This document shows, piece after piece, positions 1 through 53,551 of a DNA stretch of 53,551 bases (positions within the stretch are counted from its first letter, which is position 1; every line of letters starts with the position of its first letter). The notes under the pieces were generated by a model that did no database searches, had not been told where the DNA came from, and saw only the letters and a list, made by a program, of their open reading frames with translations. Location: IMG/VR virus record IMGVR_UViG_2859805564_000008. The stretch is one strand, 5' to 3'. This DNA is from a virus (Duplodnaviria; Heunggongvirae; Uroviricota; Caudoviricetes). The position numbers and the translations under genes were made by a program.

Positions 1-1254
1 ATGCTGGAACAAATGGGCATTGCTGCGAAGCAAGCCTCGTATAAATTAGCGCAACTCTCCAGCCGCGAAAAAAATCGCGTGCTGGAAAAAATCGCCGATG
101 AACTGGAAGCACAAAGCGAAATCATCCTCAACGCTAACGCCCAGGATGTTGCTGACGCGCGAGCCAATGGCCTTAGCGAAGCGATGCTTGACCGTCTGGC
201 ACTGACGCCCGCACGGCTGAAAGGCATTGCCGACGATGTACGTCAGGTGTGCAACCTCGCCGATCCGGTGGGGCAGGTAATCGATGGCGGCGTACTGGAC
301 AGCGGCCTGCGTCTTGAGCGTCGTCGCGTACCGCTGGGGGTTATTGGCGTGATTTATGAAGCGCGCCCGAACGTGACGGTTGATGTCGCTTCGCTGTGCC
401 TGAAAACCGGTAATGCGGTGATCCTGCGCGGTGGCAAAGAAACGTGTCGCACTAACGCTGCAACGGTGGCGGTGATTCAGGACGCCCTGAAATCCTGCGG
501 CTTACCGGCGGGTGCCGTGCAGGCGATTGATAATCCTGACCGTGCGCTGGTCAGTGAAATGCTGCGTATGGATAAATACATCGACATGCTGATCCCGCGT
601 GGTGGCGCTGGTTTGCATAAACTGTGCCGTGAACAGTCGACAATCCCGGTGATCACAGGTGGTATAGGCGTATGCCATATTTACGTTGATGAAAGTGTAG
701 AGATCGCTGAAGCATTAAAAGTGATCGTCAACGCGAAAACTCAGCGTCCGAGCACATGTAATACGGTTGAAACGTTGCTGGTGAATAAAAACATCGCCGA
801 TAGCTTCCTGCCCGCATTAAGCAAACAAATGGCGGAAAGCGGCGTGACATTACACGCAGATGCAGCTGCACTGGCGCAGTTGCAGGCAGGCCCTGCGAAG
901 GTGGTTGCTGTTAAAGCCGAAGAGTATGACGATGAGTTTCTGTCATTAGATTTGAACGTCAAAATCGTCAGCGATCTTGACGATGCCATCGCCCATATTC
1001 GTGAACACGGCACACAACACTCCGATGCGATCCTGACCCGCGATATGCGCAACGCCCAGCGTTTTGTTAACGAAGTGGATTCGTCCGCTGTTTACGTTAA
1101 CGCCTCTACGCGTTTTACCGACGGCGGCCAGTTTGGTCTGGGTGCGGAAGTGGCGGTAAGCACACAAAAACTCCACGCGCGTGGCCCAATGGGGCTGGAA
1201 GCACTGACCACTTACAAGTGGATCGGCATTGGTGATTACACCATTCGTGCGTAA
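1..1254 (+). CDS. proA: gamma-glutamyl phosphate reductase
   Basis: 417-aa ORF starting at nt 1; translation recognised as full-length enterobacterial ProA. Confidence 0.95.
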
Positions 1255-1368
1255 ATAAAACCGGGTGATGCAAAAGTAGCCATTTGATTCATAAGGCCAT
1301 TGACGCATCGCCCGGTTAGTTTTAACCTTGTCCACCGTGATTCACGTTCGTGAACATGTCCTTTCAGG

Positions 1369-1444
1369 GCCGATATAGCTCAGTTGGTAGAGCAGCGCAT
1401 TCGTAATGCGAAGGTCGTAGGTTCGACTCCTATTATCGGCACCA
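1369..1444 (+). tRNA. thrW: tRNA-Thr (anticodon CGU)
   Basis: 76-nt cloverleaf GCCGATATAGCTCAGTTGGTAGAGCAGCGCATTCGTAATGCGAAGGTCGTAGGTTCGACTCCTATTATCGGCACCA with CGT anticodon and CCA end, directly downstream of proA. Confidence 0.9.
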
Positions 1445-1448
1445 TTAA
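1399..1448. repeat. attL core (50-bp direct repeat, 3' part of thrW)
   Basis: ATTCGTAATGCGAAGGTCGTAGGTTCGACTCCTATTATCGGCACCATTAA occurs here and again at ~46889-46938. Confidence 0.85.
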
Positions 1449-1458
1449 AATCAATAAG

Positions 1459-2622
1459 TTACACATCATTAGTACCTTCCTTATTTTTTGACTGGGACAA
1501 ATTTGGGACCGATGGGTTCAGGATCGAGTCTATTTGCCGTGCGTGTTCGGTAAGGTGATTAGGTGCAAGGTGAGCATATCGACGAACCATTTCGATAGAC
1601 TCCCAGCCTCCCATTTCCTGTAACACTGACAACGGGACTCCGGCTTGAACCAGCCAACTTGCCCAGGTGTGTCTCAAGTCGTGAAATCTGAAATCATCAA
1701 TACCAGCCCGTCTCAGCGCCGCTTTCCAGGCTGTGTTTGCGTCATACCGCATCTTCCTTACTGTTGGCGCTTTCGTTCCGTCTGGTTTGGTACAGCTTTC
1801 CTTGTACACAAATACCCAACGGTGATGATTCCCGATTTGTTTTTTCAAAACGCGACATGCAGTATCATTCAGCGCAACGCCAATTGCGCGGTTTGATTTA
1901 CTCTCTTCCGGGTTTATCCATGCCACCCGGCGCTGCATGTCTATTTGTTGCCATTCAAGGTTGATGATGTTCGAGCGTCTTAAGCCTGTTGCCAGTGCAA
2001 ATTCAACAACAGACTTTAATGGCTCCGGACATTCATCAATCAGCCTTTGTGCTTCATGGGGCTCCAGCCAGCGGATCCGTTTATTCTTTGGTTGAGGCAC
2101 TTTAATAATTGGTGCCTTATCCAGCATTTTCCATTCACGCTCTGCGGCTCTTAGTAGGGCCTTTATAAATGAAAGATGCGTAGCCTTCGTTGCAACGGAC
2201 GCTGGTTTTGGCGTGTATTCTGGAACAGGTTTCCCTTTTTTTCTGCATGCTTCTGCCCTGAGTCTCCAGTTTTCCTCATGACGCCGGTTCGTCATTTTCT
2301 GCATTGCTGAATAAATTTTTGATTCAGTAATGTCTCTTAGTTGCATTCCTGCGAAATGTTGAAGCCAGAATCCGATCCGGCTTTTGTCATCGTCCAGTGA
2401 TTTTTTATGTGCTTTCTCTTCAAGCCACCTGACACACGCTTCCTCGAACGTTATATCAGGTATTTCACCAAGTTTGCTGACCCGCCATGCTTCAGCCTTT
2501 AGCTTGTCATGGAGTTCTGTCGCCTGCCTTTTGTCCTTTGTTCCAAGAGACTGTTTAAATCTTTTACCGTTCGGCAATGTGAAACTGGCGTACCATATTT
2601 CACCTCTGCGGAAGAGTGACAT
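1459..2622 (-). CDS. int: tyrosine integrase (P22 Int-like)
   Basis: 387-aa ORF; N-terminus [14 protein letters not shown] and C-terminal RHTWASW...VRRYAHL catalytic region typical of P22-type integrases that target thrW. Confidence 0.9.
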
Positions 2623-2849
2623 TTTCTTTCCTCTGTTATGCCATCACCCGCGCTCACCTGGACAGTATGCAGCGGAGACTGAAGAGCCGCAATGCAGGCT
2701 TGTCGTGTTGTGAGGTAAGGAGATTTATTCTTAGTGGGATCTTTGCGTGTTGCCTGAAGACGCCCTGTGCGTATCCAGTTAATGGCAGTCGGTCTGGATA
2801 TCTTGAGAAAATGACAGGCCTCATCGAGTGTGAGGCTGTATGGCTCCAT
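2499..2849 (-). CDS. xis: excisionase / recombination directionality factor (P22 Xis-like)
   Basis: Internal Met start [33 protein letters not shown] (HTH), immediately upstream of and overlapping int. Confidence 0.75.
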
Positions 2850-3154
2850 TATTTCACCTCTTGCTGTGACATTGTTGAAAAATGGATACCAGCTCGTTGC
2901 TGCCAGACGATCCAACCGAGAGTCATATCCCATGCCATGTATTCGTTATCGCCGTTTTTTGCTCTCCGACGATCTACTAAGTCACCGAAACGCTTTTCCA
3001 TGAATAATTCATAAGCTTCGCGTTCATCTGGTTCTACTTCCAGAGATAGGAGTGCGATTTCATAAGCACGGCGCTCAATATCGTCTCGCACGTCAAGGCT
3101 GCTGATACGCTCTTTAATTTCTTTAATCAGTTCTTTGTCGGTAAAAGTGGTCAT
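2849..3154 (-). CDS. early-left prophage protein (YfdT-like, 101 aa)
   Basis: 101-aa ORF, stop overlaps xis start (TAATG); same size and position as KplE1 YfdT. Confidence 0.5.
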   Translation of the reverse strand: MTTFTDKELIKEIKERISSLDVRDDIERRAYEIALLSLEVEPDEREAYELFMEKRFGDLVDRRRAKNGDNEYMAWDMTLGWIVWQQRAGIHFSTMSQQEVK

Positions 3155-3516
3155 TATGCTCCAGCCTCCGGTGCTTTTGGCATTACTGCCCAGTGAGTGA
3201 TATTGACGTTTTCAAGGTCCCCAACCTGAAATGTCCACTGCCATTCTCCGGTTTCTTTTTGTCCCCAGGTGTACCAGAGAGAACGCCAACCAATTAGCCA
3301 GCCTTCTCCGTTAGCATCGAATAACAAAACACTTTCATTTGCTGGTGGCAGTTCAGTTGACACTGGTATTACTTTGTTTTCCTGTGCTGCACATTTAGCT
3401 TCAAGCGCATCGAATTTACGCACCAGGTATTCAGCATCTGTTTCATTTACTTTCAGATCTCGCGGTACACATCTCCCACGAAGAAACCCTTCCATTTCGA
3501 AAACATTCATGCGCAT
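3154..3516 (-). CDS. early-left prophage protein (YfdS-like, 120 aa)
   Basis: 120-aa Trp-rich ORF, translationally coupled to neighbours. Confidence 0.5.
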   Translation of the reverse strand: MRMNVFEMEGFLRGRCVPRDLKVNETDAEYLVRKFDALEAKCAAQENKVIPVSTELPPANESVLLFDANGEGWLIGWRSLWYTWGQKETGEWQWTFQVGDLENVNITHWAVMPKAPEAGA

Positions 3517-4043
3517 TTGCGTAACTCCGATAACTCGTTAAAGCGTTCCATAAACATCCCGTAGGCATGGCCCGGTGCCAGTGGAATCACGTTGAACATC
3601 TCTGTTGCCGGGATACCTTCCAGTACAGGCCAGAAAGAGCCATCATCAAGCCCGAGATCGCGGCGTTCGGTTGCCAGCATGATGAGATCGGCATATTTCA
3701 CGGGCGTACTCATAACTGGGGGTAACCCGTATTTCTCACGGATTACGGCGTCTATTTTTTCTTCCATTTGTTTATAGTCAGGAAGAAGGCGTTTCAGTGG
3801 TGCGGGAATGTCCTGGCAATACGCTTCTGTTGCATCATGCATTAACGCTTCAAAAGCAAATTCCTGCGGCACCAACTGGCTGCAAAGAACCGCATGTTGG
3901 GCGACGCTGTAGAAGTGCGAAAGATGACCGGCAAAGCGACAGATATTTGAAAGGGAAACCGCGATATCGTTAATATCGATGTCGTCTTTATTTATCCTGT
4001 CATAATAAAAATGCTTCCCGGAAAAAGTTTTAATAAATGACAT
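3507..4043 (-). CDS. HD-domain phosphohydrolase (YfdR-like 5'-deoxynucleotidase)
   Basis: H...HD motifs (AQHAVL...MHDATEAY); internal Met MSFIKTFSGKHFYY gives 178 aa; track ORF extends to 4070. Confidence 0.7.
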   Translation of the reverse strand: MSFIKTFSGKHFYYDRINKDDIDINDIAVSLSNICRFAGHLSHFYSVAQHAVLCSQLVPQEFAFEALMHDATEAYCQDIPAPLKRLLPDYKQMEEKIDAVIREKYGLPPVMSTPVKYADLIMLATERRDLGLDDGSFWPVLEGIPATEMFNVIPLAPGHAYGMFMERFNELSELRKCA

Positions 4044-4170
4044 TTTGTTCTCCACGTATATGCGCTGCACCGCGCTGAATTTTGGTTAAAGAAAACCCTC
4101 GCCATCAGGCGATTATTGAGTTAATTACGTTTCTATAAATGCCCCCGCAGGGGCATTTGCAGTAATGAAA

Positions 4171-4995
4171 TCAGGCGGTGAAAGTACCAATAAAGGTTTC
4201 TACTTTGCTGTCTTTGAATTTTTCAACAAGCAGATTACGAAATTCGTTAGCCATTTCTTCCTGTACTGCTTCCAGCTGAATAATGCGCAGAACCAGTACA
4301 GGGCGATCACCAGTGATAATGCTGAGGCGTAATTTAAACGGACGTTCTTTCAGGCCTTCAAACGGAACGCATTTAAACTCAAATGCTACTGGCATAATGT
4401 CTTTAGTTTTCGCTTCGACAGACTCCATCAGAGAGCGTTTGCCGCTGAAGTCATTGTCTTCAAAATCAGCGGTCTGGTTTGCTTCAATCGTGATTTTACG
4501 GACCGCCGCAGCCGCTTTTGTTGCCTGAATGGCGTCACCATTAGCATCAAAGCCCACAAGGTAGTCGGCCCAGTCTTCAATCCATTCTGCCAGTGACTTC
4601 TGGGAGTTACGCTCGCCGTTAACAGACAACAGGGCAGAGAACGGTGCTGTCTTTTTCAGTTTGAGAGTGGCGGTGTTATCTGCGTGACCTGGTTCATCAA
4701 TAGTACCCAGGTTAAGCACACTGACGGCTCGCATATTATCAGCATCGATAAAGCAGCGGGTGCCTTCATCTGCAAGATCTTTAGAATAACGGGTAAAGTC
4801 ATCGATGCTGGCAGTGGAAAGCGCACCACGGAAACGGAAGCGATTTAAATTAAATTTTTCCAGATCATGAATGCGGAAATTCTCAGGCAATGCCACAGCA
4901 TCGGCACCAATCTTACTGATAATTTCATTAACACCCTGAGCAGAAATAAGGGCATGGATTTGATTAATTTCGGTTGCGTCTAAGTTCTGAGACAT
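4171..4995 (-). CDS. DUF2303-type prophage protein (YfdQ-like, 274 aa)
   Basis: 274-aa ORF in the position and size of KplE1 YfdQ. Confidence 0.6.
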
Positions 4996-5060
4996 AATAA
5001 GTCCTCACTATATAAAGATATTCAGTGATGAGATAAATAATCAGTTAATTAAGAACGATA

Positions 5061-5423
5061 TTAATGACCTGCTGCGCGGAGTTTTCCGTCAGGTTCACCG
5101 GCAAGAGTCAGTAATTGTCCCTGGTCTTCCTGCAGAATAGTCAGGCGACCACCGCGATTGACATACATCGGTGTTTCGGTGGTGTCTTCTTCGGAAATTT
5201 TCCCGCGGTTAGTCGGGCGAACATATGAGAGTTTGTGTTTGATTTTCACACGGTTCTCATCAAATGGTTCGATTTCCAGGTTGAGCGAGACCTTACCTTT
5301 GGTTTTCGTGTTCATCACACCGGAAGCGACTTCACTGAGAACTGCGCCGATTTTGGTTTCAAATACGCCGCCGTCCAGCTCCCCGATAAATGCCTGCACA
5401 TCAGTACTGCGTTCGCTAGCCAT
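5061..5423 (-). CDS. early-left prophage protein (YfdP-like, 120 aa)
   Basis: Track ORF 5061-5609; likely start at MASERSTDV preceded by GAGGAG; the upstream extension looks non-coding. Confidence 0.5.
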   Translation of the reverse strand: MASERSTDVQAFIGELDGGVFETKIGAVLSEVASGVMNTKTKGKVSLNLEIEPFDENRVKIKHKLSYVRPTNRGKISEEDTTETPMYVNRGGRLTILQEDQGQLLTLAGEPDGKLRAAGH

Positions 5424-6039
5424 TTTGCTGCTCCTCATCATATCGACCCTGCAAGGTCGGTTAGTTTCTCCACAAAACAGAGAAGAACACCTGCGGTGGC
5501 AGCCGCCCGGATGGATTGGGTTATGAGCCCGTCGTCCGGTGATGCTCTTCTCTGTTTTGTAAAAAGAGCGGTACCAGCCGGAAGCAAGTGTACAAACTGG
5601 TACCGCCAAAGCAGTGGCTGTTGTGGTGACCGGTGCTGATCTCCGGCTTGCGGTTATTTCAGACTCTCACGGGCGTTTAATTGCCCCGCCGAACAGCTCT
5701 TTTCCGCAATAGCTGCAATGTCTTTCGCGCATCAGTCTGCGCATTCACCACAACGCTGAGAGCACTTAGCCAGTTACGGCACCACACTTTGTCGCGGTTC
5801 CATAAATGCCCTCATCGTTGCACCCTGGTCTCTTCCCAGGCGTCAAACCGAATCGCCACGCTGGTTAGGCGTCTTATCAGCATCATCATTGACTTGCACA
5901 TTCCGGCTACCTGGTTTGTTTGCTCGAGCAAGGAGTGGATTGTCCCCTTTAACGTCACCAGACCGCTAACGACGCATGTGCCATACGCCGTGTTACAACC
6001 AAATTTTGTTTTAATCTTGCCTGTGTTATGTTTCTTTTA

Positions 6040-6072
6040 GATACATTATGTATCTCATGGGTACATTGTCAA
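6040..6072 (-). promoter_or_regulatory. candidate pL-like leftward promoter with overlapping 15-bp dyad operator
   Basis: Minus-strand TTGACA, ~17-18 bp spacer, TAATGT; dyad GATACAT-T-ATGTATC overlaps the -10 region. Confidence 0.35.
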
Positions 6073-6074
6073 GT

Positions 6075-6099
6075 ATAAAAAAACCTGCCGAAGCAGGTT
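6075..6099 (-). terminator. intrinsic terminator downstream of the repressor gene
   Basis: Hairpin AACCTGC-CGAA-GCAGGTT followed by a U7 run on the minus strand. Confidence 0.6.
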
Positions 6100-6111
6100 C
6101 ATAAATATTGA

Positions 6112-6786
6112 TTAGGCCTTTATTGTGTATCTTCTTGGTTTTCCCGAGAAAATCACTGTACCAATTATAGAGCAATTACCGTTAATCTTAATGTAAGGCT
6201 CAGGCCAGTTTGGGTTTAATGCTTTGAGATAACGCTGTGTTCCATCTTCTATCAATCGCTTGAAGGTGGTTTCGCCTGTATCGTGCATCAATGCAATAAC
6301 GTCGTCACCGTGGCAGGCAGGGACTTCGGGATCAACAAAAATCATGTCTCCAGGGCGGTACTCATCAATCATTGAATCACCAATCACCCGCAAGATATAA
6401 GTCATTTCGCCACAGGGTACAGGGCAGGGATACGTTTCTGCTGTGCTCAAATCAACCTCAGAATAGCCAACTTCTTTCCATGCTCCGGCCTGTACCCATG
6501 ATATGACAGGGACTAACGTTATTTGTTTGTTAGTGATTGAAACATCAGGTTTTTTTGTGATGTTCGTTGTCTGGTGTTCTTGATCAAGCCATCCGACAGG
6601 CAGGTCGAAACATTTTTCGATGTGCCGTGCCATGCTGTCACCGATATTTTTAGTAGCGCCATCCCCCATAAACCTGCTGGTTTGGGTTGGCTCGCGATCA
6701 ATCATGGTGGCAAAGGATGAATTTCCGCCAACACCATCTCTCAGTTTTCTGGCGTTAGACCGCCGGATGTCATGGATTGTTTTCAT
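6112..6786 (-). CDS. cI: CI-type prophage repressor (HTH plus S24 LexA-like peptidase domain)
   Basis: 224 aa; C-terminal GDSM...PGD...KR autocleavage-domain pattern; divergent from cro. Confidence 0.8.
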   Translation of the reverse strand: MKTIHDIRRSNARKLRDGVGGNSSFATMIDREPTQTSRFMGDGATKNIGDSMARHIEKCFDLPVGWLDQEHQTTNITKKPDVSITNKQITLVPVISWVQAGAWKEVGYSEVDLSTAETYPCPVPCGEMTYILRVIGDSMIDEYRPGDMIFVDPEVPACHGDDVIALMHDTGETTFKRLIEDGTQRYLKALNPNWPEPYIKINGNCSIIGTVIFSGKPRRYTIKA

Positions 6787-6803
6787 AACGAAATTAAAAC
6801 CTT

Positions 6804-6820
6804 TGTACCGATAAGGTACA
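6804..6820. promoter_or_regulatory. operator-like dyad in the cI-cro intergenic region
   Basis: TGTACC-GATAA-GGTACA inverted repeat between the divergent repressor and cro genes. Confidence 0.45.
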
Positions 6821-6876
6821 AGTATCTTGAAGGTTCATTTCAATCATGTAATATGTATACCGGAGGTACATATTGT

Positions 6877-7077
6877 ATGAAAGCGTATTGGGACTCTTTA
6901 ACCAAAGAACAGCAGGGCGAGTTGGCCGGAAAAGTTGGCTCAACACCTGGCTACTTACGGCTGGTTTTCAATGGTTATAAAAAAGCCAGTTTTGTGCTGG
7001 CTAAAAAACTTGAGCAATGCACGTCAGGTGCAATTACGAAATCTGACTTAAGACCGGATATCTATCCGAAAGATTAA
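6877..7077 (+). CDS. cro: Cro-like HTH regulator
   Basis: 66-aa ORF MKAYWDSLTKEQQGELAGKVG... with GGAGG 9 nt upstream; track ORF begins earlier at 6772. Confidence 0.7.
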   Translation: MKAYWDSLTKEQQGELAGKVGSTPGYLRLVFNGYKKASFVLAKKLEQCTSGAITKSDLRPDIYPKD

Positions 7078-7108
7078 CAGAACACCTTCAATTTTTAACC
7101 ACAGAACG

Positions 7109-7672
7109 ATGAGGCTAACCGTGGGTAAGTATCACTGGAAAGTAGAAAAACAGCCTGAGTGGTACGTGAAAGCTGTCAGAAAAACTATCGCAGCGTTGCC
7201 GGGTGGTTACGCTGAAGCAGCTGACTGGCTGGATGTAACAGAGAACGCATTATTTAACCGCCTTCGTGCCTATGGCGATCAGATTTTCCCGCTGGGATGG
7301 GCAATGGTTTTACAGCGCGCGGCTGGCACTCACTACATTGCGGATGCTGTCGCACAGTCTGCTGGTGGGGTGTTCGTATCGCTTCCTGAAATTGAGGAAG
7401 TAGAGAACGCCGATATAAACCAGCGCCTGCTGGAAGTCATTGAACAGATCGGCAGTTATTCAAAACAGATTCGTTCAGCAATTGAAGACGGTGTAGTGGA
7501 ACCGAATGAGAAGACAGCAATTAACGACGAGCTGTACCTCTCAATTTCGAAGCTGCAGGAGCATGCAGCACTGGTCTACAAAATTTTTTGCATTTCAGAA
7601 AGTAATGACGCCCGCGAGTGTGCAGCTCCGGGCGCCGTGGCGTGTCGTGACTGTGGAGAAACTAACGCATGA
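7109..7672 (+). CDS. CII/YdaT-like regulatory protein (putative)
   Basis: 187-aa ORF immediately after cro, the position of CII-type regulators. Confidence 0.4.
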
Positions 7673-8007
7673 ACAGTTTAACAACACACTACCGTCGCTC
7701 GCAACTGATTGCGCTTCCTGTACCGGGTGGAAAAGCGAAGGTGGAGTATTGCTATGCAGTAAATGTACCAGGTGACAGGGAAATTGTAACCCACAGCTTT
7801 GCAGAGTGGGCTGTGGGTGATTTCAACCGGCAGAAGGAGACAGTCCTTTGCGACAAGTTAACCGCTGGTTCAAAGATCACTACGGAGTGCCCGTCAGAGT
7901 CATTCGTTGGGAGCCGGAAACACAACGGGTTATCTACCTCCGCGAAGGCTATGAGCATGAGTGCTTCAGCCCGCTCGAACAGTTTCGTCGTAAATTCAGG
8001 GAAGTAG
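7669..8007 (+). CDS. hypothetical protein, apparently frameshifted
   Basis: N-terminal part looks protein-like; the -1 frame from ~7821 to ~8027 continues with a plausible sequence (...[44 protein letters not shown]...). Confidence 0.3.
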
Positions 8008-8016
8008 AGGTCGGTC

Positions 8017-8958
8017 ATGAGCACTAAATTAACCGGCTATGTATGGGATGGTTGCGCTGCATCAGGCATGAAATTATCCAGCGTGGCAATTATGGCCCGC
8101 CTGGCTGATTTCAGTAATGACGAAGGTGTGTGCTGGCCATCAATTGAAACCATTGCCCGTCAGATTGGCGCGGGGATGAGTACCGTCAGAACGGCTATCG
8201 CACGGCTGGAAGCAGAAGGCTGGTTAACGCGTAAGGCGCGTCGCCAGGGTAACCGCAATGCGTCGAATGTTTATCAGCTTAACGTTGCGAAGCTTCAGGC
8301 AGCGGCATTTTCTCAACTGTCAGATTCTGACCCGTCAAAATCTGACGCATCAAAATCTGACACGTCAAAATTTGATGCGTCGAAATCTGGCAAAAAAGCG
8401 GGTTTTCACCCGTCAGAATCTGGCGGGGATCCGTCAGTAAAATCAAAACATGATCCGTCAGATAAAAAACCTTCTCGTCCGGACGCTTCGCAACCGGACA
8501 CGCAGACGGCTGAACAGGATTTTTTAACTCGCCATCCTGATGCGGTTGTATTCAGCCCTAAAAAGCGCCAGTGGGGAACGCAGGATGATTTGACCTGCGC
8601 ACAGTGGCTCTGGAAAAAAATCATTGCCCTGTACGAGCAGGCCGCCGAATGTGACGGCGAGGTGGTTCGTCCCAAAGAACCGAACTGGACAGCATGGGCA
8701 AACGAAATTCGCCTGATGTGTGTGCAGGATGGTCGTACTCACAAACAAATCTGCGAGATGTACAGCCGCGTCAGCCGCGAGCCGTTCTGGTGCCGTAACG
8801 TGCTCAGCCCGTCGAAGTTGCGGGAAAAATGGGATGAGCTTTCCCTGCGCTTATCGCCGTCCGTCAGCACGCACACAGAAAAACGTGAAGACCCGTACTT
8901 CAAAGCCAGTTACGACAACGTGGACTACAGCCAGATCCCGGCAGGATTCAGGGGGTGA
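8017..8958 (+). CDS. replication initiation protein (O-like, winged-helix N-terminus) containing the iteron array
   Basis: 313 aa; N-terminal HTH; in-gene iterons encode the SKSDASKSDTSKFDASKS repeat. Confidence 0.7.
   Translation: MSTKLTGYVWDGCAASGMKLSSVAIMARLADFSNDEGVCWPSIETIARQIGAGMSTVRTAIARLEAEGWLTRKARRQGNRNASNVYQLNVAKLQAAAFSQLSDSDPSKSDASKSDTSKFDASKSGKKAGFHPSESGGDPSVKSKHDPSDKKPSRPDASQPDTQTAEQDFLTRHPDAVVFSPKKRQWGTQDDLTCAQWLWKKIIALYEQAAECDGEVVRPKEPNWTAWANEIRLMCVQDGRTHKQICEMYSRVSREPFWCRNVLSPSKLREKWDELSLRLSPSVSTHTEKREDPYFKASYDNVDYSQIPAGFRG
8320..8470. repeat. iteron array (candidate ori) inside the replication gene
   Basis: At least 6 direct repeats of CCGTCA(A/G)AATCTGAC-like units. Confidence 0.65.
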
Positions 8959-9449
8959 TCATGAGTCTTTTGAATGACGTTCAGAAATTCATTGAAGCCC
9001 ATCCGGGCTGTACTTCCGGAGACATTGCGGATGCTTTTGCAGGTTACTCACGGCAGCGCGTTCTGCAGTCAGCAAGCAAGTTACGTCAGAGTGGGCGTGT
9101 GGCTCACCGTTGTGAAGGAGATACACACAGACATTTCCCGCGCCTGACTGAGAGAGCGCAGGATCCGGAACCACAACCAGTTCGTGAAACCAGACCTGTG
9201 CGCAATTTCTATGTCGGCACTAACGACCCGCGGGTGATTTTGTGCCTGACCCGCCAGGCGGAAGAACTGGAGTCCAGGGGCTTATACCGTCGAGCTGCAA
9301 CGGTGTGGATGGAGGCATTCCGTGAAAGCCACTCCCAGCCAGAACGAAACAATTTTCTGGCGCGTCGTGAGCAGTGTTTACGGAAAAGCAGCAAGCGCGC
9401 TGTATCGGGTGATGAGTGGTATCTGTCAGGGAATTACGTGGGGGCGTAA
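8955..9449 (+). CDS. PerC-like transcriptional regulator domain protein (putative)
   Basis: 164 aa; C-terminal GLYRRAATVWMEAF...RREQCLRK resembles PerC family; overlaps the neighbouring stop/start codons. Confidence 0.4.
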   Translation: MIMSLLNDVQKFIEAHPGCTSGDIADAFAGYSRQRVLQSASKLRQSGRVAHRCEGDTHRHFPRLTERAQDPEPQPVRETRPVRNFYVGTNDPRVILCLTRQAEELESRGLYRRAATVWMEAFRESHSQPERNNFLARREQCLRKSSKRAVSGDEWYLSGNYVGA

Positions 9450-9775
9450 TGACGACGTTAACTCAATGCCAGCAGCAGGTGCTGGATATGCTGATTTCTT
9501 ATCAGAAAGAGCGTGGCTTTCCGCCAACCAATCAGGAGGTGGCAACCATGCTGGGATACCGTTCAGTGAATGCAGCGGTAGAGCATCTTCGCGCACTGGA
9601 GAAAAAAGGCGTCATCACGATAAAGCGTGGCGTGGCCCGGGGGATAACGCTTCATACCGCGGTGAAGGACGACGACAGCGAGGCGGTCGGGATTATCCGC
9701 GCACTGCTTGCCGGTGAGGAAAACGCAAGGCTGCGTGCAACCCACTGGTTACATGAGAGGGGCCTGAAAGTATGA
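9449..9775 (+). CDS. LexA DNA-binding-domain-like protein (no peptidase domain)
   Basis: MTTLTQCQQQVLDMLISYQKERGFPPTNQEVATMLGYRSVNAAVEHLRALEKKGVITI resembles the LexA N-terminal winged helix. Confidence 0.6.
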   Translation: MTTLTQCQQQVLDMLISYQKERGFPPTNQEVATMLGYRSVNAAVEHLRALEKKGVITIKRGVARGITLHTAVKDDDSEAVGIIRALLAGEENARLRATHWLHERGLKV

Positions 9776-10161
9776 AGCTGATCCTGCCTTTTCCGCCCAG
9801 CGTGAACACGTACTGGCGACACCCCAACAAAGGGGCGTTTGCTGGTAAGAGCCTGATAAGCGCGGCGGGGCGCAAATTCCAGAGCGCGGCGTGTGCAGCA
9901 ATAGTTGAGCAGTTACGTCGTCTGCCAAAACCAACGTCGGCACCTGCTTCAGTGGAGATCGTGTTGTTTCCTCCGGATAACCGGATCCGCGATCTGGACA
10001 ACTATAACAAGGCGCTGTTTGACGCCCTGACCCACGCGGGTGTGTGGGAAGACGACAGTCAGGTGAAAAGAATGCTGGTGGAGTGGGGACCGGTTATCCC
10101 GGAAGGGAAGGTCGAGATCACTATCAGTAAGTACGAGAAAACGGCGGGTGCAGCCGCCTGA
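9772..10161 (+). CDS. rusA: RusA-family Holliday junction resolvase
   Basis: 129 aa with PPSVNTYWRH...DLDNYNKALFDALT pattern. Confidence 0.8.
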   Translation: MKLILPFPPSVNTYWRHPNKGAFAGKSLISAAGRKFQSAACAAIVEQLRRLPKPTSAPASVEIVLFPPDNRIRDLDNYNKALFDALTHAGVWEDDSQVKRMLVEWGPVIPEGKVEITISKYEKTAGAAA

Positions 10162-10180
10162 TTAAGAGGAGAAACGAAGT

Positions 10181-10978
10181 ATGAATAATCTGATGGTCAT
10201 TGATGGTATTGAAGTTCGTCGTGATGCTTATGGTCGTTACAGCCTGAACGATCTTCACAGGGCTGCCGGTTCTCTGGATAAGCATAAGCCTGCATTCTGG
10301 CTCCGCAATGAGCAAACTGAACGTTTAATAAGCGAGTTGCAGATTTGCAACTCGGTCAATATAGAGCCAGTTAACGTTATTCGTGGCGGAAATAACCAGG
10401 GGACGTATGTCTGCAAAGAACTGGTGTATGCCTATGCAATGTGGATAAGCCCGTCATTCCATCTTAAGGTGATCCGTACTTTCGACATGGTAACCAGCGC
10501 ACCGGAAAAATTATCCGGACAGGCTGCTGACAAGATGAAGGCTGGTGTGATTCTGCTGGACTTTATGCGCCGGGAGTTAAATCTGTCTAACTCATCTGTG
10601 CTTGGGGCCTGTCAGAAACTCCAGGAGGCTGTTGGCTTACCGAATCTGGCACCGCGTTATGCCATTGATGCTCCTGCTGACGCGCCTGATGGCTCAAGCC
10701 GCCCCACGCTGTCACTGAGTGCACTGCTGAAGCAGTATGGTATCCGCCTGACGGCTAATCAGGCATATCACCAGATGGCGAAGCTGGGGATCGTCGAACA
10801 GCGCGAACGATACAGCCGTACAGCGATTAACAACATCAAAAAATTCTGGTCGCTGACGGCGAAAGGCTGCATGTTCGGCAAGAACATCACCAGTCCTGCA
10901 AATCCGCGCGAGACGCAGCCGCATTTCTTCGAATCCCGATTCACTGAGCTGTTAAAGCTGCTCGATACCGTTCATTGA
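10181..10978 (+). CDS. KilA-N domain protein (antirepressor-like)
   Basis: N-terminal KilA-N-like region (YSLNDLHRA...ELVYAYAMWISPSFHL). Confidence 0.6.
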   Translation: MNNLMVIDGIEVRRDAYGRYSLNDLHRAAGSLDKHKPAFWLRNEQTERLISELQICNSVNIEPVNVIRGGNNQGTYVCKELVYAYAMWISPSFHLKVIRTFDMVTSAPEKLSGQAADKMKAGVILLDFMRRELNLSNSSVLGACQKLQEAVGLPNLAPRYAIDAPADAPDGSSRPTLSLSALLKQYGIRLTANQAYHQMAKLGIVEQRERYSRTAINNIKKFWSLTAKGCMFGKNITSPANPRETQPHFFESRFTELLKLLDTVH

Positions 10979-10979
10979 G

Positions 10980-11975
10980 GTGACCGTGAGAGCACTACTG
11001 ACCCCTGAAATTGCCCCGCGTATGGGGATCGTATTGTTCAGGCCAGGTTCAGAGCTGATGCCCCTGTTTATGCAGGGGCGTGTCCTGCTGGAGCCTGAGC
11101 CGGAGCGTTATTCATCTTTCGCCAGTGGTGCCGTTCCGGCGGCATCACAACCGCTGGCGGATGATCCTGCCGTTCGGGCCGTGTTCCGCGATGAGGCAGT
11201 GATCCGTCGTGCTGGTGGCGTGGAATGTCTTGAAAGCTGGTTACTTCGTGAAAAAGGCTGCCAGTGGCCTCATTCCGACTGGCACAGCGAGAACATGACC
11301 ACAATGCGACACGCTCCGGGCGCAATCCGTCTGTGCTGGCACTGCGATAACCAGCTGCGCGATCAGTTCACGGAACGGCTGGAATCAATGGCAACGGATA
11401 ACTGTGCCCGCTGGGTGTTGTCTGTTGTGCGTCGGGATCTCGGTTTTGATGACAGTCACGTTGTGACAATGCCGGAACTGTGCTGGTGGCTGGTTCGTAA
11501 TGACCTGGCGGATGCCTTACCGGAAAGTGCAGCCCGTAAGGCACTGAGATTACCGAAGCCTGTTGTGCCGTCTGTCACCCGGGAAAGTGACCTTGTTCCT
11601 TCGGTTCCTGCCACCAGCATCATCCAGGATAAGGCGAAAAAGGTGCTGGCGCTGAAAGTGGAGCCGGAGTCGCCGGAGTCTTTTATGTTACGCCCCAAAC
11701 GTCGCCGCTGGGTTAATGAAAAGTACACGCGCTGGGTTAAGACACAGCCGTGTGCATGTTGTGGAAAGCCTGCTGATGATCCCCACCACCTGATAGGTCA
11801 CGGTCAGGGTGGGATGGGTACAAAAGCGCATGACCTCTTTGTGTTGCCTTTGTGCAGAAAGCATCACGACGAGCTGCATGCGGATACCGTGGCATTTGAA
11901 GAGAAGTATGGCTCCCAGCTGGAGCTGATATTTCGTTTTATCGATCGTGCGCTGGCAATTGGCGTGCTGGCCTGA
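10980..11975 (+). CDS. DUF968-type nin-region protein with C-terminal HNH-like Cys/His motif
   Basis: GTG start; C-terminus CACCGKPADDPHHLIGHGQGGMGTKAHDLFVLPLCRKHHDELH. Confidence 0.6.
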   Translation: MTVRALLTPEIAPRMGIVLFRPGSELMPLFMQGRVLLEPEPERYSSFASGAVPAASQPLADDPAVRAVFRDEAVIRRAGGVECLESWLLREKGCQWPHSDWHSENMTTMRHAPGAIRLCWHCDNQLRDQFTERLESMATDNCARWVLSVVRRDLGFDDSHVVTMPELCWWLVRNDLADALPESAARKALRLPKPVVPSVTRESDLVPSVPATSIIQDKAKKVLALKVEPESPESFMLRPKRRRWVNEKYTRWVKTQPCACCGKPADDPHHLIGHGQGGMGTKAHDLFVLPLCRKHHDELHADTVAFEEKYGSQLELIFRFIDRALAIGVLA

Positions 11976-11990
11976 TTTTTTCGGAGAAAG

Positions 11991-12356
11991 GTGATGCGTG
12001 ATATTCAGATGGTTCTGGATCGTTGGGGAGCATGGGCGGCGAGTGATAGTTCAGGAGTAGATTATTCTCCTATAGCTGCTGGGTTTAAAGGGCTTCTTCC
12101 CTATACAAGCAAAACACGTCAGGCTTGTTCAGATAGTGATGCATTAATTATTGAAGGTTGTCTTGCACGTCTAAAGCAAAAAAGACCTGATGAGCATTCG
12201 CTTCTTGTGGCACATTATTTATACAGAATATCCAAGCGTAAGATTGCAAAGGCGCGTGGAAAGGATGAGAAACTAATACGCATTGAGATACAGATGGCTG
12301 AGGGGTTTATTGATGGATGCCTTTCAATTCTGGATATTAAACTTGAAATGGATTAG
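11991..12356 (+). CDS. late-gene antiterminator Q-like protein
   Basis: 121-aa ORF at the end of the nin region, just upstream of the late promoter/terminator region. Confidence 0.55.
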   Translation: MMRDIQMVLDRWGAWAASDSSGVDYSPIAAGFKGLLPYTSKTRQACSDSDALIIEGCLARLKQKRPDEHSLLVAHYLYRISKRKIAKARGKDEKLIRIEIQMAEGFIDGCLSILDIKLEMD

Positions 12357-12361
12357 TGAAA

Positions 12362-12379
12362 CCCCGGCTTAAGCCGGGG
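12362..12379. terminator. palindromic hairpin between convergent Q and NYN genes
   Basis: CCCCGGCTT-AAGCCGGGG perfect dyad overlapping the NYN stop codon; weak U-tracts. Confidence 0.4.
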
Positions 12380-13232
12380 ATGTTTCAGATTGAAGTGTTT
12401 TTTTCTTGGGCTCGTTCTTAGATGATTTTGTTTTCTTTTGACGATTGAGTTTTTTCTCTTTGCGTCTGTCAATATAATCGTCCCACCAATCAGGTTTTAC
12501 TGTTGGGACGATTCTGCAAATATCAGCAATTGCAACAACAATGTTGCTCGATTGCACTCCATCGACGTGCTCTGCCAGTGAGGGAGGAACTTGTTGGTTC
12601 ATTGGATCGAGGATAAAATCCACACCCTTTATACGGGCATGTTTAGCGGCAGGAACGAAATCAGCATCGCCAGCAATCAGGACGATCACATCAACTAGTT
12701 TCTCATGAGCAAGGATAGTTATATCCATACCAAGCTTAATATCGACGGCTTTTTGTTTATATTCGTAGTAGAAATCGTCGTTAGTTAACTCAGACCATTG
12801 AATTTCATTACGTAATAGTTTCTTAAGAGTATGTTCTTTTATTTGCCAGTTACCGACGTTTGAAAGAATACCCATACGAAGTGCCGTTTTACGATTCTTC
12901 CTTAGCTCCTCATGAAGCTTGTTTCGTAAAACATTCGGAGCATGTGTCTTGAAGTTTTTAGTTGATGGGGTTTTGTTGTCTCCATCAGGCAAAGGATACT
13001 TAATCTGTTTATCAAGCGGCGGGCAGTCGTAATAGTAAATACGGTAAAGCTCAAGTGGTTCACGGTCAGCGTGAGCACCATGTGGAACCTCTACATGAAA
13101 TTTAACAATTCGCCAGATTATTTTAACAAGTTGTTGGCTGTCTAACTCATGCCCAGGGAAATGTTTTCGTAGAAAGTAATCAATCCGACGGATGAAGTAG
13201 CCGCCGTCAATCAAGACTGCTGTTTTCTTCAT
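12369..13232 (-). CDS. NYN-domain (PIN-like/LabA-like) putative ribonuclease with Lys-rich C-terminal tail
   Basis: MKKTAVLIDGGYF ... VLIAGDADFVP acidic-residue pattern of NYN domains; C-terminal KKLNRQKKTKSSKNEPKKK; ATG at 13232, track GTG at 13244. Confidence 0.65.
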   Translation of the reverse strand: MKKTAVLIDGGYFIRRIDYFLRKHFPGHELDSQQLVKIIWRIVKFHVEVPHGAHADREPLELYRIYYYDCPPLDKQIKYPLPDGDNKTPSTKNFKTHAPNVLRNKLHEELRKNRKTALRMGILSNVGNWQIKEHTLKKLLRNEIQWSELTNDDFYYEYKQKAVDIKLGMDITILAHEKLVDVIVLIAGDADFVPAAKHARIKGVDFILDPMNQQVPPSLAEHVDGVQSSNIVVAIADICRIVPTVKPDWWDDYIDRRKEKKLNRQKKTKSSKNEPKKKTLQSETSPA

Positions 13233-13244
13233 TGAAAAACTCAC

Positions 13245-13303
13245 AAAAAAAGCTCAGAACCGTTGAGTAGACCCTAAATATTATCTACGAACAGTGCTGA
13301 GCT
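13245..13303 (-). terminator. leader hairpin plus U-tract immediately upstream of the NYN start
   Basis: Minus-strand hairpin (7-bp outer stem AGCTCAG/CTGAGCT, inner GTAGA/TCTAC) followed by U6-7 that abuts the start codon. Confidence 0.4.
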
Positions 13304-13311
13304 GGTGACGC

Positions 13312-13345
13312 AATAATTAACTATTGACATTTGCGTTGTCAACAA
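13312..13345 (-). promoter_or_regulatory. candidate sigma70 promoter driving the NYN gene
   Basis: Minus strand TTGACA - 17 bp - TAATTA, ending ~10 nt before the leader hairpin. Confidence 0.4.
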
Positions 13346-13430
13346 ATTTTGCACTGTTTAAATGTAAATTTTTTCTGCTGTCAACATATAGTGTCATCTT
13401 TGGTATGTTGACACTATATAAACGCTTACG
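13320..13430 (+). promoter_or_regulatory. candidate late promoter region (pR'-like) with repeated TTGACA/TGTCAA motifs
   Basis: Several TTGACA/TGTCAACA motifs and an A/T-rich -10-like TATATAAA between Q and the tR'-like terminator; exact promoter not resolved. Confidence 0.3.
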
Positions 13431-13485
13431 CGGTCCGCAAAAATAATTGTATCATGTTAAGAGTGGTTACTTCGACTCCTTCCTT

Positions 13486-13510
13486 AAAACCGCAGTTGAG
13501 CGGTTTTTTT
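13486..13510 (+). terminator. tR'-like intrinsic terminator
   Basis: AAAACCGC-AGTTGA-GCGGTTTTTTT hairpin with U-run. Confidence 0.65.
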
Positions 13511-13608
13511 GTACCTGTAAACCTGGTGCAGTACAGTAAACACGCTGGTGGTCGTGAATACTGGCTTTTTATCTTGCTGGCTTTTTAGACAAGAGTTATT
13601 GGTATGTC

Positions 13609-13827
13609 ATGTTAACCAGAAGGAAAAAAGACATGCTAAAACAGCAAGATATGACAGAAACGGCGAAAGTTGTTTTTAATGAATTAAGCATCGAACCGGC
13701 AACAGTCGGGGAGATTGCACAAAACACATATCTTTCACGCGAACGCTGTCAGTTAATACTGACCCAGTTGGTTATGGCGGGGCTGGCAGATTACCAGTTC
13801 GGCTGTTACAGACGCCTTCAGCAATGA
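13609..13827 (+). CDS. small hypothetical protein (possible winged-helix regulator)
   Basis: 72-aa ORF between the tR'-like terminator and the methyltransferase gene. Confidence 0.35.
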   Translation: MLTRRKKDMLKQQDMTETAKVVFNELSIEPATVGEIAQNTYLSRERCQLILTQLVMAGLADYQFGCYRRLQQ

Positions 13828-13976
13828 AGGACTTTTAATTTGTGAAAATGGGCGGCTGGTGGGTGTTGGTAGCACCTGCCAGCCATTCGCTCATGCTTAC
13901 TGGTCACAAGCGAACCACGGCCCACTGCTTTAGCGCAAAAGCAGAGTGAGCCTACCAGAGTTACGCTTACTGATCC

Positions 13977-15029
13977 ATGAAAAATACTGTAAAAATAAAC
14001 AGTGTTGATTTAATCAACGCTGATTGCCTGCATTTTATTCAGTCCCTGCCTGATGATTCCATTGACCTGATTGTTACCGATCCGCCTTACTTCAAGGTGA
14101 AACCTAACGGTTGGGACAATCAGTGGAAAGGGGACGAAGATTACCTTAAGTGGCTGGACCACTGTCTGGCCCAGTTCTGGCGGGTGTTAAAACCTGCCGG
14201 AAGCCTTTACCTGTTCTGTGGGCATCGCCTGGCATCTGATATTGAGATCATGATGCGTGAACGTTTCAACGTGCTTAACCATATCATCTGGGCGAAGCCG
14301 TCCGGACGTTGGAATGGGTGTAATAAAGAAAGTCTGCGCGCATATTTTCCTGCCACAGAGCGCGTTCTGTTTGCTGAACATTACCAGGGGCCATATCGCG
14401 GCAAAAGTGACGGCTATGCGGCAAAAGAAAGGGAACTCAAACAGCACATAATGGCACCGCTGATATCGTATTTCAGGGATGCTCGTGCCGAAATGGGTAT
14501 AACGGCAAAACAAATTGCCGAAGCCACAGGTAAGAAAAATATGGTTTCCCACTGGTTTGGTGCCAGTCAGTGGCAGTTGCCGAATGAGGCTGACTATCGG
14601 AAGTTACAGGCACTGTTTTCCCGTATAGCGGCAGAGAAGTTTCAGGAACAACAACTGGAACAACCACACCACCAGCTGGTGGCATCTTATGATTCACTGA
14701 ATCGCAAATATTCTGAATTGCTGGATGAGTTTAAATCTCTCCGGCGCTATTTCTCCGTATCAGTCTCCGTGCCTTATACCGATGTCTGGACGCATAAGCC
14801 CGTTCAGTTCTACCCGGGTAAACATCCGTGCGAGAAACCGGCGGATATGCTCCGGCAAATAATCAATGCCAGTAGTCGACCTGGTGATCTGGTTGCTGAT
14901 TTCTTTATGGGATCCGGTTCCACAATAAAAGCAGCAATGGCGCTGGGGCGTCGGGCGTTAGGTGTTGAACTTGAGTCAGAGCGGTTTAATCAGACGGTGA
15001 AAGAGGTAAGTGAACTGGTGGGGAAATAA
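13977..15029 (+). CDS. orphan DNA methyltransferase (beta-class, N6-adenine or N4-cytosine)
   Basis: DPPY catalytic motif (LIVTDPPYF) N-terminal and FxGxG SAM-binding motif (FFMGSGST) C-terminal; no adjacent nuclease gene. Confidence 0.8.
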   Translation: MKNTVKINSVDLINADCLHFIQSLPDDSIDLIVTDPPYFKVKPNGWDNQWKGDEDYLKWLDHCLAQFWRVLKPAGSLYLFCGHRLASDIEIMMRERFNVLNHIIWAKPSGRWNGCNKESLRAYFPATERVLFAEHYQGPYRGKSDGYAAKERELKQHIMAPLISYFRDARAEMGITAKQIAEATGKKNMVSHWFGASQWQLPNEADYRKLQALFSRIAAEKFQEQQLEQPHHQLVASYDSLNRKYSELLDEFKSLRRYFSVSVSVPYTDVWTHKPVQFYPGKHPCEKPADMLRQIINASSRPGDLVADFFMGSGSTIKAAMALGRRALGVELESERFNQTVKEVSELVGK

Positions 15030-15105
15030 TTCTGGTGGCCACGTTGCGTGGCCTTTTTATTTCCAACACAGCACCCGCAAATATCGCGAGGTGAGAGATG
15101 ACGAA

Positions 15106-15432
15106 ATGCCTCATAACCCAAATACCTGGCTGGACTTGGTCCAGAGCTGGTGGCGTGGAGACACACCGCTGGGTGCAGTGATTATGTCGATCGTTATGGC
15201 TGGTTTGCGCATCGCCTATTTTGGCGGTGGTGGTGGCTGGAAGCGAAAAACGCTCGAGATTTTGCTATGTGGCGCTCTGACGCTGACCTTTGCATCCGCT
15301 CTTGAGTATGTCGGATGGCCTAAATCACTTTCTGTTGCCATTGGTGGTGGGGTGGGGCTGATCGGTGTCGATGCTATTCGTGGGGCTGCAATGCGAGTAA
15401 TCGGTAACAAATTTGGTGGCTCTAAGGAGTAA
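15106..15432 (+). CDS. holin (putative)
   Basis: ~108-aa protein with 2-3 predicted TM segments and charged C-terminus, immediately upstream of the endolysin. Confidence 0.6.
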   Translation: MPHNPNTWLDLVQSWWRGDTPLGAVIMSIVMAGLRIAYFGGGGGWKRKTLEILLCGALTLTFASALEYVGWPKSLSVAIGGGVGLIGVDAIRGAAMRVIGNKFGGSKE

Positions 15433-15435
15433 TTT

Positions 15436-15912
15436 ATGCAGGTACTAAATTCCCAGCGTAAAGCTTTCCTTGATATGGTGGCTTGGTCAGAAGGAACGGA
15501 TAACGGACGACAACCGACACGTAACCACGGTTATGACGTTATTGTCGGTGGTGAACTCTTCACTGATTACTCCGATCACCCTCGCAAACTTGTCACGCTA
15601 AACCCCAAACTCAAATCAACAGCCGCCGGACGTTACCAGCTTCTTTCACGTTGGTGGGATGCTTACCGTAAACAGCTTGGTTTGAAAGACTTCTCCCCCA
15701 AAAGCCAGGACGCTGTGGCATTGCAGCAGATTAAAGAACGTGGCGCTTTACCGATGATTGATCGTGGTGATATTCGTCAGGCTATCGACCGTTGCAGCAA
15801 TATCTGGGCTTCGTTGCCGGGCGCTGGTTACGGTCAGTTCGAGCATAAGGCTGACAGCCTGATTGCAAAATTCAAAGAAGCAGGCGGAACGGTCAGAGAG
15901 ATTGAGGTATGA
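15436..15912 (+). CDS. R: endolysin, lambda R-type lytic transglycosylase
   Basis: 158 aa, near-identical in pattern to lambda R ([21 protein letters not shown]...). Confidence 0.9.
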
Positions 15913-16370
15913 GCAGAGTAACCGCGATTATTTCCGCTCTGGTTATCTGCATCATCGTTTGCTTGTCATGGGCTGTTAATCATTACCGCGATAACGCCAT
16001 TACCTACAAAGCCCAGCGCGACAAAAATGCCAAAGAACTGAAGCTGGCGAACTCGACAATTACTGACATGCAGATGCGTCAGCGTGATGTTGCTGCGCTC
16101 GATGCAAAATACACGAAGGAGTTAGCTGATGCGAAAGCTGAAAATGATGCTCTGCGTGATGATGTTGCCGCTGGTCGTCGTCGGTTGCACATCAAAGCAG
16201 TCTGTCAGTCAGTGCGTGAAGCCACCACCGCCTCCGGCGTGGATAATGCAGCCTCCCCCCGACTGGCAGACACCGCTGAACGGGATTATTTCACCCTCAG
16301 AGAGAGGCTGATCACTATGCAAAAACAACTGGAAGGAACCCAGAAGTATATTAATGAGCAGTGCAGATAG
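15909..16370 (+). CDS. Rz: i-spanin Rz
   Basis: 153 aa with N-terminal TM and coiled coil; lambda Rz-like. Confidence 0.85.
16129..16311 (+). CDS. Rz1: o-spanin Rz1 (lipoprotein, embedded in Rz in the +1 frame)
   Basis: 60 aa with lipobox LVVVGC and proline-rich region, nested inside Rz. Confidence 0.75.
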
Positions 16371-16401
16371 CGCTGCCCATATCGATGGGCAACTCATGCA
16401 A

Positions 16402-16695
16402 TTATTGTGAGCAATACACCCGTGCTTCCAGCGGAGTATAAATGCCTAAAGTAATAAAACCGAGCAATCCATTTACGAATGTTTGCTGGGTTTCTGTTTT
16501 AACCACATTTTCTGCGCCGCCACAAATTTTGGCTGCATCAACAGTTTTCTCCTGTCCAATTCCCGAAACGAAGAAATGATGGGTGATGGTTTCCTTTGGT
16601 GTTACTGCTGTCGGTTTGTTTCCAACAGTAAACGTCTGTTGAGCACATCCTGTAATAAGCATTGCCAGAGCGGCAGAAAATAACATTTTTTTCAT
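16402..16695 (-). CDS. bor: Bor lipoprotein (serum-resistance-associated)
   Basis: MKKMLFSAALAMLITGCAQQ lipobox; lambda Bor-like; track ORF extends to 16743. Confidence 0.85.
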   Translation of the reverse strand: MKKMLFSAALAMLITGCAQQTFTVGNKPTAVTPKETITHHFFVSGIGQEKTVDAAKICGGAENVVKTETQQTFVNGLLGFITLGIYTPLEARVYCSQ

Positions 16696-17010
16696 CTTAT
16701 TATCCTGCATTGTTAAAAACGGCAGAATCCTATGTGACAACAATTAAACGATAGTTAAATGGATTGATGAAAATTAAAACTATATAGGTGTACGGTCAGA
16801 CTATTGGAGGTAGTCAGGATTTGAATGTCAGTCTGTTGTCGGCATTCTGGCAATGCAATTTGGATAAAGCGGGGATTAAAAAGATAGAGGCGAGCCGGTC
16901 AGGTAGAAATGAATCAGGCTCAAAGTGAAGCGGAAAAGGTCTGTGGCACAAACTGATGCTGCCATAATTACAGCCTGATGACTTGTGGAATGAAACATGT
17001 TGAACCTCCT

Positions 17011-17562
17011 TAATTGATGTGATTCGAGTGAGGAAGGCATTCTGTCCTTCTATAGTGTCCAGTAAATCAAACAGGAAGCTTGTCTCACGTGTGAGACAAG
17101 CCTCTCCATTAGCGAGTTGTATTGATTACAACTCTTCAAAGAGTTCATTACTGGGTAGATGAAAATAGTTTCACGACGAATGGAGGAGACTATGTCGGTG
17201 GCTTCTTCATTGGAGTACATATGCTCCCTCGAACCTCAAAAGCATGCCGAGTTCGCGGCTGCCGCCATACCACGACTGACCCGTGTTGAAGCTCCGTAAT
17301 TGATGTTATTCGAGTGAGGAAGGCATTCTGCCCCCCTATACTGTCCAGTAAATCAAACAGGAAACTTGCCTTACGCGTGAGACAAGCCTCTCCCATCAGT
17401 GAGTTGTATTGATCTCGACTCTTCAAAGAATTCATTACTGGGTAGATGAAAATAGTTTCACGATGAATGGAGGAGGCTATGTTGGTGGCTTCTTCATTGG
17501 AGTACATATGCCCCCACGAACCCCAAAAACCTGCCGTGTTCGCGGCTACCGCAATACCACCA
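17011..17562. repeat. tandem duplication of a ~286-bp unit
   Basis: Two ~90% identical direct copies (start ~17011 and ~17297), each with a GTCTCACGTGTGAGAC-type palindrome and a GGAGGAG-ATG small-ORF start. Confidence 0.8.
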
Positions 17563-17837
17563 CAGATCCGTCAGGCTATTGCAAAAGCCACAAAAGCGAA
17601 GGCTGGAAGCAATACAAGCCGGGCCAGTCCTGTCATCAGCGCGGTTATGGTTCGCGGGGTTGTCCCTCATGCTCGCCAGTCCTGTGCGGGGGTGGAAGAA
17701 ACAGGACACTCACACAGATTCTTGTGGGTCGATGCTATTCCTTTCTGGATTATCCCGATGCCATTCATGCAAGGCGCTGTATCAGACGTTCGTCATGGCT
17801 GTCAGGCTGACGGGTCCTCCCGGTGGGGTGGTCTGCC

Positions 17838-17900
17838 ACGGGGCGGGAGCGTCGCGGAAAAAGGCTAGTTTTTGAAATTTCATTCGTCATCACCACCACT
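17838..17900. promoter_or_regulatory. candidate cos site (cosN/cosB-like)
   Basis: ACGGGGCGGGAGCGTCGCGG resembles the lambda cos end (GGGCGGCGACCT) as I recall it; followed by TTCGTCAT and the dyad CCACTGTAATAGATTGATATTACAGTGG, upstream of the small terminase gene. Confidence 0.4.
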
Positions 17901-18026
17901 GTAATAGATTGATATTACAGTGGTTTTATTTTTATGGTGTCGATTTTGGTTGTTTTTTGTTCATCACTAACACCGTTTGCCTAAAGTTGTTCGCGAGATG
18001 CATGTTTAAAACATTCTGGAGCGGGT

Positions 18027-18521
18027 ATGGATCGAGAGTTAAAAAATCTGACGCTGAATATCAGTCAACTGGCGGCACTGTCAGGTGTACATCGCCAGAC
18101 TGCTGCGGCAAGGCTGCAAAATCTACCCGTTGCAGGGGGGCATGAAAGCAACCTCAAGCTTTATCGGGTGGTTGATATTGTGTCGGCATTTCTGGCATTG
18201 CCACCGCCGGTTGCAGAAGGCGAAATGGACGCGCATGAGCGCAAAGCCTGGTATCAGTCTGAACGTGAGCGTCTTAAGTTCGAACAGGAAACGGCACAAC
18301 TCATTCCGGCCAGTGATGTCAGACGGGAGTTTGCCATCTGGGCAAAAGCGGTCGTGCAGGTGCTGGAGACATTACCGGATATTCTGGAACGTGACTGCGG
18401 TCTGCAGCCTGCCGCTGTGAGCCGTGTTCAGTCCATTATTGATGATCTGCGCGATCAGATAGCCCTGCGGGTGACTGAAGCAGGTGCGGATGATGAGGAG
18501 GAATTACAGCAGGAGGAGTAA
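18027..18521 (+). CDS. terminase small subunit (Nu1-like, putative)
   Basis: 164 aa with N-terminal HTH-like region and acidic C-terminus; stop overlaps the large-subunit start. Confidence 0.6.
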   Translation: MDRELKNLTLNISQLAALSGVHRQTAAARLQNLPVAGGHESNLKLYRVVDIVSAFLALPPPVAEGEMDAHERKAWYQSERERLKFEQETAQLIPASDVRREFAIWAKAVVQVLETLPDILERDCGLQPAAVSRVQSIIDDLRDQIALRVTEAGADDEEELQQEE

Positions 18522-20629
18522 TGCTGAATCAGGAAACCGCAAAGGCAGCACGAACCGATTCAGGTTATATCCTTCGCGCACCGAGACGAATGCGGGTTGC
18601 TGATGCCGTTGCTCAGTATATGCGGGTGCCCATGGGGGCAGGGAACTCAGTCCCGTGGGATCCGCTGGTGGCACCGTATGTTATTGAGCCGATGAACTGC
18701 CTGGCCTCGCGTGAATACGACGCAGTGATATTTGTTGGCCCGGCACGAACCGGCAAGACTATCGGCCTGATTGACGGCTGGGTGATTTACAACGTGATTT
18801 GCGATCCTGCTGATATGCTGATTATTCAGATGACGGAGGAAAAAGCCCGCGAACACTCCAAAAAACGACTCGCCAGAACGTTTCGCGTCAGCCCGGAAGT
18901 GGTCAGTCGCCTGAGTCCGAACAAAAATGACAACAACGTTTATGACAGAACATTCCTTGCTGGTAACTACCTGAAAATCGGCTGGCCGTCAGTCAATATC
19001 ATGTCCTCATCAGATTATAAATGCGTCGCGCTGACGGATTATGACCGTTTTCCGGAAGATATTGATGGCGAGGGGGATGCTTTCTCTCTTGCCTCAAAAC
19101 GTACCACAACATTTATGTCCAGTGGTATGACGCTGGTGGAGAGTTCCCCCGGCAGAGATGTGAAGGATGTGAAATGGCGACGGACTTCACCGCATGAGGC
19201 TCCACCAACCACGGGGATACTGTCGCTCTATAACCGTGGCGATCGCCGTCGCTGGTACTGGCCCTGTCCACACTGTGGTGAGTATTTTCAGCCCTGCGGC
19301 GATGTGGTTGCTGGTTTCCGTGATATTGCCGATCCCGTGCTGGCAAGTGAGGCGGCTTATATTCAGTGTCCTTCCTGTTCAGGACGGATTATGCCTGAAC
19401 AAAAACGTGAGCTGAACGGACGTGGGGTCTGGTTGCGGGATGGTGAATCCATCAATGCGGATGGCAGTCGTTATGGTGATCCCCGACGCTCACGTATTGC
19501 GTCATTCTGGATGGAGGGTCCGGCAGCTGCTTACCAGACACTCTCGCAACTCGTTTACAAACTGCTTACTGCAGAACAGGAATACGAGACAACCGGAAGT
19601 GAAGAAACACTCAAGACGGTTATCAATACCGACTGGGGATTACCTTATCTTCCCCGCGCCAGCATGGAGCAACGAAAAAGTGAACTGCTTGAGCAGCGGG
19701 CAGAGCCAGTTCCTTCCCGCAGTGTGCCGGATGGCGTTAATTTTCTTGTGGCGACAGTGGATGTGCAGGCGGGACGTCATCGCCGTTTTGTGGTTCAGGT
19801 AACGGGCTATGGCAGCCGTGGCGAACGCTGGATTATTGATCGTTACAACATCACGCAGTCATTGCGCGGTGACAGCGACGGGGAGAGCCAGCGAATTGAT
19901 CCGGCCAGCTATCCGGAAGACTGGGATGTCCTGCTGACGGATGTTTTTCATAAAAGCTGGCCGCTGGCCTCCGATCCTTCTCAACAAATGCGACTGATGG
20001 CAATGGCGGTGGACTCCGGCGGTGAAGACGGGGTCACTGATAATGCCTATAAATTCTGGCGTCGTTGCCGTCGTGATGGCCTTGGTAAACGTATTTACCT
20101 GTTTAAGGGCGACAGCATCCGGCGCGCAAAACTGATCACCCGTACATTCCCTGATAACACCGGACGAACGGGCCGACGGGCGCAGGCCGCAGGTGATGTG
20201 CCGCTCTGGCTTCTTCAGACGGATGCACTGAAAGACCGGGTGAATAACGCGTTATGGCGTGACTCGCCAGGTCCCGGCTATGTGCATTTCCCTGACTGGC
20301 TGGGGAGCTGGTTTTACGACGAACTGACGTATGAAGAGCGGAGCAGTGACGGGAAATGGAGTAAGCCGGGTCGCGGTGCCAACGAAGCTTTTGACCTGAT
20401 GGTGTATGCCGAGGCTCTGGTCATTCTGCATGGATACGAAAAGATCCGCTGGCCGGATGCACCGGAGTGGGCGAGCCGGGAAACCTGGCTGGAGTGTGTC
20501 CCGGACAGTATCGAACCGTCACCCTCACCCTCACCGGAACCGGTATCCACGCCTGTTAAAAAACAAAAACGGAAGAAAACAGTAACTGACGATGTTAACC
20601 CCTGGCTGACTTCCGGAGGATGGTTATGA
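18521..20629 (+). CDS. terminase large subunit (GpA family)
   Basis: 702 aa with Walker A-like GPARTGKT and the size/organisation of lambda gpA. Confidence 0.9.
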   Translation: MLNQETAKAARTDSGYILRAPRRMRVADAVAQYMRVPMGAGNSVPWDPLVAPYVIEPMNCLASREYDAVIFVGPARTGKTIGLIDGWVIYNVICDPADMLIIQMTEEKAREHSKKRLARTFRVSPEVVSRLSPNKNDNNVYDRTFLAGNYLKIGWPSVNIMSSSDYKCVALTDYDRFPEDIDGEGDAFSLASKRTTTFMSSGMTLVESSPGRDVKDVKWRRTSPHEAPPTTGILSLYNRGDRRRWYWPCPHCGEYFQPCGDVVAGFRDIADPVLASEAAYIQCPSCSGRIMPEQKRELNGRGVWLRDGESINADGSRYGDPRRSRIASFWMEGPAAAYQTLSQLVYKLLTAEQEYETTGSEETLKTVINTDWGLPYLPRASMEQRKSELLEQRAEPVPSRSVPDGVNFLVATVDVQAGRHRRFVVQVTGYGSRGERWIIDRYNITQSLRGDSDGESQRIDPASYPEDWDVLLTDVFHKSWPLASDPSQQMRLMAMAVDSGGEDGVTDNAYKFWRRCRRDGLGKRIYLFKGDSIRRAKLITRTFPDNTGRTGRRAQAAGDVPLWLLQTDALKDRVNNALWRDSPGPGYVHFPDWLGSWFYDELTYEERSSDGKWSKPGRGANEAFDLMVYAEALVILHGYEKIRWPDAPEWASRETWLECVPDSIEPSPSPSPEPVSTPVKKQKRKKTVTDDVNPWLTSGGWL

Positions 20630-20838
20630 ACCAGAATGATATCGAAGCCATGATTCAGCGTTATACGGAAGCTGAAATGGCGGTGCTGGACGGAAAATCC
20701 GTCACCTTTAATGGTCAGCAGATGACCATGGAAAACTTATCTGAGATCCGGCAGGGACGGCAGGAGTGGGAGCGCCGCCTTGCGGCTCTGATTACACGAC
20801 GACGGGGGCATCCCGGGTACCGGCTGGCGAGGTTCTGA
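20620..20838 (+). CDS. head-tail joining protein W-like
   Basis: 72 aa between terminase and portal, ending RRRGHPGY like lambda gpW. Confidence 0.55.
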   Translation: MVMNQNDIEAMIQRYTEAEMAVLDGKSVTFNGQQMTMENLSEIRQGRQEWERRLAALITRRRGHPGYRLARF

Positions 20839-22346
20839 TGGCAATTCTTGATGATGTGATTGGCGTTTTTTCACCAGGATGGAAAGCGGCAAGGCTGCGT
20901 TCCCGTGCGGTGATCCAGGCTTATGAGGCCGTAAAAACGACGCGGACACACAAAGCCCGGCGGGAGAACCGAACTGCCGACCAGTTAAGCCAGTACGGGG
21001 CCGTGTCGTTACGTGAGCAGGCCCGTTACCTTGATAACAACCACGATCTGGTTATTGGTGTATTTGACAAGCTGGAAGAACGGGTGGTGGGGAAAAACGG
21101 GATTATTGTCGAGCCACATCCGGTATTACGCAATGGGGCCATTGCCCGTGATCTGGCAGCGGAGATTCGCACCCGATGGAGTGAATGGTCTGTCAGCCCG
21201 GAAGTCACCGGGCAGTTTACCCGTCCGATGCTGGAACGTCTGATGCTGCGTACCTGGCTGCGCGATGGTGAGGTGTTTGCCCAGATGGTTTCCGGGCGCA
21301 TAAACAGCCTGACGCCTTCTGCCGGTGTTCATTTCTGGCTGGAGGCGCTCGAGCCGGACTTTATTCCCATGACCAGTGATGAGAGCAACAGGCTGAATCA
21401 GGGCGTGTTTGTTGATGACTGGGGGCGTCCCGAAAAATATCTGGTGTATAAAAGCCGTCCCGTATCCGGACGGCAGATGGAAACCAAAGAAGTGGATGCA
21501 GAGCGAATGCTGCATCTTAAATTTGTTCGCCGTCTGCACCAGATGCGCGGGACGTCTTTATTGTCCGGTGTGCTGATCCGCCTCAGTGCCCTGAAAGAGT
21601 ATGAAGATTCTGAGCTGACTGCAGCAAGGATCGCCGCTGCTCTGGGGATGTACATCCGGAAAGGCGACGGGCAGAGCTATGAAGCGGATGGTAATGGCAG
21701 CAAGGATAAGGAACGCGAGCTTACCATTCAGCCAGGCATTATTTACGATGATCTGAAACCCGGCGAAGAAATCGGAATGGTGAAGTCGGATCGCCCAAAT
21801 CCTAACCTTGAAACTTTTCGTAATGGTCAGTTGCGTGCCGTGGCGGCGGGCAGTCGTCTGAGTTTTTCCAGTACAGCGCGCAACTATAACGGCACTTACA
21901 GCGCCCAGCGTCAGGAGCTGGTTGAATCCACTGATGGCTACCTGATCCTGCAGGACTGGTTTATTGGTGCCGTCACCCGTCCGATGTATCGTGCCTGGCT
22001 GAAACAGGCTGTGGCATCCGGTGTTATCAGGCTACCCCGCGATCTTGACCTTTCTTCACTGTATACCGCGGTGTATTCCGGACCGGTGATGCCGTGGATT
22101 GACCCTGTTAAGGAGGCTGAGGCCTGGAAAATCCAGATTCGTGGTGGAGCGGCGACAGAATCAGACTGGGTACGTGCTGGTGGTCGTAATCCGGATGATG
22201 TCAAACGTCGGCGCAAGGCCGAAATTGATGAAAACCGCAAGCTGGATCTGGTATTTGATACCGATCCGGCCAGTGATAAAGGAGGCAGCAGTGCCGCAAC
22301 GAAACGACAGGAGCCGCAGCACACCGACGACCAGTCCGAAGAATAA
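20838..22346 (+). CDS. portal protein (gpB-like)
   Basis: ~502 aa downstream of terminase/W; start MAILDD overlaps the W stop (TGATG); track ORF starts at 20766. Confidence 0.8.
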   Translation: MAILDDVIGVFSPGWKAARLRSRAVIQAYEAVKTTRTHKARRENRTADQLSQYGAVSLREQARYLDNNHDLVIGVFDKLEERVVGKNGIIVEPHPVLRNGAIARDLAAEIRTRWSEWSVSPEVTGQFTRPMLERLMLRTWLRDGEVFAQMVSGRINSLTPSAGVHFWLEALEPDFIPMTSDESNRLNQGVFVDDWGRPEKYLVYKSRPVSGRQMETKEVDAERMLHLKFVRRLHQMRGTSLLSGVLIRLSALKEYEDSELTAARIAAALGMYIRKGDGQSYEADGNGSKDKERELTIQPGIIYDDLKPGEEIGMVKSDRPNPNLETFRNGQLRAVAAGSRLSFSSTARNYNGTYSAQRQELVESTDGYLILQDWFIGAVTRPMYRAWLKQAVASGVIRLPRDLDLSSLYTAVYSGPVMPWIDPVKEAEAWKIQIRGGAATESDWVRAGGRNPDDVKRRRKAEIDENRKLDLVFDTDPASDKGGSSAATKRQEPQHTDDQSEE

Positions 22347-22359
22347 TTCCTGGTTCAGG

Positions 22360-24318
22360 ATGCAGGCTGGTCACCAGAGTGACGCGGATATTTATATTTA
22401 TGACGAGATTGGTTTCTGGGGTGTTACAGCGAAGCAGTTTATCAGTGATCTGAATGCACTGGGCGATATCACCCATATTAATCTCCATATTAATTCACCG
22501 GGTGGCGATGTCTTTGAAGGCATCGCCATTTTTAATGCACTGAAAACACATGGTGCGTCCATTACCGTTTATGTCGACGGTGTGGCGGCGTCAATGGCGT
22601 CGGTCATTGCGATGGTGGGAAACCCGGTCATTATGCCGGAAAACACCTTCATGATGATTCATAAACCATTTGGCTTTACGGGCGGTGATGCGGAGGACAT
22701 GCGCACCTATGCCGACCTGCTCGATAAAGTTGAGGCGGTTCTGTTACCCGCTTATGCACAGAAAACCGGGAAAACCACCGATGAAATTGCTGCCATGCTG
22801 GCGGATGAGACCTGGATGTCTGGTGCCGAATGTCTGGCACATGGATTTGCTGATCAGGTAACGCCAGCCGTTAAGGCAATGGCATGTATTCAGTCAAAAC
22901 GTACAGAGGAATTTAAAAAGATGCCGGAATCCATTCGAAACATGATTACTCCGCCACGCAACAGTGCTCCACGCGTACAGGATGATGAACCTGCAGCCTC
23001 CCGGACGCCAGTGCAGGCAGCAGCACCCGTGGTGGATGAAAACAGCATCCGTGCGCAGGTACTGGCAGAGCAAAAAGCGCGTGTAAACGGTATTAATGAT
23101 CTGTTTGCCATGTTTGGCGGGCGTTATCAGACGCTGCAGGCTCAGTGTCTTGCCGATCCTGAGTGTTCGCTGGAGCAGGCCCGCGAAAAGCTGTTGAACG
23201 AGATGGGGCGCGAGTCCACGCCATCCAATAAAAATACACCGGCTCATATTTATGCTGGTAACGGTAATTTTGTGGGGGACGGGATTCGCCAGGCGCTGAT
23301 GGCGCGTGCCGGATTTGAAAAAACCGAACGTGATAATGTCTACAACGGGATGACCCTGCGTGAATATGCCCGTATGTCACTGACTGAACGGGGTATTGGG
23401 GTTTCCGGTTATAACCCGATGCAGATGGTCGGTGCGGCGTTCACCCACAGTACGTCTGACTTCGGTAATATTCTGCTGGATGTTGCGAACAAAGCCATTC
23501 TGCAGGGCTGGGAAGATGCCCCTGAAACCTATGAACAATGGACGCGGAAAGGTCAGTTGTCTGATTTTAAAATTGCCCATCGTGTGGGTATGGGGGGCTT
23601 CAGTGCTCTGCGTCAGGTGCGTGAAGGGGCGGAATATAAATACGTCACCACCGGAGATAAACAGGCCACTATTGCACTGGCGACCTATGGCGAGCTGTTC
23701 AGTATCACCCGTCAGGCCATTATCAATGATGATCTGAATATGCTGACCGATGTCCCGATGAAACTGGGCCGTGCGGCGAAATCCACTATTGCCGATCTGG
23801 TTTATGCCATTCTGACGTCTAACCCGAAAATCTCCACAGATAATGTAAGTCTGTTCGATAAAGCGAAACATGCAAACGTACTGGAGAGCGCTGCAATGGA
23901 CGTGGCATCGCTGGATAAAGCCCGCCAGTTGATGCGCGTTCAGAAAGAGGGGGAGCGTCATCTGAATATTCGTCCTGCGTTCGTACTGGTACCGACGGCG
24001 ATGGAGTCTGTTGCTAACCAGGTCATTCGCTCCTCAAGTGTCAAGGGGGCTGACATTAACGCCGGTATTATTAACCCGGTGAAAGATTTTGCGACCGTTA
24101 TTGCAGAGCCCCGTCTTGATGATAACAGCCAGACCACCTTCTACCTGGCTGCGTCAAAAGGCTCCGATACGATTGAAGTGGCTTATCTCAACGGTGTGGA
24201 TACGCCATATATTGATCAGATGGAGGGCTTCAGTGTGGATGGCGTGACAACGAAAGTGCGTATTGACGCCGGTGTCGCGCCAGTTGATCACCGCGGTCTG
24301 GTGAAATGTACGGCGTAA
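22360..24318 (+). CDS. prohead protease (ClpP/S14-like) - scaffold - major capsid fusion protein
   Basis: N-terminal ClpP-like motifs (INSPGGDVFEG, GVAASMASVI, MMIHKP), Ala/Pro/Gln-rich linker, ~400-aa capsid-like C-terminus; track ORF begins at 22099 inside the portal gene. Confidence 0.7.
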   Translation: MQAGHQSDADIYIYDEIGFWGVTAKQFISDLNALGDITHINLHINSPGGDVFEGIAIFNALKTHGASITVYVDGVAASMASVIAMVGNPVIMPENTFMMIHKPFGFTGGDAEDMRTYADLLDKVEAVLLPAYAQKTGKTTDEIAAMLADETWMSGAECLAHGFADQVTPAVKAMACIQSKRTEEFKKMPESIRNMITPPRNSAPRVQDDEPAASRTPVQAAAPVVDENSIRAQVLAEQKARVNGINDLFAMFGGRYQTLQAQCLADPECSLEQAREKLLNEMGRESTPSNKNTPAHIYAGNGNFVGDGIRQALMARAGFEKTERDNVYNGMTLREYARMSLTERGIGVSGYNPMQMVGAAFTHSTSDFGNILLDVANKAILQGWEDAPETYEQWTRKGQLSDFKIAHRVGMGGFSALRQVREGAEYKYVTTGDKQATIALATYGELFSITRQAIINDDLNMLTDVPMKLGRAAKSTIADLVYAILTSNPKISTDNVSLFDKAKHANVLESAAMDVASLDKARQLMRVQKEGERHLNIRPAFVLVPTAMESVANQVIRSSSVKGADINAGIINPVKDFATVIAEPRLDDNSQTTFYLAASKGSDTIEVAYLNGVDTPYIDQMEGFSVDGVTTKVRIDAGVAPVDHRGLVKCTA

Positions 24319-24342
24319 ACGTCGCAGACAACAACTCTGATG

Positions 24343-24361
24343 GCCCGTAAGGGCTTTTTTT
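24343..24361 (+). terminator. intrinsic terminator after the capsid gene
   Basis: GGCCC-GTAA-GGGCC-type hairpin followed by a T7 run. Confidence 0.6.
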
Positions 24362-24404
24362 GTACCTGAAATCAGCCCCTGAACGGGGCTGTGCGGAGAC
24401 AGTT

Positions 24405-24728
24405 ATGGCAAAGAATTTTGTAGAAGAAGGAAAAACGGTGGCGATTGTTGCCAGTGCAGCCATCAGCAGCGGAGACCTGGTGCAGGTGGGTGATGTTTTT
24501 GCGGTGGCGCTGACCGATATTCCACAGGGTGAAACAGGCGACGGCCTGACCGAAGGTGTGTTTATGCTGCCTAAGCTGAAAACGGATGACATGAAAACGG
24601 GTAAGAAGGTTTATCTGAAGTCCGGAAAAGTTCAGCTGACTAACAGCGGCTCTGATCCGCTGGTCGGGGTTGTCTGGGCAGATGCCGGAACCAGTGCAGA
24701 AGAAGTGCCGGTAAAACTCAATGTCTGA
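24405..24728 (+). CDS. DUF2190-like head-associated protein (putative)
   Basis: ~107-aa ORF from MAKNFVEEG after the capsid gene. Confidence 0.45.
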   Translation: MAKNFVEEGKTVAIVASAAISSGDLVQVGDVFAVALTDIPQGETGDGLTEGVFMLPKLKTDDMKTGKKVYLKSGKVQLTNSGSDPLVGVVWADAGTSAEEVPVKLNV

Positions 24729-24996
24729 TCCCTTTTCCCGGCTGGCAGCGCGTATGGATGCGATCACGGTCAGAAAGATGGGAAAGACAGCCTCGATTAA
24801 TGATGTCGATATGACTGTGATCCCGGGAGAAACACTGGCAGAGCTGAATGCTCTGTCCGGACCTGCGGTCTCTCTGGTGGTGTTTTCTTCGGGATACCGC
24901 CCACGGCGCGGGGATCGCGTTGTTTATGACGGACAACATTGGACGGTCACACGGCATGAACGCTTTAACGGTAAGCCAATGATCTTTATTGAGTAA
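24721..24996 (+). CDS. head-tail connector / head completion protein (putative)
   Basis: 91-aa ORF in the head-tail joining region. Confidence 0.4.
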   Translation: MSDPFSRLAARMDAITVRKMGKTASINDVDMTVIPGETLAELNALSGPAVSLVVFSSGYRPRRGDRVVYDGQHWTVTRHERFNGKPMIFIE

Positions 24997-25007
24997 AGAG
25001 GTGTGGG

Positions 25008-25586
25008 ATGAAGGGGCTTGAGAATGCCATCCGCAATCTGAACAGCCTTGATACCCGTATGGTGCCACAGGCCAGCGCATGGGCGATAAACCGTGTGGCA
25101 CAGAAAGCGGTCTCGGTTGCCACCCGGCAGGTTGCCGGGAATACCGTTGCGGGAGATAACCAGGTGAAAGGGATACCCCTGAAACTGGTACGTCAGCGTG
25201 TCCGGGTGTTTAAAGCCAGTCCGTCAGGAAAAATGACGGCCAGGATCCGCGTTAACCGGGGCAATCTGCCTGCCATTAAGCTGGGGACCGCCCGGGTCAG
25301 ACTGACCCGGCGTGGTGGAAAACTGCAGTACCGTGGCAGCGTGCTGAAGGTGGGTAAATATCTTTTCCGGGATGCGTTTATTCAGCAACTGGCGAATGGT
25401 CGCTGGCATGTGATGCGGCGTATTGATGGCAAAAATCGTTACCCCATTGATGTGGTGAAAATCCCTCTGTCCGGACCGCTGACACAGGCATTTGAAGATG
25501 CCCGCGACCGCATCATTGCTGCGGAAATGCCGAAACAGCTGGGGTATGCACTGAAACAACAACTGAGGTTATGGCTGACCCGATGA
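25008..25586 (+). CDS. tail completion protein Z-like
   Basis: 192 aa, same size and position as lambda Z (upstream of U). Confidence 0.5.
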   Translation: MKGLENAIRNLNSLDTRMVPQASAWAINRVAQKAVSVATRQVAGNTVAGDNQVKGIPLKLVRQRVRVFKASPSGKMTARIRVNRGNLPAIKLGTARVRLTRRGGKLQYRGSVLKVGKYLFRDAFIQQLANGRWHVMRRIDGKNRYPIDVVKIPLSGPLTQAFEDARDRIIAAEMPKQLGYALKQQLRLWLTR

Positions 25587-25984
25587 ACCGACATACACAA
25601 ATCCGCCAGGTCGTACTGGCACGCCTTCGGGAACAGTGTGGAGACAGCGCCACGTTTTTTGACGGGCTTCCGGCATTTGTTGATGCGCAGGAACTGCCTG
25701 CCGTGGCGGTGTGGCTGAGTGATGCTCAGTACACCGGAAAAATGACGGATGAAGATGACTGGCAGGCTGTTCTGCATATTGCTGTCTTCATCCGGGCACA
25801 GGCACCGGATTCAGAGCTGGATATGTGGATGGAGAGCACCATTTTCCCGGCCCTGAATGATGTACCGGCACTTTCCGGACTCATCGACACCCTGATCCCA
25901 CTCGGTTTTAACTATCAACGTGATAATGAGATGGCCACCTGGGCGATGGCGGAAATCACGTACCAGATCACGTACACGAATTAA
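25571..25984 (+). CDS. tail terminator protein U
   Basis: 137 aa; ATFFDG...PAVAVWL...AQYTG...ELD.WMES pattern as in lambda U. Confidence 0.8.
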   Translation: MADPMNRHTQIRQVVLARLREQCGDSATFFDGLPAFVDAQELPAVAVWLSDAQYTGKMTDEDDWQAVLHIAVFIRAQAPDSELDMWMESTIFPALNDVPALSGLIDTLIPLGFNYQRDNEMATWAMAEITYQITYTN

Positions 25985-25994
25985 GGAGGTGGCA

Positions 25995-26738
25995 ATGACC
26001 ACACCAAATCCACTGGCAAAAACGAAAGGTGCGGGAACGACGTTCTGGATGTACACCGGCAAGGGCGATGCGTTTGCGAACCCTTTATCGGACACTGACT
26101 GGCTGCGTCTTGCGATGGTGAAGGATCTGCAGCCTGGCGAAATGACCGCTGATGCAGAAGATGACACTTATCTCGATGATGAAGATGCAGACTGGAAAAC
26201 GACAACCCAGGGGCAGAAATCCGTCGGTGATACTTCGGCGACGCTGGCCTGGCGTCCGGGTGACAGCGGGCAGAAAAAACTGGTTCAGTTGTTCGACTCC
26301 GGTGAAGTCTGCGCGTTTCGTATCAAATATCCCAACGGTACTGTTGATGTTTTCCGTGGCTGGCTGAGTTCACTGGGTAAAACCATTGCCTCAAAAGACG
26401 TGATGACCCGCACAGTGAAAATCAGCGGTGTGGGGCGTCCGTATCTGGCAGAAGAAGGCACTGAAACCGTGGGCGTTACCGGGCTGACGGTGGCACCGGC
26501 ATCTGCCAGTGTAAAAGTGGGAGCAACCACCACGCTGACCTTTACAGTAAAACCTGACGGAGCCAGTGACAAAGCGATCAGTGTGCATTCGACAGATCCA
26601 CAGACTGCCACGGTGACCCTGAACGGGCTTGTGGCCACGGTGAAAGGCGTGAAGCAGGGCAGTGTCAGCATTGTGGGCATGACTTCTGACGGCGATTTTG
26701 TGGCAGTGGCTACGGTGGCTGTCAGCGCCGCAGGTTAA
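25995..26738 (+). CDS. major tail protein V with C-terminal Ig-like domain
   Basis: MTTPNPLAKTKGAGTTFWMYTG start with AAGGAGG RBS; C-terminal Big_2-like repeat region; track ORF starts at 25920. Confidence 0.85.
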   Translation: MTTPNPLAKTKGAGTTFWMYTGKGDAFANPLSDTDWLRLAMVKDLQPGEMTADAEDDTYLDDEDADWKTTTQGQKSVGDTSATLAWRPGDSGQKKLVQLFDSGEVCAFRIKYPNGTVDVFRGWLSSLGKTIASKDVMTRTVKISGVGRPYLAEEGTETVGVTGLTVAPASASVKVGATTTLTFTVKPDGASDKAISVHSTDPQTATVTLNGLVATVKGVKQGSVSIVGMTSDGDFVAVATVAVSAAG

Positions 26739-26759
26739 CAGGACGATACTCATCATTTG

Positions 26760-26783
26760 CCCCGATTATCCGGGGCTTTTTTG
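26760..26783 (+). terminator. hairpin plus T-run between V and G
   Basis: GCCCCG-ATTAT-CGGGGC followed by TTTTTT. Confidence 0.55.
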
Positions 26784-26795
26784 CAGGTGGAGAAC

Positions 26796-27185
26796 ATGAT
26801 GTTTCTGAAACAGGGCACGTTTAATTATGAAAAGCAGTCCGTGGTGCTCAGTGAGCTGTCCGGGCTGCAGAGAATTGAATATCTGGCGTTTGTTCAGCAG
26901 CGAACGGCAAAGTTTGATGCCGAAGAGGGAGAACTGCCGGAGGCTGAACGACAGATTGCTTTTCTGCGGATGGGGATGGATATCAATGCCTGGCTGGTTT
27001 CCCGCTCACTGTGGAATGCGGATCAGTCTAAGGATGTAGAGACGCTTTGCGCATCCGTTATTACAACATGGTCGTATGATGCCCTGGGTGCGGGGGCGGA
27101 GATGGTTCTGTCGCTGAGCGGTATGGGGACCATTGATAATGCCGGGGATGATGAGCATGAGGCGCTGACGCCGGAAAAGTCCTGA
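26796..27185 (+). CDS. tail assembly chaperone G
   Basis: MMFLKQGTFNYEK... resembles lambda G; located after the hairpin. Confidence 0.8.
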   Translation: MMFLKQGTFNYEKQSVVLSELSGLQRIEYLAFVQQRTAKFDAEEGELPEAERQIAFLRMGMDINAWLVSRSLWNADQSKDVETLCASVITTWSYDALGAGAEMVLSLSGMGTIDNAGDDEHEALTPEKS

Positions 27186-27193
27186 CGCGGGAA

Positions 27194-27523
27194 ATGCAGT
27201 TTGTCATGCGGCTTGCCCGGGAGTTCCGGCGGGCAGACTGGCGGCGGATGCTGTCGGAAATGTCGGCCACTGAGCTTGGTGAGTGGGGCGATTATTTCCG
27301 GATGCAGAGCTTCAGTGATGTGTGGATGGATGCGCAGTTTGCCTCGCTGAAGGCATTGATCGTGAGAATGGTGTCCGGCAGTAGTGATGCTGCGGTGGCT
27401 GATTTCAGCCTTTTACCGGAAGAGAACGGGATACCGGAGCGAACGGACGAAGAACTGATGCATCTTGGGGAAGGTATTTCCGGAGGTGTGCGTTATGGAC
27501 CAGATAGCCAACCTGGTCATTGA
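27194..27523 (+). CDS. T-region of the G-T tail assembly chaperone (-1 frameshift extension)
   Basis: ORF in the -1 frame relative to G, overlapping its end; conserved G-T arrangement upstream of the tape measure gene. Confidence 0.7.
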   Translation: MQFVMRLAREFRRADWRRMLSEMSATELGEWGDYFRMQSFSDVWMDAQFASLKALIVRMVSGSSDAAVADFSLLPEENGIPERTDEELMHLGEGISGGVRYGPDSQPGH

Positions 27524-30500
27524 TTTGGGGATTGATGCGGCAGAGTTTAAAAATGAAATCCCCCGTATCAAAAACCTTCTGAATGGTGCAGCCAGCGATG
27601 CAGAACGGTCTTCTGCCCGTATGCAGCGTTTTATGGAGCGTCAGACTCAGGCCGCCCGGCAGACAACGCAGGCGGCTTCTTCGGCTGCAACAGCCGCATC
27701 CGTCCATGCGCAGACGGTGGAGAAGAACGCACAGGCTCATGAACGCATGGCCCGCGAGGTGGAGAAAACCCGCCAGCGCATGGAGGCGCTGAGCCAGAAA
27801 ATGCGCGAGGAACAGGCGCAGGCCATGGCTCTGGCGGAGGCTCAGGATAAAGCAGCTGCTGCGTTTTATCGTCAGATTGACAGTGTGAAACAGGCCAGTG
27901 CGGGGCTGCAGGAATTACAGCGTATTCAGCAGCAGATCCGACAGGCCAGAAACAGTGGCGGGATTGGTCAGCAGGATTATCTGGCGCTGATTTCTGAGGT
28001 TACGGCGAAAACCCGTGTTCTTACGCAGGCTGAGGAAGAGTCTACCCGACAGAAAGTGGCGTTTATCCGTCAGCTTAAAGAGCAGGCAACCCGCCAGAAT
28101 CTTTCTTCTTCTGAGTTGCTTCGTGCCAGGGCTGCCCAGCTGGGGGTAAGCAGTGCTGCAGAAGTGTATATCCGCAAAATGGAGCAGGCAGGAAAAGCCA
28201 CGCATTCGCTGGGTCTGAAAAGTGCAGCAGCCCGCCAGGAGATAGGCGTTCTGATAGGTGAACTGGCCCGTGGCAATTTAGGAGCGCTGAGGGGATCCGG
28301 GATAACGCTGGCTAACCGTGCCGGATGGATAGACACACTGATGTCACCGAAAGGCATGATGCTGGGCGGGGTTATTGGCGGTATTGCCGCGGCCGTCTAT
28401 GGTCTGGGTAAAGCCTGGTATGACGGTCAGAAGGAGGGGGAAGAATTTAACCGCCAGCTGTCACTGACGGGGCATTATGCCGGAGTCACTGCCGGGCAGC
28501 TGTGGACGCTCAGTCGTGCTATTTCCGGGAATGGTATCACGCAACATGCTGCAGCCGGTGCGCTGGCTCAGGTGGTGGGGAGTGGTGCATTTCGTGGAAA
28601 CGATATCGGTATGGTGGCGAGAGCTGCCGCACAGATGGAGCGATCGGTTGGCCAGTCGGTCAGCGATACCATAAATCAGTTTAAGCGGCTGAAGGATGAT
28701 CCTGTAAATGCCGCGAAGGCTCTGGACAATGAGCTGCATTTTCTTACTGCCACTCAGCTTGAGCAGATACGCGTCCTTGGGGATCAGGGGCGGTCCAGTG
28801 ATGCTGCACGGATAGCCATGTCTGCACTGGCAGAGGAAACCGGTCGGCGTACTGCGGATATTGATAATAACCTCAATGCGCTGGGCAGTACGCTGAAGTA
28901 TCTGTCTGATTTATGGAGTCGTTTCTGGGATGCGGCCATGAATATTGGTCGTGAAGACTCGCTGGATGAACAGATTGCCGCTTTACAGGAGAAAGTGTCG
29001 CGGGCGAAAAGACTCCCCTGGACGGCATCATCTTCTCAGGTTGAATACGATCAGCAGCGTCTTAACGATCTTCAGGAGAAAAAACGCCAGAAGGATTTGC
29101 AGGATGCAAAAGAGCAGGCAGAGCGGAATTATCAGGAGCAACAGAAACGCCGTAATGCTGAAAATGCTGCACTGAACCGGATGAATGAAACGGAAGCTGC
29201 ACGACATCAGCGTGAAATTGCGCGTATTAATGCCATGCAGTACGCCGATCAGGCTGTCAGGGATGCGGCGATACAACGTGAAAATGAACGTTACGAGAAA
29301 GCCCTGGCATCCGGTAAGAAAAAAACACGCGAAACCCGTAATGATGAGGCCACCCGGTTATTGCTGCAGTACAGTCAGCAACAGGCACAGGTGGAAGGAC
29401 AGATTGCTGCTGCCAGACAGTCAGCAGGCATTGCCACGGAAAGGATGACAGAAGCGCATAAACAGCTTCTGGCTCTGCAGCAGCGCATCAGCGACCTGGA
29501 CGGGAAAAAACTGACGGCAGATGAAAAGAGTGTGCTGGCCCGTAAAGATGAACTGATTCAGGCACTGACGCTGCTGGATGTAAAACAGCAGGAGCTTCAG
29601 AAACAGACGGCACTCAACGAGCTGAAGAAAAAAACAATTCAGCTGACCAGTCAACTGGCTGAAGAAGAGCGCGCTCAGCGTCAGCAACATGACCTGGATA
29701 TCGCCACGGTGGGTATGGGTGATCAGCAGCGACAGCGATATCAGGTACAACTGAGTCTTCGCCAGAAATACCAGCAACAGCTGGAGCAGTTGAGGCGGGA
29801 TAGTGAGCAGAAAGGGACATATAACACGGATGACTACAGAAAGGCCGAGCAGGCGCTGACGGAGAGCCTGAACCGACAACTGAATGAGAATCGCCGTTAC
29901 TGGCAACAGCTTGAAGTTGTGCAGGGTAACTGGAAAAACGGAGTCCTGCGTGCATTTCAGGATTTTACCGTGGATGCAGATAATACGGCAGAAACAGCAG
30001 AACAGGTGTTCTCGTCAGCCTTCAGCAACATGGGAAATGGCCTGGCAACTTTTGTCACTACCGGCAAACTCAATTTCAAATCCTTCACCTCTTCTGTGCT
30101 GTCAGATATGGCGAAAATCCTGGCGCAGGCAACCATGATGAAATCGATAAAAGGGATTGGCAGTGTACTGGGATTTGATCTCAGCAGCCTTTCCCTGAAT
30201 GCCAATGGGGGGATTTATCAGTCTGCTGATTTGAGTCGTTACAGTGGCACGGTGGTTAACCGTCCGACGTTTTTTGCTTTTGCAAAAGGCGCGGGTGTGA
30301 TGGGGGAAGCGGGACCTGAAGCCATTCTGCCATTGCGTCGTGGTGCTGACGGTAAGCTGGGGGTTGTGGCGGATATTGGGGGTTCAGGTATGGCGATGTT
30401 TTCCCCGCAGTACAACATCGAGATCAATAACGATGGCACGAACGGGCAGATAGGTCCGGCTGCCCTGAAGGCGGTTTATGACCTCGGGAAAAAAGCGGCA

Positions 30501-30560
30501 GCGGACTTTATGCAACAGCAGGCCCGTGATGGTGGTCGGTTAAGTGGAGCATATCGGTAA
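27495..30560 (+). CDS. tail tape measure protein (H-like)
   Basis: ~1020 aa, long coiled-coil Q/A/E/R-rich region and C-terminal Gly-rich hydrophobic segment; GGAGGTG RBS before MDQIANL. Confidence 0.9.
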   Translation: MDQIANLVIDLGIDAAEFKNEIPRIKNLLNGAASDAERSSARMQRFMERQTQAARQTTQAASSAATAASVHAQTVEKNAQAHERMAREVEKTRQRMEALSQKMREEQAQAMALAEAQDKAAAAFYRQIDSVKQASAGLQELQRIQQQIRQARNSGGIGQQDYLALISEVTAKTRVLTQAEEESTRQKVAFIRQLKEQATRQNLSSSELLRARAAQLGVSSAAEVYIRKMEQAGKATHSLGLKSAAARQEIGVLIGELARGNLGALRGSGITLANRAGWIDTLMSPKGMMLGGVIGGIAAAVYGLGKAWYDGQKEGEEFNRQLSLTGHYAGVTAGQLWTLSRAISGNGITQHAAAGALAQVVGSGAFRGNDIGMVARAAAQMERSVGQSVSDTINQFKRLKDDPVNAAKALDNELHFLTATQLEQIRVLGDQGRSSDAARIAMSALAEETGRRTADIDNNLNALGSTLKYLSDLWSRFWDAAMNIGREDSLDEQIAALQEKVSRAKRLPWTASSSQVEYDQQRLNDLQEKKRQKDLQDAKEQAERNYQEQQKRRNAENAALNRMNETEAARHQREIARINAMQYADQAVRDAAIQRENERYEKALASGKKKTRETRNDEATRLLLQYSQQQAQVEGQIAAARQSAGIATERMTEAHKQLLALQQRISDLDGKKLTADEKSVLARKDELIQALTLLDVKQQELQKQTALNELKKKTIQLTSQLAEEERAQRQQHDLDIATVGMGDQQRQRYQVQLSLRQKYQQQLEQLRRDSEQKGTYNTDDYRKAEQALTESLNRQLNENRRYWQQLEVVQGNWKNGVLRAFQDFTVDADNTAETAEQVFSSAFSNMGNGLATFVTTGKLNFKSFTSSVLSDMAKILAQATMMKSIKGIGSVLGFDLSSLSLNANGGIYQSADLSRYSGTVVNRPTFFAFAKGAGVMGEAGPEAILPLRRGADGKLGVVADIGGSGMAMFSPQYNIEINNDGTNGQIGPAALKAVYDLGKKAAADFMQQQARDGGRLSGAYR

Positions 30561-30889
30561 TGGAGACGTTTCACTGGAAAGTGCGCCCGGATATGAATGT
30601 GGTATCAGAGCCGAAAGTGGTGACAGTGAAGCTGGGCGATGGTTATGAACAGCGTCGTGCGGCGGGACTGAATAACCAGTTGTCGACTTACAGCGTGACG
30701 ATACGTGTTCGTAAATGTGAACACCCATCTTTAAAAGCCTTTCTGGAACGGCACGGTGGCGTCCGTGCATTTCAGTGGACGCCACCTTATGACTGGAAAC
30801 CGATCAGGGTGGTTTGTCGTAAATGGTCGGCAAGCGTGGGGGCGCTGTGGGTAACCATAACGGCAGATTTTGAACAGGTCGTGGCATAG
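30560..30889 (+). CDS. minor tail protein M
   Basis: 109 aa, lambda M-like. Confidence 0.85.
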   Translation: METFHWKVRPDMNVVSEPKVVTVKLGDGYEQRRAAGLNNQLSTYSVTIRVRKCEHPSLKAFLERHGGVRAFQWTPPYDWKPIRVVCRKWSASVGALWVTITADFEQVVA

Positions 30890-30898
30890 GAGGCTCTG

Positions 30899-31597
30899 AT
30901 GCAGGATATTCCACAGGAAACACATCATGAGACGACACGCCTCACTCAGTCAGCCCAGGTGGTGCTCTGGGAAATCGATCTGACAGAGGTCGGTGGTGAA
31001 CGTTATTTTTTCTGTAATGAGCAGAACGAAAAAGGTGAGCCGGTTACCTGGCAGGGGCGGCAGTATCAGGCATACCCCATTCAGGGGACAGGATTTGAAC
31101 TGAACGGCAAGGGCAGTGCTGCCCGTCCGACACTGACGGTTTCTAACCTGCACGGTATGGTCACCGGGATGGCGGAAGATCTGCAGAGTCTGGTCGGCGG
31201 AACGGTGGTCCGGCGTAAGGTTTACGCCCGTTTTCTGGATGCGGTGAACTTCGTCAACGGAAACAGTGACGCCGACCCGGAGCAGGAGGTGATCAGCCGC
31301 TGGCGCATCGAGCAGTGCAGCGAACTGAGCGCGGTCAGTGCCTCTTTTGTACTGGCCACGCCGACGGAAACGGACGGCGCTGTTTTTCCGGGACGTATCA
31401 TGCTGGCCAACACCTGCACCTGGACCTATCGCGGCGATGAGTGCGGTTATCACGGTCCGGCGGTCGCGGATGAATATGACCAGCCAACGTCCGATATCAC
31501 GAAGGATAAATGCAGCAAATGCCTGAGCGGTTGTAAGTTCCGCAATAACGTCGGCAACTTTGGCGGCTTCCTTTCCATTAACAAACTTTCGCAGTAA
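30899..31597 (+). CDS. minor tail protein L
   Basis: 232 aa with C-terminal Cys cluster (CSKCLSGCKF), lambda L-like. Confidence 0.85.
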   Translation: MQDIPQETHHETTRLTQSAQVVLWEIDLTEVGGERYFFCNEQNEKGEPVTWQGRQYQAYPIQGTGFELNGKGSAARPTLTVSNLHGMVTGMAEDLQSLVGGTVVRRKVYARFLDAVNFVNGNSDADPEQEVISRWRIEQCSELSAVSASFVLATPTETDGAVFPGRIMLANTCTWTYRGDECGYHGPAVADEYDQPTSDITKDKCSKCLSGCKFRNNVGNFGGFLSINKLSQ

Positions 31598-31602
31598 ATC
31601 CC

Positions 31603-32346
31603 ATGACAGAAACAGAATCAGCGATTCTGGCGCACGCCCGGCGATGTGCGCCAGCGGAGTCGTGCGGCTTCGTGGTGAGAACGCCGGAGGGAGAAAGATA
31701 TTTTCCCTGCGTGAATATCTCCGGTGAGCCGGAGGAGTATTTCCGGATGTCGCCGGAGGACTGGCTGCGGGCAGAAATGCAGGGTGAGATTGTGGCGCTG
31801 GTCCACAGCCACCCCGGTGGTCTGCCCTGGCTGAGTGAGGCTGACCGGCGGCTGCAGGTGCAGAGTGATTTGCCGTGGTGGCTGGTCTGCCGGGGTGAGA
31901 TTCATAAATTCCGCTGTGTGCCGCATCTCACCGGGCGGCGCTTTGAGCACGGGGTGACGGACTGTTACACGCTGTTCCGGGATGCTTACCATCTGGCGGG
32001 GATTGAGATGCCGGATTTTCATCGCGGGGATGACTGGTGGCGTAACGGTCAGAATCTCTATCTGGATAATCTGGAGGCCACAGGGCTGTATCAGGTGCCG
32101 TTGTCAGCGGCGCAGCCGGGCGATGTGCTGCTGTGCTGTTTTGGTTCATCGGTGCCGAATCATGCCGCTATTTACTGCGGCGACGGCGAGCTGCTGCACC
32201 ATATTCCTGAACAACTGAGCAAACGAGAGAGGTATACCGACAAATGGCAGCGACGCACACACTCCCTCTGGCGTCACCGGGCATGGCACGCATCTGCCTT
32301 TACGGGGATTTGCAACGATTTGGCCGCCGCATCGACCTTCGTGTGA
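31603..32346 (+). CDS. tail tip assembly protein K (JAB/MPN plus NlpC/P60-like)
   Basis: 247 aa with HSHPGG motif, lambda K-like. Confidence 0.85.
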   Translation: MTETESAILAHARRCAPAESCGFVVRTPEGERYFPCVNISGEPEEYFRMSPEDWLRAEMQGEIVALVHSHPGGLPWLSEADRRLQVQSDLPWWLVCRGEIHKFRCVPHLTGRRFEHGVTDCYTLFRDAYHLAGIEMPDFHRGDDWWRNGQNLYLDNLEATGLYQVPLSAAQPGDVLLCCFGSSVPNHAAIYCGDGELLHHIPEQLSKRERYTDKWQRRTHSLWRHRAWHASAFTGICNDLAAASTFV

Positions 32347-32891
32347 AAACGGGGGCCGAAGCCATCCGGGCGCTGGCCACACAGCTCCCGGCGTTTCGTC
32401 AGAAACTGAATGACGGCTGGTATCAGGTGCGCATTGCCGGGCGTGATGCAGGTGAAACCGAATTATCTGCCCGTCTTAATGAGCCGCTGGCAAATGGTGC
32501 CGTGATCCATATCGTGCCGCGTCTGGCGGGAGCTAAAAGTGGCGGTGTGTTTCAGGTGGTGCTGGGGGCGGCGTTGATTGCGGTGGCATGGTGGAACCCT
32601 GTGGGCTGGCTGGGTGCCGCGGCTGTATCGGGCATGTATGCGGCAGGGGCCAGTATGATCCTGGGCGGTGTGGCGCAGATGCTGGCACCGAAAGCCAGGA
32701 CGTCCACGGCAGCCAGTACAGATAACGGCAAACAGAACACCTATTTTTCCTCACTGGATAACATGGTTGCTCAGGGCAATGTTTTGCCTGTTCTGTACGG
32801 TGAAATGCGTGTGGGGTCGCGGGTGGTTTCTCAGGAGATCAGCACGGCAGACGAAGGGGACGGTGGTCAGGTTGTGGTGATTGGTCGCTGA
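32244..32891 (+). CDS. tail assembly protein I
   Basis: MAATHTLPLASPGMARICLYGDLQRFGRRIDLRV, lambda I-like. Confidence 0.85.
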   Translation: MAATHTLPLASPGMARICLYGDLQRFGRRIDLRVKTGAEAIRALATQLPAFRQKLNDGWYQVRIAGRDAGETELSARLNEPLANGAVIHIVPRLAGAKSGGVFQVVLGAALIAVAWWNPVGWLGAAAVSGMYAAGASMILGGVAQMLAPKARTSTAASTDNGKQNTYFSSLDNMVAQGNVLPVLYGEMRVGSRVVSQEISTADEGDGGQVVVIGR

Positions 32892-32951
32892 TGCAAAATG
32901 TTTTATGTGAAACCGCCTCCGGGCGGTTTTGTCGTTTATGGAGCATGACGA

Positions 32952-35900
32952 ATGGGTAAAGGCAGCAGTAAGGGGCATACCCCGCGCGAAGCGAAGGACA
33001 ACCTGAAATCCACGCAGTTGCTGAGTGTGATTGATGCCATCAGTGAAGGGCCGATTGAAGGTCCGGTGGATGGATTAAAAAGCGTGCTGCTGAACAGTAC
33101 GCCGGTGCTGGACACTGAGGGGAATACCAACATCTCCGGTGTCACGGTGGTGTTCCGGGCAGGTGAGCAGGAGCAGACTCCGCCGGAGGGATTTGAATCC
33201 TCCGGCTCCGAGACGGTGCTGGGTACGGAAGTGAAATATGACACGCCGATCACCCGGACCATCACGTCTGCAAATATCGACCGTCTGCGCTTTACCTTCG
33301 GTGTGCAGGCACTGGTGGAAACCACCTCAAAGGGGGACAGGAATCCGTCGGAAGTCCGCCTGCTGGTTCAGATACAACGTAACGGTGGCTGGGTGACAGA
33401 AAAAGACATCACCATTAAGGGCAAAACCACTTCACAGTATCTGGCCTCGGTGGTGGTGGATAACCTGCCGCCGCGCCCGTTTAATATCCGGATGCGCAGG
33501 ATGACGCCGGACAGCACCACAGACCAGCTGCAGAACAAAACGCTCTGGTCGTCATACACCGAAATTATCGATGTGAAACAGTGCTACCCGAACACGGCAC
33601 TGGTCGGCGTGCAGGTGGACTCGGAGCAGTTCGGCAGCCAGCAGGTGAGCCGTAATTATCATCTGCGCGGGCGCATTCTGCAGGTGCCGTCGAACTATAA
33701 CCCGCAGACGCGGCAATACAGCGGTATCTGGGACGGAACGTTTAAGCCAGCATACAGCAACAACATGGCCTGGTGTCTGTGGGATATGCTGACCCATCCG
33801 CGCTACGGCATGGGGAAACGTCTTGGTGCGGCAGATGTGGATAAATGGGCGCTGTATGTCATCGGCCAGTACTGCGACCAGTCGGTGCCGGACGGTTTTG
33901 GCGGCACGGAGCCGCGCATCACCTGTAATGCCTGGCTGACCACGCAGCGTAAGGCGTGGGATGTGCTCAGTGATTTCTGCTCGGCGATGCGCTGTATGCC
34001 GGTATGGAACGGGCAGACGCTGACGTTCGTGCAGGACCGACCATCAGATAAGGTGTGGACCTATAACCGCAGTAATGTGGTGATGCCGGATGATGGCGCG
34101 CCGTTCCGCTACAGCTTCAGCGCCCTGAAGGACCGCCATAATGCCGTTGAGGTGAACTGGATTGACCCGAACAACGGCTGGGAGACGGCGACAGAGCTTG
34201 TTGAAGATACGCAGGCCATTGCCCGTTACGGTCGTAACGTCACGAAGATGGATGCCTTTGGCTGTACCAGCCGGGGGCAGGCGCACCGCGCCGGGCTGTG
34301 GCTGATTAAAACAGAACTGCTGGAAACGCAGACCGTGGATTTCAGCGTCGGCGCAGAAGGGCTTCGCCATGTACCGGGCGATGTCATTGAAATCTGCGAT
34401 GATGACTATGCCGGTATCAGCACCGGCGGGCGCGTGCTGGCGGTAAACAGCCAGACCCGGACGCTGACGCTCGACCGTGAAATCACGCTGCCATCCTCCG
34501 GTACCACGCTGATAAGCCTGGTTGACGGAAGTGGCAATCCGGTCAGCGTGGAGGTTCAGTCCGTCACCGACGGCGTGAAGGTGAAAGTGAGCCGTGTTCC
34601 TGACGGTGTTGCTGAATACAGCGTGTGGGGGCTGAAGCTGCCGACGCTGCGCCAGCGCCTGTTCCGCTGCGTGAGTATCCGTGAGAACGACGGCGGCACG
34701 TATGCCATCACCGCCGTGCAGCATGTACCGGAAAAAGAAGCCATCGTGGATAACGGGGCGCACTTTGACGGTGACCAGAGCGCCACGGTGAATGGTGTCA
34801 CGCCGCCAGCGGTGCAGCACCTGACTGCCGAAGTCACCGCAGACAGCGGGGAATATCAGGTGCTGGCGCGCTGGGACACGCCGAAGGTGGTGAAGGGCGT
34901 GAGCTTCCTGCTCCGTCTGACCGTAACAGCGGATGACGGCAGTGAGTGGCTGGTCAGCACGGCCCGGACGACGGAAACCACTTACCGCTTCACACAACTG
35001 GCGCTGGGAAATTACAGGCTGACAGTCCGGGCGGTAAATGCATGGGGACAGCAGGGCGATCCGGCATCGGTATTGTTCCGGATCGCCGCACCGGCAGCGC
35101 CGTCGCGGATTGAGCTGACGCCGGGCTATTTTCAGATAACCGCCACGCCGCATCTTGCGGTTTATGATCCGACGGTACAGTTTGAGTTCTGGTTCTCGGA
35201 AAAGCGGATTGCGGATATCAGGCAGGTTGAAACCACAGCCCGCTATCTTGGTACGGCGCTGTACTGGATAGCCGCCAGTATCAATATCAAACCGGGCCAT
35301 GATTATTACTTTTATATCCGCAGTGTGAACACCGTAGGCAAATCGGCATTTGTGGAGGCCGTCGGTCGGGCGAGCGATGATGCATCCGGCTATCTGGATT
35401 TTTTCAAAGGCGAGATAGGGAAAACCCATCTGGCTCAGGAGCTGTGGACGCAGATTGATAACGGTCAGCTTGCGCCTGACCTGGCTGAAATCAGGACGTC
35501 CATTACGGATGTCAGCAATGAAATCACGCAGACCGTCAATAAGAAACTGGAAGACCAGAGTGCGGCAATTCAGCAGATACAGAAGGTTCAGGTTGATACA
35601 AATAATAACCTGAACAGCATGTGGGCTGTGAAGCTGCAGCAGATGCAGGACGGACGCCTTTATATCGCGGGTATTGGTGCCGGTATTGAGAACACCCCTG
35701 ACGGCATGCAGAGTCAGGTGCTGCTGGCGGCGGACAGGATTGCGATGGTTAATCCTGCGAATGGCAACACAAAACCGATGTTTGTTGGTCAGGGCGATCA
35801 GATATTCATGAACGACGTGTTCCTGAAACGCCTGACGGCCCCCACCATTACCAGCGGTGGAAATCCACCGGCATTTTCCCTGACACCGGACGGGCGACTG

Positions 35901-36431
35901 ACGGCGAAAAATGCGGATATCAGTGGCAGTGTGAATGCGAACGCCGGGACGCTCAACAATGTCACGATAAATGAAAACTGTCGGGTTCTGGGAAAACTGT
36001 CTGCGAACCAGATTGAAGGCGATCTCGTTAAAACAGTGGGCAAAGCTTTCCCCCGGGACTCCCGTGCACCGGAGCGGTGGCCATCAGGGACCATTACCGT
36101 CAGGGTTTATGACGATCAGCCGTTTGACCGGCAGATTGTTATTCCCGCGGTGGCGTTTCGTGGCGCTAAACATGAGCGGGAGAATAACGATATTTATTCG
36201 TCATGCCGCCTGATAGTGAAGAAAAACGGTGCTGAAATTTATAACCGTACCGCGCTGGATAATACGCTGGTTTATACAGGTGTTATTGATATGCCTGCTG
36301 GTCGCGGTCACATGACGCTGGAGTTTTCGGTATCAGCGTGGCTGGTAAATGACTGGTATCCCACAGCCAGTATCAGTGATTTGCTGGTTGTGGTGATGAA
36401 GAAATCCACAGCAGGTATCACGATTAGCTGA
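32952..36431 (+). CDS. tail tip / host specificity protein J
   Basis: 1159 aa, lambda J-like architecture with fibronectin-like repeats and distinct C-terminal receptor-binding region. Confidence 0.9.
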
Positions 36432-36451
36432 ATTTTCATAACCCATATGCG

Positions 36452-36476
36452 GGCGCCATTTCTGGCGCCTTTTTTA
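36452..36476 (+). terminator. intrinsic terminator after J
   Basis: GGCGCCA-TTTC-TGGCGCC followed by TTTTTT. Confidence 0.6.
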
Positions 36477-36499
36477 TTGCAGAAAAGCGAGAGGTAATT

Positions 36500-37099
36500 A
36501 TGCGTAAAGTTTGTGCAGCCATTTTGTCCGCAGCCATCTGTCTGGCCGTATCCGGTGCGCCTGCATGGGCGTCTGAGCATCAGTCCACGCTGAGCGCGGG
36601 GTATCTTCATGCCCGGACGAACGTTCCCGGCAGTGATGATCTGAACGGGATTAACGTGAAATACCGTTATGAGTTTACGGACACACTGGGGATGGTGACG
36701 TCGTTCAGCTATGCAGGAGACAAGAATCGCCAGATTACCCGTTACAGCGATACCCGCTGGCATGAAGATTCCGTTCGTAACCGCTGGTTCAGCGTAATGG
36801 CGGGGCCGTCTGTGCGCGTGAATGAATGGTTCAGCGCGTATGCGATGGCGGGTGTGGCTTACAGCCGTGTGTCGACTTTCTCCGGGGATTATCTCCGCGT
36901 AACTGACAACAAGGGGAAAAAGCACGATGTGCTGACCGGAAGTGATGACGGTCGCCACAGCAACACGTCTCTGGCGTGGGGAGCTGGCGTGCAGTTTAAC
37001 CCGACCGAATCCGTGGCCATTGATGTCGCTTATGAAGGCTCCGGCAGTGGTGACTGGCGCACTGACGGGTTCATCGTGGGTGTTGGTTATAAATTCTGA
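36500..37099 (+). CDS. lom: Lom-like outer membrane beta-barrel protein
   Basis: 199 aa with signal peptide and C-terminal ...GVGYKF; lambda Lom/Ail/PagC family. Confidence 0.85.
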
Positions 37100-37125
37100 T
37101 TAGCCAGGTAACACAGTGTTATGAC

Positions 37126-37152
37126 AGCCCGCCGGTTCAGGCGGGCTTTTTT
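37126..37152 (+). terminator. intrinsic terminator after lom
   Basis: AGCCCGCC-GGTTCAG-GCGGGCT followed by TTTTTT. Confidence 0.6.
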
Positions 37153-37157
37153 GTGGG

Positions 37158-40100
37158 GTGAATATGGCAGTAAAAATTTCAGGTGTACTGAAAGACGGCA
37201 CAGGAAAACCGGTACAGAACTGCACAATCCAGCTGAAAGCAAAACGTAACAGTACCACGGTGGTGGTGAACACGCTGGCATCTGAAAATCCGGATGAAGC
37301 CGGGCGTTACAGTATGGACGTTGAGTACGGTCAGTACAGCGTTATTCTGTTGGTGGAAGGATTCCCGCCGTCACATGCCGGGACCATCACAGTGTATGAA
37401 GATTCCCGACCCGGTACGCTGAATGATTTTCTCGGTGCCATGACGGAGGATGATGCCCGTCCGGAGGCACTGCGCCGTTTTGAGCTGATGGTGGAAGAGG
37501 TGGCGCGTAACGCGTCCGTGGTGGCACAGAACACGGCAGCCGCGAAGAAGTCAGCCAGTGATGCCAGCACATCAGCCCGTGAGGCGGCAACCCATGCGAC
37601 TGATGCTGCAGGCTCAGCACGCGCAGCCAGCACGTCAGCCGGACAGGCCGCGTCGTCGGCTCAGTCAGCGACTTCCAGCGCAGGAACGGCATCAACAAAG
37701 GCCACTGAAGCATCAAAAAGTGCTGCCGCTGCAGAGTCCTCAAAAAGCGCGGCAGCTACCAGTGCCAGTGCCGCGAAAACGTCAGAAACGAATGCGGCAG
37801 CGTCACAACAATCAGCAGCCACTTCTGCATCCACCGCGACCACGAAAGCGTCAGAAGCTGCCACCTCAGCCCGGGATGCGGCGGCTTCAAAAGAGGCGGC
37901 AAAATCATCAGAAACGAACGCATCCTCGAGCGCCAGTAGCGCAGCTTCCTCGGCAACGGCGGCAGCAAATTCTGCGAAGGCGGCCAAAACGTCCGAGACG
38001 AACGCCAGGTCTTCTGAAACGGCAGCGGGACAGAGTGCCTCAGCTGCGGCAGGCTCAAAAACAGCGGCTGCATCATCTGCCAGTGCCGCGTCAACAAGTG
38101 CCGGGCAGGCCTCAGCCAGTGCCACCGCTGCCGGAAAGTCGGCAGAAAGCGCCGCATCATCCGCTTCAACAGCCACAACGAAGGCTGGCGAAGCCACTGA
38201 GCAGGCCAGCGCAGCAGCGAGGTCAGCTTCCGCAGCGAAGACATCCGAAACGAACGCGAAAGCGTCGGAAACCCGTGCAGAATCCTCAAAAACGGCTGCT
38301 GCATCGTCCGCCAGTTCGGCGGCGTCATCGGCATCATCTGCGTCTGCTTCAAAAGATGAGGCGAGCAGACAGGCATCAGCAGCGAAAGGCAGCGCCACGA
38401 CGGCATCCACGAAGGCGACAGAGGCAGCTGGCAGTGCGACGGCGGCAGCTCAGAGCAAAAGTACGGCGGAATCCGCGGCAACGCGCGCTGAGACAGCGGC
38501 AAAACGGGCAGAGGATATTGCATCCGCCGTGGCGCTTGAGGATGCGAGCACGACGAAAAAGGGGATAGTACAGCTCAGCAGTGCGACCAACAGCACTTCC
38601 GAGTCACTGGCGGCAACGCCAAAAGCCGTTAAGGCCGCGTATGACCTGGCTAACGGGAAATACACCGCACAGGATGCAACGACAGCACAGAAAGGGATAA
38701 TCCAGCTAAGCAGCGCGACCAACAGCACGTCTGAAACGCTGGCGGCAACGCCAAAGGCAGTAAAATCAGCCTATGACAATGCAGAGAAACGTCTGCAGAA
38801 AGACCAGAACGGCGCTGATATACCCGATAAGGGACGCTTCCTGAACAACATTAACGCGGTCAGTAAAACAGACTTTGCTGATAAGCGTGGTATGCGTTAT
38901 GTGCGGGTTAACGCTCCTGCAGGTGCAACATCTGGAAAATATTACCCTGTTGTTGTTATGCGTTCTGCTGGCTCAGTAAGCGAACTGGCATCAAGGGTCA
39001 TTATCACCACGGCAACGCGAACCGCAGGCGATCCGATGAATAACTGCGAGTTTAACGGATTTGTTATGCCTGGTGGCTGGACTGACAGGGGGCGTTATGC
39101 TTATGGAATGTTCTGGCAATATCAAAACAATGAACGAGCCATCCACTCAATAATGATGAGTAATAAGGGCGATGATTTGCGCTCTGTGTTCTATGTTGAT
39201 GGCGCTGCTTTCCCTGTTTTTGCGTTTATCGAAGATGGCCTGTCAATATCCGCACCTGGTGCTGATCTCGTTGTTAATGATACGACCTATAAGTTTGGGG
39301 CAACAAATCCGGCGACTGAATGTATTGCGGCGGACGTTATCCTTGATTTTAAGAGTGGGCGTGGTTTTTATGAGTCTCATTCGTTAATCGTTAACGATAA
39401 CTTGTCGTGCAAAAAACTTTTTGCCACAGACGAAATTGTAGCGCGTGGTGGTAATCAGATTCGAATGATAGGTGGGGAGTATGGTGCATTATGGCGTAAT
39501 GATGGCGCTAAAACTTACCTGCTGCTTACCAATCAAGGTGATGTTTATGGTGGCTGGAATACATTAAGACCGTTTGCTATTGATAACGCAACCGGCGAAC
39601 TGGTTATTGGAACCAAACTGTCCGCAAGTCTGAACGGTAATGCATTAACAGCAACAAAGCTGCAAACGCCAAGACTGGTTTCTGGTGTTGAGTTTGATGG
39701 TTCCAAAGATATTACTTTAACCGCCGCGCATGTGGCTGCTTTTGCCAGAAGGGCAACGGATACATATGCCGATGCGGATGGTGGCGTTCCCTGGAATGCC
39801 GAATCAGGCGCTTATAATGTCACCCGCTCTGGCGACAGCTATATTCTGGTTAACTTCTATACCGGAGTCGGAAGTTGCCGGACATTGCAGATGAAGGCGC
39901 ATTACAGAAATGGTGGTCTGTTCTACCGTTCTTCAAGAGACGGTTATGGTTTTGAAGAAGACTGGGCAGAAGTTTATACCTCGAAAAATCTTCCACCAGA
40001 AAGCTACCCAGTAGGCGCACCAATCCCGTGGCCATCAGATACCGTTCCGTCTGGCTATGCCCTGATGCAGGGGCAGGCTTTTGACAAATCTGCTTACCCG

Positions 40101-40709
40101 AAACTCGCAGCCGCTTATCCGTCAGGCGTGATCCCTGATATGCGTGGCTGGACGATTAAGGGCAAACCTGCCAGTGGTCGTGCCGTATTGTCTCAGGAAC
40201 AGGACGGCATTAAATCGCACACCCACAGCGCCAGCGCATCCAGTACGGATTTGGGGACGAAAACCACATCGTCGTTTGATTACGGCACTAAATCCACGAA
40301 TAACACCGGGGCGCATACGCACAGTCTGAGTGGCTCTACGGGGTCTGCCGGTGCTCATACTCATGGTAATGGTATTCGTTGGCCAGGAGGCGGCGGTTCT
40401 GCGTTAGCATTTTATGATGGCGGTGGGTTCACTTATGTCAAGGATTCACAGTATCAAGTAAGCCCGGGGACTTCTTCCAGTAGATCGTATTATCAACGTA
40501 TTCAGACACAGTCAGCAGGTGCTCATACCCACTCGCTGTCTGGTACTGCAGCAAGTTCTGGCGCACATGCACATACTGTAGGTATTGGTGCGCATACGCA
40601 CTCGGTTGCGATTGGCTCACATGGACACACCATCACCGTTAACGCTGCTGGTAACGCGGAAAACACCGTCAAAAACATCGCATTTAACTATATTGTGAGG
40701 CTTGCATAA
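37158..40709 (+). CDS. side tail fiber protein (Stf-like)
   Basis: 1183 aa; Stf-like N-terminus, ~330-aa Ala/Ser/Thr-rich repeat region, C-terminal His-containing repeats (GAHTHSLSG). Confidence 0.8.
37540..38560. repeat. GC-rich low-complexity coding repeat within the tail fiber gene
   Basis: Repeated ...AAKTSETNA.../...SASSAAS... units; produces long spurious ORFs in the other frames and on the opposite strand. Confidence 0.8.
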
Positions 40710-41293
40710 TGGCATTCAGAATGAGTGAACAAGCACGGACCATAAAAATTTATAATCTGCTGGCCGGAACTAATGAATTTATTGGTGAAGGTGATGCATA
40801 TATTCCGCCTCATACAGGTCTGCCAGCAAACAGTACCGATATTGCACCACCAGATATTCCTGCTGGCTTTGTGGCTGTTTTCAACAGTGATGAGGCATCG
40901 TGGCATCTCGTTGAAGACCATCGGGGTAAAACGGTTTATGACGTAGCGTCAGGGGACGAGTTATTTATTTCTGAACTCGGTCCGTTACCGGAAAATGTTA
41001 CCTGGTTATCGCCGGAAGGGGAGTTTCAGAAGTGGAACGGCACAGCCTGGGTGAAAGATGCAGAAGCAGAAAAACTGTTCCGGATCCGGGAGGCGGAAGA
41101 AACAAAAAACAGCCTGATGCAGGTAGCCAGCGAGCATATTGCGCCGCTTCAGGATGCTGCAGATCTGGAAATTGCAACGGAGGAAGAAACCTCATTGCTG
41201 GAAGCCTGGAAAAAGTATCGGGTGTTGCTGAACCGTGTTGATACATCAACTGCACCGGATATTGAGTGGCCAGAAGAACCAGACACCGTGTAA
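40709..41293 (+). CDS. tail fiber assembly protein (Tfa-like)
   Basis: 194 aa, overlaps the stf stop; N-terminus [17 protein letters not shown] typical of Tfa chaperones. Confidence 0.8.
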
Positions 41294-41305
41294 GCAAAAA
41301 AGAAA

Positions 41306-41342
41306 AACCGCAGACACGACGTATGCATGACGTGCTGCGGTT
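41306..41342 (-). terminator. terminator between convergent tfa and GIY-YIG genes
   Basis: Hairpin AACCGCAG...CTGCGGTT; on the minus strand it is followed by a U-rich tract. Confidence 0.55.
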
Positions 41343-41362
41343 TATGCTTATCACTTAAAGAC

Positions 41363-42181
<819 letters not shown>

Positions 42182-42542
42182 TCATTGCAAGGGCTCACAA
42201 CCAGTAGTGTTGAGAAAACCATCGGAGAAATGAGGCTAAGCCTTTGAATTTACATAGTACAAAAAAGATACTTTTCCTCATAATGTGAGCTAATTTTATG
42301 TTTCGTTTGATGATTGGACCGGTCTCGAAAACCGTAGACACATAGTATGCGTTAATTTATGAACAAACTACTTGTCTGCTGTTTTTCTGTCATTAGTCGT
42401 ATATAGAATGATTCTCTATGCCTAACAAAGCATCACCAGTGCTAGATTACGTTGTAGTCACTGTTTAAATATCCAGATAAAACATTTCCTTCTGGGTTGA
42501 ATGAGTGATAAAGTTTCACCCATTAGACCCCTTGGAGGAATT

Positions 42543-43976
42543 ATGTCTGAATTTGAAGTGTTGGCACAGCATCTGCTGAAGGAAGCCGAGGCGGAAGAAA
42601 AGTTGCGACAGGAAAATGATAAAAAGCTTATCGAGAAAGTGCTGGAAATCTATGATCAGAAGTATGTGGCTGAATTACTGAGAAAAGTCGGAAAAAATGA
42701 GTGGAGCCGTGAAACCATTAACCGCTGGATTAATGGCAAGTGTTTACCAAAATCGTTGACTTCAGTAGAAGAGTCTCTTCTGCGTAAGATGCTACCAGAA
42801 CCACCTGCAAACCATCCGGAATATGCTTTCCGCTTCATTGACTTATTTGCTGGAATTGGAGGGATACGGAAAGGTTTTGAGGCCATTGGAGGCCAGTGTG
42901 TTTTTACCAGTGAATGGAATAAAGATGCTGTGCGTACATACAAGGCCAACTGGTTTAACGATGAACAGGTGCATAAATTCAATCTCGATATTCGGGAAGT
43001 CACGCTGAGTGATAAAACCGATGTATTGGAAACGGATGCTTATGCATATATTGATGAGCATGTGCCGGATCATGATGTGCTTCTTGCGGGGTTCCCGTGC
43101 CAGCCATTTAGCCTTGCTGGTGTTAGTAAGAAAAACTCACTTGGTCGTGCGCATGGTTTTGAATGTGAAGCACAAGGAACACTTTTTTTTGACGTGGCAC
43201 GTATTATACGAGCAAAAAAACCGGCAATTTTTGTGCTGGAAAATGTCAAAAATCTGAAGAGCCATGATAAGGGTAAAACTTTCAAAGTCATTATGGAGAC
43301 CCTTGACGAGCTGGGCTACGAAGTTGCCGATGCTGCAGAAATGGGAAAAAACGATCCAAAGATTATCGATGGGAAGCATTTTTTGCCTCAGCATCGTGAA
43401 CGCATTGTTCTGGTCGGATTTAGACGAGATCTGAATATTCACAAGGGGTTTACCTTGCGTGATATCAGTCGTTTTTATCCGGAACACCGCCCATCATTTG
43501 GTGAATTGCTGGAGCCTGTAGTCGACAGTAAATATATACTTACGCCAAAACTATGGGAGTACCTTTATAACTACGCCAAAAAGCATGCAGCCAAGGGGAA
43601 TGGTTTTGGCTTTGGGTTGGTCAATCCTGAGAATAAGGAAAGCATTGCACGCACACTTTCTGCCAGATATCACAAAGACGGATCAGAAATTCTTATTGAT
43701 CGTGGTTGGGATATGGCAACGGGAGAGGCTGACTTTATGAATGAGAGTAATCAGGCTCGTCGACCACGCAGGCTGACTCCCCGAGAGTGCGCACGCCTTA
43801 TGGGATTTGAAAAACCTGGAGGGAAACCATTCCGTATTCCGGTTTCAGATACTCAGTCATATCGGCAGTTCGGTAACTCAGTTGTGGTGCCAGTATTTGA
43901 AGCTGTTGCCAGACTTCTGGAACCCTATATCCTCAAAGCTGTTTCTGCTGATGCTGGTAAGACTGGGCAGCCTTGA
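42543..43976 (+). CDS. ecoRIIM: C5-cytosine DNA methyltransferase, Dcm/M.EcoRII type (CCWGG)
   Basis: [12 protein letters not shown] (motif I), GFPCQPFS (motif IV), ENV, QFGNSV; close to M.EcoRII/Dcm throughout; GGAGG RBS before MSEFEV; track ORF starts at 42501. Confidence 0.95.
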
Positions 43977-44010
43977 GAACATCTCCCGGCCTTTTAAGCC
44001 GGGAGTCAGC

Positions 44011-45225
44011 CTATGATAGTTCAGCGTAAAGCTCTATCAGCTCAGTAATGAATGCTCCGAGCGTTATTAATTCTTCTCTAACTGCTTCTGGGTATTTTTT
44101 ATGTAAAGTTGATGGTACAACGAGTCTGACACCCGCATCTTTCATTTCTCGGTATTGTGCTGAAGAAACACCTTCTTGCAGTGTAAATAAATGTACCTGA
44201 TGGATTTTATCTGCTTCATTCAGTATCTGACGCCAGCGATCTTTGCAGGTGGTCTTTACTGCCAGCATACGTAAGTTTTCTACAGGAAATTCAACGTTAT
44301 GATATGCCTCTGCTGAAGGAAACAGGAAATCTGGTTTTTTATTACCTTCAGTTACTGCCTGAGTGGAGAAATGCCGTAGTCCGTGCTCGATAAAAAGCTT
44401 CTCTAGGTGAAGTTCAAGTGATTTGCCTGCCCTTGATTTACGTCGATTACTGACAGAGTTGGCTAATGCAATAAACTCATCTACAGAATCGAATCCTTTC
44501 TTAATAATATCAAGAACATGTAATTCCTCGACGAGTAGAAAAATATCATACTCGACACGCCGACGGTCAATCAGTTGCTCATCTGGATCCTTGGAGTTTT
44601 TAGCATAATGGCCAGCAGCATATTGAATAATTTCGTTTCCAGAAGGAAAACGCTTCTTCCAGTCTTCAGGAATAACATATTTATGATTTACTGGAGTTTG
44701 CTGAAGAGACAATCCGCCCAAAATTTGTCCGGCAGGGCCGGAAATTAGGGTTCCAGGTATGATTTCGCCAATAGCAGACTCGATGATATCCTCTTCATCG
44801 GGATTGACGCAGACCCATATATCTACCTCGGAACAGTCAGTGTTCTGTTCGTTTAACCTGAAAGCAAGAATTGTGAGGGCTCCTGTATTTTCAGGGTTCT
44901 GTAATGGACTTCCTCTCCCCCAGCGCGTAATTCTTTTTTCGTTTCGGGTCTTACCAAAATAACGGTTGTTGTAATAAATTGCGCGTGCTTGGGTATCAGG
45001 GCAATCATGGGATGATACATGCGCAGTAAGGAAGACTGAAGGGTTCAGTTCGCGAGTATGATTGATAGATGGAAAAAGCTTTTCAACGATATTTGAGGGG
45101 ATATAAAGTCCGACCTGATGGCCACCTGTTGCGCCTGTGTCGTTTGCAGAAAGGCGTTTGATGTAGATAAAGTAATTCCCGCTTGCGATATCAAGCAGCC
45201 AGTTATGAAAAACCGACATATACAT
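44011..45225 (-). CDS. ecoRIIR: type IIE restriction endonuclease, EcoRII type
   Basis: 404-aa ORF (MYMSVFHNWLLD...) highly similar to my recollection of R.EcoRII, convergent with the methylase gene; start may be the internal Met at 45219. Confidence 0.9.
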   Translation of the reverse strand: MYMSVFHNWLLDIASGNYFIYIKRLSANDTGATGGHQVGLYIPSNIVEKLFPSINHTRELNPSVFLTAHVSSHDCPDTQARAIYYNNRYFGKTRNEKRITRWGRGSPLQNPENTGALTILAFRLNEQNTDCSEVDIWVCVNPDEEDIIESAIGEIIPGTLISGPAGQILGGLSLQQTPVNHKYVIPEDWKKRFPSGNEIIQYAAGHYAKNSKDPDEQLIDRRRVEYDIFLLVEELHVLDIIKKGFDSVDEFIALANSVSNRRKSRAGKSLELHLEKLFIEHGLRHFSTQAVTEGNKKPDFLFPSAEAYHNVEFPVENLRMLAVKTTCKDRWRQILNEADKIHQVHLFTLQEGVSSAQYREMKDAGVRLVVPSTLHKKYPEAVREELITLGAFITELIELYAELS

Positions 45226-45290
45226 CCCTTTGTTAACATACAGTCAGGGTTAACATTTTTCCATAGTTATAGATAAGCGGCTAGGAACTT

Positions 45291-45326
45291 AAGGGAAAAA
45301 CAAAAAGCCCGCATAAGCGGGCTTTT
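45291..45326 (-). terminator. minus-strand intrinsic terminator upstream of the endonuclease gene
   Basis: AAAGCCCGC-ATAA-GCGGGCTTT hairpin followed on the minus strand by UUUUUGUUUUU. Confidence 0.6.
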
Positions 45327-45453
45327 GTGTCACTCGAGAGCCGCGGCTCCTTTGCGTATCCTTTTTTGTCTCCTCACCGTCTGGTCGGTGTCCTGCTGAG
45401 ACTGCTAACTTCCTGTTTTTGTTGGTGTTGTCCTTACACCGTCCAATCATGAT

Positions 45454-45478
45454 TGGTGGAGCTGGCGGGAGTTGAAAC
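45454..45478 (-). other. tmRNA (ssrA) 3'-end-like fragment
   Basis: Minus strand reads CGGTTTCAACTCCCGCCAGCTCCACCA, one mismatch to the E. coli ssrA 3' terminus as I recall it; no upstream tmRNA body. Confidence 0.45.
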
Positions 45479-45818
45479 CGTAGCCACGTCGTATGCAAGA
45501 ACGTGCTACGACTGGCTGGTGAACTTCCGATAGTGCGAGTATTGAATGATTTCCAACTGTTATCGATTTTGCGTATTTTTTGCATGAGAGGATTTTTACC
45601 TCCTCCCACCGATCCTCCATGGCTTTACGCCAGTGTCTCTAGGACTGCTATGTGCCAAAAGCAGAACTTGCTTACATTGTGCTATGTTAATTTGTTGGGA
45701 GCAGGTCACAAAGTCCAGCCAGGACGAAAATAAATAATTGCCATACATTTAGTGTTGATTATTTCGGGATTGTTCATCTATTCTGATTGTATCAGCGAGC
45801 AGGCCGGAGTCACTCTTC

Positions 45819-46043
45819 GTGGATCATCCCATACTTCAGAAAACAATCGTTCTCTTTATTCTTGCCCTATGGGTAATTGATCCATTCAGGACAAAGAGAA
45901 GAAAGCATACTGAATCCACCATTGAAGAAGCCGATGCCAGAGAACGTCATAAATGGCGATATCTCAGATGGGGAGTACGAACAATACAAATTGCAGCGAC
46001 AGTATATATGTTTGCTATGCTGATTCAGTTTTTACTGAAGTAG
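45819..46043 (+). CDS. small hypothetical membrane protein
   Basis: 74-aa ORF with two hydrophobic segments flanking a basic loop. Confidence 0.25.
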   Translation: MDHPILQKTIVLFILALWVIDPFRTKRRKHTESTIEEADARERHKWRYLRWGVRTIQIAATVYMFAMLIQFLLK

Positions 46044-46888
46044 ACGGCTCAGGCAGGTACGACCGGACGGAATTGGCAGCCAATTCAGCGGAGGCCGGAC
46101 GGGGTTAAACGTCCCCTCTGTGCCAGTGACCTGCTCCCCGTTGATTCACACGGAAGGCTGTTAGAAATGTGCAATTTTTGCTCACAGCAGACTGTAAGAG
46201 TTGATTGTGTGTTGCACTGTGAGATCAAATCAAAACCAATATATTCAGGCATCTTCCCACAGCGCCCCCATTCAACAGGCAATTGCTCCTTATCAAATCC
46301 CTCAAACCAGTAAACACTACTTTTTGCCCAACAATAGGCACTTCTCCCCAACCCTAATGAAACAATGCGCGACTCCAGTCCGGCTTGAGACGACCATGCC
46401 GTTTAAGGCGCACACCATTACAAGCAGTTGCTCATATTGAGGGAAAGTTAATAAAGAAACTTAACGGCATTTCCTCTTTTGCGCACGTTTCAATTGCCTT
46501 GATATCCAGTCTTGGTTACGTTTGCGAATTTTTTGTTTCATTGGCTACTGTTCTGATTCGACTCACTTATTAATCAATGATCTTACTGTATTCCAACGCC
46601 ATGCTTTGTACAGGAATGTCCGCTTTTCGCTCATAACAGACATTAACTACAGTTATGGTAGAAGGTATGCATGCTGGGTGGGGAAAGTATGAAGGAAAAG
46701 AAGACTGCTGCGCCGTTTGTCGTCACATTTATCTTCATTGGCTATGCAAGTCGTAATACAAGGTGGGACAAAACTGAGACACATAAGGCCTCGCAATGAC
46801 TTGCAAGGCTTTACATGTTTTGATGTGGTGGGACGTGTGAGCGCAGTGTTGATGGGGTAATGCTTTGAATTAGAAGCGGATTCTTATA

Positions 46889-46938
46889 ATTCGTAATGCG
46901 AAGGTCGTAGGTTCGACTCCTATTATCGGCACCATTAA
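46889..46938. repeat. attR core (50-bp direct repeat of the thrW 3' half)
   Basis: Identical to 1399-1448; not preceded by the tRNA 5' half. Confidence 0.85.
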
Positions 46939-47539
46939 GAAAATTAATAACTTAGCTTAACTTCTCTAAGAAATTGTATCTTCTGTTATCACTTACAAAC
47001 GCCTATACGTTGTTATGGGCTTTGGTAGTGTAACACGTATGGGCGAGTAGTTCCCAGGCTCAACCTCGTAACAAGTTCCTTTGAAGCTGGAAGACGTGCC
47101 ACCGTCTCTAAACCTTCTACCAAAACTCTTAGCAAGATGTTCCACACCTGGCGCGGTGTCCAATGATGCTACACGTCGTGAGACGTTGCAGAGGATAAAC
47201 AGGCTAAATGATGGGAAGAGTTTTAAGTGCAATAGTGGATTAAAGCCCACCTCTTCAAAACCTAACTTGATCGGGAAAGAATCAAGCTCTAGCACGGTTT
47301 CGTCCACCGGAGTACAACGGGTGCCTGATAAGAGAAGAACTGCTAAGACTTCATAGCTTTTGTGAAAAAGCCCTTTTTAGTGGATACGCCTACGGCGCTT
47401 ATTTTTTGGTATAACCATCAAAGGCGCTTTATGGCTCCTATTGTCTTGAAAATGTATCTTTACTTGTATTGTGTTTTATGCGTAGTCTCCCTGTGTAGTA
47501 TGTAACTTGTTAATTTTCATATGAATACAGAGGCACACG

Positions 47540-47698
47540 ATGAAAAACATTGCAGCAATCAAACGTAATAACCGCAAGATTCACGCTCGTAAGTTCCTGT
47601 CTACGCCAGAAGGAAAAGCCTGGCTAGAGCGTAAACAGAGAGAGAACGAAGAAAGAAAACTCCTTAGTGAGTTGAAATGGCTTAGAGAGGATTTCTGA
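47540..47698 (+). CDS. small basic hypothetical protein (52 aa)
   Basis: ATG preceded by GAGG; MKNIAAIKRNNRKIHARKFLSTPEGKAWLERKQRENEERKLLSELKWLREDF; below the ORF-track length cut-off. Confidence 0.3.
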   Translation: MKNIAAIKRNNRKIHARKFLSTPEGKAWLERKQRENEERKLLSELKWLREDF

Positions 47699-48689
47699 AA
47701 ATCTCCAGAACGCAACAGGACGCATTCTAACGCTGTTTTCATTACTCGGTATAGGGATAGGTGATGTGTGTTTAATGCGTCTGTGCGCTTGTTTTGTGCC
47801 TTATTTTGCATTTTCATAATGCGGAAGAGAACACGGAAAACCTTAAAATTAATTATTGGGGTATTTAAGGCTATTTTCAGGTGATTTAAGGGTATTAAAC
47901 TTGATTTAATTGATTAAAATATAAACAGATAATTATGTATCTTATTGATTTATAAGGTTATTTTTAAGTAAAGGTAAATAAAAAATAAATAGCCATAAAT
48001 AGCTATAAATACATCTTAATACCTATATCCCTTCCCTTATGGCTAGATTGCGAGAGGTGCTTAACGCGATTTTCAGCGCCCCCCGATCTGGAAAATCCAG
48101 AATCCCCAAATATCAGCAAGGAATTTTCTTGCGTAATCAACATCGTTTTTACCTATTAAATCATTACACAGAAAGCCTTTCTGTAATGTCTCTCACTAAA
48201 CTTTCACTAAACACGAGAATGATCGGTTTTATGTCGGATCAGATGCTAGAAACAGCACCACGTCTCACAAGGGCTGTAAGCGATGAAACCAGTGTTTATG
48301 CGGGTGCAGGTCAAAATATAGGCCAAAATCCATTTAACATAATAAATGTTATATGTGCTAAGGAACACATATAACGCCTTGAATTGATGTATCAGTGGAA
48401 AAGTGATGGATTTTTTACGTAGGAGCACGAAAGGGCTTCTATTGACTTTTGTGTGCTATGAAATATAATTAAAGTTTTTTGTTTTTATTGTGTGATGTGG
48501 TGGGTTACACAGGGGAATAGATTAAATGGTGTTCTGTTTATACAGGTTTATTTGTTAGATCAACAATTTGGCATTTCTAAACAGATGTTTGAACGTTGCC
48601 AAATGTCTTGACAACACAAGAAAAGGGCTTGCTATGCCAGGCATTATGAGGTGTACTGGCAATAGCGGACACTACCATTTGTTCTTTTT

Positions 48690-49508
48690 TTAAGCAGCCA
48701 TCTGATGATATTTTTCCCTGAAGGCTGCCGGGGAGATATTCCCCAGACGAGAGTGACGACGCTGACGATTGTAGAAAATCTCAATGTATTCCCGTATTAC
48801 TGAGATGGCTTCATCCCGGTTATTAAAACGATAGTGGCTCAGGCTCTCATTTTTCAGCGTTCCCCAGAAGCTTTCCATCGGAGCGTTGTCGTAACAGTTA
48901 CCTTTACGCGACATTGATGTTTTCAGACCAGACTGCTCCTGTATGACCCGGTAATCGTATGCGCAGTACTGTGAACCTCGATCAGAGTGGTGGATTAGCC
49001 CGGCAGGTGGGCGCTGGCTCCTGAGCGCCATAAACAGGGCTTTACCTGTCAGCTCTTTTGTCATGCGCTCTCCCATGGCGTAGCCGACAATTTCGCACGT
49101 ATAAACATCTTTGATGCCAGCGAGGTACAACCATCCCTCCTGTGTGGCAACATACGTCAGGTCCGCCACCCAGACCTGATTTGGTGCTGTAGGAGCGAAC
49201 GTCTGGTTCAGCAGATTTGGCGCAACTGGCAGATTGTGGTTCGAGTTCGTAGTCGCTCTGAACTTGCGTTTCTGCTTACAGCGTAGCCTTAGCTCCTTAC
49301 GAAGACGTGCCAGTCGGTCACGACCAACAATGATGCCATTCTCTGCCAGCTCCGTCTGGAGCCGCCGGGTTCCATATGTTTCGCGAGTGCGGATATGTGC
49401 CACCTTAATCTCCAGTTTTAGCCGCTCATCACTTTGTTTTCTGTCTGAGGGTTCATGCTGTACCCAGTTGTAATAACCGCTCCTGGATACACCAAATACC
49501 TGACACAT
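48690..49508 (-). CDS. IS3-family transposase OrfB (DDE catalytic domain)
   Basis: 272 aa with integrase-core motifs (VWVADLTY...HSDRGSQY...NAPMESF). Confidence 0.85.
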   Translation of the reverse strand: MCQVFGVSRSGYYNWVQHEPSDRKQSDERLKLEIKVAHIRTRETYGTRRLQTELAENGIIVGRDRLARLRKELRLRCKQKRKFRATTNSNHNLPVAPNLLNQTFAPTAPNQVWVADLTYVATQEGWLYLAGIKDVYTCEIVGYAMGERMTKELTGKALFMALRSQRPPAGLIHHSDRGSQYCAYDYRVIQEQSGLKTSMSRKGNCYDNAPMESFWGTLKNESLSHYRFNNRDEAISVIREYIEIFYNRQRRHSRLGNISPAAFREKYHQMAA

Positions 49509-49543
49509 CGCTTCAATGGGAAATTGTTGTCGCCATTGTTCGA

Positions 49544-49846
49544 TTAACGCGTATTTTTCAGCGACTCCTGTGCAAAATACGCTGTTGCTTTTTTTAATAT
49601 ATCTCGCTCAAGGCGAGCTTCATTTAACGCCTTACGCAGTTGCAGAATTTCAGATTCCAGTTCAGCCACCGTGCGGGAACCAGGAGTACCGAGCCCTTTT
49701 CTGGCGGCGGTAACCCATTGTCCTAAAGTGCCTTCAGGAAGAGATAATCGGGAAGCGCCTTCACTGATCGAAAGTTGATTTTCAGGAACCGTTCTGACAG
49801 CTTCGGCTTTGAACTCTTTAGAGTAACGTTGGGTTTTTCTGCTCAT
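49544..49846 (-). CDS. IS3-family transposase OrfA (HTH, leucine zipper)
   Basis: 100 aa with HTH and LxxxxxxL heptads, upstream of OrfB in a different frame. Confidence 0.85.
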   Translation of the reverse strand: MSRKTQRYSKEFKAEAVRTVPENQLSISEGASRLSLPEGTLGQWVTAARKGLGTPGSRTVAELESEILQLRKALNEARLERDILKKATAYFAQESLKNTR

Positions 49847-50384
49847 TATTAGCTCCTTCTGATGCCATTCTATTTCAGGAAGGAGTGTCCGTTAAACTCA
49901 GGCTACCTCATTACACGAAATAAGGCTATAAAAACAAAATAAATTTTAAAATTTGCACAAACGAGAAACTCGTTCAGAAACAAACAGAACAATTTTTAGC
50001 CAACAATTTCTGATGGTGCTCTGTAAGCCGCATTACACAAGGCTTTGCGAAAGTGATGTAAAAGTGAAGAAAGTAAGAATTGAACTTTTAAGCTACTTTT
50101 CATTGGATTTTTTAGTAGGGAATTACACAGGGAATAGAGAGCATTATTCTATGATTTACACAGGGAATATAGGGGGATTATGGCACACACATAGAAAGAC
50201 ATTACACAGAGTGCTATGTGACAAATGGATGTAACGAGAGGTTACATTCATTTATCTGAAATGCTCTCTGTAAGAAAGTTGGTAGTAACGATATATTACA
50301 TAGACTAATTATTGAATGTAACGATATTACACATCGGTAGTAACGATACGTTACATCGGAAGATGATTGGATGTAACGGTAGCT

Positions 50385-51825
50385 CACAGTGAACTAGGGG
50401 TAGGTCATAGTGAACTACCCCCACAGAATTCTGTTACCCCTATCAAGTCTGATACCCCTATCAAAACTGATACCCGATAAGTATAAATAACACCTAAATA
50501 GCTGCGCGGAATAGTAGATCACTTTGAGGGAACTTAGCCCGGATTGTGCGATCTGATCAATCGCCAAATCAAAACAAATCACCAACCGGACTGAGCAATG
50601 CCGATCATAGCACCAATTTCCCGTGACGAACGACGCCTGATGCAGAAAGCCATCCATAAAACACACGATAAAAATTATGCCCGCAGACTGACTGCCATGC
50701 TGATGCTGCACCGGGGCGACCGTGTCAGCGACGTTGCCAGAACGCTCTGCTGCGCCCGTTCCTCTGTTGGACGCTGGATTAACTGGTTCACGCAGTCGGG
50801 TGTTGAGGGACTGAAATCATTACCTGCCGGGCGTGCCCGTCGCTGGCCGTTTGAGCATATCTGCACACTGTTACGTGAGCTGGTAAAACATTCTCCCGGC
50901 GACTTTGGCTACCAGCGTTCACGCTGGAGTACAGAACTGCTGGCAATAAAAATCAATGAGATAACCGGTTGCCAGTTAAATGCCGGAACCGTTCGCCGCT
51001 GGTTGCCGTCTGCGGGGATTGTGTGGCGAAGGGCTGCGCCAACTCTGCGTATCCGTGACCCGCATAAAGATGAAAAGATGGCAGCAATCCATAAAGCACT
51101 GGACGAATGCAGCGCAGAGCATCCGGTCTTTTATGAAGATGAAGTGGATATCCATCTTAATCCCAAAATCGGTGCGGACTGGCAACTGCGCGGACAGCAA
51201 AAACGGGTGGTCACGCCGGGACAGAATGAAAAATATTATCTGGCCGGAGCGCTGCACAGCGGGACAGGTAAAGTCAGCTGTGTGGGCGGCAACAGCAAAA
51301 GTTCGGCGCTGTTCATCAGCCTGCTGAAGCGGCTTAAAGCGACATACCGTCGGGCGAAAACCATCACGCTGATCGTGGACAACTACATTATCCACAAAAG
51401 CCGGGAAACACAGAGCTGGCTGAAGGAGAACCCGAAGTTCAGGGTCATTTATCAGCCGGTTTACTCGCCATGGGTGAATCATGTTGAACGGCTATGGCAG
51501 GCACTTCACGACACAATAACGCGTAATCATCAGTGCAGCTCAATGTGGCAACTGTTGAAAAAAGTTCGCCATTTTATGGAAACCGTCAGCCCATTCCCCG
51601 GAGGCAAACATGGGCTGGCAAAAGTGTAGCGGTATTAAGCGCAGCTATTTAGGAAATGATTTCCGATCTATTTAGGAAGTAACCTAGGAAGTGGTTTCCT
51701 ACCTACTTAGGAAATGACTTCCACCAATACTATAATTAAATACTATAAATAATATTCTTTATACTATATAGGTCACTGTGAACTAGGGGGGTAGTTCACT
51801 ATGAGCTAGGGGGTAGGTCACTGTG
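50385..51825 (+). mobile_element. IS630-family insertion sequence (putative; ends approximate)
   Basis: Transposase flanked by ~40-bp imperfect inverted repeats beginning CACAGTGA; right end abuts IS1. Confidence 0.55.
50598..51629 (+). CDS. IS630-family transposase
   Basis: 343 aa, N-terminal HTH, C-terminal DDE-type region. Confidence 0.85.
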   Translation: MPIIAPISRDERRLMQKAIHKTHDKNYARRLTAMLMLHRGDRVSDVARTLCCARSSVGRWINWFTQSGVEGLKSLPAGRARRWPFEHICTLLRELVKHSPGDFGYQRSRWSTELLAIKINEITGCQLNAGTVRRWLPSAGIVWRRAAPTLRIRDPHKDEKMAAIHKALDECSAEHPVFYEDEVDIHLNPKIGADWQLRGQQKRVVTPGQNEKYYLAGALHSGTGKVSCVGGNSKSSALFISLLKRLKATYRRAKTITLIVDNYIIHKSRETQSWLKENPKFRVIYQPVYSPWVNHVERLWQALHDTITRNHQCSSMWQLLKKVRHFMETVSPFPGGKHGLAKV

Positions 51826-51880
51826 GGTGATGCTGCCAACTTACTGATTTAGTGTATGATGGTGTTTTTGAGGTGCTCCA

Positions 51881-52156
51881 GTGGCTTCTGTTTCTATCAG
51901 CTGTCCCTCCTGTTCAGCTACTGACGGGGTGGTGCGTAACGGCAAAAGCACTGCCGGACATCAGCGCTATCTCTGCTCTCACTGCCGTAAAACATGGCAA
52001 CTGCAGTTCACTTACACCGCTTCTCAACCCGGTACGCACCAGAAAATCATTGATATGGCCATGAATGGCGTTGGATGCCGGGCAACTGCACGCATTATGG
52101 GCGTTGGCCTCAACACGATTTTACGTCACTTAAAAAACTCAGGCCGCAGTCGGTAA
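51881..52156 (+). CDS. insA: IS1 InsA
   Basis: 91 aa, [42 protein letters not shown]... Confidence 0.95.
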
Positions 52157-52578
52157 CCTCGCGCATACAGCCGGGCAGTGACGTCATCGTCTGCGCGGAA
52201 ATGGACGAACAGTGGGGCTATGTCGGGGCTAAATCGCGCCAGCGCTGGCTGTTTTACGCGTATGACAGTCTCCGGAAGACGGTTGTTGCGCACGTATTCG
52301 GTGAACGCACTATGGCGACGCTGGGGCGTCTTATGAGCCTGCTGTCACCCTTTGACGTGGTGATATGGATGACGGATGGCTGGCCGCTGTATGAATCCCG
52401 CCTGAAGGGAAAGCTGCACGTAATCAGCAAGCGATATACGCAGCGAATTGAGCGGCATAACCTGAATCTGAGGCAGCACCTGGCACGGCTGGGACGGAAG
52501 TCGCTGTCGTTCTCAAAATCGGTGGAGCTGCATGACAAAGTCATCGGGCATTATCTGAACATAAAACACTATCAATAA
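52075..52578 (+). CDS. insB: IS1 InsB (expressed as InsAB' by -1 frameshift)
   Basis: Overlapping -1 frame ORF with IS1 InsB sequence. Confidence 0.9.
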
Positions 52579-52579
52579 G

Positions 52580-53551
52580 TTGGAGTCATTACCCAAGATT
52601 GCTCAACAGAAAGCTAAAACAGAAAAGCAGAATCAAAGAGCACAAGCTGCCGCAGCAAGAGCACAGGCAAGGCAACAGCAACAAATAGCAGCACGTAAAG
52701 AGAAAGCAGAATTAAAACTCCTTGATGTATCAAGCTCTATCAGTGCAATGCACCGTCTCTCTGTAGCGGAACAATACAAAGCTATTGCACAGGCTAGAGA
52801 GATAGCAAAACAATATGAGCAAGGGGCTATCAGCCTGGCGCGTATGAATAGTCAGATGAAACGCCTACAACAGCAACAACGTAAGATTAATGGCAACAGA
52901 AAAGCTCAATTTGCCCCCGTTAAGGGAGGATCAGGGAATTCCGCCACGATGGGCGCTCTGTTATTTGGAGGCGCTACGGCTGCTGCTGGCGTGATGGCTG
53001 TTAGTAAAACCTCTGAATTTATGGCTAACAGCTTTGCTAATGCTGAAACAGAAGGGGAGCTAATCCAACGTGCAAGGCTTGGTGGAGTTGATTACAACTT
53101 ACTTAATAATCTTGAGCGTTGGGCGTATGACAACGGGATCGATAGCCTCCAGGGTGATCCGGGACGCAGAAAAATACTAGATGCCATCGGTAAAGATGTA
53201 AAGGAACGCGCTACCAAAAGCTATGACGAGGCTGAATATGTAGTTGATAAGAAAACAGGGAAAGGCATATGGAAGGGCGGTGATTCTGGTATTAACACTT
53301 TAATGAATGAAGGATTCTTAACTAAAAAGGATTTGAAAGACTTTGCCAATAACTCTGCTGGTTTAATTTCAAAAGCTGTCAACGGAATGGTGAAAAAGGG
53401 CTATACCGACGCACAGATCGGTAGTCGTCTGGAAGATTTAGCGGACGACCTCCTCTTAACTTCTAAATATTGGCAAAGATCAGCCAGAGAGGTGCAGGCA
53501 AGCATTACCCAGCAAAAAGCCGCCGGACAATGGCTAACAGAAACACAGTAG
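52580..53551 (+). pseudogene. hypothetical gene, likely 5'-disrupted by IS1
   Basis: Reading frame opens inside the IS1 right end with no ATG for ~57 codons; Gln/Ala-rich coiled-coil region then hydrophobic Gly-rich segment; product not recognised. Confidence 0.35.

Follow-up and report, generated by a model that had tools for sequence, protein, structure and literature searches.

The window, by which is meant the whole stretch of 53,551 bp that was analysed, contains a genuine and, judging from its sequence, apparently intact lambda-like prophage in thrW (Table 1). The two copies of a direct repeat, at 1399-1457 and 46889-46947, are identical over their first 50 bp, with mismatches starting at base 51, and an exact match of this length 45.5 kb apart cannot be due to chance. 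E. coli strain 8479 has an empty attB, in which proA, thrW, and the right flank of the window are contiguous. Alignment of this site with attL and attR shows that the inserted DNA is exactly the sequence between the repeats, which confirms both junctions and gives a prophage genome of 45,490 bp. The boundaries proposed in an earlier note on this DNA, an exact 50 bp thrW repeat, are therefore borne out.

Table 1. Features of the thrW prophage, with positions in the window
Feature	Position	Strand	Evidence
thrW, tRNA-Thr(CGT), integration target	1369-1444	+	ARAGORN; Rfam tRNA
attL core, 50 bp, exact repeat	1399-1448		repeat search; alignment to empty site
Tyrosine integrase, P22/SfIV type	1459-2622	-	Pfam Phage_integrase, 3.5e-48
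Excisionase (HTH_17)	2499-2849	-	domain match; identity to P22, SfV, and SfIV Xis
Early-left operon: yfdT, yfdS (DUF551), yfdR (HD phosphatase), yfdQ (DUF2303), yfdP	2849-5423	-	
Structured leader 5' of yfdP: two adjacent stem-loops and a small hairpin	5424-5608	-	folding
cI terminator (6081-6100), then PL-like promoter (6045-6072)	6045-6100	-	consensus scan
CI repressor (ymfK type), Peptidase_S24 self-cleavage domain	6112-6786	-	domain match
cro (ymfT), cII-like (ymfL), ymfM	6877-8007	+	Pfam Phage_CP76; PHROG CII-like
O-like initiator, sole replication gene, resembles DnaD-like loaders	8017-8958	+	PHROG matches
nin-region analogue: yfdN (PerC), LexA DNA-binding-domain protein, RusA, KilA-N, DUF968/HNHc	8955-11975	+	Pfam
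Late antiterminator Q (PF06530 type)	11991-12356	+	1.1e-51
NYN (LabA/MARF1-like) nuclease gene	12369-13232	-	Pfam NYN; invariant Asp residues
Intrinsic terminator in late leader (tR'-like)	13486-13510	+	sequence read directly; SfV's annotated terminator aligns
Small winged-helix-like ORF and beta-class N6/N4 DNA methyltransferase, M.EcoGI/GII type, late operon	13633-15029	+	Pfam N6_N4_Mtase, 1e-42
Lysis cassette: S holin, R endolysin, Rz, embedded Rz1 (16129-16311)	15106-16370	+	
bor/iss serum-survival lipoprotein gene	16402-16695	-	Pfam Lambda_Bor, 1e-30
Imperfect tandem duplication (repeats D1/D2), ~287 bp, ending in truncated HNH gene (17508-17657)	16988-17657	+	
Packaging/head module	18027-24996	+	identity to mEp460; RefSeq names
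Lambda-like tail: Z, U, V, G, T, H, M, L, K, I, J, lom, side tail fibre, tfa	25008-41293	+	
Late-operon terminator hairpin copy 1, left border of defence cassette	41308-41345	+	alignment
PD-T4-3/CMoRE, GIY-YIG type IV restriction enzyme	41363-42136	-	PADLOC PD-T4-3, 7.6e-140
EcoRII system: M 42543-43976 (+), R 44011-45225 (-)	42543-45225		
27-nt ssrA 3' end (45454-45480) abutting terminator hairpin copy 2 (45478-45515), right cassette border	45454-45515		
Non-coding b-region remnant, lambda b fragments	45516-46888		
attR core, 50 bp, exact repeat	46889-46938		repeat search; alignment to empty site

Modules of the prophage

Over all 387 aa the integrase is 99.7% identical to that of SfIV and 89.7% identical to that of P22, while the excisionase shares 87% identity with P22 Xis and 98-100% with those of SfV and SfIV. 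Insertion into thrW very probably occurred through this P22/SfIV-type integrase. The P22-type integration claimed earlier stands, although the closest type is SfIV/SfV. The whole left arm, from int to Q, is of the SfIV/SfV type, at 92-100% amino-acid identity. The yfdT-yfdP genes, previously described as KplE1-like, are 96-99% identical to those of CPS-53/KplE1, as that description implies, and 99-100% identical to those of SfV; a SfIV/SfV left arm is the closer description.

The leader 5' of yfdP has a minimum free energy of -103.8 kcal/mol (z = -4.97), and none of 200 shuffled sequences folds as well. It is near-invariant across 55 sequence variants despite unrelated upstream flanks, and this conserved structure is a new lead. 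The immunity region is of the e14 type (ymfK, ymfT, ymfL, ymfM), with a CI that is 100% identical to e14 YmfK and 99% identical to SfV CI, and cro, cII-like, and ymfM genes with 90-100% identity to e14. The PL-like promoter, TTGACA-16-CATAAT, agrees with the consensus at 11 of 12 positions and its sequence is shared with SfV. In K-12, ymfM is annotated as a cell division inhibitor.

The O-like protein is 98% identical to YfdO of CPS-53 and matches phrog_391 over its full length (4e-134), as well as phrog_2514, "DnaD-like helicase loader" (2e-28). The earlier note had recognised neither an N-like antiterminator nor a helicase-loader gene. This is correct by tblastn, in which lambda N, P22 gp24, lambda P, an Edwardsiella lambda-P homologue, and P22 gp12 have no match at E<=0.01; no P, DnaC, or DnaB match is present in the prophage. 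The absence of N and the loader is, however, already published as a property of phages of the LLS type; among 314 lambdoid phages, 34 encode an O homologue only (PMC12315714). Without N, a protein antiterminator is probably not needed for early transcription, and the O homologue alone would have to recruit host DnaB/DnaC. No match to exo, bet, gam, erf, abc, RecT, or SSB is found in the prophage, so that the Rec module is absent, and there are instead 14 Chi sites where 2.1 are expected (shuffle maximum 6), 12 of them on one strand. As in the published class, recombination may be supplied by host RecBCD. The genes of the nin-region analogue are 86-99% identical to those of SfV/mEp460.

The holin is 95-98% identical to those of SfV/SfIV and has no match to lambda S, whereas R (95%), Rz (98%), and Bor (92%) are of the lambda type; a lambda-like lysis module had been proposed, and this holds for all but the holin. 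The tandem duplication just upstream of the terminase genes marks the junction of SfV-type and mEp460-type modules. The truncated HNH gene within it, a RefSeq pseudogene with no Pfam domain, aligns only to the N-terminal 50 aa of SfV Orf53 and is a recombination scar at this junction.

The head genes encode a DUF1441 small terminase, large terminase, W-like protein, portal, ClpP-protease/major-capsid fusion, DUF2190 protein, and FII-like protein. They are 99-100% identical to mEp460 and unrelated to lambda (terL 25%, portal 22%, and no match for lambda E, C, D, or Nu1). What had been called a distinct capsid module is distinct from that of lambda, but is of a well-known kind, the ClpP-protease/capsid fusion module of mEp460/cdtI. 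The tail proteins from Z through lom are 95-100% identical to mEp460, except J (83%), with stf and tfa matching only in part. Against lambda they are 25-93% identical (Tfa 95%), in agreement with the lambda-like tail claimed before.

Apparent intactness of the prophage

Between the repeats the lambdoid gene order is complete: int-xis, early left, cI/cro/cII, O, Q, lysis, terminase, portal, capsid, tail, and tail fibres. The module mix is a SfIV/SfV left arm, a SfIV-type Q, a SfV-type holin with lambda-type R/Rz/Rz1/bor, and, for the virion, a mEp460/cdtI-type head with a lambda-like tail. Database comparison agrees with the earlier description of a mosaic of different ancestry, but the relatives then named are not the closest available. 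Those are vB_EcoS-569R4, PhiR40_1, SfIV/SfV, mEp460, Ayreon, and cdtI, none of which, among the closest phages compared, reaches at least 80% coverage of either prophage half. The thrW prophage of E. coli A0 34/86 covers 100% of the left half at 99.8% identity and 89% of the right half at 97%.

None of the genes for Int, Xis, CI (with its S24 domain), O, Q, S, R, Rz, and Rz1 is interrupted, and each virion protein from the small terminase to lom aligns over nearly its full length (98-100%) to functional phage mEp460. It is quite unlikely that this is a cryptic prophage like CPS-53 and e14 in K-12, unable to excise, replicate, or package and retained only for its defence cargo. Decayed remnants of the same phage type do exist in CPS-53 and e14, an HNH pseudogene and a tandem duplication adjoin the packaging genes, there is one replication gene only, and cos was not recognised (lambda cosN is absent from the prophage and no cos site was located). 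However, no essential gene is truncated in comparison with functional mEp460 and SfIV, the att cores are identical across 50 bp, and the 45.5 kb genome is in line with the 42-47 kb of its relatives. The HNH fragment is also present in mEp460 and 569R4, both deposited as phage genomes, and the single-O layout is normal for the class (PMC12315714). This is very probably a complete, and likely inducible, lambdoid prophage, a recombinant of known modules with defence cargo and late self-protection. As a whole it is ordinary, because it consists of known phage modules and known anti-phage cargo.

Cargo genes and the late methylase

The cargo regions have a GC content of 40-43%, against 50.7% for the prophage. 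The earlier note placed nucleic-acid-targeting genes in all three classical moron slots, which is so for two of them, tail fibre to att and Q to lysis. The head of the late operon contains the bor/iss gene, a conventional lysogenic-conversion lipoprotein, and the dead HNH fragment. Prophages are known to carry defence cargo at such sites (PMC9122126), and the Q-to-lysis region of SfIV has already been termed a moron (PMC3851460).

Q is 80% identical to that of SfIV and 54% to that of 569R4, and has no match in comparisons with lambda, P22, SfV, and mEp460. The pR' promoter probably lies just upstream of the terminator at 13486-13510. The NYN cassette between Q and this terminator (12357-13475) is low in GC, at 39.9%, with its own promoter-like sites, and also occurs in an Edwardsiella prophage. 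The sequence upstream of NYN is common to an Edwardsiella phage with a different Q family, which would be unexpected if a Q-specific site lay there. The AF2 model of the NYN protein has a pLDDT of 88.7, and its top Foldseek matches are 2qip and 5yaa.

Only 27 of 5426 E. coli genomes have the gene, and most close relatives (SfV, SfIV, mEp460, 569R4) lack it, so the phage can do without it. Of 78 related viral loci, 37 have it directly downstream of cI, and in imm-lambda phages it exactly replaces rexAB. An uncharacterised NYN gene in the place of the lambda rexAB exclusion genes in related phages is the main new lead. Here, between Q and the late promoter, it is probably a lysogen-expressed defence gene; expression in the lysogen of both NYN and the att-side defence cassette is suggested only by orientation, promoter-like sites, and terminators.

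A lesser possibility is that NYN is not a defence gene but a phage regulatory RNase, which processes phage or host transcripts while lysis or lysogeny is being decided or during late development. Nucleases of the NYN family typically process RNA, the top fold matches are to LabA-like and MARF1 proteins, no significant PADLOC match was obtained, and a gene antisense between Q and the late leader could affect late transcripts. Its rarity and its absence from the close relatives argue against such a role, as does a low-GC cassette with its own promoter-like sites that is common to phages with different Q families. The position downstream of cI or in place of rexAB is, moreover, that of lysogen-expressed exclusion genes, which favours defence.

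The Q-to-S methylase is 99% identical to that of SfV/mEp460 and is conserved in SfV, mEp460, cdtI, and Stx phages, which makes it conserved phage equipment and not a strain-specific moron; this part of the Q-to-lysis claim does not hold, while the NYN nuclease does fit it. It is 81% identical to the phage 1720a-02 methylase and has the motifs DPPY and FxGxG (PMC5778455). From this identity to a homologue, which the M.EcoGII paper names only as "very similar" (PMC5778455), its activity would be non-specific. Such a M.EcoGI/GII-like adenine methylase may serve late self-protection, methylating progeny DNA prior to release.

In the tail fibre-att slot, as claimed, both systems are known ones. PD-T4-3/CMoRE matches PDB 9u75 over its full length (5e-171), EcoRII R matches 1na6 over residues 1-403 (3e-243), and EcoRII M has the Pfam domains DNA_methylase and DNA_meth_N and matches 3me5 (4e-209). 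CMoRE targets 5hmC/5ghmC DNA (PMC12923530). In this 4.1 kb cassette, which is probably lysogen-expressed, EcoRII would cut unmodified CCWGG DNA and its partner the hydroxymethyl- or glucosyl-hydroxymethyl-cytosine DNA of phages that otherwise evade EcoRII.

That this block is an independent mobile island, with EcoRII mainly a selfish addiction module, is unlikely. It is well established that type II restriction-modification systems cause post-segregational killing; the block has a GC of 43%, is flanked by two ~35 bp hairpin copies, and carries the 27-nt ssrA 3' end. The block also ends an unrelated Mu-like-tail prophage, beside an intact ssrA, in an O103:H2 strain, and other strains have PD-T4-3 without restriction-modification genes. 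However, no integrase, transposase, or terminal inverted repeats were found in the block, and both of its locations are within prophages, in each case at their tail-fibre/att end. Because the repeat on either side of the block is the late terminator of the phage itself, of which mEp460 and lambda have one copy, homologous or illegitimate exchange between prophages fits better than transposition. The scanned b-region remnant 3' of this cassette (45516-46888) has no convincing ORF; the attP arm at 46764-46888 is of the P22/SfV type (SfV 93%, P22 80%).

Comparison with known phages

SfIV/SfV share the thrW integration (Int 99.7% and Xis 100% identical to SfIV), the early-left genes, e14-type immunity, the O-like gene (SfIV), the PerC, LexA-DBD, RusA, and DUF968 genes, Q (SfIV, 80%), the holin, and the SfV late methylase and orf47. 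Their tails are Mu-like and contractile and their heads HK97-like, in contrast to the mEp460/cdtI-type virion here, and their HNH gene is intact and adjoins cos. On the att side they have the gtrABC O-antigen genes where this prophage has PD-T4-3 and EcoRII, and the R, Rz, and bor found here are of the lambda type. The Q-to-S slot that contains NYN here is empty in SfV and has IS1 and orf48/49 in SfIV. The mEp460/cdtI/vB_EcoS-569R4/PhiR40_1 group shares the genes from small terminase to lom (95-100%, J 83%), yfdP-yfdS, the nin-region analogue, and the late methylase. However, mEp460 has its own integrase and att site, immunity, O (31%), and Q, a lysis region with no match for the holin or R and with Rz at 59%, a dam gene, and dinI in the place of the defence cassette.

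P22 has in common Int (90%), Xis (87%), the thrW attB, and the attP arm (80%), and nothing else; no gp24, gp18, gp12, erf, abc, or P22 virion genes are present in the prophage. Lambda shares the overall gene order, R (95%), Rz (98%), Bor (92%), Tfa (95%), L (93%), K (87%), J (84%), I (78%), and the b-region fragments, but the prophage is without N, P, Red/Gam, cIII, kil, rexAB, NinB, NinG, lambda Q and S, the head genes E, C, D, and Nu1, and cosN.

The prophage is very probably a member of the LLS functional type, an already described class of lambdoid phage (Zheng, Casjens et al. 2025, PMC12315714); it is assigned there by shared properties and not by close sequence identity. It shares with this type the absence of a Rec module and of an N homologue, many Chi sites, a single O-like gene without helicase or loader, and yfbR/yfdQ/yfdP-type early-left genes; RecBCD dependence has been shown for phage LLS itself (PMC12315714). 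CPS-53 (KplE1) shares yfdN-yfdT (96-99% identical) and e14 shares ymfK, ymfT, ymfL, ymfM, and oweE (90-100%), but these two, at argW and icd, are decayed fragments, whereas the window shows in intact form the arrangement from which both halves derive.

Boundaries and modular composition of the prophage

The only tRNA gene found by ARAGORN in the window is a tRNA-Thr(CGT), thrW, with proA on the left flank of the prophage. The direct repeat returned by the repeat finder is identical over bases 1–50 and differs at base 51, which leaves an exact 50 bp att core within the 3' end of thrW. In E. coli strain 8479, proB, proA, thrW, and the right flank of the window are contiguous, representing an empty site, and in a three-way alignment of attL, attR, and this site the inserted DNA is exactly the DNA between the repeats. 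The boundary at an exact 50 bp thrW repeat proposed in the earlier note is therefore borne out, and the prophage is real and precisely bounded. The element measures 45,540 bp with both cores, giving a phage genome of 45,490 bp. Its Int is 89.7% identical to that of P22 and 99.7% identical to that of SfIV over all 387 aa, and the attP arm is 93% identical to SfV and 80% to P22; excision and integration are predicted to proceed through a thrW module of the P22/SfV type.

Coordinates of features in the window
Feature	Position	Strand
tRNA-Thr(CGT), thrW	1369–1444	
Direct repeat	1399–1457 / 46889–46947	
Exact att cores (attL / attR)	1399–1448 / 46889–46938	
Span of all Chi sites	3341–22183	
yfdP leader	5424–5608	-
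PL, TTGACA-16-CATAAT	6072–6045	-
Intrinsic terminator left of cI (cI stop 6112)	6100–6081	-
ymfM ORF	7669–8007	
yfdN / LexA-DBD gene junction	9449	
End of Q, in hairpin	12356	
NYN-domain gene	12369–13232	antisense
TTGACA/TGTCAA motifs and inverted repeat upstream of NYN	13300–13420	
Promoter-like sites of NYN	13342–13313, 13397–13368	
Terminator before late methylase	13486–13510	
54 aa hydrophobic ORF	16876–17040	-
Tandem duplication	16988–17571	
HNH ORF remnant	17467–17868	
SfV-type / mEp460-type junction	near 17640	
Start of mEp460 record	~18002	
Rfam IS009 match	41052–41250	
Terminator hairpin, two copies	41308–41345 / 45478–45515	
Supposed longer ssrA relic	45299–45476	
27 nt of ssrA 3' end	45454–45480	
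Right flank past attR	46939–53551	

The DNA of the window is from E. coli or Shigella. Because the right flank is rich in IS600- and IS1-related insertion sequences and is poorly covered in complete E. coli genomes, where the best coverage in any one is 56%, it suggests a host background that is Shigella-like or otherwise laden with insertion sequences.

The gene order (int-xis, early left, cI/cro/cII, replication, Q, lysis, head, tail, att) is that of a canonical lambdoid temperate phage. From the small terminase to lom every virion protein aligns over approximately its full length (98–100%) to that of the functional phage mEp460, and none of Int, Xis, CI, O, Q, or the lysis genes (Rz1 among them) is interrupted, such that the prophage is apparently intact. 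The lambda cosN sequence is absent from the window, even when two mismatches are allowed, and the mEp460 record, the start of which can be placed on the window, seemingly begins at a gene and not at cos.

The left half (1399–24000) is present at 99.8% identity over 100% of its length in the thrW prophage of E. coli A0 34/86, and only 13 of 5426 complete genomes carry at least 80% of it in one place. The right half is covered to 89–93%, at approximately 97–99% identity, in A0 34/86 and a few other strains. None of the deposited phages reaches 80% coverage of either half, the best being vB_EcoS-569R4 (569R4; 67% of the left, 60% of the right), with PhiR40_1/PhiR55_1, SfIV/SfV (51–53%, left half only), and mEp460/Ayreon/cdtI (57–66%, right half) also among the best.

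Amino acid identity of window proteins, by module, in tblastn of every window protein against lambda, P22, SfV, SfIV, mEp460, 569R4, phi458, CPS-53, and e14
Proteins	Identity
Int / Xis	99.7% / 100% SfIV; 90% / 87% P22
yfdT, yfdS, yfdR, yfdQ, yfdP	96–99% CPS-53; 99–100% SfV
cI, cro, cII-like, ymfM, DUF4222	90–100% e14 (ymfK, ymfT, ymfL, ymfM)
O-like protein	98% SfIV, 569R4, truncated CPS-53 YfdO; 31% SfV; 29% lambda O
yfdN (PerC), LexA-DBD protein, RusA, KilA-N, DUF968	86–99% SfV/mEp460
Q (PF06530)	80% SfIV; 54% 569R4; no match in lambda, P22, SfV, mEp460
orf13633 / late methylase	100% / 99% SfV
Holin	95–98% SfV/SfIV; no lambda S match
R, Rz, Bor	95%, 98%, 92% lambda
Small terminase to FII-like protein	99–100% mEp460; lambda terL 25%, portal 22%
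Tail proteins Z to lom	95–100% mEp460 (J 83%); 25–93% lambda

The labels first given to the modules (P22-type integration, KplE1-like early genes, lambda-like lysis and tail, and a distinct capsid module) hold up in the database comparison proposed with them, as seen from the gene-by-gene identities to lambda, P22, CPS-53 (KplE1), and the Sf phages. No window protein matches lambda E, C, D, or Nu1 by tblastn. For the side tail fibre and tfa the match to mEp460 is only partial, and tfa is 95% identical to that of lambda. The most economical description of these matches is an SfIV-type left arm and a virion module of the mEp460/cdtI type, linked by an intervening lambda-type R-Rz-bor segment.

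Where yfdN meets the LexA-DBD gene, the window has no dam-like gene, as in SfIV, whereas SfV, mEp460, and 569R4 carry one. The ymfM ORF is 98% identical to e14 YmfM, annotated as "cell division inhibitor" in K-12; in the near-identical A0 34/86 prophage, RefSeq omits this ORF and calls only the overlapping DUF4222 ORF. At gathering thresholds, Rfam matched only the tRNA and IS009 in the whole window. The IS009 match (224.7 bits) lies wholly inside the tail fibre assembly gene tfa and is probably conserved tfa sequence, not a separate RNA gene. Permissive Rfam scans of the PL region and of 45100–47000 gave only sub-threshold chance matches.

Early transcription, replication, and the yfdP leader

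The intrinsic terminator left of cI is followed by a near-consensus PL promoter. Between PL (6045) and the annotated start of yfdP (5423) there is no minus-strand ORF of at least 50 aa that could be an N or gp24 counterpart; the longest are 48 and 49 aa, and the sole longer ORF is yfdP itself, extended upstream. At E≤0.01 there is no tblastn match in the window to lambda N, P22 gp24, lambda P, the lambda P homologue of an Edwardsiella prophage, P22 gp12, or SfV orf33. The sole replication gene encodes a 313 aa O-like protein, which matches phrog_391 over its full length (4e-134), also resembles the "DnaD-like helicase loader" phrog_2514 (2e-28), and against PDB sequences has only weak matches of the MarR winged-helix type. 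With 29% identity to lambda O and no P or gp12 match, this is an O-only replication module. It was correct, then, that neither an N-like antiterminator nor a helicase-loader gene would be recognised, and the class to which such phages belong has already been described (PMC12315714).

The early-left genes are yfdP to yfdT only, and exo, bet, gam, erf, abc1/2, RecT, and SSB all lack a tblastn match in the window at E≤0.01, leaving it with no recognised recombinase, exonuclease, or RecBCD inhibitor. There are 14 Chi sites (GCTGGTGG) where 2.13 are expected, the highest count in 100 shuffles being 6, and 12 of the 14 are on the plus strand. LLS and the functional type named for it by Zheng, Casjens and colleagues lack the Rec module, are abundant in Chi, and carry early-left genes of the yfbR/yfdQ/yfdP type (PMC12315714). 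An O homologue is the only replication gene in 34 of 314 lambdoid phages, of which it is said that "replication ... not yet understood" (PMC12315714). The prophage has the LLS-type signature of no Rec module and high Chi, and would be predicted to rely on RecBCD.

N-independent early transcription is plausible given the close packing of the early-right genes, cro and cII being only 43 nt apart, and the lack of a strong intrinsic minus-strand terminator from PL to int. Antitermination through put-like RNA sites, as in HK022, was considered as a means to such transcription. A covariance model built from HK022 putL and putR recovered both of its own sites (92 and 89 bits) and at E≤10 found nothing in the window, SfV, SfIV, 569R4, e14, or CPS-53, although with only two sequences behind it distant relatives could be missed. 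In mEp460 the single match (9.6 bits, E 4.6) is in the tail-gene region and is taken as chance. With the model null in the window and giving a single chance-level match among the relatives, a put-like mechanism is not claimed.

Directly upstream of yfdP is a leader of approximately 185 nt with three folded elements: an 11 bp stem-loop, then, after one unpaired base, a hairpin of approximately 100 nt with about 25 consecutive closing pairs, and a small hairpin ahead of the ribosome-binding site. Its minimum free energy is -103.8 kcal/mol (z = -4.97), and none of 200 shuffles folds as well. Among the sequences upstream of YfdP in 80 viral contigs, 55 are distinct; across these the 185 nt block has a mean column identity of 96%, and the DNA just 5' of it belongs to four or more unrelated families. 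This sharp mosaic boundary at the edge of the block argues for the leader being a selected cis element. Covariation has no statistical power here, since YfdP is the same in all 80 loci (100% identity) and the leader has 96% identity per column. The leader has no Rfam match and is not like HK022 put; candidate roles for it are RNase III processing, translational control of the early-left operon, or cis antitermination of a kind other than that of HK022.

Genes in the accessory slots

The earlier note held that three moron slots were filled by nucleic-acid-targeting genes. This stands for the slot between Q and the late promoter and for that between the tail fibre and att, and not for the head of the late operon, which contains the lipoprotein gene bor/iss and a dead HNH fragment.

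In the first of these slots the end of Q is followed by a 287 aa NYN-domain gene with its own promoter-like sites. The sequence upstream also contains several TTGACA/TGTCAA motifs and a perfect 11 bp inverted repeat, ATATAGTGTCA ... TGACACTATAT, which look like operators. The cassette has a GC content of 39.9%, compared with 50.7% for the prophage, is present in 27 of 5426 E. coli genomes, and is absent from SfV, SfIV, mEp460, and 569R4. The protein matches Pfam NYN (1.4e-9) and belongs to a family of more than 3000 members across the Gammaproteobacteria, with D9, D164, D170, D189, and D191 invariant in 30 homologues. By sequence there is no match in the PDB, hence the use of a fold search: the AlphaFold model (pLDDT 88.7) gave a Foldseek probability of 1.00 to LabA-like 2qip and to the NYN RNase domain of MARF1. 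Together the Pfam match, the invariant aspartates, and the modelled fold place the protein in the NYN/LabA nuclease superfamily.

An orthologue in Edwardsiella, 86% identical, occupies the same antisense position between a lambda-type Q of a different family and the holin, in a prophage that has lambda P. The window and the Edwardsiella prophage share 78% nucleotide identity over the gene and approximately 240 bp upstream. Of the 78 viral loci with NYN relatives, 16 have copies approximately 85–100% identical in or beside the Q-to-lysis slot; 15 of these have Q to one side and lysis or late genes to the other, and for the sixteenth only early genes are visible. A group 57% identical is also found in this slot, in the sense orientation. 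In 37 of the 78 loci (among homologous loci L114–L167) NYN immediately follows a CI-type repressor (HTH plus S24) in the same orientation, within 400 bp in 34 cases. Three of these, imm-lambda viral contigs (L126, L133, and L142), have a CI 98–99% identical to that of lambda, and their nucleotide identity to lambda breaks off at 37219, shortly after cI, to resume at 35826, the end of rexB. Here NYN replaces rexA-rexB exactly.

This position, downstream of cI and in the slot of rexAB, is the strongest argument for NYN being an exclusion gene expressed in the lysogen. PADLOC v2 gives no significant match, the only ones being HEC-09 (4.6e-4) and NYN (5.1e-4), each over approximately 47 residues, and a literature search for an NYN defence system returned nothing relevant, the matches to "NYN" being codon libraries. 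It is quite possible, if a shade short of probable, that NYN is a new single-gene exclusion or defence system encoded by prophages, of a family moving between the two classical lysogen-expressed slots of the lambdoid phages. Were it a defence gene, it would most plausibly be an RNase triggered by superinfection that degrades the RNA of the infecting phage or, as abortive infection, that of the host. Its presence in the rexAB slot elsewhere makes it a cheap candidate for experimental defence screening.

Between the late promoter and S there are a terminator, a small winged-helix-like ORF, and a 350 aa beta-class methylase with TDPPYF followed by FFMGSGST. This methylase is 99% identical in SfV and mEp460 and is therefore part of the conserved phage repertoire. 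Its identity to the methylase of phage 1720a-02, used as a stand-in for M.EcoGII itself, is 81%, and the 1720a-02 enzyme is "very similar" to M.EcoGII, a non-specific adenine methylase (PMC5778455). A broad anti-restriction role, expressed late, is likely from this similarity.

At the head of the late operon the junction of SfV-type and mEp460-type sequence is marked by an imperfect 287 bp tandem duplication (88–89% identity) and by the N-terminal third of an HNH gene of the SfV Orf53 type. Only the N-terminal 50 of 116 aa align, there is no Pfam domain, and RefSeq annotates a pseudogene; the HNH ORF was rejected as a moron, being a truncated remnant. Each copy of the duplication has a minus-strand terminator-like hairpin and an HNH gene start. 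Adjoining the first copy downstream is a 54 aa hydrophobic ORF with a strong AAGGAGG ribosome-binding site, for which neither Rfam nor Pfam supports a small toxin.

Between the tail fibre and att there are three genes, for a GIY-YIG protein, a Dcm-type methylase, and R.EcoRII. The 257 aa GIY-YIG protein is a full-length orthologue of the characterised single-gene system PD-T4-3/CMoRE (PADLOC 7.6e-140, residues 1–256; PDB 9u75 5e-171, residues 1–257). CMoRE is a type IV enzyme specific for 5hmC/5ghmC DNA (PMC12923530), and orthologues restrict T-even phages (PMC12923530; bioRxiv 10.1101/2024.12.20.629700), a restriction predicted by analogy for the protein in the window. R.EcoRII has both effector and catalytic domains (PDB 1na6 3e-243, residues 1–403) and adjoins M.EcoRII (DNA_meth_N and DNA_methylase; PDB 3me5 4e-209), as in an EcoRII restriction-modification system recognising CCWGG with its Dcm-type C5 methylase. 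Together the two systems would cut both unmodified and hypermodified cytosine DNA, a complementary pairing within a single 4 kb cassette. Methylation by M.EcoRII should be compatible with CMoRE, because the 5mC it produces has not been reported among the substrates of CMoRE.

The hairpin that follows tfa, the terminator of the late operon, is present twice. In mEp460 and lambda a single such hairpin joins the same flanks, where in the window a 4.1 kb cassette lies between the two copies, with 27 nt of the 3' end of ssrA at its right end. In an O103:H2 strain an identical cassette terminates an unrelated prophage (Mu-like tail, pinE); it abuts an intact ssrA there and is also preceded by the terminator hairpin, with the bordering features at 3461–3497 and 7612–7638 of this locus (L011). 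Of 5426 genomes, 245 have the complete cassette, and PD-T4-3 can also be found by itself. The hairpin copies, the piece of ssrA, the second prophage context, and this distribution argue that the cassette is transferred from one prophage end to another through recombination at the terminator, and that it has taken along part of an ssrA attachment site. A longer ssrA relic was also considered and was rejected, since the alignment shows only the 27 nt of the 3' end, the remainder being sequence found downstream of ssrA in many strains.

Standing among the lambdoid phages

As a whole the prophage is of modest interest, the NYN cassette and the yfdP leader being the parts that merit experiment. It exemplifies, in nature, the LLS class, for which replication with O only and early antitermination without N are acknowledged open questions; the invariant structured yfdP leader brings a concrete testable element to this class.

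The prophage is a new recombinant of known modules, within a described functional class and with mostly known defence cargo, and as such one more in a well-charted family. It confirms the free reassortment of SfV/SfIV-type left arms, mEp460-type virion modules, and lambda-type lysis genes, and offers, for the K-12 relics CPS-53 and e14, a reference in which the arrangement is intact.

Follow-up and report, generated by a model that had tools for sequence, protein, structure and literature searches.

The DNA analysed here, a stretch of 53,551 nucleotides from a virus of the Caudoviricetes (IMG/VR record IMGVR_UViG_2859805564_000008; hereafter the window), contains a leader (5424-6075) between a phage repressor gene and a yfdP-like gene, and its neighbours were confirmed as genes for an S24 LexA-like repressor, a Cro-like protein, a CII-like protein and YfdQ (DUF2303). 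The repressor gene has an intrinsic terminator on the minus strand (6073-6100; stem 6100-6081 followed by a T-run), and this borders a pL-like sigma-70 promoter of the same strand (6045-6072), with its -35 TTGACA at 6072-6067, a 16-nt spacer and its -10 CATAAT at 6050-6045. These elements match 11 of the 12 consensus positions, in keeping with the near-consensus leftward promoter described in an earlier, sequence-only reading, and the number of sites in a promoter scan (3, with 2.1 expected) is not in itself significant; we infer transcription to start near 6038. The same reading had proposed as operator a dyad overlapping this promoter, GATACAT-T-ATGTATC (GATACATTATGTATC), and such an inverted repeat is present at 6040-6054, across the -10. 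Nonetheless, the 17-bp site TGTATCTCATGGGTACA (6049-6065), inside the pL spacer, is the likelier operator (OL), since its pattern TGTAY-N7-RTACA is rare, occurring three times in 53.5 kb against ~0.2 expected, and is placed both in the pL spacer and in the PR/PRM region (6804-6820 and 6854-6870). Judged from the sequence, the S24 repressor probably controls pL through this site, with which the dyad has the half-site TGTATC in common; the dyad may be a second operator of different spacing.

Between pL and yfdP lie ~600 untranslated nucleotides. The earlier claims of a non-coding 5424-6075 and of its leftward transcription from a promoter under repressor control proved right. Minus-strand ORFs are merely mechanical (25-49 aa), RefSeq/PGAP places no annotation over these positions in the E. 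coli chromosomes carrying the stretch, and, among 29 diverged copies of its longest conserved part, the lengths of the variable segments vary without preference for multiples of three. This last feature, together with the wholesale replacement of module Y described below, argues against coding, and on the same grounds a small N-like ORF was rejected, the leader holding no conserved small basic ORF that could be an N analogue; stop-free frames are an uninformative test in GC-rich pieces of ~160 nt. The structure that had been anticipated in the leader RNA was found, both as a minus strand that folds better than its shuffled versions (z = -4.8) and as covarying helices, with compensatory base changes in A, X and Y. 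The leader strings together four folded RNA modules, common to and shuffled among many unrelated phages, which succeed each other on the minus strand as helix-closed domains in the order A, X, Y, hairpin plus U5, E.

Domain A (5817-5991, minus strand) is a conserved structured RNA of ~175 nt that always takes the first position in arrays. Its hairpins include H1 (5991-5969) and H6 (5840-5824), its 3' end reads GUGCAAC, and a long-range helix encloses a variable hairpin. At its invariant core, CCAGGUAGCCGGAAUGUGCAAG (5914-5893), a GCAC/GUGC pseudoknot is possible. In the alignment of its 29 diverged copies, 98% of cells are paired and eight pairs have changed on both sides, against 3.3 in shuffles (0 of 500). 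Neither a reading frame, by the length test on the 29 copies, nor an Rfam match was found for it.

Module X (5755-5816, minus strand) comprises 62 nt, in which a closing helix, GAUGAGGGCAUUU / AAGUGCUCUCAGC (5816-5804 and 5767-5755), surrounds a 36-nt cargo, with flanking CAAC/GUUG extending the helix. Compensatory change affects 9 of the 12 helix pairs in the family (0 of 500 shuffles), and the 6-bp helix extension also covaries. Cargos are highly diverse, ~110 distinct ones being found, and 13 of them (0.16 in shuffles) contain a T-arm-like hairpin, in most cases placed at a distance of 0-4 nt from the 3' strand. LPR2 is an Hfq-bound small RNA of the phage lambda late operon, of ~63 nt on northern blots (bioRxiv 10.1101/2024.10.31.621285), and the probe target published there, 44816-44850, falls within the X module of lambda at 44793-44856 (64 nt). 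On those published coordinates the LPR2 probe detects the X module of lambda, which is, in other words, a known RNA species. The lambda module is closed by AGGUAAGAGCAUU/AGUGCUCUUUCC, next to which comes its GUUGUG... slot, and window X presents the same build, namely a 12-bp purine-rich/pyrimidine-rich helix, a CACAAC/GUUGUG-type extension and an abutting GUUGUG-type helix, with scaffold identities of 9/12 and 10/12 and an equal junction to the next module. On the contrary, its cargo is unrelated to that of LPR2, and it sits in the pL leader, whereas lambda X lies downstream of tR'. The ~63-nt Hfq-associated RNA is reported for lambda only, window X with its 62 nt being known from sequence, and a scaffold family with exchangeable cargo does not appear to be described in the preprint.

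Module Y (5620-5754, minus strand) is built of P1, P2, a cargo, P4 and kissing loops. Its scaffold is defined by P1 GUGGUG/CACCAC, an AU linker, the P2 hairpin, a variable insert, P4 contiguous with the 3' strand of P1, and a GCUGA/UCAGC loop pairing, and all of these are recognised at 5754-5620. In this copy P1 is GUUGUGGUGA / UCACCACAAC (5754-5745 and 5629-5620), P2 is GCGCA-GACUGA-UGCGC (5742-5727), the cargo occupies 80 nt (5726-5647), P4 is CCGG-AGAUCAGCA-CCGG (5646-5630), and loop 1, GACUGA, leaves a 4-bp kiss, CUGA/UCAG, with an A-C mismatch. Among 89 distinct scaffolds, 14 pairs show compensatory change, against 4.3 in shuffles (0 of 500); the P2-P4 kissing helix is 98% paired and is converted from GCUGA/UCAGC to GUCGA/UCGAC in three copies, and wobble variants place the G-U on the minus, transcribed strand in every case. 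The inserts amount to 68 distinct ones, of 13-163 nt, among 128 copies, one cargo type enclosing a tRNA-like sequence, and leaders that are otherwise ~99% identical differ by a swap confined to exactly the interior of P1. Copies were collected by fuzzy matching of both halves, and not with a covariance model, because a 13-163-nt insert at the multiloop is overpenalised by the latter. The Y core contains a 25-mer with exact matches in 57 GTDB species, among them members of Janthinobacterium, Massilia and Aeromonas, and the core appears conserved from Enterobacterales to Burkholderiales (Betaproteobacteria). X and Y are, in this respect, alike, with near-invariant scaffolds around hypervariable inserts; the module sets were seeded with exact patterns, and the high scaffold conservation may partly reflect such sampling and recent horizontal spread.

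Beyond Y, hairpin H with its U5 (5561-5607, minus strand) combines a 13-bp stem of -21 kcal/mol (z = -4.0) with UCUUUUU and looks like an intrinsic terminator in folding models. A consensus terminator scan missed it because its apical loop of ~11-13 nt (19 nt if only the perfect 10-bp stem is counted) is longer than the scan allows, and the hairpin plus U5 is kept ahead of E-type modules at other loci. Domain E itself (5472-5560, minus strand) is closed by a helix of 15-21 bp, ACAAAACAGAGAAGA / UCUUCUCUGUUUUGU, with a three-way junction inside, and folds at -47.5 kcal/mol (z = -7.2). One of its arms, GGG-CUCAUAA-CCC (5530-5518), has a covarying outer stem and lies in a 14-nt identity (5531-5518; motif CGGGCUCAUAACCC) to the anticodon arm of the K-12 initiator tRNA metZ, found in 0 of 2000 shuffles; the other is the hairpin GCGG-CUGCCA-CCGC (5506-5493). 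The 3' end of E lies 36 nt upstream of the yfdP Shine-Dalgarno, in a final minus-strand segment (5421-5459) that comprises a small hairpin (5459-5444), the Shine-Dalgarno GAGGAG (5436-5431) and the yfdP start codon (5423-5421).

All these domains belong to families spread and recombined among many phages. A cI-like repressor stands immediately upstream of ~49 loci, and ~50-60 are placed between Q and the lysis genes, further contexts being the P1 trnI-A-ban region, tRNA islands of virulent phages and the late (pR') leader of lambda. Neighbouring tRNA genes are co-oriented with the modules by 41 to 1, and modules within tRNA arrays are spaced in a tRNA-like manner; a canonical tRNA gene lies within 1.5 kb of just 19 of 125 Y modules. 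The leader stretch is matched in 3006 of 5426 complete E. coli genomes, and E. coli A0 34/86 carries the locus at 100% identity.

With the Rfam 15 covariance models (including ROOL, GOLLD, c4, isrK, STnc100 and DicF), the best scores in 5440-6010 stay below 17 bits, and over the window and 59 related loci, at gathering thresholds and permissive E-values, nothing overlaps the A, X, Y or E scaffolds, the matches being to tRNAs, c4, isrK, isrJ, int-alpA, IS009, the IS1222 frameshift element and a sub-threshold hammerhead. ARAGORN and Rfam RF00005 detect no tRNA in 4900-7200 and recognise no module as one, so that the tRNA likeness of Y is one of topology and dimensions only. The exact scaffold strings gave no relevant match in the literature, and a search for antisense targets inside the window returned a single 15-mer complementarity, which is not antisense at the RNA level, and no target. 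Several specific identities were also rejected: a hammerhead in Y (CUGAUG...GAAA in the window copy), CUGAU being the covarying kissing loop and GAAA not conserved; integron attC-like sites, as GTTGTGG/CCACAAC misfits GTTRRRY/RYYYAAC and no integrase accompanies them; IS200/IS605-type ends, since the loops of the two hairpins complement each other instead of being alike; and the Pas sRNAs, which come from the equal late prophage region but carry their own terminators and have none of the motifs in their supplement.

GOLLD, ROOL and T4 species 1 and 2 are phage non-coding RNAs that occur with tRNA genes. Like them, the leader modules are phage-borne, multi-domain, pseudoknotted, often adjoining or enclosing tRNA genes and partly variable; unlike them, they have no Rfam match and occur in Proteobacteria hosts, and, where GOLLD and ROOL are each one large RNA, the leader is a chain of separable cassettes of ~60-175 nt. 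Another likeness is to tRNAs and to tRNA-like punctuation of the P1 c4, P4 CI or mascRNA type, the P1 c4 and P4 CI RNAs being processed by RNase P. Module Y sets an acceptor-like helix on a T-like hairpin, with a 2-nt linker, a D-like hairpin and a loop-loop elbow, domain E copies the initiator anticodon arm, and modules stand in tRNA arrays. On the contrary, Y has a Watson-Crick kissing helix for its elbow and lacks a CCA end, and cleavage of Y by RNase P is a proposal only.

We therefore favour, with a probability of about 0.6, the reading of the leader as an accessory, moron-like array of non-coding RNA cassettes from which cleavage by host RNases releases stable small RNAs, and not as an N/nut or put device. 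The sequence-only reading had suggested an antitermination RNA or a small RNA; the presence of structured RNA stands and the small-RNA alternative comes near the mark, while nut/put-type antitermination finds no support. The array would sit in a strongly transcribed leader, and upon induction or infection host RNases would cleave the transcript at the foot of each closing helix to yield stable small RNAs, a release proposed by analogy with lambda LPR2, which has an equal X scaffold. Owing to its tRNA-like proportions (a 7-bp P1 core on the 4-bp P4, the 2-nt AU linker, a D-arm-like P2 and the loop-loop elbow), Y, whose cargo would occupy the anticodon-arm position, may serve to punctuate the transcript for the enzymes of tRNA maturation (RNase P, RNase E or RNase Z). 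Scaffolds would provide folding insulation, processing and stability, and the cargo specificity, with an action in trans against targets of the host or of rival phages; in the window phage this cargo would include the initiator-tRNA anticodon-arm mimic of domain E. The experimental anchor of the array reading is a single one, lambda LPR2, with a different cargo. The hairpin plus U5 ahead of E and yfdP requires read-through, which counts against this reading.

A more specific proposal, advanced here tentatively, regards the array as a programmable RNA locus for counter-defence. X and Y would be universal, ultra-conserved scaffolds of phage RNA, Y as a tRNA-shaped clamp with a kissing-loop elbow, holding quickly exchanged cargo hairpins as decoys or sponges for tRNA-directed enzymes of the host (VapC, PrrC, PARIS-type anticodon nucleases) or for host or phage RNAs. 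The mimic in E would be one such decoy, and the tRNA-maturation machinery would punctuate the units.

It is unlikely that the leader works in cis as part of its mRNA, its structures stabilising or processing the early-left transcript or controlling yfdP translation, for instance with E as an initiator-anticodon-mimic operator by the ribosome-binding site. The closeness of E to the yfdP Shine-Dalgarno and its CGGGCUCAUAACCC motif would suit such a role, as would the fact that RNase III sites are common in phage leaders (T7, lambda). E-type modules nevertheless also stand ahead of other genes (rdgC in a Klebsiella plasmid) or, in late leaders, after tRNA genes, the genes downstream of A, X and Y are unrelated from locus to locus, and turnover of cargo is unexpected for a gene-specific operator.

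The putL and putR sites of HK022 are elements of two stem-loops, ~70 nt long, just downstream of pL and pR, that act in cis on the transcribing RNA polymerase, so that terminators are suppressed. Like HK022 put and lambda nut, the leader is an untranslated stretch right after a repressor-controlled early promoter, in a phage with no recognisable N gene. It might be conceived as a leader for cis processive antitermination or anti-Rho activity, a put-like substitute for N/nut in which A or a boxA-like element modifies the transcribing polymerase, which then reads through H plus U5 and later terminators; we consider this improbable. It would be in line with the missing N-like ORF, with a terminator-like hairpin between the array and yfdP, and with the two commonest contexts being the pL and pR' leaders, both of antitermination-controlled operons; A, first in arrays every time, would be the most plausible acting domain. 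Boxes of the boxA kind are also seen, CGCUCUUUUUACAA at 5570-5557 and, in the X family, UGCUCUUU in the 3' strand. Against this, boxA-like octamers ([CT]GCTCTT[TA]) number 6 across the 53.5-kb window, with ~6.5 expected, so the nut-type boxA once sought here is at chance frequency, and no element was found that resembles boxA (CGCUCUUA / UGCUCUUUAACAA) in being single-stranded and conserved as sequence. The pairs of UGCUCUUU covary as a strand of the X closing helix, which argues against a sequence-specific boxA, and the window's own copy is degenerate (UGCUCUCA); CGCUCUUUUUACAA overlaps the 3' arm of hairpin H and its U-tract, and a GNRA-like pentaloop hairpin, as boxB would be, is absent after either boxA-like site. 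Given the chance-level count and the covarying strand, the boxA/Nus idea was rejected. The proposed put-type element fares no better, since a blastn-short comparison between the leader and the HK022 nun-cI interval, pL-putL included, yields chance matches of 9-10 nt only, and the A, X and Y motifs are absent from HK022. In P1, T1-like, N4-like and Ackermannviridae phages, the same modules lie far from promoters, by kilobases, and they also lie beside tRNA genes, including in the tRNA islands of virulent phages, which fits poorly with a promoter-proximal cis antiterminator. Polymerase is already Q-modified where lambda X lies, downstream of tR', and hypervariable cargo is unexpected in a polymerase-binding RNA.

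It is very unlikely that the modules are remnants of decaying tRNA clusters or spacers, kept without specific function only because their structure averts Rho or nucleases. Their association with tRNA genes and the T-arm-like and anticodon-arm-like fragments in cargo fit such an origin, yet scaffold sequences are near-invariant across bacterial classes, compensatory change maintains their helices, and one scaffold encloses more than 60 cargos that are unrelated to each other, which is the reverse of what random decay would give. Most improbable of all are DNA-level elements without RNA function, such as palindromic recombination linkers or MITE-like repeats marking mosaic boundaries: sharp cassette replacement exactly within the P1 arms, the GTTGTG...CACAAC inverted repeats bracketing modules and their mosaic distribution over unrelated phages would suit them, but the G-U wobbles, confined to one strand, would turn into A-C mismatches if read from the opposite strand or in a DNA cruciform, the loop-loop helix covaries, the modules are strictly co-oriented with tRNA genes, and lambda X is a detected RNA species.

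Read as an array of RNA cassettes, an unannotated stretch of more than half of complete E. coli genomes is reassigned to a structured-RNA family, and the recently reported lambda LPR2 is joined to a far larger system of cassettes whose cargo is exchangeable. The RNA families absent from Rfam number at least three (A, Y and E), one of them with a covarying kissing-loop scaffold, and a concrete reason is offered for the hot spots of non-coding cargo in phage leaders and tRNA islands. The system is open to direct testing in lambda, P1, HK620 and mEp460. If the cassettes were indeed decoys for tRNA-targeting immunity, or tRNA-like punctuation that releases small RNAs, they would represent a new principle of phage RNA biology.

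The prophage is an E. coli lambdoid one whose integration site adjoins tRNA-Thr, and its genes run in the order int, xis-like, yfdT, yfdS, yfdR, yfdQ (encoding a DUF2303 protein), yfdP (5423-5061, minus strand, directly before the leader stretch in this order), leader, S24 LexA-like repressor (6786-6112, minus strand), Cro-like (6877-7077) and CII-like (7109-7672). A strong Rfam match to IS009 RNA (224.7 bits) lies elsewhere in it, at 41052-41250 on the plus strand. The leftward near-consensus promoter that the sequence-only reading had placed left of the repressor gene was confirmed on the minus strand directly after the repressor terminator (6100-6081), with TTGACA (6072-6067), a 16-nt spacer and CATAAT (6050-6045) matching 11 of the 12 consensus positions. 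A second promoter-like site in the same direction, TTAAGA-16-TATAAT (6164-6191, minus strand, 10/12), sits within the repressor gene, at its 3' end. The dyad described in that reading, GATACATTATGTATC, is indeed present at 6040-6054; judged by sequence, a better operator candidate would be the 17-bp motif TGTAY-N7-RTACA, which has three occurrences across the window where ~0.2 would be expected, each of them inside the immunity region (at 6804-6820, at 6854-6870 and, within the pL spacer, at 6049-6065). This region is also bracketed by a 15-nt inverted DNA repeat, TGTGGAGAAACTAAC, one copy lying just 3' of domain E (5460-5474, minus) and the second where the cII-like gene ends (7652-7666, plus; ~0.06 expected by chance).

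The lack of a convincing ORF in the leader was likewise borne out, with only mechanical minus-strand ORFs of 25-49 aa, no RefSeq annotation in the stretch, and no preference for multiples of 3 found among indel lengths of diverged leader copies. The minus-strand RNA folds better than its shuffled versions (z = -4.8), and each of its domains folded alone gives the same structure that comparison supports. From 5' to 3' on this strand, they are domain A (5991-5817), module X (5816-5755), module Y (5754-5620), a hairpin H with UCUUUUU (5607-5561) and domain E (5560-5472), followed by a small hairpin, a Shine-Dalgarno sequence and the yfdP start.

The 687-bp query 5424-6110 is 100% identical to E. 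coli A0 34/86, and the leader stretch finds a match in 3006 of 5426 complete E. coli genomes, as well as in many lambdoid phages of differing immunity regions (mEp460, cdtI, Ayreon, Stx2c phages, SfV and others). The similarity is modular, its pieces recurring separately at many sites, including P1, P7, D6, P1-like IncY plasmids, phiV10-like phages, the HK620 late leader, and T1-like, N4-like and Ackermannviridae phages, in varying combinations such as X-Y, A-X-Y or A-Y-E. Scanning IMG/VR with the 5' core of Y yielded at least 120 loci, among which nearby tRNA genes share the strand of the modules 41 to 1. As in the window, a cI-like repressor gene on the same strand stands immediately upstream of about 49 loci; ~50-60 have Q or RusA on one side and the holin, endolysin and Rz genes on the other, and further loci are near terminase/portal genes or within tRNA islands. 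Such settings are strongly transcribed untranslated leaders, known accumulation sites for accessory cargo (tRNAs, stx, sRNAs). In one array (L175) the Hfq-binding sRNA isrJ (RF01393; L175:142-220, also at L219:975-1053) comes first, then two tRNA genes, an E-type module and X-Y, and in two prophages a c4 antisense RNA with isrK (immI-type region; L016:2538-2726, L021:2965-3153) is found 1-2.5 kb from the arrays.

Aligned Y copies show near-invariant ends and unrelated interiors. The leaders of Ayreon, Stx2c phages and PhiR40_1, listed at ~90% identity, are actually ~99% identical to that of the window outside the Y interior, the whole stretch between the arms of helix P1 being swapped for unrelated sequence. 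Among the matches listed there are 128 Y modules, of which 107 have a recognisable 3' half, and these hold at least 67 different inserts of 13-163 nt. The scaffold consists of P1 (GUUGUGGUGA/UCACCACAAC), an AU linker, hairpin P2 (GCGCA-GGCUGA-UGCGC), the insert, and hairpin P4 (CCGG-AGAUCAGCA-CCGG), contiguous with the P1 3' strand, and the loops of P2 and P4 are mutually complementary. A second scan anchored outside both hairpins revealed that P2 covaries (GCGUA/UACGU, ACGUA/UACGU, GCACA/UGUGC), and that the loops do so jointly, GGUCGA in loop 1 occurring with AGUUCGACA in loop 2 in 3 copies. Over 89 distinct scaffolds, 14 pairs are changed on both sides versus 4.3 in shuffles (0/500), the kissing helix is 98% paired, and all wobbles are G-U on the minus strand of the window. 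These pair counts and strand-specific wobbles fix the functional strand and argue against Y being a palindrome acting at the DNA level.

With P1 contributing a 7-bp core that stacks on a 4-bp hairpin, with a linker of 2 nt, another hairpin and a loop-loop "elbow", and with its cargo at the position of the anticodon arm, Y appears by its anatomy to resemble tRNA in proportions; neither ARAGORN nor Rfam calls it a tRNA. The exact 25-nt Y core occurs in 57 GTDB species representatives, usually beside tRNA genes, including 7 Janthinobacterium species, Massilia, Undibacterium, Xenophilus, Aeromonas, Marinobacterium and a Moraxellaceae genome, and also in Pseudomonas, Stenotrophomonas, Xanthomonas and Burkholderia phages. 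Contamination could explain a few of the Y-core contigs, such as L254 (a MAG contig assigned to Geobacteraceae) and L253 (Martelella); these two carry enterobacterial-type X-Y units, one with tRNA-like sequence within its Y cargo, and may be contaminating phage contigs rather than true hosts.

Directly adjoining Y, X is a 12-bp closing helix (AGGUAAGAGCAUU/AGUGCUCUUUCC in the family, GAUGAGGGCAUUU/AAGUGCUCUCAGC in the window) that encloses hypervariable cargo of ~110 types and 49 nt median length. Compensatory changes affect 9 of its 12 pairs (0/500 shuffles), and flanking CACAAC/GUUGUG extends it and covaries as well (for example CACAUC/GAUGUG and CGUAAC/GUUGCG). Its 3' strand, UGCUCUUU, resembles the start of rrn boxA, a reading that was rejected because this strand covaries as part of the helix. 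In thirteen X cargos the end is a hairpin resembling a tRNA T-arm (0.16 in shuffles), mostly 0-4 nt from the 3' strand, and one cargo (L138:384-430) looks like a type I hammerhead core (CUGAAGAG...GAAAC; 28.7 bits, E = 0.004, below the Rfam gathering score of 34).

Lambda itself has a 64-nt X module immediately after tR' (OR974322.1, 44793-44856), followed by a GUUGUGCU...AGCACAAC slot (both in L298 849-985, record 44793-44930). GUUGUGG near +21 and CACAAC past the U-tract of tR' flank the lambda 6S RNA region on either side. The northern probe for the lambda small RNA LPR2, taken from a preprint (10.1101/2024.10.31.621285), has its reverse complement at 44816-44850, within this module. That preprint describes LPR2 as a single band of ~63 nt, Hfq-bound, produced chiefly in the lytic cycle and with few RIL-seq partners. 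Band size and probe position together indicate that the lambda X-type module is excised in vivo as a discrete stable RNA; LPR2, a published relative of one leader module and the sole experimental anchor, supports processing at the closing-helix base.

Domain A RNA (~155-205 nt) is always first in arrays when present. P1 has it in its C1-controlled ban operon (L013 4001-4185), with trnI on one side, ban on the other and tRNA-Ile2 immediately before it, and the P1 record annotates a dicF-like region upstream in that operon; in the P1-like plasmids L003 and L004, X-Y units directly follow tRNA-Thr. Common to 29 diverged copies of A are a GGCAC-loop hairpin, a long-range helix around a variable hairpin, an invariant CCGGAAUGUGCAAG segment that could pair with the GGCAC loop, and a 3' hairpin, with 98% of cells paired and 8 compensatory pairs versus 3.3 in shuffles (0/500). 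The proposal that the leader carries nut/put-type antitermination elements failed when tested for membership, and put-like action by domain A is considered improbable.

Domain E forms a three-way junction with a closing helix of 15-21 bp, one arm carrying GGG-CUCAUAA-CCC. Its 14-mer CGGGCUCAUAACCC matches E. coli K-12 metZ exactly at positions 29-42 (0/2000 shuffles), namely the three G-C pairs plus the anticodon loop of initiator tRNA. The arm recurs in other scaffolds, and the outer stem covaries. Since copies precede differing genes or follow tRNA genes, a yfdP-specific operator is ruled out.

Transcribed from pL, the leader strings together structured RNA modules that are conserved and strand-specific and whose cargo is exchangeable. 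Rfam 15 gives no match to A, X, Y or E, and exact-string literature searches on the scaffolds found nothing relevant. By analogy with LPR2, the leader transcript would be processed into stable small RNAs, with Y-type modules perhaps serving as tRNA-like punctuation, and the cargo would act in trans, possibly as decoys or sponges, E then mimicking the initiator anticodon arm. Phage-encoded, processed non-coding RNAs are a known kind; unusual here are the ultra-conserved scaffolds, the covarying kissing-loop clamp, the hypervariable cargo, the tRNA-mimic element and a distribution reaching lambda and P1.

Follow-up and report, generated by a model that had tools for sequence, protein, structure and literature searches.

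Why should a lambdoid prophage carry the DNA-binding domain of LexA without the S24 autocleavage domain, and what might such a protein do once the prophage is induced? The window analyzed here, 53,551 nucleotides of an IMG/VR virus record (IMGVR_UViG_2859805564_000008), contains a lambdoid prophage, about 45.5 kb long and inserted at thrW, and the gene in question lies inside it, so that its description in an earlier note on this DNA as phage-encoded stands. The same note had placed it at 9449-9775, which is exact by both the list of open reading frames and the sequence: the ORF begins with ATG, ends with TGA and encodes a product of 108 amino acids, MTTLTQCQQQVLDMLISYQKERGFPPTNQEVATMLGYRSVNAAVEHLRALEKKGVITIKRGVARGITLHTAVKDDDSEAVGIIRALLAGEENARLRATHWLHERGLKV. 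Its ATG overlaps the TAA of the preceding PerC-like ORF (TAATG), and its TGA overlaps the start of rusA (ATGA, 9772-9775). An alternative in-frame GTG start at 9416 would lengthen the ORF, but the start at the MTTLT/MKALT position is the one shared by all homologues and by LexA itself. The gene and its surroundings are laid out as follows.

1369-1444, tRNA-Thr gene, the thrW integration site
1399-1457 and 46889-46947, att repeats of 59 nt
1459-2622, integrase
6112-6786, S24-type cI repressor, matching Peptidase_S24 (PF00717)
8017-8958, O-like replication gene of the early-right operon
8955..9449, plus strand, PerC-like/YfdN gene, upstream in the same operon (Pfam PerC, E 3.7e-10; PHROG 1324)
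9440..9444, plus strand, Shine-Dalgarno-like GGGGG run, 4 nt upstream of the ATG at 9449, from the sequence
9449..9775, stop codon included, plus strand, standalone LexA-DNA-binding-domain gene (SfV orf42/PHROG 362 family), from the ORF list and sequence
9772..10161, plus strand, RusA Holliday-junction resolvase, downstream and translationally coupled (Pfam RusA, E 6e-15)
11991-12356, Q, in the rightward early operon

The rightward early (nin-like) operon runs in the order cro-like, cII-like, O-like, PerC-like/YfdN, LexA DNA-binding-domain (LexA-DBD) gene, rusA, KilA-N, DUF968 and Q. The overlapping start and stop codons, together with the absence of any promoter-like site directly upstream of the LexA-DBD gene, assign it to the early operon, in the stretch that runs from the replication gene to Q. 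The simplest inference from this arrangement is that the gene would be expressed with the delayed-early genes after inactivation of the repressor. A Dam methylase cassette lies between the PerC-like and LexA-DBD genes in SfV and most relatives; the prophage of the window lacks it, precisely at the junction of the two genes. The promoter annotated for dam in SfV is a weak one whose -35 element differs in the prophage of the window. The more distant phage mEp390, whose homologue is 47% identical, keeps the order replication gene, LexA-DBD gene, rusA, DUF968 and Q, with the LexA-DBD gene directly after the O-like replication gene, and rusA adjoins the LexA-DBD gene in SfV as well as in mEp390.

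What kind of protein is encoded? The earlier note had likened it to the LexA N-terminal winged helix, and the profile, sequence and structure comparisons agree. The Pfam LexA_DNA_bind profile (PF01726) matches at E 2.9e-19, with residues 1-65 of the protein covering the complete profile (1-65 of 65) at 69 bits against a cut-off of 23.7. A phmmer search of the PDB returned the E. coli LexA DNA-binding domain 1lea as the best match (E 6e-16, residues 2-70), with other solved LexA structures weaker (8s7g, 1.4e-12; Thermotoga 3k2z, 4e-6), and BLASTP against full-length E. coli LexA aligned residues 1-90 at 43% identity and nothing further on. An AlphaFold2 model built from a 23-sequence family alignment (mean pLDDT 84) contains the winged-helix elements as helices 6-22, 28-35 and 40-52 and strands 56-58 and 66-68, and Foldseek superposes it on LexA in the LexA-DNA complex 3jso_B with an rmsd of 1.0 Å over 68 residues at 50% identity. 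These profile, sequence and superposition results put the similarity to LexA far beyond chance. The parts of the protein are these.

9449..9652, plus strand, LexA-type winged helix-turn-helix, residues 1-68 (AlphaFold model, Foldseek match to 3jso_B)
9566..9604, plus strand, recognition helix, residues 40-52, VNAAVEHLRALEK (1lea alignment)
9668..9757, plus strand, predicted two-helix hairpin in place of the S24 domain, residues 74-103 (AlphaFold helices 74-88 and 93-103)

The protein is nevertheless not a LexA: it has neither the protease domain nor the catalytic dyad, and it falls short of the curated score threshold. Peptidase_S24 finds no match in the 108-residue protein, whereas it does match the prophage's cI, and the NCBIfam lexA equivalog TIGR00498 reaches 70.5 bits where its cut-off is 110.95, over profile positions 1-91 of 203 only. 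Because the chain stops at residue 108, the autocleavage domain is truly missing, as the earlier note had proposed. Its description of the protein as a standalone LexA DNA-binding domain needs to be amended: the LexA domain is there and the S24 domain is not, but the domain is not bare, for it is followed by a conserved C-terminal helical hairpin.

The LexA residues that touch DNA are reported to be S39, N41, A42, E44 and E45 (PMC3091678). The earlier note had proposed an alignment of the contact residues as a check, and in the 1lea alignment four of the five are identical (S39, N41, A42 and E45), with E44 replaced by V. The wing residues R64 and G65 are also identical to those of LexA, and R28 of LexA is N in the 108-residue protein. 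Among 88 distinct proteins of the family, S39 is found in 88, N41 in 87, A42 in 81 and E45 in 61, with A at position 45 in a further 21; 81 have A or V at position 44, and none has E there. S39, K53, R64, G65 and I66 are invariant in the same 88 proteins, A43 is present in 85, and a Citrobacter subclade has its recognition helix rewritten to NTITGH. Because E44 is lost, R28 is N, E45 varies and one subclade carries the NTITGH helix, specificity may differ among members, and the changes at positions 44 and 45 and in the Citrobacter helix suggest that binding specificity could have drifted within the family.

The tail is predicted with confidence (pLDDT about 90) after a linker, residues 71-74, at pLDDT below 50. 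Positions I82, I83, L86, L87, G89, A93, R94, A97, W100, L101 and G105 remain conserved even at about 40% identity, and the alignments together with the 88 distinct proteins give the consensus EAVxIIRALLAGEENARxRAxxWLHERG. We infer that the hairpin formed by the last 35 residues is a replacement dimerization element; this conserved amphipathic hairpin could form a four-helix-bundle dimer.

The family is widespread and maintained. Of 5426 complete E. coli genomes, 2233 carry a copy with 95-100% nucleotide identity, as do about 50 phage records, among them SfV, SfII, SfIV, mEp460, cdtI and several Stx2a/Stx2c converting phages. Close relatives also come from Citrobacter, Salmonella and Hafnia, full-length relatives exist at 40-53% identity (mEp390 gp43, for example), and a scan of species-representative genomes gave 5 loci only. 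PGAP names the product "LexA family transcriptional regulator" in E. coli genomes, SfV orf42 is annotated as "unknown", and another label among the phage records is "LexA DNA binding domain protein"; residues 1-108 match phrog_362 ("transcriptional repressor") over its full length (1-106 of 106) at E 1.2e-59. Family members have a constant length of 106-108 residues. Against homologues of 46-68% identity, pN is 0.19-0.36 and pS is saturated at 0.77-0.85, indicating purifying selection, and with pN low while synonymous sites are saturated the gene must be a functional coding sequence and not a lexA fragment.

The best explanation, which we hold tentatively and with slightly less than even confidence, is that the protein binds SOS boxes without being sensitive to RecA and replaces LexA at its operators in lytic growth. 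The proposal of the earlier note, that such a protein could sit on LexA boxes uncleaved by activated RecA and modulate the host SOS response or the induction of the phage, is compatible with the evidence as a hypothesis. A LexA-type winged helix that has kept the residues reading CTGT half-sites would be joined to a hairpin serving as dimerizer, and activated RecA could not switch the protein off because there is no catalytic Ser/Lys domain. As the prophage is itself repressed by an S24 protein, lytic growth should be entered mainly through SOS induction, and if the gene is read as part of the early-right (pR, nin-like) operon, the protein would be made only after that repressor has been cleaved. 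The early operon would switch on when host LexA is depleted by SOS induction; CTGT-N8-ACAG operators would then be occupied, and LexA-controlled promoters silenced again. Targets may include the SOS-box genes of the phage itself (the methylases here; a KilA-N gene and a box internal to cI in relatives) and SOS genes of the host and of rival elements. The pay-offs could be to re-silence the phage's own SOS-controlled genes, to limit mutagenic polymerases, and to block the LexA-controlled antirepressors, toxins and colicins of competitors. The isolated LexA DNA-binding domain binds operators weakly, and it is established that it represses at LexA operators only as a fusion with a module that self-associates, the principle of the LexA two-hybrid system (PMC12369361); because such fusions repress, a DNA-binding domain with a new dimerizer should be a sufficient design. 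Standing against this explanation are the loss of E44 in every member, the N at R28, the frequent A at position 45, the rewritten recognition helix of the Citrobacter subclade, cis boxes that are not universal, and the example of GIL01 gp6, a truncated LexA homologue that acts as an activator.

If LexA operators are what the protein binds, are there any in the prophage? We scanned for SOS boxes with a weight matrix (PWM) of 22 E. coli boxes, whose scores are approximate, and with 200 shuffles as background, in which the best score was 18.6. Two sites were found.

13985..14004, no strand assigned, strong SOS (LexA) box TACTGTAAAAATAAACAGTG, candidate cis target (approximate PWM score 22.5)
42459..42478, no strand assigned, second SOS-like box CACTGTTTAAATATCCAGAT, inside the prophage (approximate PWM score 18.6)

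The first is the sole exact CTGT-N8-ACAG in the window. It spans codons 3-10 of an N6/N4 DNA methylase ORF (13977-15029), which is preceded by a small ORF (13609-13827) and lies on the downstream side of the presumed late promoter/terminator region. The second precedes an EcoRII-type C5 methylase ORF (42501-43976; Pfam DNA_methylase and EcoRII domains) by 22 bp. The methylase box at 13985 is identical in the Citrobacter phage phiNP, and in the Klebsiella phage Kp4866-6 it becomes a valid CCAG variant, TACTGTAAAAATATCCAGCA, amid 12-15% divergence of its surroundings; no LexA-DBD homologue was found within 16 kb of the phiNP box. Of 80 IMG/VR loci whose copy of the gene is near-identical, 47 show at least one box with a score of 18 or higher within 10 kb. 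Three boxes recur: the methylase box, one in the intergenic space separating rusA from the KilA-N gene, and a perfect box inside cI, in the linker-coding part of a gene for a cI-like repressor of 230 residues in relatives. The LexA-DBD gene is present in 66 of the 68 loci with the methylase box and in 53 of the 59 with the cI-internal box. Because these loci belong to lineages that are 98-100% identical, linkage explains much of the association, and the co-occurrence of rusA is equally high. In the clade of homologues at 44% identity, a strong box lies within 10 kb in only about 8 of 80 loci. With so few boxes in that clade and a phiNP box without the gene, cis boxes are neither universal nor dependent on the gene, and we rejected the idea of an obligatory cis target on the counts of 47/80 in the E. 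coli clade and about 8/80 in the 44%-identity clade. For this lineage the boxes are plausibly targets, but for the family as a whole they are no defining feature.

Could the protein instead bind an operator of its own? [quoted passage not shown] Since gp6 binds a non-LexA-box site as an activator, SOS-box reading is not the sole possibility, and the enterobacterial protein might likewise be a phage-specific, LexA-derived transcription factor that activates or times phage genes, whether late or in the nin region, from its own operator. We regard this as unlikely, though it accounts for several observations: position 44 is always changed, E45 is variable, one subclade has a rewritten recognition helix, and SOS boxes are missing from the vicinity of most loci in the 44%-identity clade. 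The new dimerization element could also set a different spacing of half-sites. However, S39, N41 and A42 are nearly invariant and the same as in LexA. Within the prophage, no alternative spacing or orientation of CTGT half-sites is enriched (inverted, everted and direct CTGT/ACAG arrangements with spacers of 0-20 bp were searched), and a conserved candidate operator beside the gene was not found. Nor does the protein have any detectable closeness to such tectiviruses beyond the shared domain, a tblastn search having returned no Bacillus tectivirus record.

A different role altogether is suggested by the neighbors. In the 44%-identity clade, rusA lies directly 3' of the LexA-DBD gene in 90 of 90 loci and DUF968 is present downstream in 87 of the 90, and in mEp390 the gene comes directly after that for the O-like replication protein, so the protein might be a DNA-binding accessory of the recombination and replication genes, one that targets or modulates RusA or the HNH-like DUF968 nuclease or that acts at the origin, and not a regulator of transcription. 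Within the same loci the LexA-DBD protein is also the faster-diverging one, at 44% identity against 75% for RusA and 65% for the DUF968 protein. We consider this distinctly unlikely. Tightly ordered genes whose stop and start codons overlap are usual among unrelated nin-region cassettes, the adjacent Dam cassette has been inserted or is missing at exact gene junctions, and a role as structural partner leaves the retention of the LexA base-reading residues unexplained.

The opposite effect on the SOS response would follow if the protein were a LexA antagonist that competes for half-sites without repressing, or whose tail contacts LexA or RecA, so that SOS is derepressed or prolonged and induction favored. 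The weak binding of lone LexA DNA-binding domains, which need a partner for repression (PMC12369361), would fit such competition. HMMER and BLAST both pair the tail segment AVGIIRALLAGE with the cleavage-site region of LexA, LPLVGRVAAGE, so that A88-G89 aligns to the A84-G85 cleavage site. But this dipeptide is placed by the model at the turn joining the two helices, 64 of the 88 family proteins have S at position 88, and the flanking segment is not kept, on which grounds we rejected a cleavage-site decoy and treat the likeness as a vestige or a coincidence; self-cleavage at A88-G89 is not expected either, because there is no protease domain. The conserved amphipathic hairpin better suits self-association, and the gene would be made only once induction is already under way, all of which leaves antagonism very improbable. 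That the gene is a decaying, functionless fragment of a captured lexA is effectively refuted: although the protein looks like a truncated lexA product, and frameshifted pieces of lexA account for some database entries whose C-termini are LexA-like, the family-specific tail is conserved, the length stays at 106-108 residues, the synteny is fixed, pN is well below pS and the gene is intact in 2233 genomes.

What would follow if the protein does occupy LexA operators as a RecA-insensitive repressor? About 40% of E. coli genomes, including carriers of Stx2a/Stx2c phages, would then harbor a RecA-proof "second LexA" that re-closes the SOS regulon after induction, a proposition that we put forward as doubtful. 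Any effect would be widespread, given the number of complete E. coli genomes that carry the gene. The LexA-controlled antirepressors of rival prophages, SOS-induced toxins, colicins, defenses and mutagenic polymerases would be silenced, and induction kinetics and toxin output in polylysogens would be shaped accordingly. By rebinding SOS boxes after the loss of LexA, temperate phages of E. coli and Shigella could end or reshape the DNA-damage response, which would bear on prophage competition, on mutagenesis during induction and on the induction of Shiga-toxin phages. The family would also be a natural case of a dimerization-module swap on the LexA DNA-binding domain. If it is gp6-like instead, it would extend the rare gp6 class to lambdoid phages of Gram-negative bacteria. 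The idea will not surprise a specialist; its value lies in the prevalence of the gene, Stx phages included, and in the fact that it can be tested directly with standard reporters.

How does the protein compare with what is known? It belongs to an annotated phage family (PHROG 362, SfV orf42), and no functional study of the enterobacterial members was found in the literature searched. In SfV orf42, mEp460 and SfII it is the same gene, with 95-100% nucleotide identity and the same place next to rusA, the difference being the Dam cassette that lies directly upstream in most of these and is missing in the prophage of the window. Its kind, the phage-encoded truncated LexA homologue, is also already known, with gp6 the one studied example; no other characterized precedent was found in the literature searched. 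What is new here is the conserved helical tail, the family-wide retention of base-contact residues, the fixed adjacency to rusA, and the strong SOS boxes in the prophage and its close relatives. Both gp6, which was compared by description only, and the present protein are phage-encoded truncations of LexA, and the two truncations are probably independent, since there is no Bacillus phage among the 63 tblastn matches of the 108-residue protein (E <= 1e-3). Compared with the N-terminal domain of E. coli LexA itself (1lea, 3jso), the fold is the same, at 1.0 Å and 50% identity over about 68 residues, but the phage protein is without the S24 peptidase/dimerization domain and hence Ser119 and Lys156, has V for E44 and N for R28, continues past the linker into a family-specific hairpin, and is encoded in a phage early operon and not at the lexA locus. 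The non-cleavable Ind- forms of LexA (G85D in 1jhf, S119A in 1jhh) offer an analogy, for the expected outcome would be the same, a LexA-operator binder resistant to activated RecA; those mutants, however, are full-length proteins with the native dimer, whereas the phage protein is without the whole protease domain. In design it is reminiscent of the engineered LexA-DBD fusions (PMC12369361), in which the LexA DNA-binding domain is likewise joined to a self-associating module, except that the module is artificial there, and here it would be a natural, conserved tail of about 30 residues that may self-associate.

Two strong SOS boxes were found in the window, and each lies at a methylase gene. 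The first is near consensus and sits at the start of a phage gene for an N6/N4 DNA methylase, inside its first ten codons; an identical copy is present in Citrobacter phage phiNP, and in Klebsiella phage Kp4866-6 the box is retained as a CCAG-type variant. An intragenic operator that has been kept across genera suggests SOS control of this methylase. The second box, SOS-like, is located 22 bp 5' of an EcoRII-type C5 methylase gene, which is convergent with an EcoRII endonuclease gene.

13985-14004, near-consensus SOS box
13977-15029, phage N6/N4 DNA methylase
42459-42478, SOS-like box
42501-43976, plus strand, EcoRII-type C5 methylase
44011-45225, minus strand, EcoRII endonuclease

The EcoRII-type pair is a restriction-modification system that the prophage carries as cargo near its right-hand limit; no match to the stretch containing it was found in the phage collection searched. 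The limits of the prophage are set by thrW and by 59-nt att direct repeats, with 45.5 kb between the repeats; IS-type transposase genes lie outside it, past attR.

1-1254, proA-like gene adjoining thrW
within 1369-1457, tRNA-Thr(CGT) gene (thrW) at the att site, and the first att repeat
46889-46947, second att repeat
48690-49508 and 50598-51629, IS-type transposase genes

Between Q and the late region there is an inserted NYN-domain gene, after which come, within 13290-13520, an inverted-repeat cluster and a terminator. Downstream of the lysis genes, a segment of about 287 bp is duplicated in tandem, its copies being 88-89% identical. The 72-aa ORF at 13609-13827 gave no family match.

12369-13244, minus strand, NYN-domain gene
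about 13320-13420, TTGACA/TGTCAA inverted-repeat cluster
about 13475-13510, tR'-like terminator
16988-17571, tandem duplication

Variation among relatives of the LexA-DBD protein (the standalone LexA-type DNA-binding domain) extends to its recognition helix. In a subclade with 66-68% identity to the window protein, exemplified by Citrobacter sp. FP75 (L177:4870-5187; protein cluster P0086), the helix is rewritten (RSVNTITGHL versus RSVNAAVEHL) and the tail is kept, which has the look of a naturally occurring shift in specificity inside the family. Several database proteins of 140-350 aa, among them P0132, P0133, P0148, P0151 and P0153, contain a tandem pair of LexA-type DNA-binding domains, seen as two matched stretches in each; this is an alternative route to domain pairing without the S24 domain. 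In SfV (L180:6351-7004) and most relatives, the PerC-like and LexA-DBD genes have a Dam methylase cassette between them; compared with SfV, the cassette is missing from the window precisely at the TAATGA gene junction (9445-9452). Dam/LexA-DBD fusion proteins also exist in the databases (P0025, P0092 and P0098).

Related prophages possess SOS boxes at two further positions. A perfect box, TACTGTTTTTA[C/T]ATACAGTA, is present in 26 of the 80 loci within the linker-coding segment of a 230-aa cI-like repressor gene; an internal or antisense promoter might be under its control. The window's own cI gene is without this box. The gap between rusA and the KilA-N-domain gene is only about 20 bp in the window, with no SOS box, and in 10 of the 80 related loci this intergenic region holds the box TACTGTATTTATGAACAGTG.

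L005:5540-5559, cI-internal SOS box (cI-like gene L005:5076-5768, minus strand)
L012:4642-4661, cI-internal SOS box at another of the loci
L008:10765-10784, SOS box between rusA and the KilA-N-domain gene

With the box in this intergenic position, the KilA-N-domain gene is laid out like an antirepressor-like gene under LexA control.

Follow-up and report, generated by a model that had tools for sequence, protein, structure and literature searches.

Results

A reverse gene fills the slot between Q and the candidate late promoter

The window analysed here, a 53,551-nt stretch of viral DNA taken at its full length, carries a minus-strand gene that is convergent with the late-gene antiterminator gene Q and lies before the candidate late promoter pR' (Table 1). 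An earlier note on this DNA had described an 864-bp gene in this position and orientation, and the open reading frame was confirmed. Homology to cdtI ran through Q up to exactly position 12356 and resumed at 13429, while homology to SfV restarted at 13487, at the terminator annotated in SfV. The borders of the slot were accordingly set at 12356 and about 13429. Its content differed in relatives: two reverse genes in cdtI (one DUF6731), a reverse gene of 148 aa in PhiR40_1, a reverse gene of 339 aa in strain E21845 and a forward gene of 205 aa with a weak WYL match in strain E47. These cargos were all unrelated to the gene in the window. In strain SY033 the slot was empty, so that the conserved region lay within ∼70 bp after Q. 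The proposal that the gene is an insertion in the Q-to-late-promoter slot is borne out by this comparison, and the Q–pR' gap of SfV/e14-like prophages is a cargo hotspot worth mining. GC content was 37–44% in the region from Q to pR', cassette included, as compared with 55–59% in the early genes before Q and ∼50% downstream.

Table 1. Features of the Q–pR' region, with positions in the window.
Feature	Position	Strand	Support
Q, antiterminator of the late genes, 121 aa; forms the left border of the slot	11991..12356	+	PF06530, E=1.1e-51
Perfect, GC-rich palindrome CCCCGGCTTAAGCCGGGG where the convergent Q and NYN genes meet	12362..12379	.	
NYN-domain protein, predicted metal-dependent endoribonuclease, with basic C-terminal tail (residues 251–287)	12369..13232	-	
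U-tract directly 3' of the leader hairpin, followed by GUGAG (weak Shine-Dalgarno) and, 12 nt on, the ATG	13245..13250	-	
Conserved 5'-leader stem-loop (outer, middle and inner helix, conserved loop) with the shape of an intrinsic terminator	13251..13303	-	
Predicted sigma-70-type promoter of the NYN cassette	13313..13342	-	Consensus scan, 10/12 matches
Palindrome TTGACA-N7-TGTCAA over the -35 element and spacer of the NYN promoter	13325..13343	.	
Further TGTCAACA copies (13379–13386; inverted, 13406–13413) between the NYN promoter and pR'	13379..13419	.	
Right border of the slot and candidate late promoter pR'	13429..13455	+	Six-phage alignment
Conserved initial transcribed region and tR'-like intrinsic terminator	13456..13512	+	Six phages, SfV alignment

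The convergent genes meet at the perfect palindrome CCCCGGCTTAAGCCGGGG, which begins 5 nt past the Q stop codon and contains the stop codon of the NYN gene (12369–12371), in agreement with the earlier description of a palindromic hairpin shared with Q. Its predicted folding energies on the two strands were -17.2 and -17.9 kcal/mol (z = -4.8 and -3.5), and it belongs to the cargo side of the junction, not to the Q flank. As the U-tracts on either side are short, the palindrome is probably a bidirectional 3' hairpin or a weak terminator.

At the right border, CGCGGTCCGC (13429–13438) was found exactly in the window, E21845 and cdtI, and as a one-base variant, TGCGGTCCGC, in SY033, which has the same Q type. 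It was missing from E47 and PhiR40_1, which carry different Q alleles, and is a candidate Q-binding element. The hexamer TATCAT (13450–13455) is a candidate -10 element of pR'; five of the six phages have a TAnnnT hexamer next to the conserved transcribed region, and the sixth, SY033, has CAGTAT there. Across the six phages the right flank was near-invariant, starting with TGTTAAGAGTGGTTACTTCG (13455) and including a hairpin and its T-run (13486–13512). The stem of this tR'-like terminator (13486–13493/13500–13507, repeat I11) and its T-run align with the terminator annotated in SfV, and would be the target for read-through by Q-modified polymerase. We infer from the alignments that these right-flank elements correspond to pR', a candidate Q-binding element and tR'. 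An Rfam search of the pR' region returned only weak matches to STnc130 and isrK, below threshold.

The gene encodes an NYN-domain protein with a complete set of catalytic aspartates

With its stop codon the ORF measures 864 bp, and translation from the ATG gives 287 aa. An alternative GTG start at 13244 would add 4 aa; the ATG is favoured because the N-terminus of the family is MKKTA. The ORF is not accidental, the same or near-same copies and the exact Q–NYN arrangement being found in 27 of 5,426 complete Escherichia coli genomes. In three of the 27 carriers an IS1 element interrupts the ORF.

NYN (PF01936) was the sole Pfam family matched by the protein (residues 105–208, E=1.4e-9, 39.1 bits against a cutoff of 24.2). 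The product was assigned to PHROG 5783, a family of unknown function (E=7.6e-109), and is labelled 'NYN domain-containing protein' in RefSeq. A search of 5.8 billion proteins yielded 3,236 relatives. The best 120 of these came from Enterobacterales, Pseudomonas, Pasteurella, Halomonas and others; nearly all were single-domain proteins of 220–300 aa, and all except two short fragments (P0094 and P0110) contained PF01936.

Eight aspartates (D9, D69, D164, D170, D189, D191, D205 and D224) were invariant in an alignment of 24 members sharing 41–86% identity. The active-site set (D9, D164, D170, D189 and D191) is complete, with D189 and D191 forming the GDxDF motif, and the protein has the three-layer alpha/beta/alpha PIN-like fold. 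The NYN/PIN-like domain proposed in the earlier note thus stands, as does its Lys-rich tail, since residues 251–287 hold 10 lysines and 3 arginines among 37 residues. A lack of conserved acidic catalytic residues had been named there as an observation that would speak against the proposal; given the eight aspartates invariant in 24 members, this objection falls away. As an NYN-fold protein with the complete catalytic Asp set, the product is predicted to be a metal-dependent ribonuclease.

The closest known family comprises the NYN/LabA-like PIN nucleases (PF01936; MARF1 NYN domain, 5yaa/6fdl; Vibrio VPA0982, 2qip). Compared with these, the protein has ∼100 extra residues in the form of insertions, plus a basic helix and tail at the C-terminus; it is also carried by a prophage and preceded by a dedicated structured leader RNA. 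A 2017 survey of the PIN superfamily listed a bacterial LabA-like NYN group without demonstrated nuclease function. A profile search of PDB sequences with the NYN protein gave no match, and matches in NCBIfam were limited to weak or generic NYN ones. No model of PADLOC-DB v2 rose above noise; the partial matches to HEC-09 (E=4.5e-4) and NYN (E=4.9e-4) each spanned ∼47 residues.

The NYN gene has a conserved predicted promoter and a conserved, covarying leader RNA

The predicted promoter reads, on the minus strand, as a -35 element TTGACA (13342–13337), an 18-nt spacer and a -10 element TAATTA/AATTAT (13319–13313). Transcription from it would be expected to begin near 13306, at the foot of the leader hairpin and within a nucleotide of the start at ∼13305 suggested earlier. 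A TTGAC(A/G/T)-17-TAnnnT promoter at an equal distance from the hairpin was present in 18 further homologous loci. The -35 palindrome looks like an operator; similar TTGAC-N5-7-GTCAA palindromes occur in the Edwardsiella, ev099, Yersinia and Tatumella loci. All three matches to TGTCAACA in the window are confined to 77 bp near the NYN promoter, and a perfect 11-nt inverted repeat (13386–13396/13409–13419) lies beside the copies listed in Table 1 (repeats D1, I4 and I9). Inspection by eye upstream of the NYN gene revealed no LexA box (CTGT-N8-ACAG), and TRF found no tandem repeat between 12300 and 13700.

The leader hairpin indicated in the earlier note is formed by an inverted repeat (I3, 13251–13264/13290–13303) and has a minimum free energy of -24.1 kcal/mol (z = -2.6). 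When the upstream DNA of five loci was aligned, the ∼80 nt before the ATG were more conserved than the coding sequence. The shared pattern consisted of TTGAC(A/G)-17-TAnnnT and, ∼8 nt after the -10 element, a three-part hairpin with a U-run, followed by 10–20 nt and the ATG.

A covariance model of this leader (type 1; model R1), which scores 98.3 bits on the hairpin in the window, located it immediately 5' of the gene at 19 loci from genomes or phages, among them loci of Pseudomonas, Acinetobacter, Pasteurella and one Chromatiaceae MAG. The U-run followed the stem in all 19 aligned leaders, and the promoter was kept at an equal distance from the leader in 19 of 19 loci. In the type-1 alignment (A8), 89.7% of pair cells were paired, as compared with 22–39% in slid controls; compensatory changes were seen at 13 of the 19 pairs, and none of 500 shuffles matched the observed score.

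Distant relatives (40–46% identity, ∼210 aa) from Beta- and Gammaproteobacteria, Acidobacteria, Bacteroidota, Clostridia and Lentisphaerae are preceded by a second leader of similar design (type 2), GCCCYUGG-CAGUA(A/C)GC-stem-loop-GCCGA(N)C-CCARGGGC plus a U-run. Its covariance model (R2) found it 5' of the gene in 50 genome loci, while the only match elsewhere in 1.04 Mb was weak and at chance level (19 bits, E ∼0.05). Here 92.9% of cells were paired, 13 of 14 pairs showed compensatory changes and, again, 0 of 500 shuffles matched the observed score. The conserved AGUA/GA(A) internal loop of this leader may resemble a sarcin-ricin or loop-E module, a common protein-binding site.

In IMG/VR, relatives are encoded on 506 viral contigs, of which 80 were examined for a leader. 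The R1 leader preceded 63 of 64 close relatives, the exception being cut at its 5' end, and the R2 leader preceded all 16 distant ones. Overall, 79 of the 80 viral loci and ∼70 of the 85 loci from genomes and phages had the leader hairpin 5' of the gene, across several phyla, which amounts to a hairpin with a U-tract before the ATG in about 150 loci. Not only the helices but also the unpaired sequence of the loop and internal loops is conserved across phyla. Neither leader type matched a family in Rfam 15 (window and locus L053 searched at E<=10, 11 loci at the gathering score), and no description of the leader was found in the searchable literature. On these comparisons it is a candidate new structured RNA class.

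Several other identities were considered for the hairpin. The paper on the prophage sRNA svsR (PMC12803456) deals with the 3' end of cI and has no bearing on this leader. A riboswitch was judged unlikely: the aptamer-like hairpin is itself the terminator, is very stable and has no alternative fold. No antiterminator fold was visible in the leader, as the predicted transcript begins at the hairpin base and leaves nothing for such a fold. A mere terminator of cI was rejected because cI and the hairpin are separated by the conserved promoter, and also because the hairpin is present with the gene at loci that lack an upstream gene (the window, Edwardsiella and chromosomal loci).

Promoter, leader and ORF travel as one cassette

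The NYN gene is a self-contained cassette as judged from its predicted signals, with a promoter, a hairpin of ∼55 nt and U-run, ∼12 nt, the ATG, the ORF and a 3' hairpin, and promoter, RNA and ORF are conserved as one unit across phyla. Homologues with 59–86% identity occupy very different sites. The gene lies just downstream of cI, on the same strand, in ev099, 2B8, Proteus phage Brookers and a Brenneria prophage, as well as in 48 O121-type Stx2a phages. In Edwardsiella (86% identity) it lies on the opposite strand between a Q of a different family (PF03589) and a holin gene. In Cronobacter and Pseudomonas syringae, homologues are found at prophage ends beside gtrABC or an integrase-side gene, and many chromosomal homologues sit amid housekeeping genes. 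Among the viral contigs, S24 cI-type repressors made up 28 of 49 distinct upstream neighbours, which indicates that the position downstream of cI is the usual phage site and that the Q–pR' site of the window is a minority location. Neither this usual home nor the wide conservation and covariation of the leader RNA featured in the earlier note.

The unit shared between loci is narrowly delimited. Phage ev099 and an O121 Stx2a phage have in common only a 1.13-kb promoter-leader-ORF-terminator block (97.9% identity) within unrelated flanks, and the window and Edwardsiella share 12433–13475 at 78% identity. No conserved protein partner emerged: around 19 genome loci, 152 Pfam families were found, each in at most three of the neighbouring proteins scanned. 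Morons are extra prophage-borne gene units with their own transcription signals. The site in the window is empty or otherwise filled in relatives, and the gene has a promoter and a terminator of its own, as predicted from sequence. By these marks the locus is a horizontally mobile moron cassette, with predicted signals, in an SfV/e14-like lambdoid prophage, and it lies antisense to rightward phage transcription.

The RNA element also occurs without an intact ORF

When viral contigs were scanned for the pattern of the class-2 core, about as many matches were obtained as were roughly estimated by chance, so only those confirmed by the covariance model were used. After this R2 filter, 26 motif-positive loci remained. 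In 14 of these an NYN ORF lay 7–38 nt downstream of the motif (111 nt for one partial match), and in about 9 the promoter and motif were present without an NYN ORF. The orphan motifs were located after endolysin, Abi_2 or Ltp genes or near integrase genes, in Firmicutes-type prophages. In one orphan (L236) the promoter and RNA are the same as in an ORF-bearing locus (L192). In the Stx1 phage AU5Stx1, the cassette downstream of cI retains the promoter, the leader and the first 31 codons, with ∼645 bp deleted within the ORF. The orphans, this deletion and the IS1 insertions indicate that the RNA element can occur without an intact NYN gene and that the ORF has been lost repeatedly. Since the motif is not exclusive to NYN genes, it could be a general terminator or insulator element of moron cassettes.

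Discussion

The arrangement described above is consistent with a lysogen-expressed RNase that is held in check by its leader RNA and serves as a toxin or phage-exclusion effector, a reading to which we give an even chance. In the lysogen, the cassette promoter would drive the NYN gene without recourse to phage late transcription; the antisense position of the gene with respect to read-through from the early operon fits a lysogen-expressed gene. The leader hairpin and U-tract would stop most transcripts just before the ribosome-binding site, giving a low level of RNase and an abundant RNA of ∼60 nt. The conserved unpaired nucleotides of the leader may be a recognition site for the NYN protein: sequence conserved at unpaired positions calls for a specific binder, and the NYN protein is the only conserved candidate. 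The leader would then act as an autoregulatory attenuator or cleavage site, or else as an inhibitory RNA, the autoregulatory version being somewhat more likely. The RNase itself may be a toxin, an abortive-infection effector or an exclusion effector against infecting phages, and once the prophage is induced, the gene would be silenced by early-operon transcripts that run through Q and are antisense to it.

Exclusion, abortive infection or toxicity had all been suggested in the earlier note. These roles are supported circumstantially, by the lysogen-typical positions of the gene (after cI, between Q and pR', and at prophage ends) and by the lack of a conserved protein partner. Several observations weigh against a controlled effector of this kind. 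No PADLOC defence model scored above noise, and the hairpin is very stable, with no visible antiterminator fold to relieve termination. The RNA motif is shared with loci that have no ORF, and the many chromosomal homologues amid housekeeping genes would also fit a role in cellular RNA processing. [quoted passage not shown] In the tests of Payne et al. (2024, preprint), HEC-09 failed to protect against any of the phages used.

The layout of the cassette invites comparison with type III toxin–antitoxin and Abi systems. In ToxIN the order is promoter, structured RNA, intrinsic terminator and endoRNase ORF. The cassette shows the same order as ToxIN, AbiQ and CptIN (promoter, structured non-coding RNA, Rho-independent terminator, endoribonuclease ORF) and is likewise a single-protein system on mobile elements. 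In type III systems an intrinsic terminator separates the RNA from the toxin ORF, and the cassette has a terminator-like U-tract hairpin 12 nt before the ATG. Unlike those systems, the cassette has one leader hairpin in place of tandem RNA repeats, and its protein has the NYN fold, not that of ToxN/AbiQ. Membership of type III thus fails on two defining features (tandem repeats and a ToxN-family toxin), although the layout is comparable.

An RNA-antitoxin system following type III logic is, for this cassette, a doubtful alternative, if the best placed of those considered. Here the terminated leader RNA would bind and neutralize the NYN RNase, phage shut-off of host transcription or RNA decay would free the toxin and cause abortive infection, and the promoter-plus-RNA copies lacking an ORF would be orphan antitoxins or decoys. 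Besides the match to the ToxIN layout, this explanation draws on the RNA being the only conserved partner of the gene, on the conserved unpaired loop sequence, on the orphan promoter-plus-RNA units in phages (L236 beside L192, and AU5Stx1) and on the removal of the ORF by IS1 or deletion in some carriers. It is weakened by the single hairpin, in which TRF detected no tandem repeats, and by the fold being NYN and not ToxN/AbiQ. The orphans can also be accounted for by simple decay, AU5Stx1 being a clear internal deletion. A bolder form of this idea, in which the NYN RNase and the leader RNA would constitute a new class of RNA-controlled toxin or abortive-infection system with type III-like logic and both parts unrelated, the leader serving as an inhibitor or specificity mimic and the orphans as decoys, seems to us unlikely. 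If true, such an RNA-controlled class would span bacterial phyla and be carried by temperate phages mainly downstream of cI.

A feedback-regulated enzyme without any part in phage conflict is a rather unlikely alternative. RNases often autoregulate through stem-loops in their own mRNA, and Regnase-1 (ZC3H12A), a PIN/NYN-like RNase, recognizes stem-loops that include one in its own mRNA for feedback. Regnase-1 serves as an analogy only, being eukaryotic, acting through a 3'UTR element and a zinc finger, and having no terminator function. On this explanation, specific RNAs of the cell or the phage would be trimmed or turned over by the protein, a LabA-like NYN RNase; the leader would be a feedback site like those of the rnc, rne and Regnase-1 mRNAs, and the phages would carry the enzyme as ordinary accessory cargo. 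The frequent setting of homologues amid housekeeping genes, the common use of own-mRNA stem-loops for RNase autoregulation and the absence of a defence-model match all fit. The strong enrichment in lysogen-typical sites (after cI, the Q–pR' slot and prophage ends), the presence of the family on 506 viral contigs and its patchiness within a species (27 of 5,426 E. coli genomes) do not.

It is very unlikely that the hairpin is a mere insulating terminator or 5' stabilizer of a gene that works to the phage's own benefit, for instance by breaking down the RNA of host or competitors once the prophage is induced, or by adjusting the choice between lysis and lysogeny: the hairpin and U-run do have a textbook terminator shape, would terminate cI transcripts as well at cI-adjacent sites and recur after Abi_2, Ltp and endolysin genes in Firmicutes-type phages, but loop and internal-loop sequence is kept across phyla, unlike that of ordinary terminators, the conserved promoter between the upstream gene and the hairpin places the hairpin inside the NYN transcript, and the antisense orientation speaks against expression during lytic growth.

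Our preferred reading, a lysogen-expressed RNase checked by its leader RNA, offers in the NYN–leader pairing a concrete proposal of how an RNase with toxic potential could be silenced; if the leader does control the RNase, RNA-based toxin control extends beyond the ToxN family. In a literature search on NYN proteins combined with prophage defence, rexAB, type III TA and structured RNA, whose reach excluded most subscription papers, the family was undescribed. The enzyme fold is known and the family annotated, yet the latter appears to be uncharacterized in the searchable literature, where the RNA–protein pairing also appears undescribed. We rate the cassette, from its predicted parts, as a PIN-like RNase moron with a dedicated and widely conserved RNA partner.

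The lambdoid slots downstream of cI and Q house rexAB, Shiga toxin and other lysogenic-conversion genes. In those slots the single-gene RNase cassette is widespread, being found on 506 viral contigs, in genomes of at least 579 species and in 48 O121-type Stx2a phages. Like lambda rexAB, it most often lies directly downstream of cI, and like bor/iss, which are reversed after Rz, the gene in the window is reversed, in this case after Q. It shares with rexAB, bor and other lysogen-expressed morons a predicted promoter and terminator of its own. It has no sequence or fold relationship to rexAB or bor, and its product is a predicted RNase, not a membrane or sensor pair.

Cargo between Q and the late promoter

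Comparison of the interval between the late antiterminator gene Q and the candidate late promoter pR′ (12357-13428 in the window) with the corresponding regions of cdtI (L005), PhiR40_1 (L006), SY033 (L007), E21845 (L008) and E47 (L009) revealed that its cargo is hypervariable across SfV/e14-like prophages. At least five alternative contents were found, as well as an empty state, and the cargo genes were mostly in reverse orientation. One of these contents pairs a DUF6731 gene with a gene of 147 aa; others consist of a gene of 148, 339 or 205 aa, the last with a weak WYL match.

Sequence elements at the promoters

The sequence CGCGGTCCGC, a candidate Q-binding element, is exactly conserved in three phages (the window, E21845 and cdtI), and a one-base variant, TGCGGTCCGC, is present in SY033, which has the Q type of the window. 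Phages that carry another 121-aa Q allele lack CGCGGTCCGC. A cluster of repeats lies between pR′ and the NYN promoter; the octamer TGTCAACA occurs three times in the 53.5-kb window, with all three copies in a 77-bp stretch of this region. Among them, a TTGACA-N7-TGTCAA palindrome covers the NYN -35 element. The TGTCAACA cluster, this palindrome and a perfect 11-nt inverted repeat look like putative operators.

Features of the window discussed in this section
Feature	Position	Strand	Remarks
119-aa protein gene	9416-9775	+	annotated 'LexA family transcriptional regulator'
Repeat cluster with TGTCAACA copies	13325-13419		
Perfect 11-nt inverted repeat	13386-13396 / 13409-13419		
CGCGGTCCGC	13429-13438		a short way upstream of the candidate -10 hexamer of pR′
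Winged-helix protein gene, 72 aa	13609-13827	+	PHROG 331; weak matches to TrmB and DprA_WH
iss/bor-type lipoprotein gene	16402-16743	-	immediately after the Rz gene

Loss of the NYN ORF and leaders without it

An IS1 element was found inside the NYN ORF in three of the 27 cassette-bearing E. coli genomes (NZ_CP024257.1, locus L183, and the genome matches H79 and H80), where the interruption costs the ORF its N-terminal part, including the predicted active-site residue D9. The Stx1 phage AU5Stx1 (L282, 2422-2911), in which the cassette lies downstream of cI, is missing ∼645 bp inside the ORF. Its promoter and leader RNA are still 98.8% intact despite this deletion, and the cassette is a decayed 'orphan leader'.

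High-scoring motifs of the class-2 leader, the second sequence class of NYN leader RNA, were also found with an upstream promoter and no NYN ORF in nine IMG/VR contigs (L184, L190, L193, L195, L218, L223, L225, L236 and L261). Either the motif follows a gene for an endolysin (Amidase_3), Abi_2 or Ltp, or an integrase or RelA_SpoT gene is nearby. Leaders of the Firmicutes type have an additional small hairpin between promoter and motif.

Neighbouring short-RNA and moron genes

In Paraburkholderia adhaesiva (L059), Rfam matches to isrK (51.4 bits) and C4 antisense RNA (60.4 bits) at 5635-5832 on the minus strand lie immediately upstream of the NYN cassette and divergent from it. Here too, the cassette and a region of phage regulatory short RNAs stand back-to-back. 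In the window's own pR′ leader, the isrK match reached only 12.7 bits.

The late region that holds the NYN cassette has a second classical moron, the iss/bor-type gene, for which the matching RefSeq locus L001 gives the annotation 'increased serum survival lipoprotein Iss'. The winged-helix gene is the first after the terminator-like hairpin tR′, and in many phages it is conserved ahead of a DNA methyltransferase gene. The 'LexA family' gene is part of the early operon, upstream of RusA; its product, which is distinct from the main S24 repressor of the prophage, appears from its length to lack a peptidase domain.

Follow-up and report, generated by a model that had tools for sequence, protein, structure and literature searches.

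Upstream of a gene for an NYN-domain nuclease, the window (the whole 53,551-nt stretch of viral DNA analyzed here) carries one copy of a conserved structured RNA, about 60 nt long, which stands ahead of NYN genes in several bacterial phyla and in many temperate phages. This RNA is the only conserved partner of the NYN gene across the 80 genomic loci compared, and no description of the association was found in the literature searched from the angles of toxin-antitoxin systems, RNA motifs, sarcin-ricin loops and anti-phage defense. We favor, at a probability of about 0.45, the reading that RNA and nuclease form a pair resembling type III toxin-antitoxin systems.

A promoter, a hairpin and a U-tract ahead of the NYN gene

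Genomically, this part of the window is the late-regulatory region of an E. coli lambdoid prophage, where a DUF968 gene (10980-11975, plus strand) is followed by the Q antiterminator gene (11991-12356, plus strand; PF06530, E = 1e-51), which forms the left edge of a cargo slot and is convergent with the NYN gene (12369-13232, minus strand). The latter encodes a LabA-like nuclease of 287 aa with a PIN-like fold and conserved acidic residues (Pfam PF01936, E = 1.4e-9). The stops of the NYN gene (12369) and Q (12356) have 12 nt and no terminator between them, so that transcripts reading through the NYN gene would enter Q in antisense. On the other side, an intergenic region of 376 nt separates the NYN gene from a 72-aa winged-helix ORF (13609-13827, plus strand; phrog_331, TrmB-like in the phiP27 annotation), downstream of which lie a DNA methyltransferase gene and then the lysis genes. 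The right edge of the slot is formed by a putative late promoter and a terminator (13426-13511, plus strand): the promoter, whose assignment we infer, consists of TTACGC (13426-31), 18 nt and TATCAT (13450-55), and the terminator is a bidirectional-looking hairpin (13487-13511) between A4 and T7. This unit resembles a pR'-tR' unit, the phage SfV annotation has a terminator there, and the minus strand of the 13487-13511 terminator gives a weak Rfam match to STnc130 (E = 0.91).

Reading toward the NYN gene on the minus strand, a -35 hexamer TTGACA (13342-13337), evident by direct reading and in a promoter scan, is followed by a -10 element that can be taken as TAATTA (13319-13314, 17-nt spacer) or AATTAT (13318-13313, 18-nt spacer). 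The scan, with TTGACA, the 18-nt spacer and AATTAT, scored 10 of 12 matches, the best promoter-like site in 11000-15500, and thus bears out the near-consensus promoter (TTGACA, 17 bp, TAATTA) that a sequence-only reading of this DNA had claimed. The same reading had placed a stable hairpin within about 10 nt of the promoter, and this also held: 10 nt after the -10 element begins a 53-nt, three-part hairpin (13303-13251) with a centroid energy of -22.4 kcal/mol (z = -2.97; one of 200 shuffled sequences was as stable). It comprises P1 (7 bp, AGCUCAG/CUGAGCU, 13303-13297/13257-13251), P2 (6 bp, ACUGUU/AACGGU, 13295-13290/13264-13259), P3 (6 bp, GUAGAU/GUCUAC, 13288-13283/13272-13267) and a 10-nt apical loop, AAUAUUUAGG (13282-13273), with a C.U mismatch between P1 and P2 and a bulge after P2. 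With an energy of about -20 to -22 kcal/mol and a U7 tract (13251-13245) directly 3' of the stem, the hairpin has the stem-loop and U-tract signature of an intrinsic terminator; it was absent from a simple terminator scan because the loop limit of that scan is 8 nt. Transcription probably starts near A13306, and from there to a predicted 3' end at the U7 the leader RNA would measure about 60 nt.

The U-run had also been said to end right at the NYN start. The U7 is present, but it abuts only an in-frame GTG (13244), which is the longest start in the ORF list; the true start lies 12 nt beyond it, at the ATG 13232, since all 19 aligned homologues (alignment A1) share the N-terminus MKKTAVLIDGG. 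Between U-tract and ATG, a direct reading of the sequence gives a 12-nt spacer, GUGAGUUUUUCA (13233-13244, minus strand), which has a weak Shine-Dalgarno (GAG) and is too small for a second promoter. With only these 12 nt from U-run to ATG, every NYN mRNA in the window must be a read-through product.

The intergenic region holds further repeats. Three TGTCAAC/GTTGACA motifs, including direct repeats at 13330-13347 and 13372-13389, lie between the NYN promoter and the putative late promoter (13330-13422, plus strand), as does a perfect 11-bp inverted repeat, ATATAGTGTCA/TGACACTATAT, at 13386-13396 and 13409-13419. All of these repeats might serve as operators or bind Q, and other NYN loci do not share them. 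Just upstream of the winged-helix ORF, an exact 11-nt direct repeat, CTGGCTTTTTA, occurs in two copies 16 nt apart (13561-13587, plus strand).

Two covarying classes of leader RNA

The 80 genomic loci that we fetched encode NYN relatives 40-79% identical, and in nearly all of them a promoter of the sigma-70 type comes first, then a long hairpin and its U-run, and then, after a short spacer that includes a Shine-Dalgarno, the start codon. Structurally, their leader RNAs fall into two classes. Class A, to which the window belongs together with Enterobacterales, Pseudomonas, Acinetobacter and other Gammaproteobacteria, folds into three helices capped by a loop of 10-12 nt, whose consensus is AAUnGUUAG and in which TTA is invariant. 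RNAalifold found compensatory changes in 13 of its 14 pairs, and in a model-based alignment of 24 sequences 14 of 15 pairs change on both sides. In that alignment 91.9% of cells are paired versus 71% in shuffles, none of 500 shuffles reaching 91.9%, and controls in which the partner strand was slid pair 24-43% of cells. Past the stem, alignment A2 has T columns that never vary, and the U-runs of the homologues measure 3-9. The window copy is assigned to class A by its fold, by alignments A2 and A5 and by the covariance model R1, which scores it at 74 bits on the minus strand (13242-13307) versus 18 bits on the plus strand. Model matches of 70-75 bits were also obtained outside the seed, before NYN genes of the phages ev099 and Brookers, an Edwardsiella prophage and P. 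syringae. An element acting at the DNA level or on the opposite strand was considered and is ruled out by the G.U pairs (about 16 G.U cells in the helices of the class A alignment), the strand-specific model score and the one-sided U-tract. An Rfam search of 11500-15500 returned no riboswitch match.

Class B stands before NYN genes that are more distant, from Beta- and Gammaproteobacteria, Acidobacteria, Lentisphaerae, Bacteroidota and Clostridia. Its P1 of 8 bp is separated from a second helix by an internal loop, invariantly AGUA/GAA, of the sarcin-ricin or loop E type. Even in a structure-blind MAFFT alignment of 36 sequences, 86.8% of its cells are paired and 14 of 15 pairs are compensatory. 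Class A, the window included, is without AGUA/GAA and has the C.U mismatch and a third helix there instead, so that recognition determinants are not uniform across the family. The second model, R2, also scores some class A members (L016 and L019), and the two classes therefore grade into each other. The leader had earlier been described as terminator-like; a promoter-proximal terminator signature does stand on every NYN transcript, but the element is not just any terminator: it is a structured RNA that has been conserved.

The promoter keeps its place relative to the RNA. In 22 of the 24 class A loci, a TTGAC[AGT] hexamer, a spacer of 16-18 nt and a TAnnnT element end 9-13 nt before P1, and in class B the -10 element lies 5-7 nt before a conserved CAUCC that precedes P1. 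From these distances the transcript is predicted to begin 2-6 nt before the first stem, so close that an antiterminator, aptamer or leader peptide would find no room.

Two observations concern the range of these structures. Upstream of 2501 in two Flavobacteria-type loci (L052 and L063), a longer hairpin of about 75 nt (GUCCAUUGAGC...GACAAA..UUUGGAC and U7-9) that neither R1 nor R2 detects stands before the NYN gene, and it may represent a third structural class of leader RNA. Within class B (alignment A4), CAUCC is common to the single-stranded 5' end and the apical loop (..CAUCC..); these may be two copies of one recognition or cleavage site.

The RNA as the conserved partner of NYN genes

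R1 and R2 match directly upstream of the NYN start in 70 of the 80 genome loci, spread over Gamma- and Betaproteobacteria, Acidobacteria, Lentisphaerae, Bacteroidota and Clostridia. About 10 of the 80 have no R1 or R2 match, and several of these have a different hairpin and U-run. Among IMG/VR contigs, 39 of the 41 that are model-positive have an NYN ORF 6-11 nt past the model end. No neighboring protein shows conservation over the 80 loci, and the next gene downstream is oriented at random (39 on the same strand, 36 on the opposite one). We define an NYN-leader RNA superfamily, made up of classes A and B, by a promoter-proximal hairpin and U-tract before a PF01936 gene, with covarying helices, and the window copy has all of these.

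The invariant acidic residues of the NYN protein (D9, D164, D170, D189 and D191) are typical of PIN-like nucleases, and its C-terminal tail is rich in Lys and Arg. The gene matches phrog_5783, of unknown function, and PHROGs and NCBIfam give no function. A search of PDB sequences with the NYN profile gave no match; an AF2 model of moderate quality (pLDDT 73) found its best Foldseek matches in the LabA-like structure 2qip and the NYN domain of MARF1, which is to say the generic NYN/LabA fold. PADLOC-DB v2 returned marginal local matches only, to the HEC-09 and NYN models (E about 5e-4, over 47 aa). The set of NYN/LabA-like homologues exceeds 8000 clusters at 90% identity.

Kinship with the staphylococcal RNA Teg147

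The more distant of the two classes, class B with its sarcin-ricin-like loop, includes the RNA that Rfam lists as TEG147 (RF03535). Teg147 is counted among the bona fide sRNAs of S. aureus HG003, at 60 nt and with no Northern validation listed (PMC5826253); its locus is part of a genomic island (PMC3053349), a sarcin-ricin motif has been predicted in it (PMC13085918), and it entered Rfam via a student curation course (PMC7779021). It is described only as a staphylococcal sRNA of unknown function, and we found no link to NYN in the literature searched; the type label that Rfam gives it is 'Cis-reg'.

In a second homologue search S. aureus was not among the matches listed, and the link was made through a search of IMG/VR with a Teg147-core pattern, which found five contigs, all matched by R2 (23-32 bits). 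In one of them (L085) a Teg147-type RNA stands before an NYN gene that is intact and whose product is 58% identical to the protein of a Clostridia locus (L037), whose own leader gives a sub-threshold match to RF03535 (35.3 bits versus a gathering threshold of 56.1). In the S. aureus-type contigs L082, L083, L084 and L086, all that comes after the Teg147 RNA is a remnant of the NYN N-terminus, 18 codons long (IDKVAILIYGVFIS*). With a remnant alone in these contigs and the whole NYN gene in L085, Teg147 has the look of an NYN leader that was orphaned.

In build, Teg147 has the same parts as the cassette RNA: a promoter, about 6 nt, a long hairpin with an internal loop and a U-tract, for about 60 nt in total, and its annotated ends fall 6 nt past the promoter and at the U-tract. 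It differs from the RNA of the window, a diverged class A member without AGUA/GAA and with another conserved apical loop. The window RNA is accordingly not a member of RF03535, neither by score (positions 11500-15500 of the window gave no match to RF03535 even at E <= 10) nor by the AGUA-GAA architecture, which its class B relatives do have.

For the fate of the transcript, Teg147 is the closest guide. The sequence-only reading had offered a short leader RNA as one possible product, and this is the best-supported outcome, given that the S. aureus homologue was annotated from transcriptomes as an independent 60-nt sRNA. That literature on a distant homologue is the sole experimental support for the terminated leader accumulating as a separate RNA. 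A strong promoter followed at once by a terminator would moreover be wasteful unless the short RNA were itself a product, which likewise speaks for a short RNA product.

Carriage in prophages and loss of the nuclease

Class A cassettes are prophage cargo, placed either after cI, in the position of rex, or, as here, antisense between Q and the late promoter. In the Escherichia phage ev099 and the Proteus phage Brookers, RNA and NYN gene lie directly downstream of cI; their RNAs score 72 and 71 bits, and neither was used in model building. Of the 41 viral copies, 21 come directly after cI genes that are 31-100% identical to the cI of ev099, a spread that implies many immunity types, and in 7 of the 41 model-positive IMG/VR contigs the cassette adjoins Q, as in the window. 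An Edwardsiella prophage has the cassette antisense between an unrelated Q (PF03589) and a holin gene, and in P. syringae it stands at the prophage end. Phage cdtI (L206, 41-1429) has two unrelated hypothetical genes (148 and 314 aa) in antisense in the gap between Q and the late region. Homology of the window to cdtI and to other phages without an NYN cassette starts at about 13429, and together with the other antisense genes in the cdtI gap this suggests that the gap between Q and the late promoter is a cargo hotspot.

These positions invite comparison with exclusion cargo that lysogens express next to cI and with other lambdoid morons. Where the cassette follows cI at once, as in ev099, Brookers and 21 IMG/VR contigs, it has the position of lambda rexAB, and in the window it fills the slot between Q and the late promoter, where cdtI has its two different antisense genes; the NYN cassette differs from Rex in having its own promoter and RNA partner, with no sequence similarity to Rex. 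By position, the cassette may have a defense function.

Among 5426 complete E. coli genomes, 27 carry the exact module of the window, E. coli WP5-W18-ESBL-11 and A0 34/86 having it intact. In three of the 27 carriers IS1 splits the NYN gene and leaves leader RNA and promoter whole (hits H101, H109 and H114; L001, NZ_CP024257.1, 2393-3885). One viral contig has a class A RNA ahead of an NYN gene that is frameshifted or has lost an internal part (L142, about 4796-5100, reverse complement), and in another an orphan RNA occurs with no NYN gene and no obvious promoter (L105, 2796-2861).

A proposed RNA-restrained nuclease and its alternatives

Functionally, the leader RNA would most likely limit or neutralize the NYN nuclease. 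We propose that a constitutive sigma-70 promoter would start transcription 2-6 nt before the conserved three-helix hairpin, that hairpin and U-tract would act as an intrinsic terminator at which most transcripts would stop as a structured RNA of about 60 nt, and that the NYN ORF would be carried only by read-through transcripts, making the nuclease a small fraction of the RNA. The apical loop AAUnGUUAG of class A and the AGUA/GAA loop of class B, which a terminator does not need, would form the recognition surface for the NYN protein, and the abundant RNA would bind and restrain the nuclease, following the logic of type III toxin-antitoxin systems; a lysogen could thus safely carry an RNase-type exclusion or abortive-infection effector. 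Within this scheme we infer the termination efficiency here, the binding of NYN to the RNA, the toxicity and the role in defense. We favor a restraining RNA because the promoter-terminator arrangement is conserved, because the slots are ones expressed in lysogens, and because the RNA outlasts the nuclease in repeated cases of loss.

Type III toxin-antitoxin systems (ToxIN, CptIN and TenpIN) are found on mobile elements and act in abortive infection, their toxin gene being expressed only by read-through. They share with the present cassette the order of one promoter, an RNA, a terminator and then a gene of a nuclease family, here with 12 nt from U-tract to ATG. They differ in that their antitoxin is a tandem repeat, whereas the RNA here is a single hairpin (Tandem Repeats Finder, at a score >= 30, found no tandem repeats in 13200-13650), and in that their toxins are of the ToxN/AbiQ/CptN/TenpN kind, whereas the protein here is an NYN protein of PF01936 with a PIN-like fold. 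Both differences count against a type III-like pair. So do the lack of AGUA/GAA in class A, with the resulting lack of uniformity in recognition determinants, the roughly 10 of 80 NYN loci without a model match, the marginal PADLOC matches and the listing of Teg147 without Northern validation in PMC5826253; co-inheritance of RNA and gene, for its part, would be equally expected of a purely cis-acting leader.

If the RNA does restrain the nuclease, then Teg147, an Rfam sRNA of unknown role, would gain a genetic context and a testable function, and its family, so far staphylococcal, would take in several phyla and many temperate phages, Stx2a-converting ones among them. An RNA would turn out to be the one conserved partner of a very large, uncharacterized family of NYN/LabA-like nucleases, which would point to RNA control of these enzymes, and the recurrent slots next to cI and Q would yield candidate defense or exclusion systems that are expressed in lysogens and follow a type III-like logic with new parts. 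A bolder version, which we find doubtful, is that the cassettes form a new class of RNA-protein toxin-antitoxin or abortive-infection system, widespread in bacteria and preferentially in prophage immunity regions, in which the RNA of about 60 nt would serve as decoy or antitoxin for an NYN (PIN-like) ribonuclease and would in most lineages mimic the sarcin-ricin loop, the nuclease possibly targeting ribosomal or other S-turn RNA and Teg147 being an orphaned antitoxin.

The strongest competitor, possible although in our judgment rather unlikely, is a leader that acts in cis, in which NYN would bind or cleave the hairpin on its own read-through mRNA in negative feedback and the terminated RNA would be a by-product or buffer. 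RNase E and RNase III regulate their own synthesis in this manner through their 5' UTRs, and Regnase-1 does so through a stem-loop in its own mRNA. Like the rne 5' UTR, the rnc leader, the L20-type attenuators and Regnase-1, the NYN cassette combines a conserved structured 5' leader with the gene of an RNA-binding or RNA-cleaving protein, and in class B this leader has an rRNA-like (sarcin-ricin) module. The data on conservation and coupling fit autoregulation equally well, the hairpin stands at the 5' end of every NYN mRNA, and 'Cis-reg' is what Rfam calls TEG147. Yet the NYN leader differs from those leaders in that its structure is the terminator itself, at the very 5' end and with no alternative fold, and in that the short RNA is a separate species in the one organism examined (S. 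aureus, as Teg147). Autoregulation also leaves the conservation across phyla of a near-consensus -35 and a full U-tract to be explained, when a weak promoter would suffice, as well as the persistence of RNA and promoter where NYN is lost. Even if the RNA were cis-regulatory, it would be a widespread leader RNA supported by covariation, of which no description was found in the literature searched.

A passive element, that is, a constitutive attenuator or insulator with a stabilizing stem-loop at the 5' terminus that would hold NYN at a low fixed level with no specific protein recognition, appears improbable. It would account for the strong terminator signature, which at the copies next to cI would stop read-through from cI, and protective 5' hairpins typically have a start as close to the stem as the one predicted here (2-6 nt). 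It does not account for the invariance of nucleotides outside the helices (AGUA/GAA in class B, TTA of the loop in class A) or for a three-helix architecture that covariation keeps over several phyla, unlike generic terminators.

Very little probability, in our view, attaches to conditional read-through, whether through Q, another processive antiterminator or an attenuator that senses a ligand or translation. Two earlier suggestions pointed this way, namely attenuation or antitermination at the hairpin and a likeness to the pR'-tR' arrangement, and the window copy does adjoin Q and lie opposite a pR'-tR'-like unit. Attenuation by alternative pairing is not supported, because the predicted start, only 2-6 nt before the first stem, leaves no antiterminator sequence, and no room for a leader peptide either. 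The likeness to pR'-tR' is not supported either: a lambdoid pR'-tR' unit lies downstream of Q in the orientation of the late operon, whereas the NYN cassette is oriented against that operon, adjoins Q proteins of two unrelated families (PF06530 here, PF03589 in Edwardsiella) and has no Q nearby where it follows cI (21 of 41 viral contigs) or stands at non-phage loci of several phyla. As it occurs after cI, at the P. syringae prophage end, and in chromosomal and MAG contigs, the non-phage ones coming from several phyla, we take its logic to be self-contained and independent of Q.

Finally, a trans-acting base-pairing sRNA (Hfq-type or like P1 c4), whose apical loop would pair with the NYN translation start or with other mRNAs, would suit a hairpin of terminator type that has a U-tail and whose single-stranded loop is conserved, but it is hardly credible when duplexes between loop and start region are no better than those of shuffled loops (22 loci, mean z = +0.37) and when the strict linkage to NYN over several phyla is not what a regulator of host genes would be expected to show.

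Follow-up and report, generated by a model that had tools for sequence, protein, structure and literature searches.

What enzyme does a lambdoid prophage carry at the head of its late transcript, and how would the phage keep such an enzyme in check? We asked this of a prophage at thrW, contained in a 53,551-nucleotide stretch of viral DNA (the window), in which a two-gene cassette is found between tR' and holin S. An original prediction, made from the letters and open reading frames of the window, had described an orphan beta-class DNA methyltransferase with an upstream small ORF, located between a tR'-like terminator and the holin gene. This position was borne out, and places the cassette at the head of a predicted Q-dependent late transcript. 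The features of the locus are as follows.

11991..12356, + strand: Q antiterminator (Pfam PF06530 Phage_antitermQ, E=1.1e-51; RefSeq annotation)
~13486..13511, + strand: tR'-like intrinsic terminator, AAAACCGC-loop-GCGGTTTT followed by a T run, read from the sequence
13544..13575, + strand: second terminator-like hairpin and T run, from a consensus scan only
13633..13827, + strand: gene for a 64-aa predicted winged-helix protein (phrog_331, SfV orf47); homologue conservation, Shine-Dalgarno sequence, RefSeq/SfV start
13815..13840, + strand: terminator-like hairpin followed by a U-rich stretch, from a consensus scan
13834..13976, + strand: structured RNA leader of the methylase gene, ~145 nt, from folding, covariance model and covariation
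13977..15029, + strand: M.EcoGII-family beta-class N6-adenine DNA (and RNA) methyltransferase, 350 aa, by Pfam and homology
15037..15063, + strand: intrinsic terminator in the methylase/holin gap, GGCCACGTTGCGTGGCC and T run, from a consensus scan
15106..15432, + strand: holin S, start of the lysis cassette S-R-Rz/Rz1 (Pfam Phage_holin_3_1, E=4.5e-25; RefSeq start)

Analysis of the 13977-15029 product showed a sole Pfam match, to PF01555 N6_N4_Mtase (146.9 bits against a cut-off of 26.7, E=1.1e-42), spanning residues 29-341 and profile positions 1-220 of 221, and a PADLOC match to MTase_II at E=2e-152. The catalytic DPPY (residues 35-38) lies N-terminally and is followed by the target-recognition domain (TRD) and the C-terminal SAM-binding FxGxG (F-M-G-S-G, 310-314), which is the motif order of the beta class. 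Both motifs, as well as GKHPCEKP, were invariant in a ten-member alignment of relatives, and the catalytic residues are intact, as are the SAM-binding residues, whose loss on alignment had been named as grounds for abandoning the original prediction. Dam belongs to the alpha class, and apart from the beta motif order we found no match to a Dam profile in Pfam. The cassette neighbours are Q, a reverse-strand NYN-domain gene, a DUF968/HNH gene and the holin; no restriction endonuclease gene adjoins the methylase as it would in a Type II restriction-modification system, and PADLOC returned matches to methyltransferase models only. At the level of sequence, these data show that the ORF encodes an intact, full-length orphan beta-class adenine methyltransferase of the M.EcoGII family. 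The ~100-aa central 'insertion' proposed earlier, however, proved to be part of the family's ordinary plan: the two halves of the catalytic domain are set apart by ~125 residues (135-260) that form its normal TRD.

The family, length and architecture of the methylase are like those of M.EcoGII, from a prophage of E. coli O104:H4 C227-11 (PMC5778455), and of its reconstructed ancestors Anc291 and SUPREM (PMC11551740), with Rossmann halves at 1-134 and 260-349 and a TRD consisting of a four-helix bundle that contains a helix-turn-helix. Identity to M.EcoGII was ~81% over 349 aa and 76% within the TRD (160-237), values that are approximate because the M.EcoGII sequence was machine-read from the supplementary PDF of the SUPREM paper (PMC11551740) and contains small errors. 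Identity was about 89% to Anc291, 98.9% to orf48 of phage SfV, 64% to PhiOS31_p25 (Serratia), 53% to PhiARM81ld_p56 (Aeromonas), and 81.1% to the phage 1720a-02 protein, which Murray et al. (PMC5778455) name as very similar to M.EcoGII. The allele studied here is of the SfV/cdtI/mEp460 type (98-99% identical) and is known from sequence, whereas M.EcoGII has been assayed. By these comparisons the methylase itself is not new, but an ordinary member of a well-studied prophage family.

M.EcoGII methylates adenines without sequence specificity (PMC5778455), and the reconstructed ancestor Anc291 was shown to be active and non-specific (PMC11551740). Relaxed or no specificity has been reported for PhiOS31_p25 and PhiARM81ld_p56 (PMC7556043). 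Since M.EcoGII, PhiOS31_p25 and PhiARM81ld_p56, three tested relatives that bracket the methylase, are non-specific, we infer by analogy that it modifies adenine at N6 with essentially no regard to the surrounding sequence, and no discrete methylated motif is expected; by the same analogy its substrates would be DNA, ssDNA and RNA. Placing the methylase in this family thus corrects the read-out suggested earlier, a methylome search for a modified motif: such a search is expected to reveal methylated adenines whatever their context, and activity would not be refuted by a failure to find a new motif. The homologues behind this expectation are 53-89% identical to the methylase, and 24% of its TRD residues differ from those of M.EcoGII.

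Could the enzyme be a sequence-specific orphan instead, recognising a Dam-like or other short motif, and serve to counter one or a few particular restriction systems or to regulate? Most beta-class enzymes with a TRD of similar size are site-specific (the structure matches M.RsrI, M.MboII and CcrM), the TRD diverges from that of M.EcoGII at about 24% of residues, and public annotations of the relatives read 'DNA adenine methylase'. However, every tested member of the clade, from 53% to 89% identical, is non-specific; all family members share one unvarying TRD signature, HWF..SQWQLP; and the motif order is beta rather than the alpha order of Dam. We therefore regard site specificity as very unlikely.

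An enzyme of this kind is dangerous to its host. A plasmid heavily methylated by M.EcoGII transforms E. coli 10^4-10^5-fold less efficiently, so hypermethylation can be costly, and M.EcoGII is harmful if expressed constitutively. Published data on M.EcoGI and M.EcoGII also bear on silence in lysogens. Like M.EcoGII, the methylase belongs to a prophage and has no adjacent partner nuclease, and constitutive expression would be expected to do harm; taking the flanking terminators and the data on M.EcoGI and M.EcoGII together, it is presumably silent in the lysogen. Protection of progeny DNA against restriction, the role that the original prediction had in mind, is the accepted inference for the M.EcoGII family, and by analogy may hold here; in the literature on the family this benefit is assumed rather than directly demonstrated.

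We then examined the surroundings of the cassette. The match to SfV begins at position 13484, so that the module shared with SfV starts at the tR'-like terminator, whose counterpart in SfV is an annotated rho-independent terminator. The 13815..13840 hairpin overlaps the stop codon of the small ORF and is directly 5' of the leader; it is kept in relatives through apparently compensatory changes, as judged by eye only. The terminator at 15037..15063 is also annotated in SfV, N15 and Ayreon. A consensus scan for the late promoter PR' gave no sense-strand site. SfV orf47-orf48 (NC_003444) form the same two-gene cassette between Q and S, with annotated terminators, as found here, and the cassette recurs in phages cdtI, mEp460, Ayreon and P27 and in Stx2a/Stx2c phages. 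In contrast to SfV, Q in the window is of a different, short type (121 aa), and a reverse-strand NYN gene is located between Q and PR'. In SfV, N15, PY54, Serratia OS31 and VHML, as well as in Morganella, Hafnia and Aeromonas phages, an antiterminator or late promoter is likewise followed by a terminator, the methylase, another terminator and the holin.

A 72-aa ORF is indeed present upstream of the methylase (13609-13827), as originally predicted. Homologues, however, conserve only the part from the second ATG (13633), an AAGGA Shine-Dalgarno sequence is found at 13620-13624, 8 nt upstream of this ATG, and both RefSeq and SfV annotate the start at 13633. The ORF thus most likely starts there and encodes 64 aa, identical (100%) to the SfV orf47 product. 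Its AlphaFold2 model (pLDDT 89.8) has the topology H1-H2-H3-beta-hairpin (H-H-H-beta-beta), and Foldseek retrieved winged-helix domains, with TM up to 0.83 to IclR-type domains; Pfam matches to TrmB and DprA_WH were sub-threshold. The protein matches phrog_331 (E=5.9e-35), annotated as of function unknown, and contains no zinc-finger pattern of the Mu Com type (CxxC...CxxC). The product is therefore confidently modelled as a winged-helix protein. This fold, of a nucleic-acid-binding type, agrees with the earlier suggestion of a small DNA-binding regulator, while the acidity of the protein (pI 5.1) does not; the protein may bind DNA, RNA or another protein.

The small gene was found upstream of the methylase in 59 of 80 species-representative loci, and is missing from ~20-25% of the loci in which the leader is retained. 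Its recombination is not tied to that of the leader or the methylase, with alleles of ~50% identity swapping against a constant methylase; cdtI and mEp460 carry the other allele. The small gene of N15 lies upstream of the late promoter and hence in a different transcription unit. Because it is often missing, recombines independently and forms a separate unit in N15, the small protein cannot be an obligatory subunit.

These observations bear on the proposal that the methylase is one of two subunits of an enzyme that actually targets RNA (e.g., rRNA), with the small protein as the other subunit and the source of specificity. In vitro, M.EcoGII and relatives can use RNA as a methylation substrate, the methylase is basic in contrast to the acidic small protein, and the top structural matches of the small protein include winged-helix dimerisation domains of methyltransferases. 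There is also a precedent in M.EcoPA8orf6770P-PNB-2, the two-subunit 16S rRNA methyltransferase of an Stx2a phage, in which a phage methylase that is non-specific on its own is directed by a winged-helix protein encoded directly upstream (PMC10810198). Unlike the methylase studied here, M.EcoPA8orf6770P belongs to the unrelated MT-A70 family, has 208 aa, is encoded in the early-left region and is reported to be constitutively expressed, and PNB-2 has no sequence similarity to the small protein. We located the Koudelka gp5/gp6 pair via the published terminator sequence; BLASTP gave E=0.62 and 0.22 with no meaningful alignment, and identity of the cassette with that enzyme was rejected. The precedent is kept as an analogy only. 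M.EcoGII alone, moreover, methylates up to 99% of DNA adenines, and the absence of the small gene from at least a fifth of loci, the swapping of alleles and the separate unit in N15 all argue against a holoenzyme, which we consider quite unlikely.

The spacer between the two genes raised a different question. The methylase start codon is not preceded by a Shine-Dalgarno sequence, and an ATGA stop/start overlap is present at 13977-13980. Some relatives have a ~40-codon open frame ending at this overlap, and the spacer DNA is highly conserved and located at a mosaic junction, as might be expected of a short coding region coupled to the methylase or of a DNA site for a promoter or for recombination. 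In the window, all three sense-strand frames of the spacer are broken by stop codons. The frame that runs into the overlap has the longest open stretch, which lacks a start codon; over the last 35 codons of this frame there are two stops and no start. Translational coupling via a leader peptide ending at the ATGA overlap was rejected on these grounds. A consensus scan found no promoter-like site in the spacer. A conserved GATC immediately before the methylase start was also considered as a family feature and rejected, since PY54-like leaders do not have it.

Folding of the spacer gave an MFE of -57 kcal/mol (z=-3.0), and the following elements were defined within the leader.

13849-13853/13920-13924, + strand: closing helix, enclosing P1 and P2
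13854-13867/13871-13884, + strand: P1 hairpin
13886-13895/13905-13914, + strand: P2 hairpin
13925-13931/13938-13944, + strand: P3 hairpin
13946-13951/13965-13970, + strand: P4 hairpin
13948-13957, + strand: GAGCCUAYCA, nearly invariant

A plain MAFFT alignment put the variable P1 hairpins out of register, which left RNAalifold with a poor consensus; in its place we used a structure defined by hand, together with a covariance model and counts of pairs. We observed covariation at 34 of 40 pairs, with 303 compensatory cells against 98+-8 in shuffles, counts that are somewhat inflated since the alignment was fitted to the covariance model. The helices hold many G-U pairs, which would turn into A-C if the opposite strand were read; these pairs fix the strand of the leader as the sense strand. 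Taken together, comparative sequence analysis shows that the methylase mRNA has a leader with a covariation-supported fold, in which a closing helix surrounds two hairpins and two further hairpins follow. Compensatory changes of this kind, many G-U pairs included, argue strongly against a spacer that functions as anything other than RNA, a reading that we regard as largely refuted and extremely improbable.

The covariance model matched the window at 13834-13991 (E=1e-43) and 79 of 100 diverse loci, in all cases on the sense strand. The diverse loci came from scans seeded with VHML and PY54 proteins; a scan of viral contigs with the methylase protein alignment gave near-identical loci only. In a gene-independent pattern scan, all 118 true copies of the leader were directly upstream of an M.EcoGII-family methylase. 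Conservation of the leader extends from E. coli as far as phages of Vibrio and Aeromonas, and Rfam 15 contained no match to it at E<=1, either for 13834-13976 in the window or for the equivalent region in six diverse loci. The new element of the cassette is thus a conserved leader RNA that, in these sequence scans, is specific to M.EcoGII-family methylase genes. The publications on M.EcoGII, Anc291 and SUPREM do not describe the structured leader or the upstream winged-helix gene. Together with the flanking terminators and the lack of a ribosome-binding site, the leader goes beyond the original prediction.

The genes for PhiARM81ld_p56 and PhiOS31_p25 are homologous to the methylase gene, are located directly before the holin and carry the leader motif, and neither locus has the winged-helix gene. 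Only relatives from Vibrio and Aeromonas, PhiARM81ld among them, have a Mu Com-like zinc-finger ORF inserted after the leader and before the methylase, and these ORFs match phrog_6417, a 'translational regulator'. Mu Com is a small nucleic-acid-binding protein that translationally activates the toxic DNA-modification gene mom. The two systems are alike in having a late, toxic, broad-specificity adenine modification enzyme with a small regulator gene and a structured leader upstream. Mom, however, is not a methyltransferase, Com is a zinc finger whereas the small protein is a winged helix, and a translation-inhibition hairpin over the start codon, as in Mu, could not be demonstrated here.

How might the leader act? 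It probably keeps the toxic methylase under control. More tentatively, and with a probability that we put somewhat below even, it may be the first known member of a class of cis-regulatory RNAs dedicated to the non-specific adenine methyltransferase genes of temperate phages. Such an RNA would sense a trans-acting factor or a small molecule through its three-way junction and switch translation of the methylase accordingly, and the dose of a genome-wide DNA modification would thereby be adjusted in the late phase. Candidate triggers for such a sensor are the phrog_331 protein, the methylase acting on or binding its own mRNA, and SAM or SAH. In single-sequence MFE folds the structure alternates, with AUGGG pairing either with the 5' strand of P2, with GCCCA or with GCCUA; the closed three-way junction is supported because P2 covaries. 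The loops of P1 (UGGUAG) and P4 (CUACCA) could pair with each other in E. coli-type leaders, and not in PY54-like ones.

The small protein could also be a conventional DNA-binding transcription regulator, and the spacer simply a stable, mRNA-protecting 5' UTR that does no switching. Among the folds nearest to it are the DNA-binding domains of IclR and MarR (TM 0.8), the weak TrmB and DprA_WH matches point the same way, and helix 3 (RCQL[I/L]LTQ), usually the recognition helix, does not vary, unlike helix 2 and the wing. For the leader, we could demonstrate neither an alternative-structure switch nor a ligand pocket nor an occluded start codon. On the other hand, no conserved operator-like repeat was found beside the small gene, and the protein is acidic. 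The near-invariant unpaired junction and loop nucleotides of the leader (GUGAAAUGGGCG, AAGGCCCA and GAGCCUAYCA) exceed what a simple stabiliser needs, and the replacement of the small protein by a Com-like protein in relatives points to translational control. We therefore judge this combination rather unlikely, if still worth serious consideration.

As a whole, the locus is probably a gated non-specific methylase module of a lambdoid prophage, with proposed leader control and a candidate small-protein partner. With three terminator-like signals ahead of the methylase and one behind it, its transcription, together with that of the lysis genes, would have to wait until induction, when RNA polymerase modified by Q could read through from PR'. 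It would then partially hypermethylate replicating and packaged phage DNA, and the hypermethylated progeny could withstand restriction by adenine-methylation-sensitive enzymes of the next host. The methylase is expected to be silent in the lysogen because the enzyme harms the cell. The leader would serve as a cis-acting post-transcriptional control element that sets the amount of enzyme, with the 64-aa winged-helix protein as the most likely trans-acting partner, binding the leader (or the enzyme), an idea modelled on the action of the Com zinc-finger protein on Mu mom. We infer from this arrangement a layered gating of a toxic enzyme.

M.EcoGII is widely used as a chromatin and RNA footprinting reagent, and phage control of so dangerous an enzyme has not previously been described. 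The architecture proposed here, with its triple terminators, family-specific leader, lack of a ribosome-binding site and winged-helix or Com-like companion, is testable. Were the leader a true switch, it would constitute a new phage regulatory RNA, could explain the silence of these methylase genes in methylome surveys, and would be usable for controlling the expression of non-specific methylases. The region was matched in 1604 of 5426 complete E. coli genomes; relatives of M.EcoGII thus match ~30% of them, Shiga-toxin phages included.

The window is a lambdoid prophage at tRNA-Thr (thrW), with proA adjoining; E. coli A0 34/86 is one of the strains that carry an identical stretch. The region from the Q gene to the lysis genes is arranged as follows:

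11991-12356, sense strand: Q antiterminator (Pfam Phage_antitermQ, E=1e-51)
12369-13244, minus strand: NYN-domain gene
about 13486-13511, sense strand: tR'-like terminator, in an untranslated region
13544-13575, sense strand: second terminator-like hairpin, in an untranslated region
13609/13633-13827, sense strand: small ORF
about 145-149 nt, sense strand: spacer from the small ORF to the methylase
13977-15029, sense strand: methylase ORF, 350 aa
15037-15053, sense strand: clean intrinsic terminator with a T run, 3' of the methylase
3' of 15037-15053, sense strand: holin S, then endolysin and Rz/Rz1

This order agrees with the original prediction, which had correctly placed the methylase and its upstream small ORF between a tR'-like terminator and the holin gene. 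Judged by sequence, three terminator-like signals lie 5' of the methylase and one lies 3', and transcription is therefore expected from Q-modified polymerase only. The order of late promoter/antiterminator, terminator, methylase, terminator and holin is kept in N15, PY54, Serratia OS31, VHML, and Morganella, Hafnia and Aeromonas phages.

In lambdoid phages, PR' normally lies directly after Q. In the window, the NYN-domain gene (291 aa, PIN-like nuclease fold) separates Q from the late promoter/tR' region. At 13386-13396 / 13409-13419 (also 13370-13388 / 13404-13422), an 11-bp perfect inverted repeat, ATATAGTGTCA-N12-TGACACTATAT, with TTGACA-like hexamers, occupies the place where PR' and a Q-binding element, or an operator of the NYN gene, would be expected, and a late promoter could not be assigned there. 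The NYN protein matched phrog_5783 (unknown function) and gave only faint PADLOC NYN/HEC-09 hits; its gene has a promoter-like site at 13342-13313. The gene looks like a lysogen-expressed moron and is possibly a defence gene.

The methylase matched Pfam N6_N4_Mtase (E=1.1e-42) and carries DPPY (residues 35-38) and FMGSG (310-314) in the beta-class order. Similarity to its closest solved structures, the beta-class enzymes M.RsrI, M.MboIIA and CcrM, was confined to the two catalytic-domain halves, so that the central segment of about 100 aa, earlier taken for an insertion, is the target-recognition domain. The flagged region was matched in 1604 of 5426 complete E. coli genomes, as well as in phages SfV, cdtI, mEp460, Ayreon, P27 and many Stx2a/Stx2c phages; SfV orf48 is 98.9% identical to the methylase at the protein level. 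Identity was about 81% to M.EcoGII over the whole length and about 89% to the reconstructed M.EcoGII ancestor Anc291, both values being approximate as they derive from machine-read text, for M.EcoGII that in the supplement of the paper on SUPREM, another such ancestor (PMC11551740). As a cross-check, the methylase of phage 1720a-02, named as very similar to M.EcoGII (Murray et al.), is 81.1% identical to that of the window. The enzyme thus adds a near-identical new member to a family that is already known and biochemically characterised, and the two-gene cassette is already annotated in public records.

Alignment of the 175 nt 5' of the methylase from 80 genomes showed that the spacer is as conserved as coding sequence, and that it is kept even at loci lacking the small ORF. 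On the sense strand, stop codons occur in all three frames and the longest open stretch, which ends in an ATGA overlap, has no start codon, excluding a sense-strand protein-coding region. The spacer is instead a conserved structured RNA. The leader folds at -57 kcal/mol (z=-3.0) in the window, and five helices were defined on the window sequence: a closing helix (UGGGC/GCCCA) enclosing hairpins P1 and P2, with P3 and P4 as two further hairpins 3' of it. A covariance model trained on 32 diverse sequences gave a single hit in the window (13834-13991, E=1e-43) and detected the element in 79 of 100 non-redundant loci, in every case on the sense strand and directly 5' of the methylase or of a Com-like companion. 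In an alignment of these 79 sequences, 82% of cells were paired, against 30-44% with partners slid by 1-3 columns, although fitting of the alignment to the model favours the structure. Both sides had changed in 34 of 40 pairs, and compensatory cells numbered 303 against 98±8 in 500 shuffles, none of which reached 303; these statistics are pair counts and shuffles rather than phylogeny-aware tests. P1 hairpins differ visibly in sequence among lineages, yet are perfectly complementary, and the frequent G-U pairs fix the strand of the RNA.

The element also lies 5' of the methylase in N15, PY54, Serratia OS31 and VHML, and ahead of a Com-like ORF in Aeromonas phiARM81ld. Xenorhabdus and Photorhabdus loci, which have a shorter spacer, gave no hit with the covariance model. 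A pattern search of IMG/VR using only three conserved RNA anchors, and ignoring the gene, returned 121 matches, 118 of which had an M.EcoGII-family methylase at most 60 nt downstream; the remaining three lack the hairpins and clearly matched by chance. The element is thus tied to the methylase family rather than general to late operons. Searched against Rfam 15, the leader matched no family, whether taken from the window or from six diverse loci, and we found no description of a family-specific leader RNA, or of the conserved association with phrog_331, in the literature examined, Rfam or annotations. This regulatory RNA adds moderate interest to an otherwise ordinary finding.

The small ORF is real, but not at the 72 aa first proposed. 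Among 120 database homologues, residues ahead of the second methionine are unconserved while MLKQQDMTE onward is conserved; the ATG at 13633 has an AAGGA Shine-Dalgarno sequence and is the start used by SfV and RefSeq, so the product is 64 aa. AlphaFold2 (38-sequence alignment, pLDDT 89.8) predicted H1, H2, H3 and a beta-hairpin, a textbook winged helix, and Foldseek returned winged-helix domains exclusively: IclR/MarR DNA-binding domains, SelB RNA-binding domains and dimerisation domains of small-molecule methyltransferases. The prediction settles the fold but not the ligand.

The protein belongs to phrog_331 (unknown function), as does N15 gp51, whose gene (locus L004, 1506-1733) is not placed between terminator and leader but is upstream of both the annotated late promoter and the terminator. 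Among 80 loci from species-representative genomes, 59 have the small ORF 5' of the methylase at a fixed distance, mostly about 150 nt but about 90-110 nt in Xenorhabdus and Photorhabdus, and about 17 loci with full upstream sequence lack it; in three phage-contig sets, an HMM found it at 77/80, 66/80 and 24/80 loci. The small gene and the methylase recombine independently of each other: leader-plus-methylase units 96-100% identical bear either an SfV-type or a cdtI-type allele, themselves about 50% identical, and the SfV-type allele is also paired with methylases that are 81-83% identical. All alleles have the same N-terminus and helix 3 (RCQL[I/L]LTQ..AGL), while helix 2 and the wing vary. 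With a pI of 5.1 the small protein is acidic, and the methylase, at pI 8.6, is basic. Taken together, these data argue for a conserved target of the small protein and against an obligatory subunit. In the published PNB-2 system of Stx phages a winged-helix protein steers a non-specific methylase to 16S rRNA; its sequence and enzyme family are unrelated to the window pair, and it serves as an analogy only.

The methylase ATG has no Shine-Dalgarno sequence upstream (GCUUACUGAUCCAUG). In Vibrio and Aeromonas relatives, an ORF resembling the Mu Com zinc finger (phrog 'translational regulator') lies exactly between leader and methylase, which supports use of this slot for translational gating, as in Mu com-mom. 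These ORFs (L174-L188, L005; Vibrio/Aeromonas phage contigs) encode 36-71 aa with ELRCxxCxxKLC...KCxRCK and precede the methylase by about 130-200 nt, their starts falling within the leader motif at its 3' end; most are in unannotated contigs. In the lambdoid version, the winged-helix protein is the likeliest candidate for a trans-factor; the leader may alternatively act through autoregulation by the methylase, through a small-molecule ligand or by mere mRNA stabilisation.

Anc291 was active and non-specific in published assays, and Serratia PhiOS31_p25 and Aeromonas PhiARM81ld_p56 (64% and 53% identical to the window methylase, respectively) were non-specific or extremely relaxed (PMC7556043). 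Since tested members on both sides share non-specificity, the window enzyme is best predicted to methylate adenines non-specifically. The methylome comparison originally proposed to find its modified motif needs correcting. Published observations that constitutive expression sickens cells, and that lysogens keep M.EcoGI and M.EcoGII silent, fit the genomic position of the gene. The enzyme would be produced only late, off Q-antiterminated transcripts, and broad adenine methylation of phage DNA could shield progeny in general from adenine-methylation-sensitive restriction. Given the toxicity of the enzyme, and the harm that very heavy methylation does to incoming DNA, the leader may limit the enzyme dose post-transcriptionally.

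Other features of the window and its relatives were noted. A Bor/Iss-type lipoprotein gene (16402-16743, minus strand; RefSeq 'increased serum survival'), a classic lysogenic-conversion virulence moron, directly follows Rz/Rz1. Downstream of bor/iss, a tandem duplication of about 287 bp (16988-17571; two copies, 88-89% identical) yields paired look-alike ORFs on both strands and adjoins an HNH endonuclease gene, incomplete per RefSeq. The promoter-proximal short transcript regions of PY54 (L088, 1287-1362) and Serratia OS31 (L089, 1215-1276) gave weak sub-threshold matches (E=0.86 and 0.037) to isrK, a Salmonella prophage sRNA. The window prophage is similar to 'NC-SV', an SfV-like prophage whose small RNA svsR, from the repressor gene 3' end, was recently reported to limit infection by other phages (PMC12803456); by RefSeq mapping, the repressor region of the window lies at about 6100-6800.
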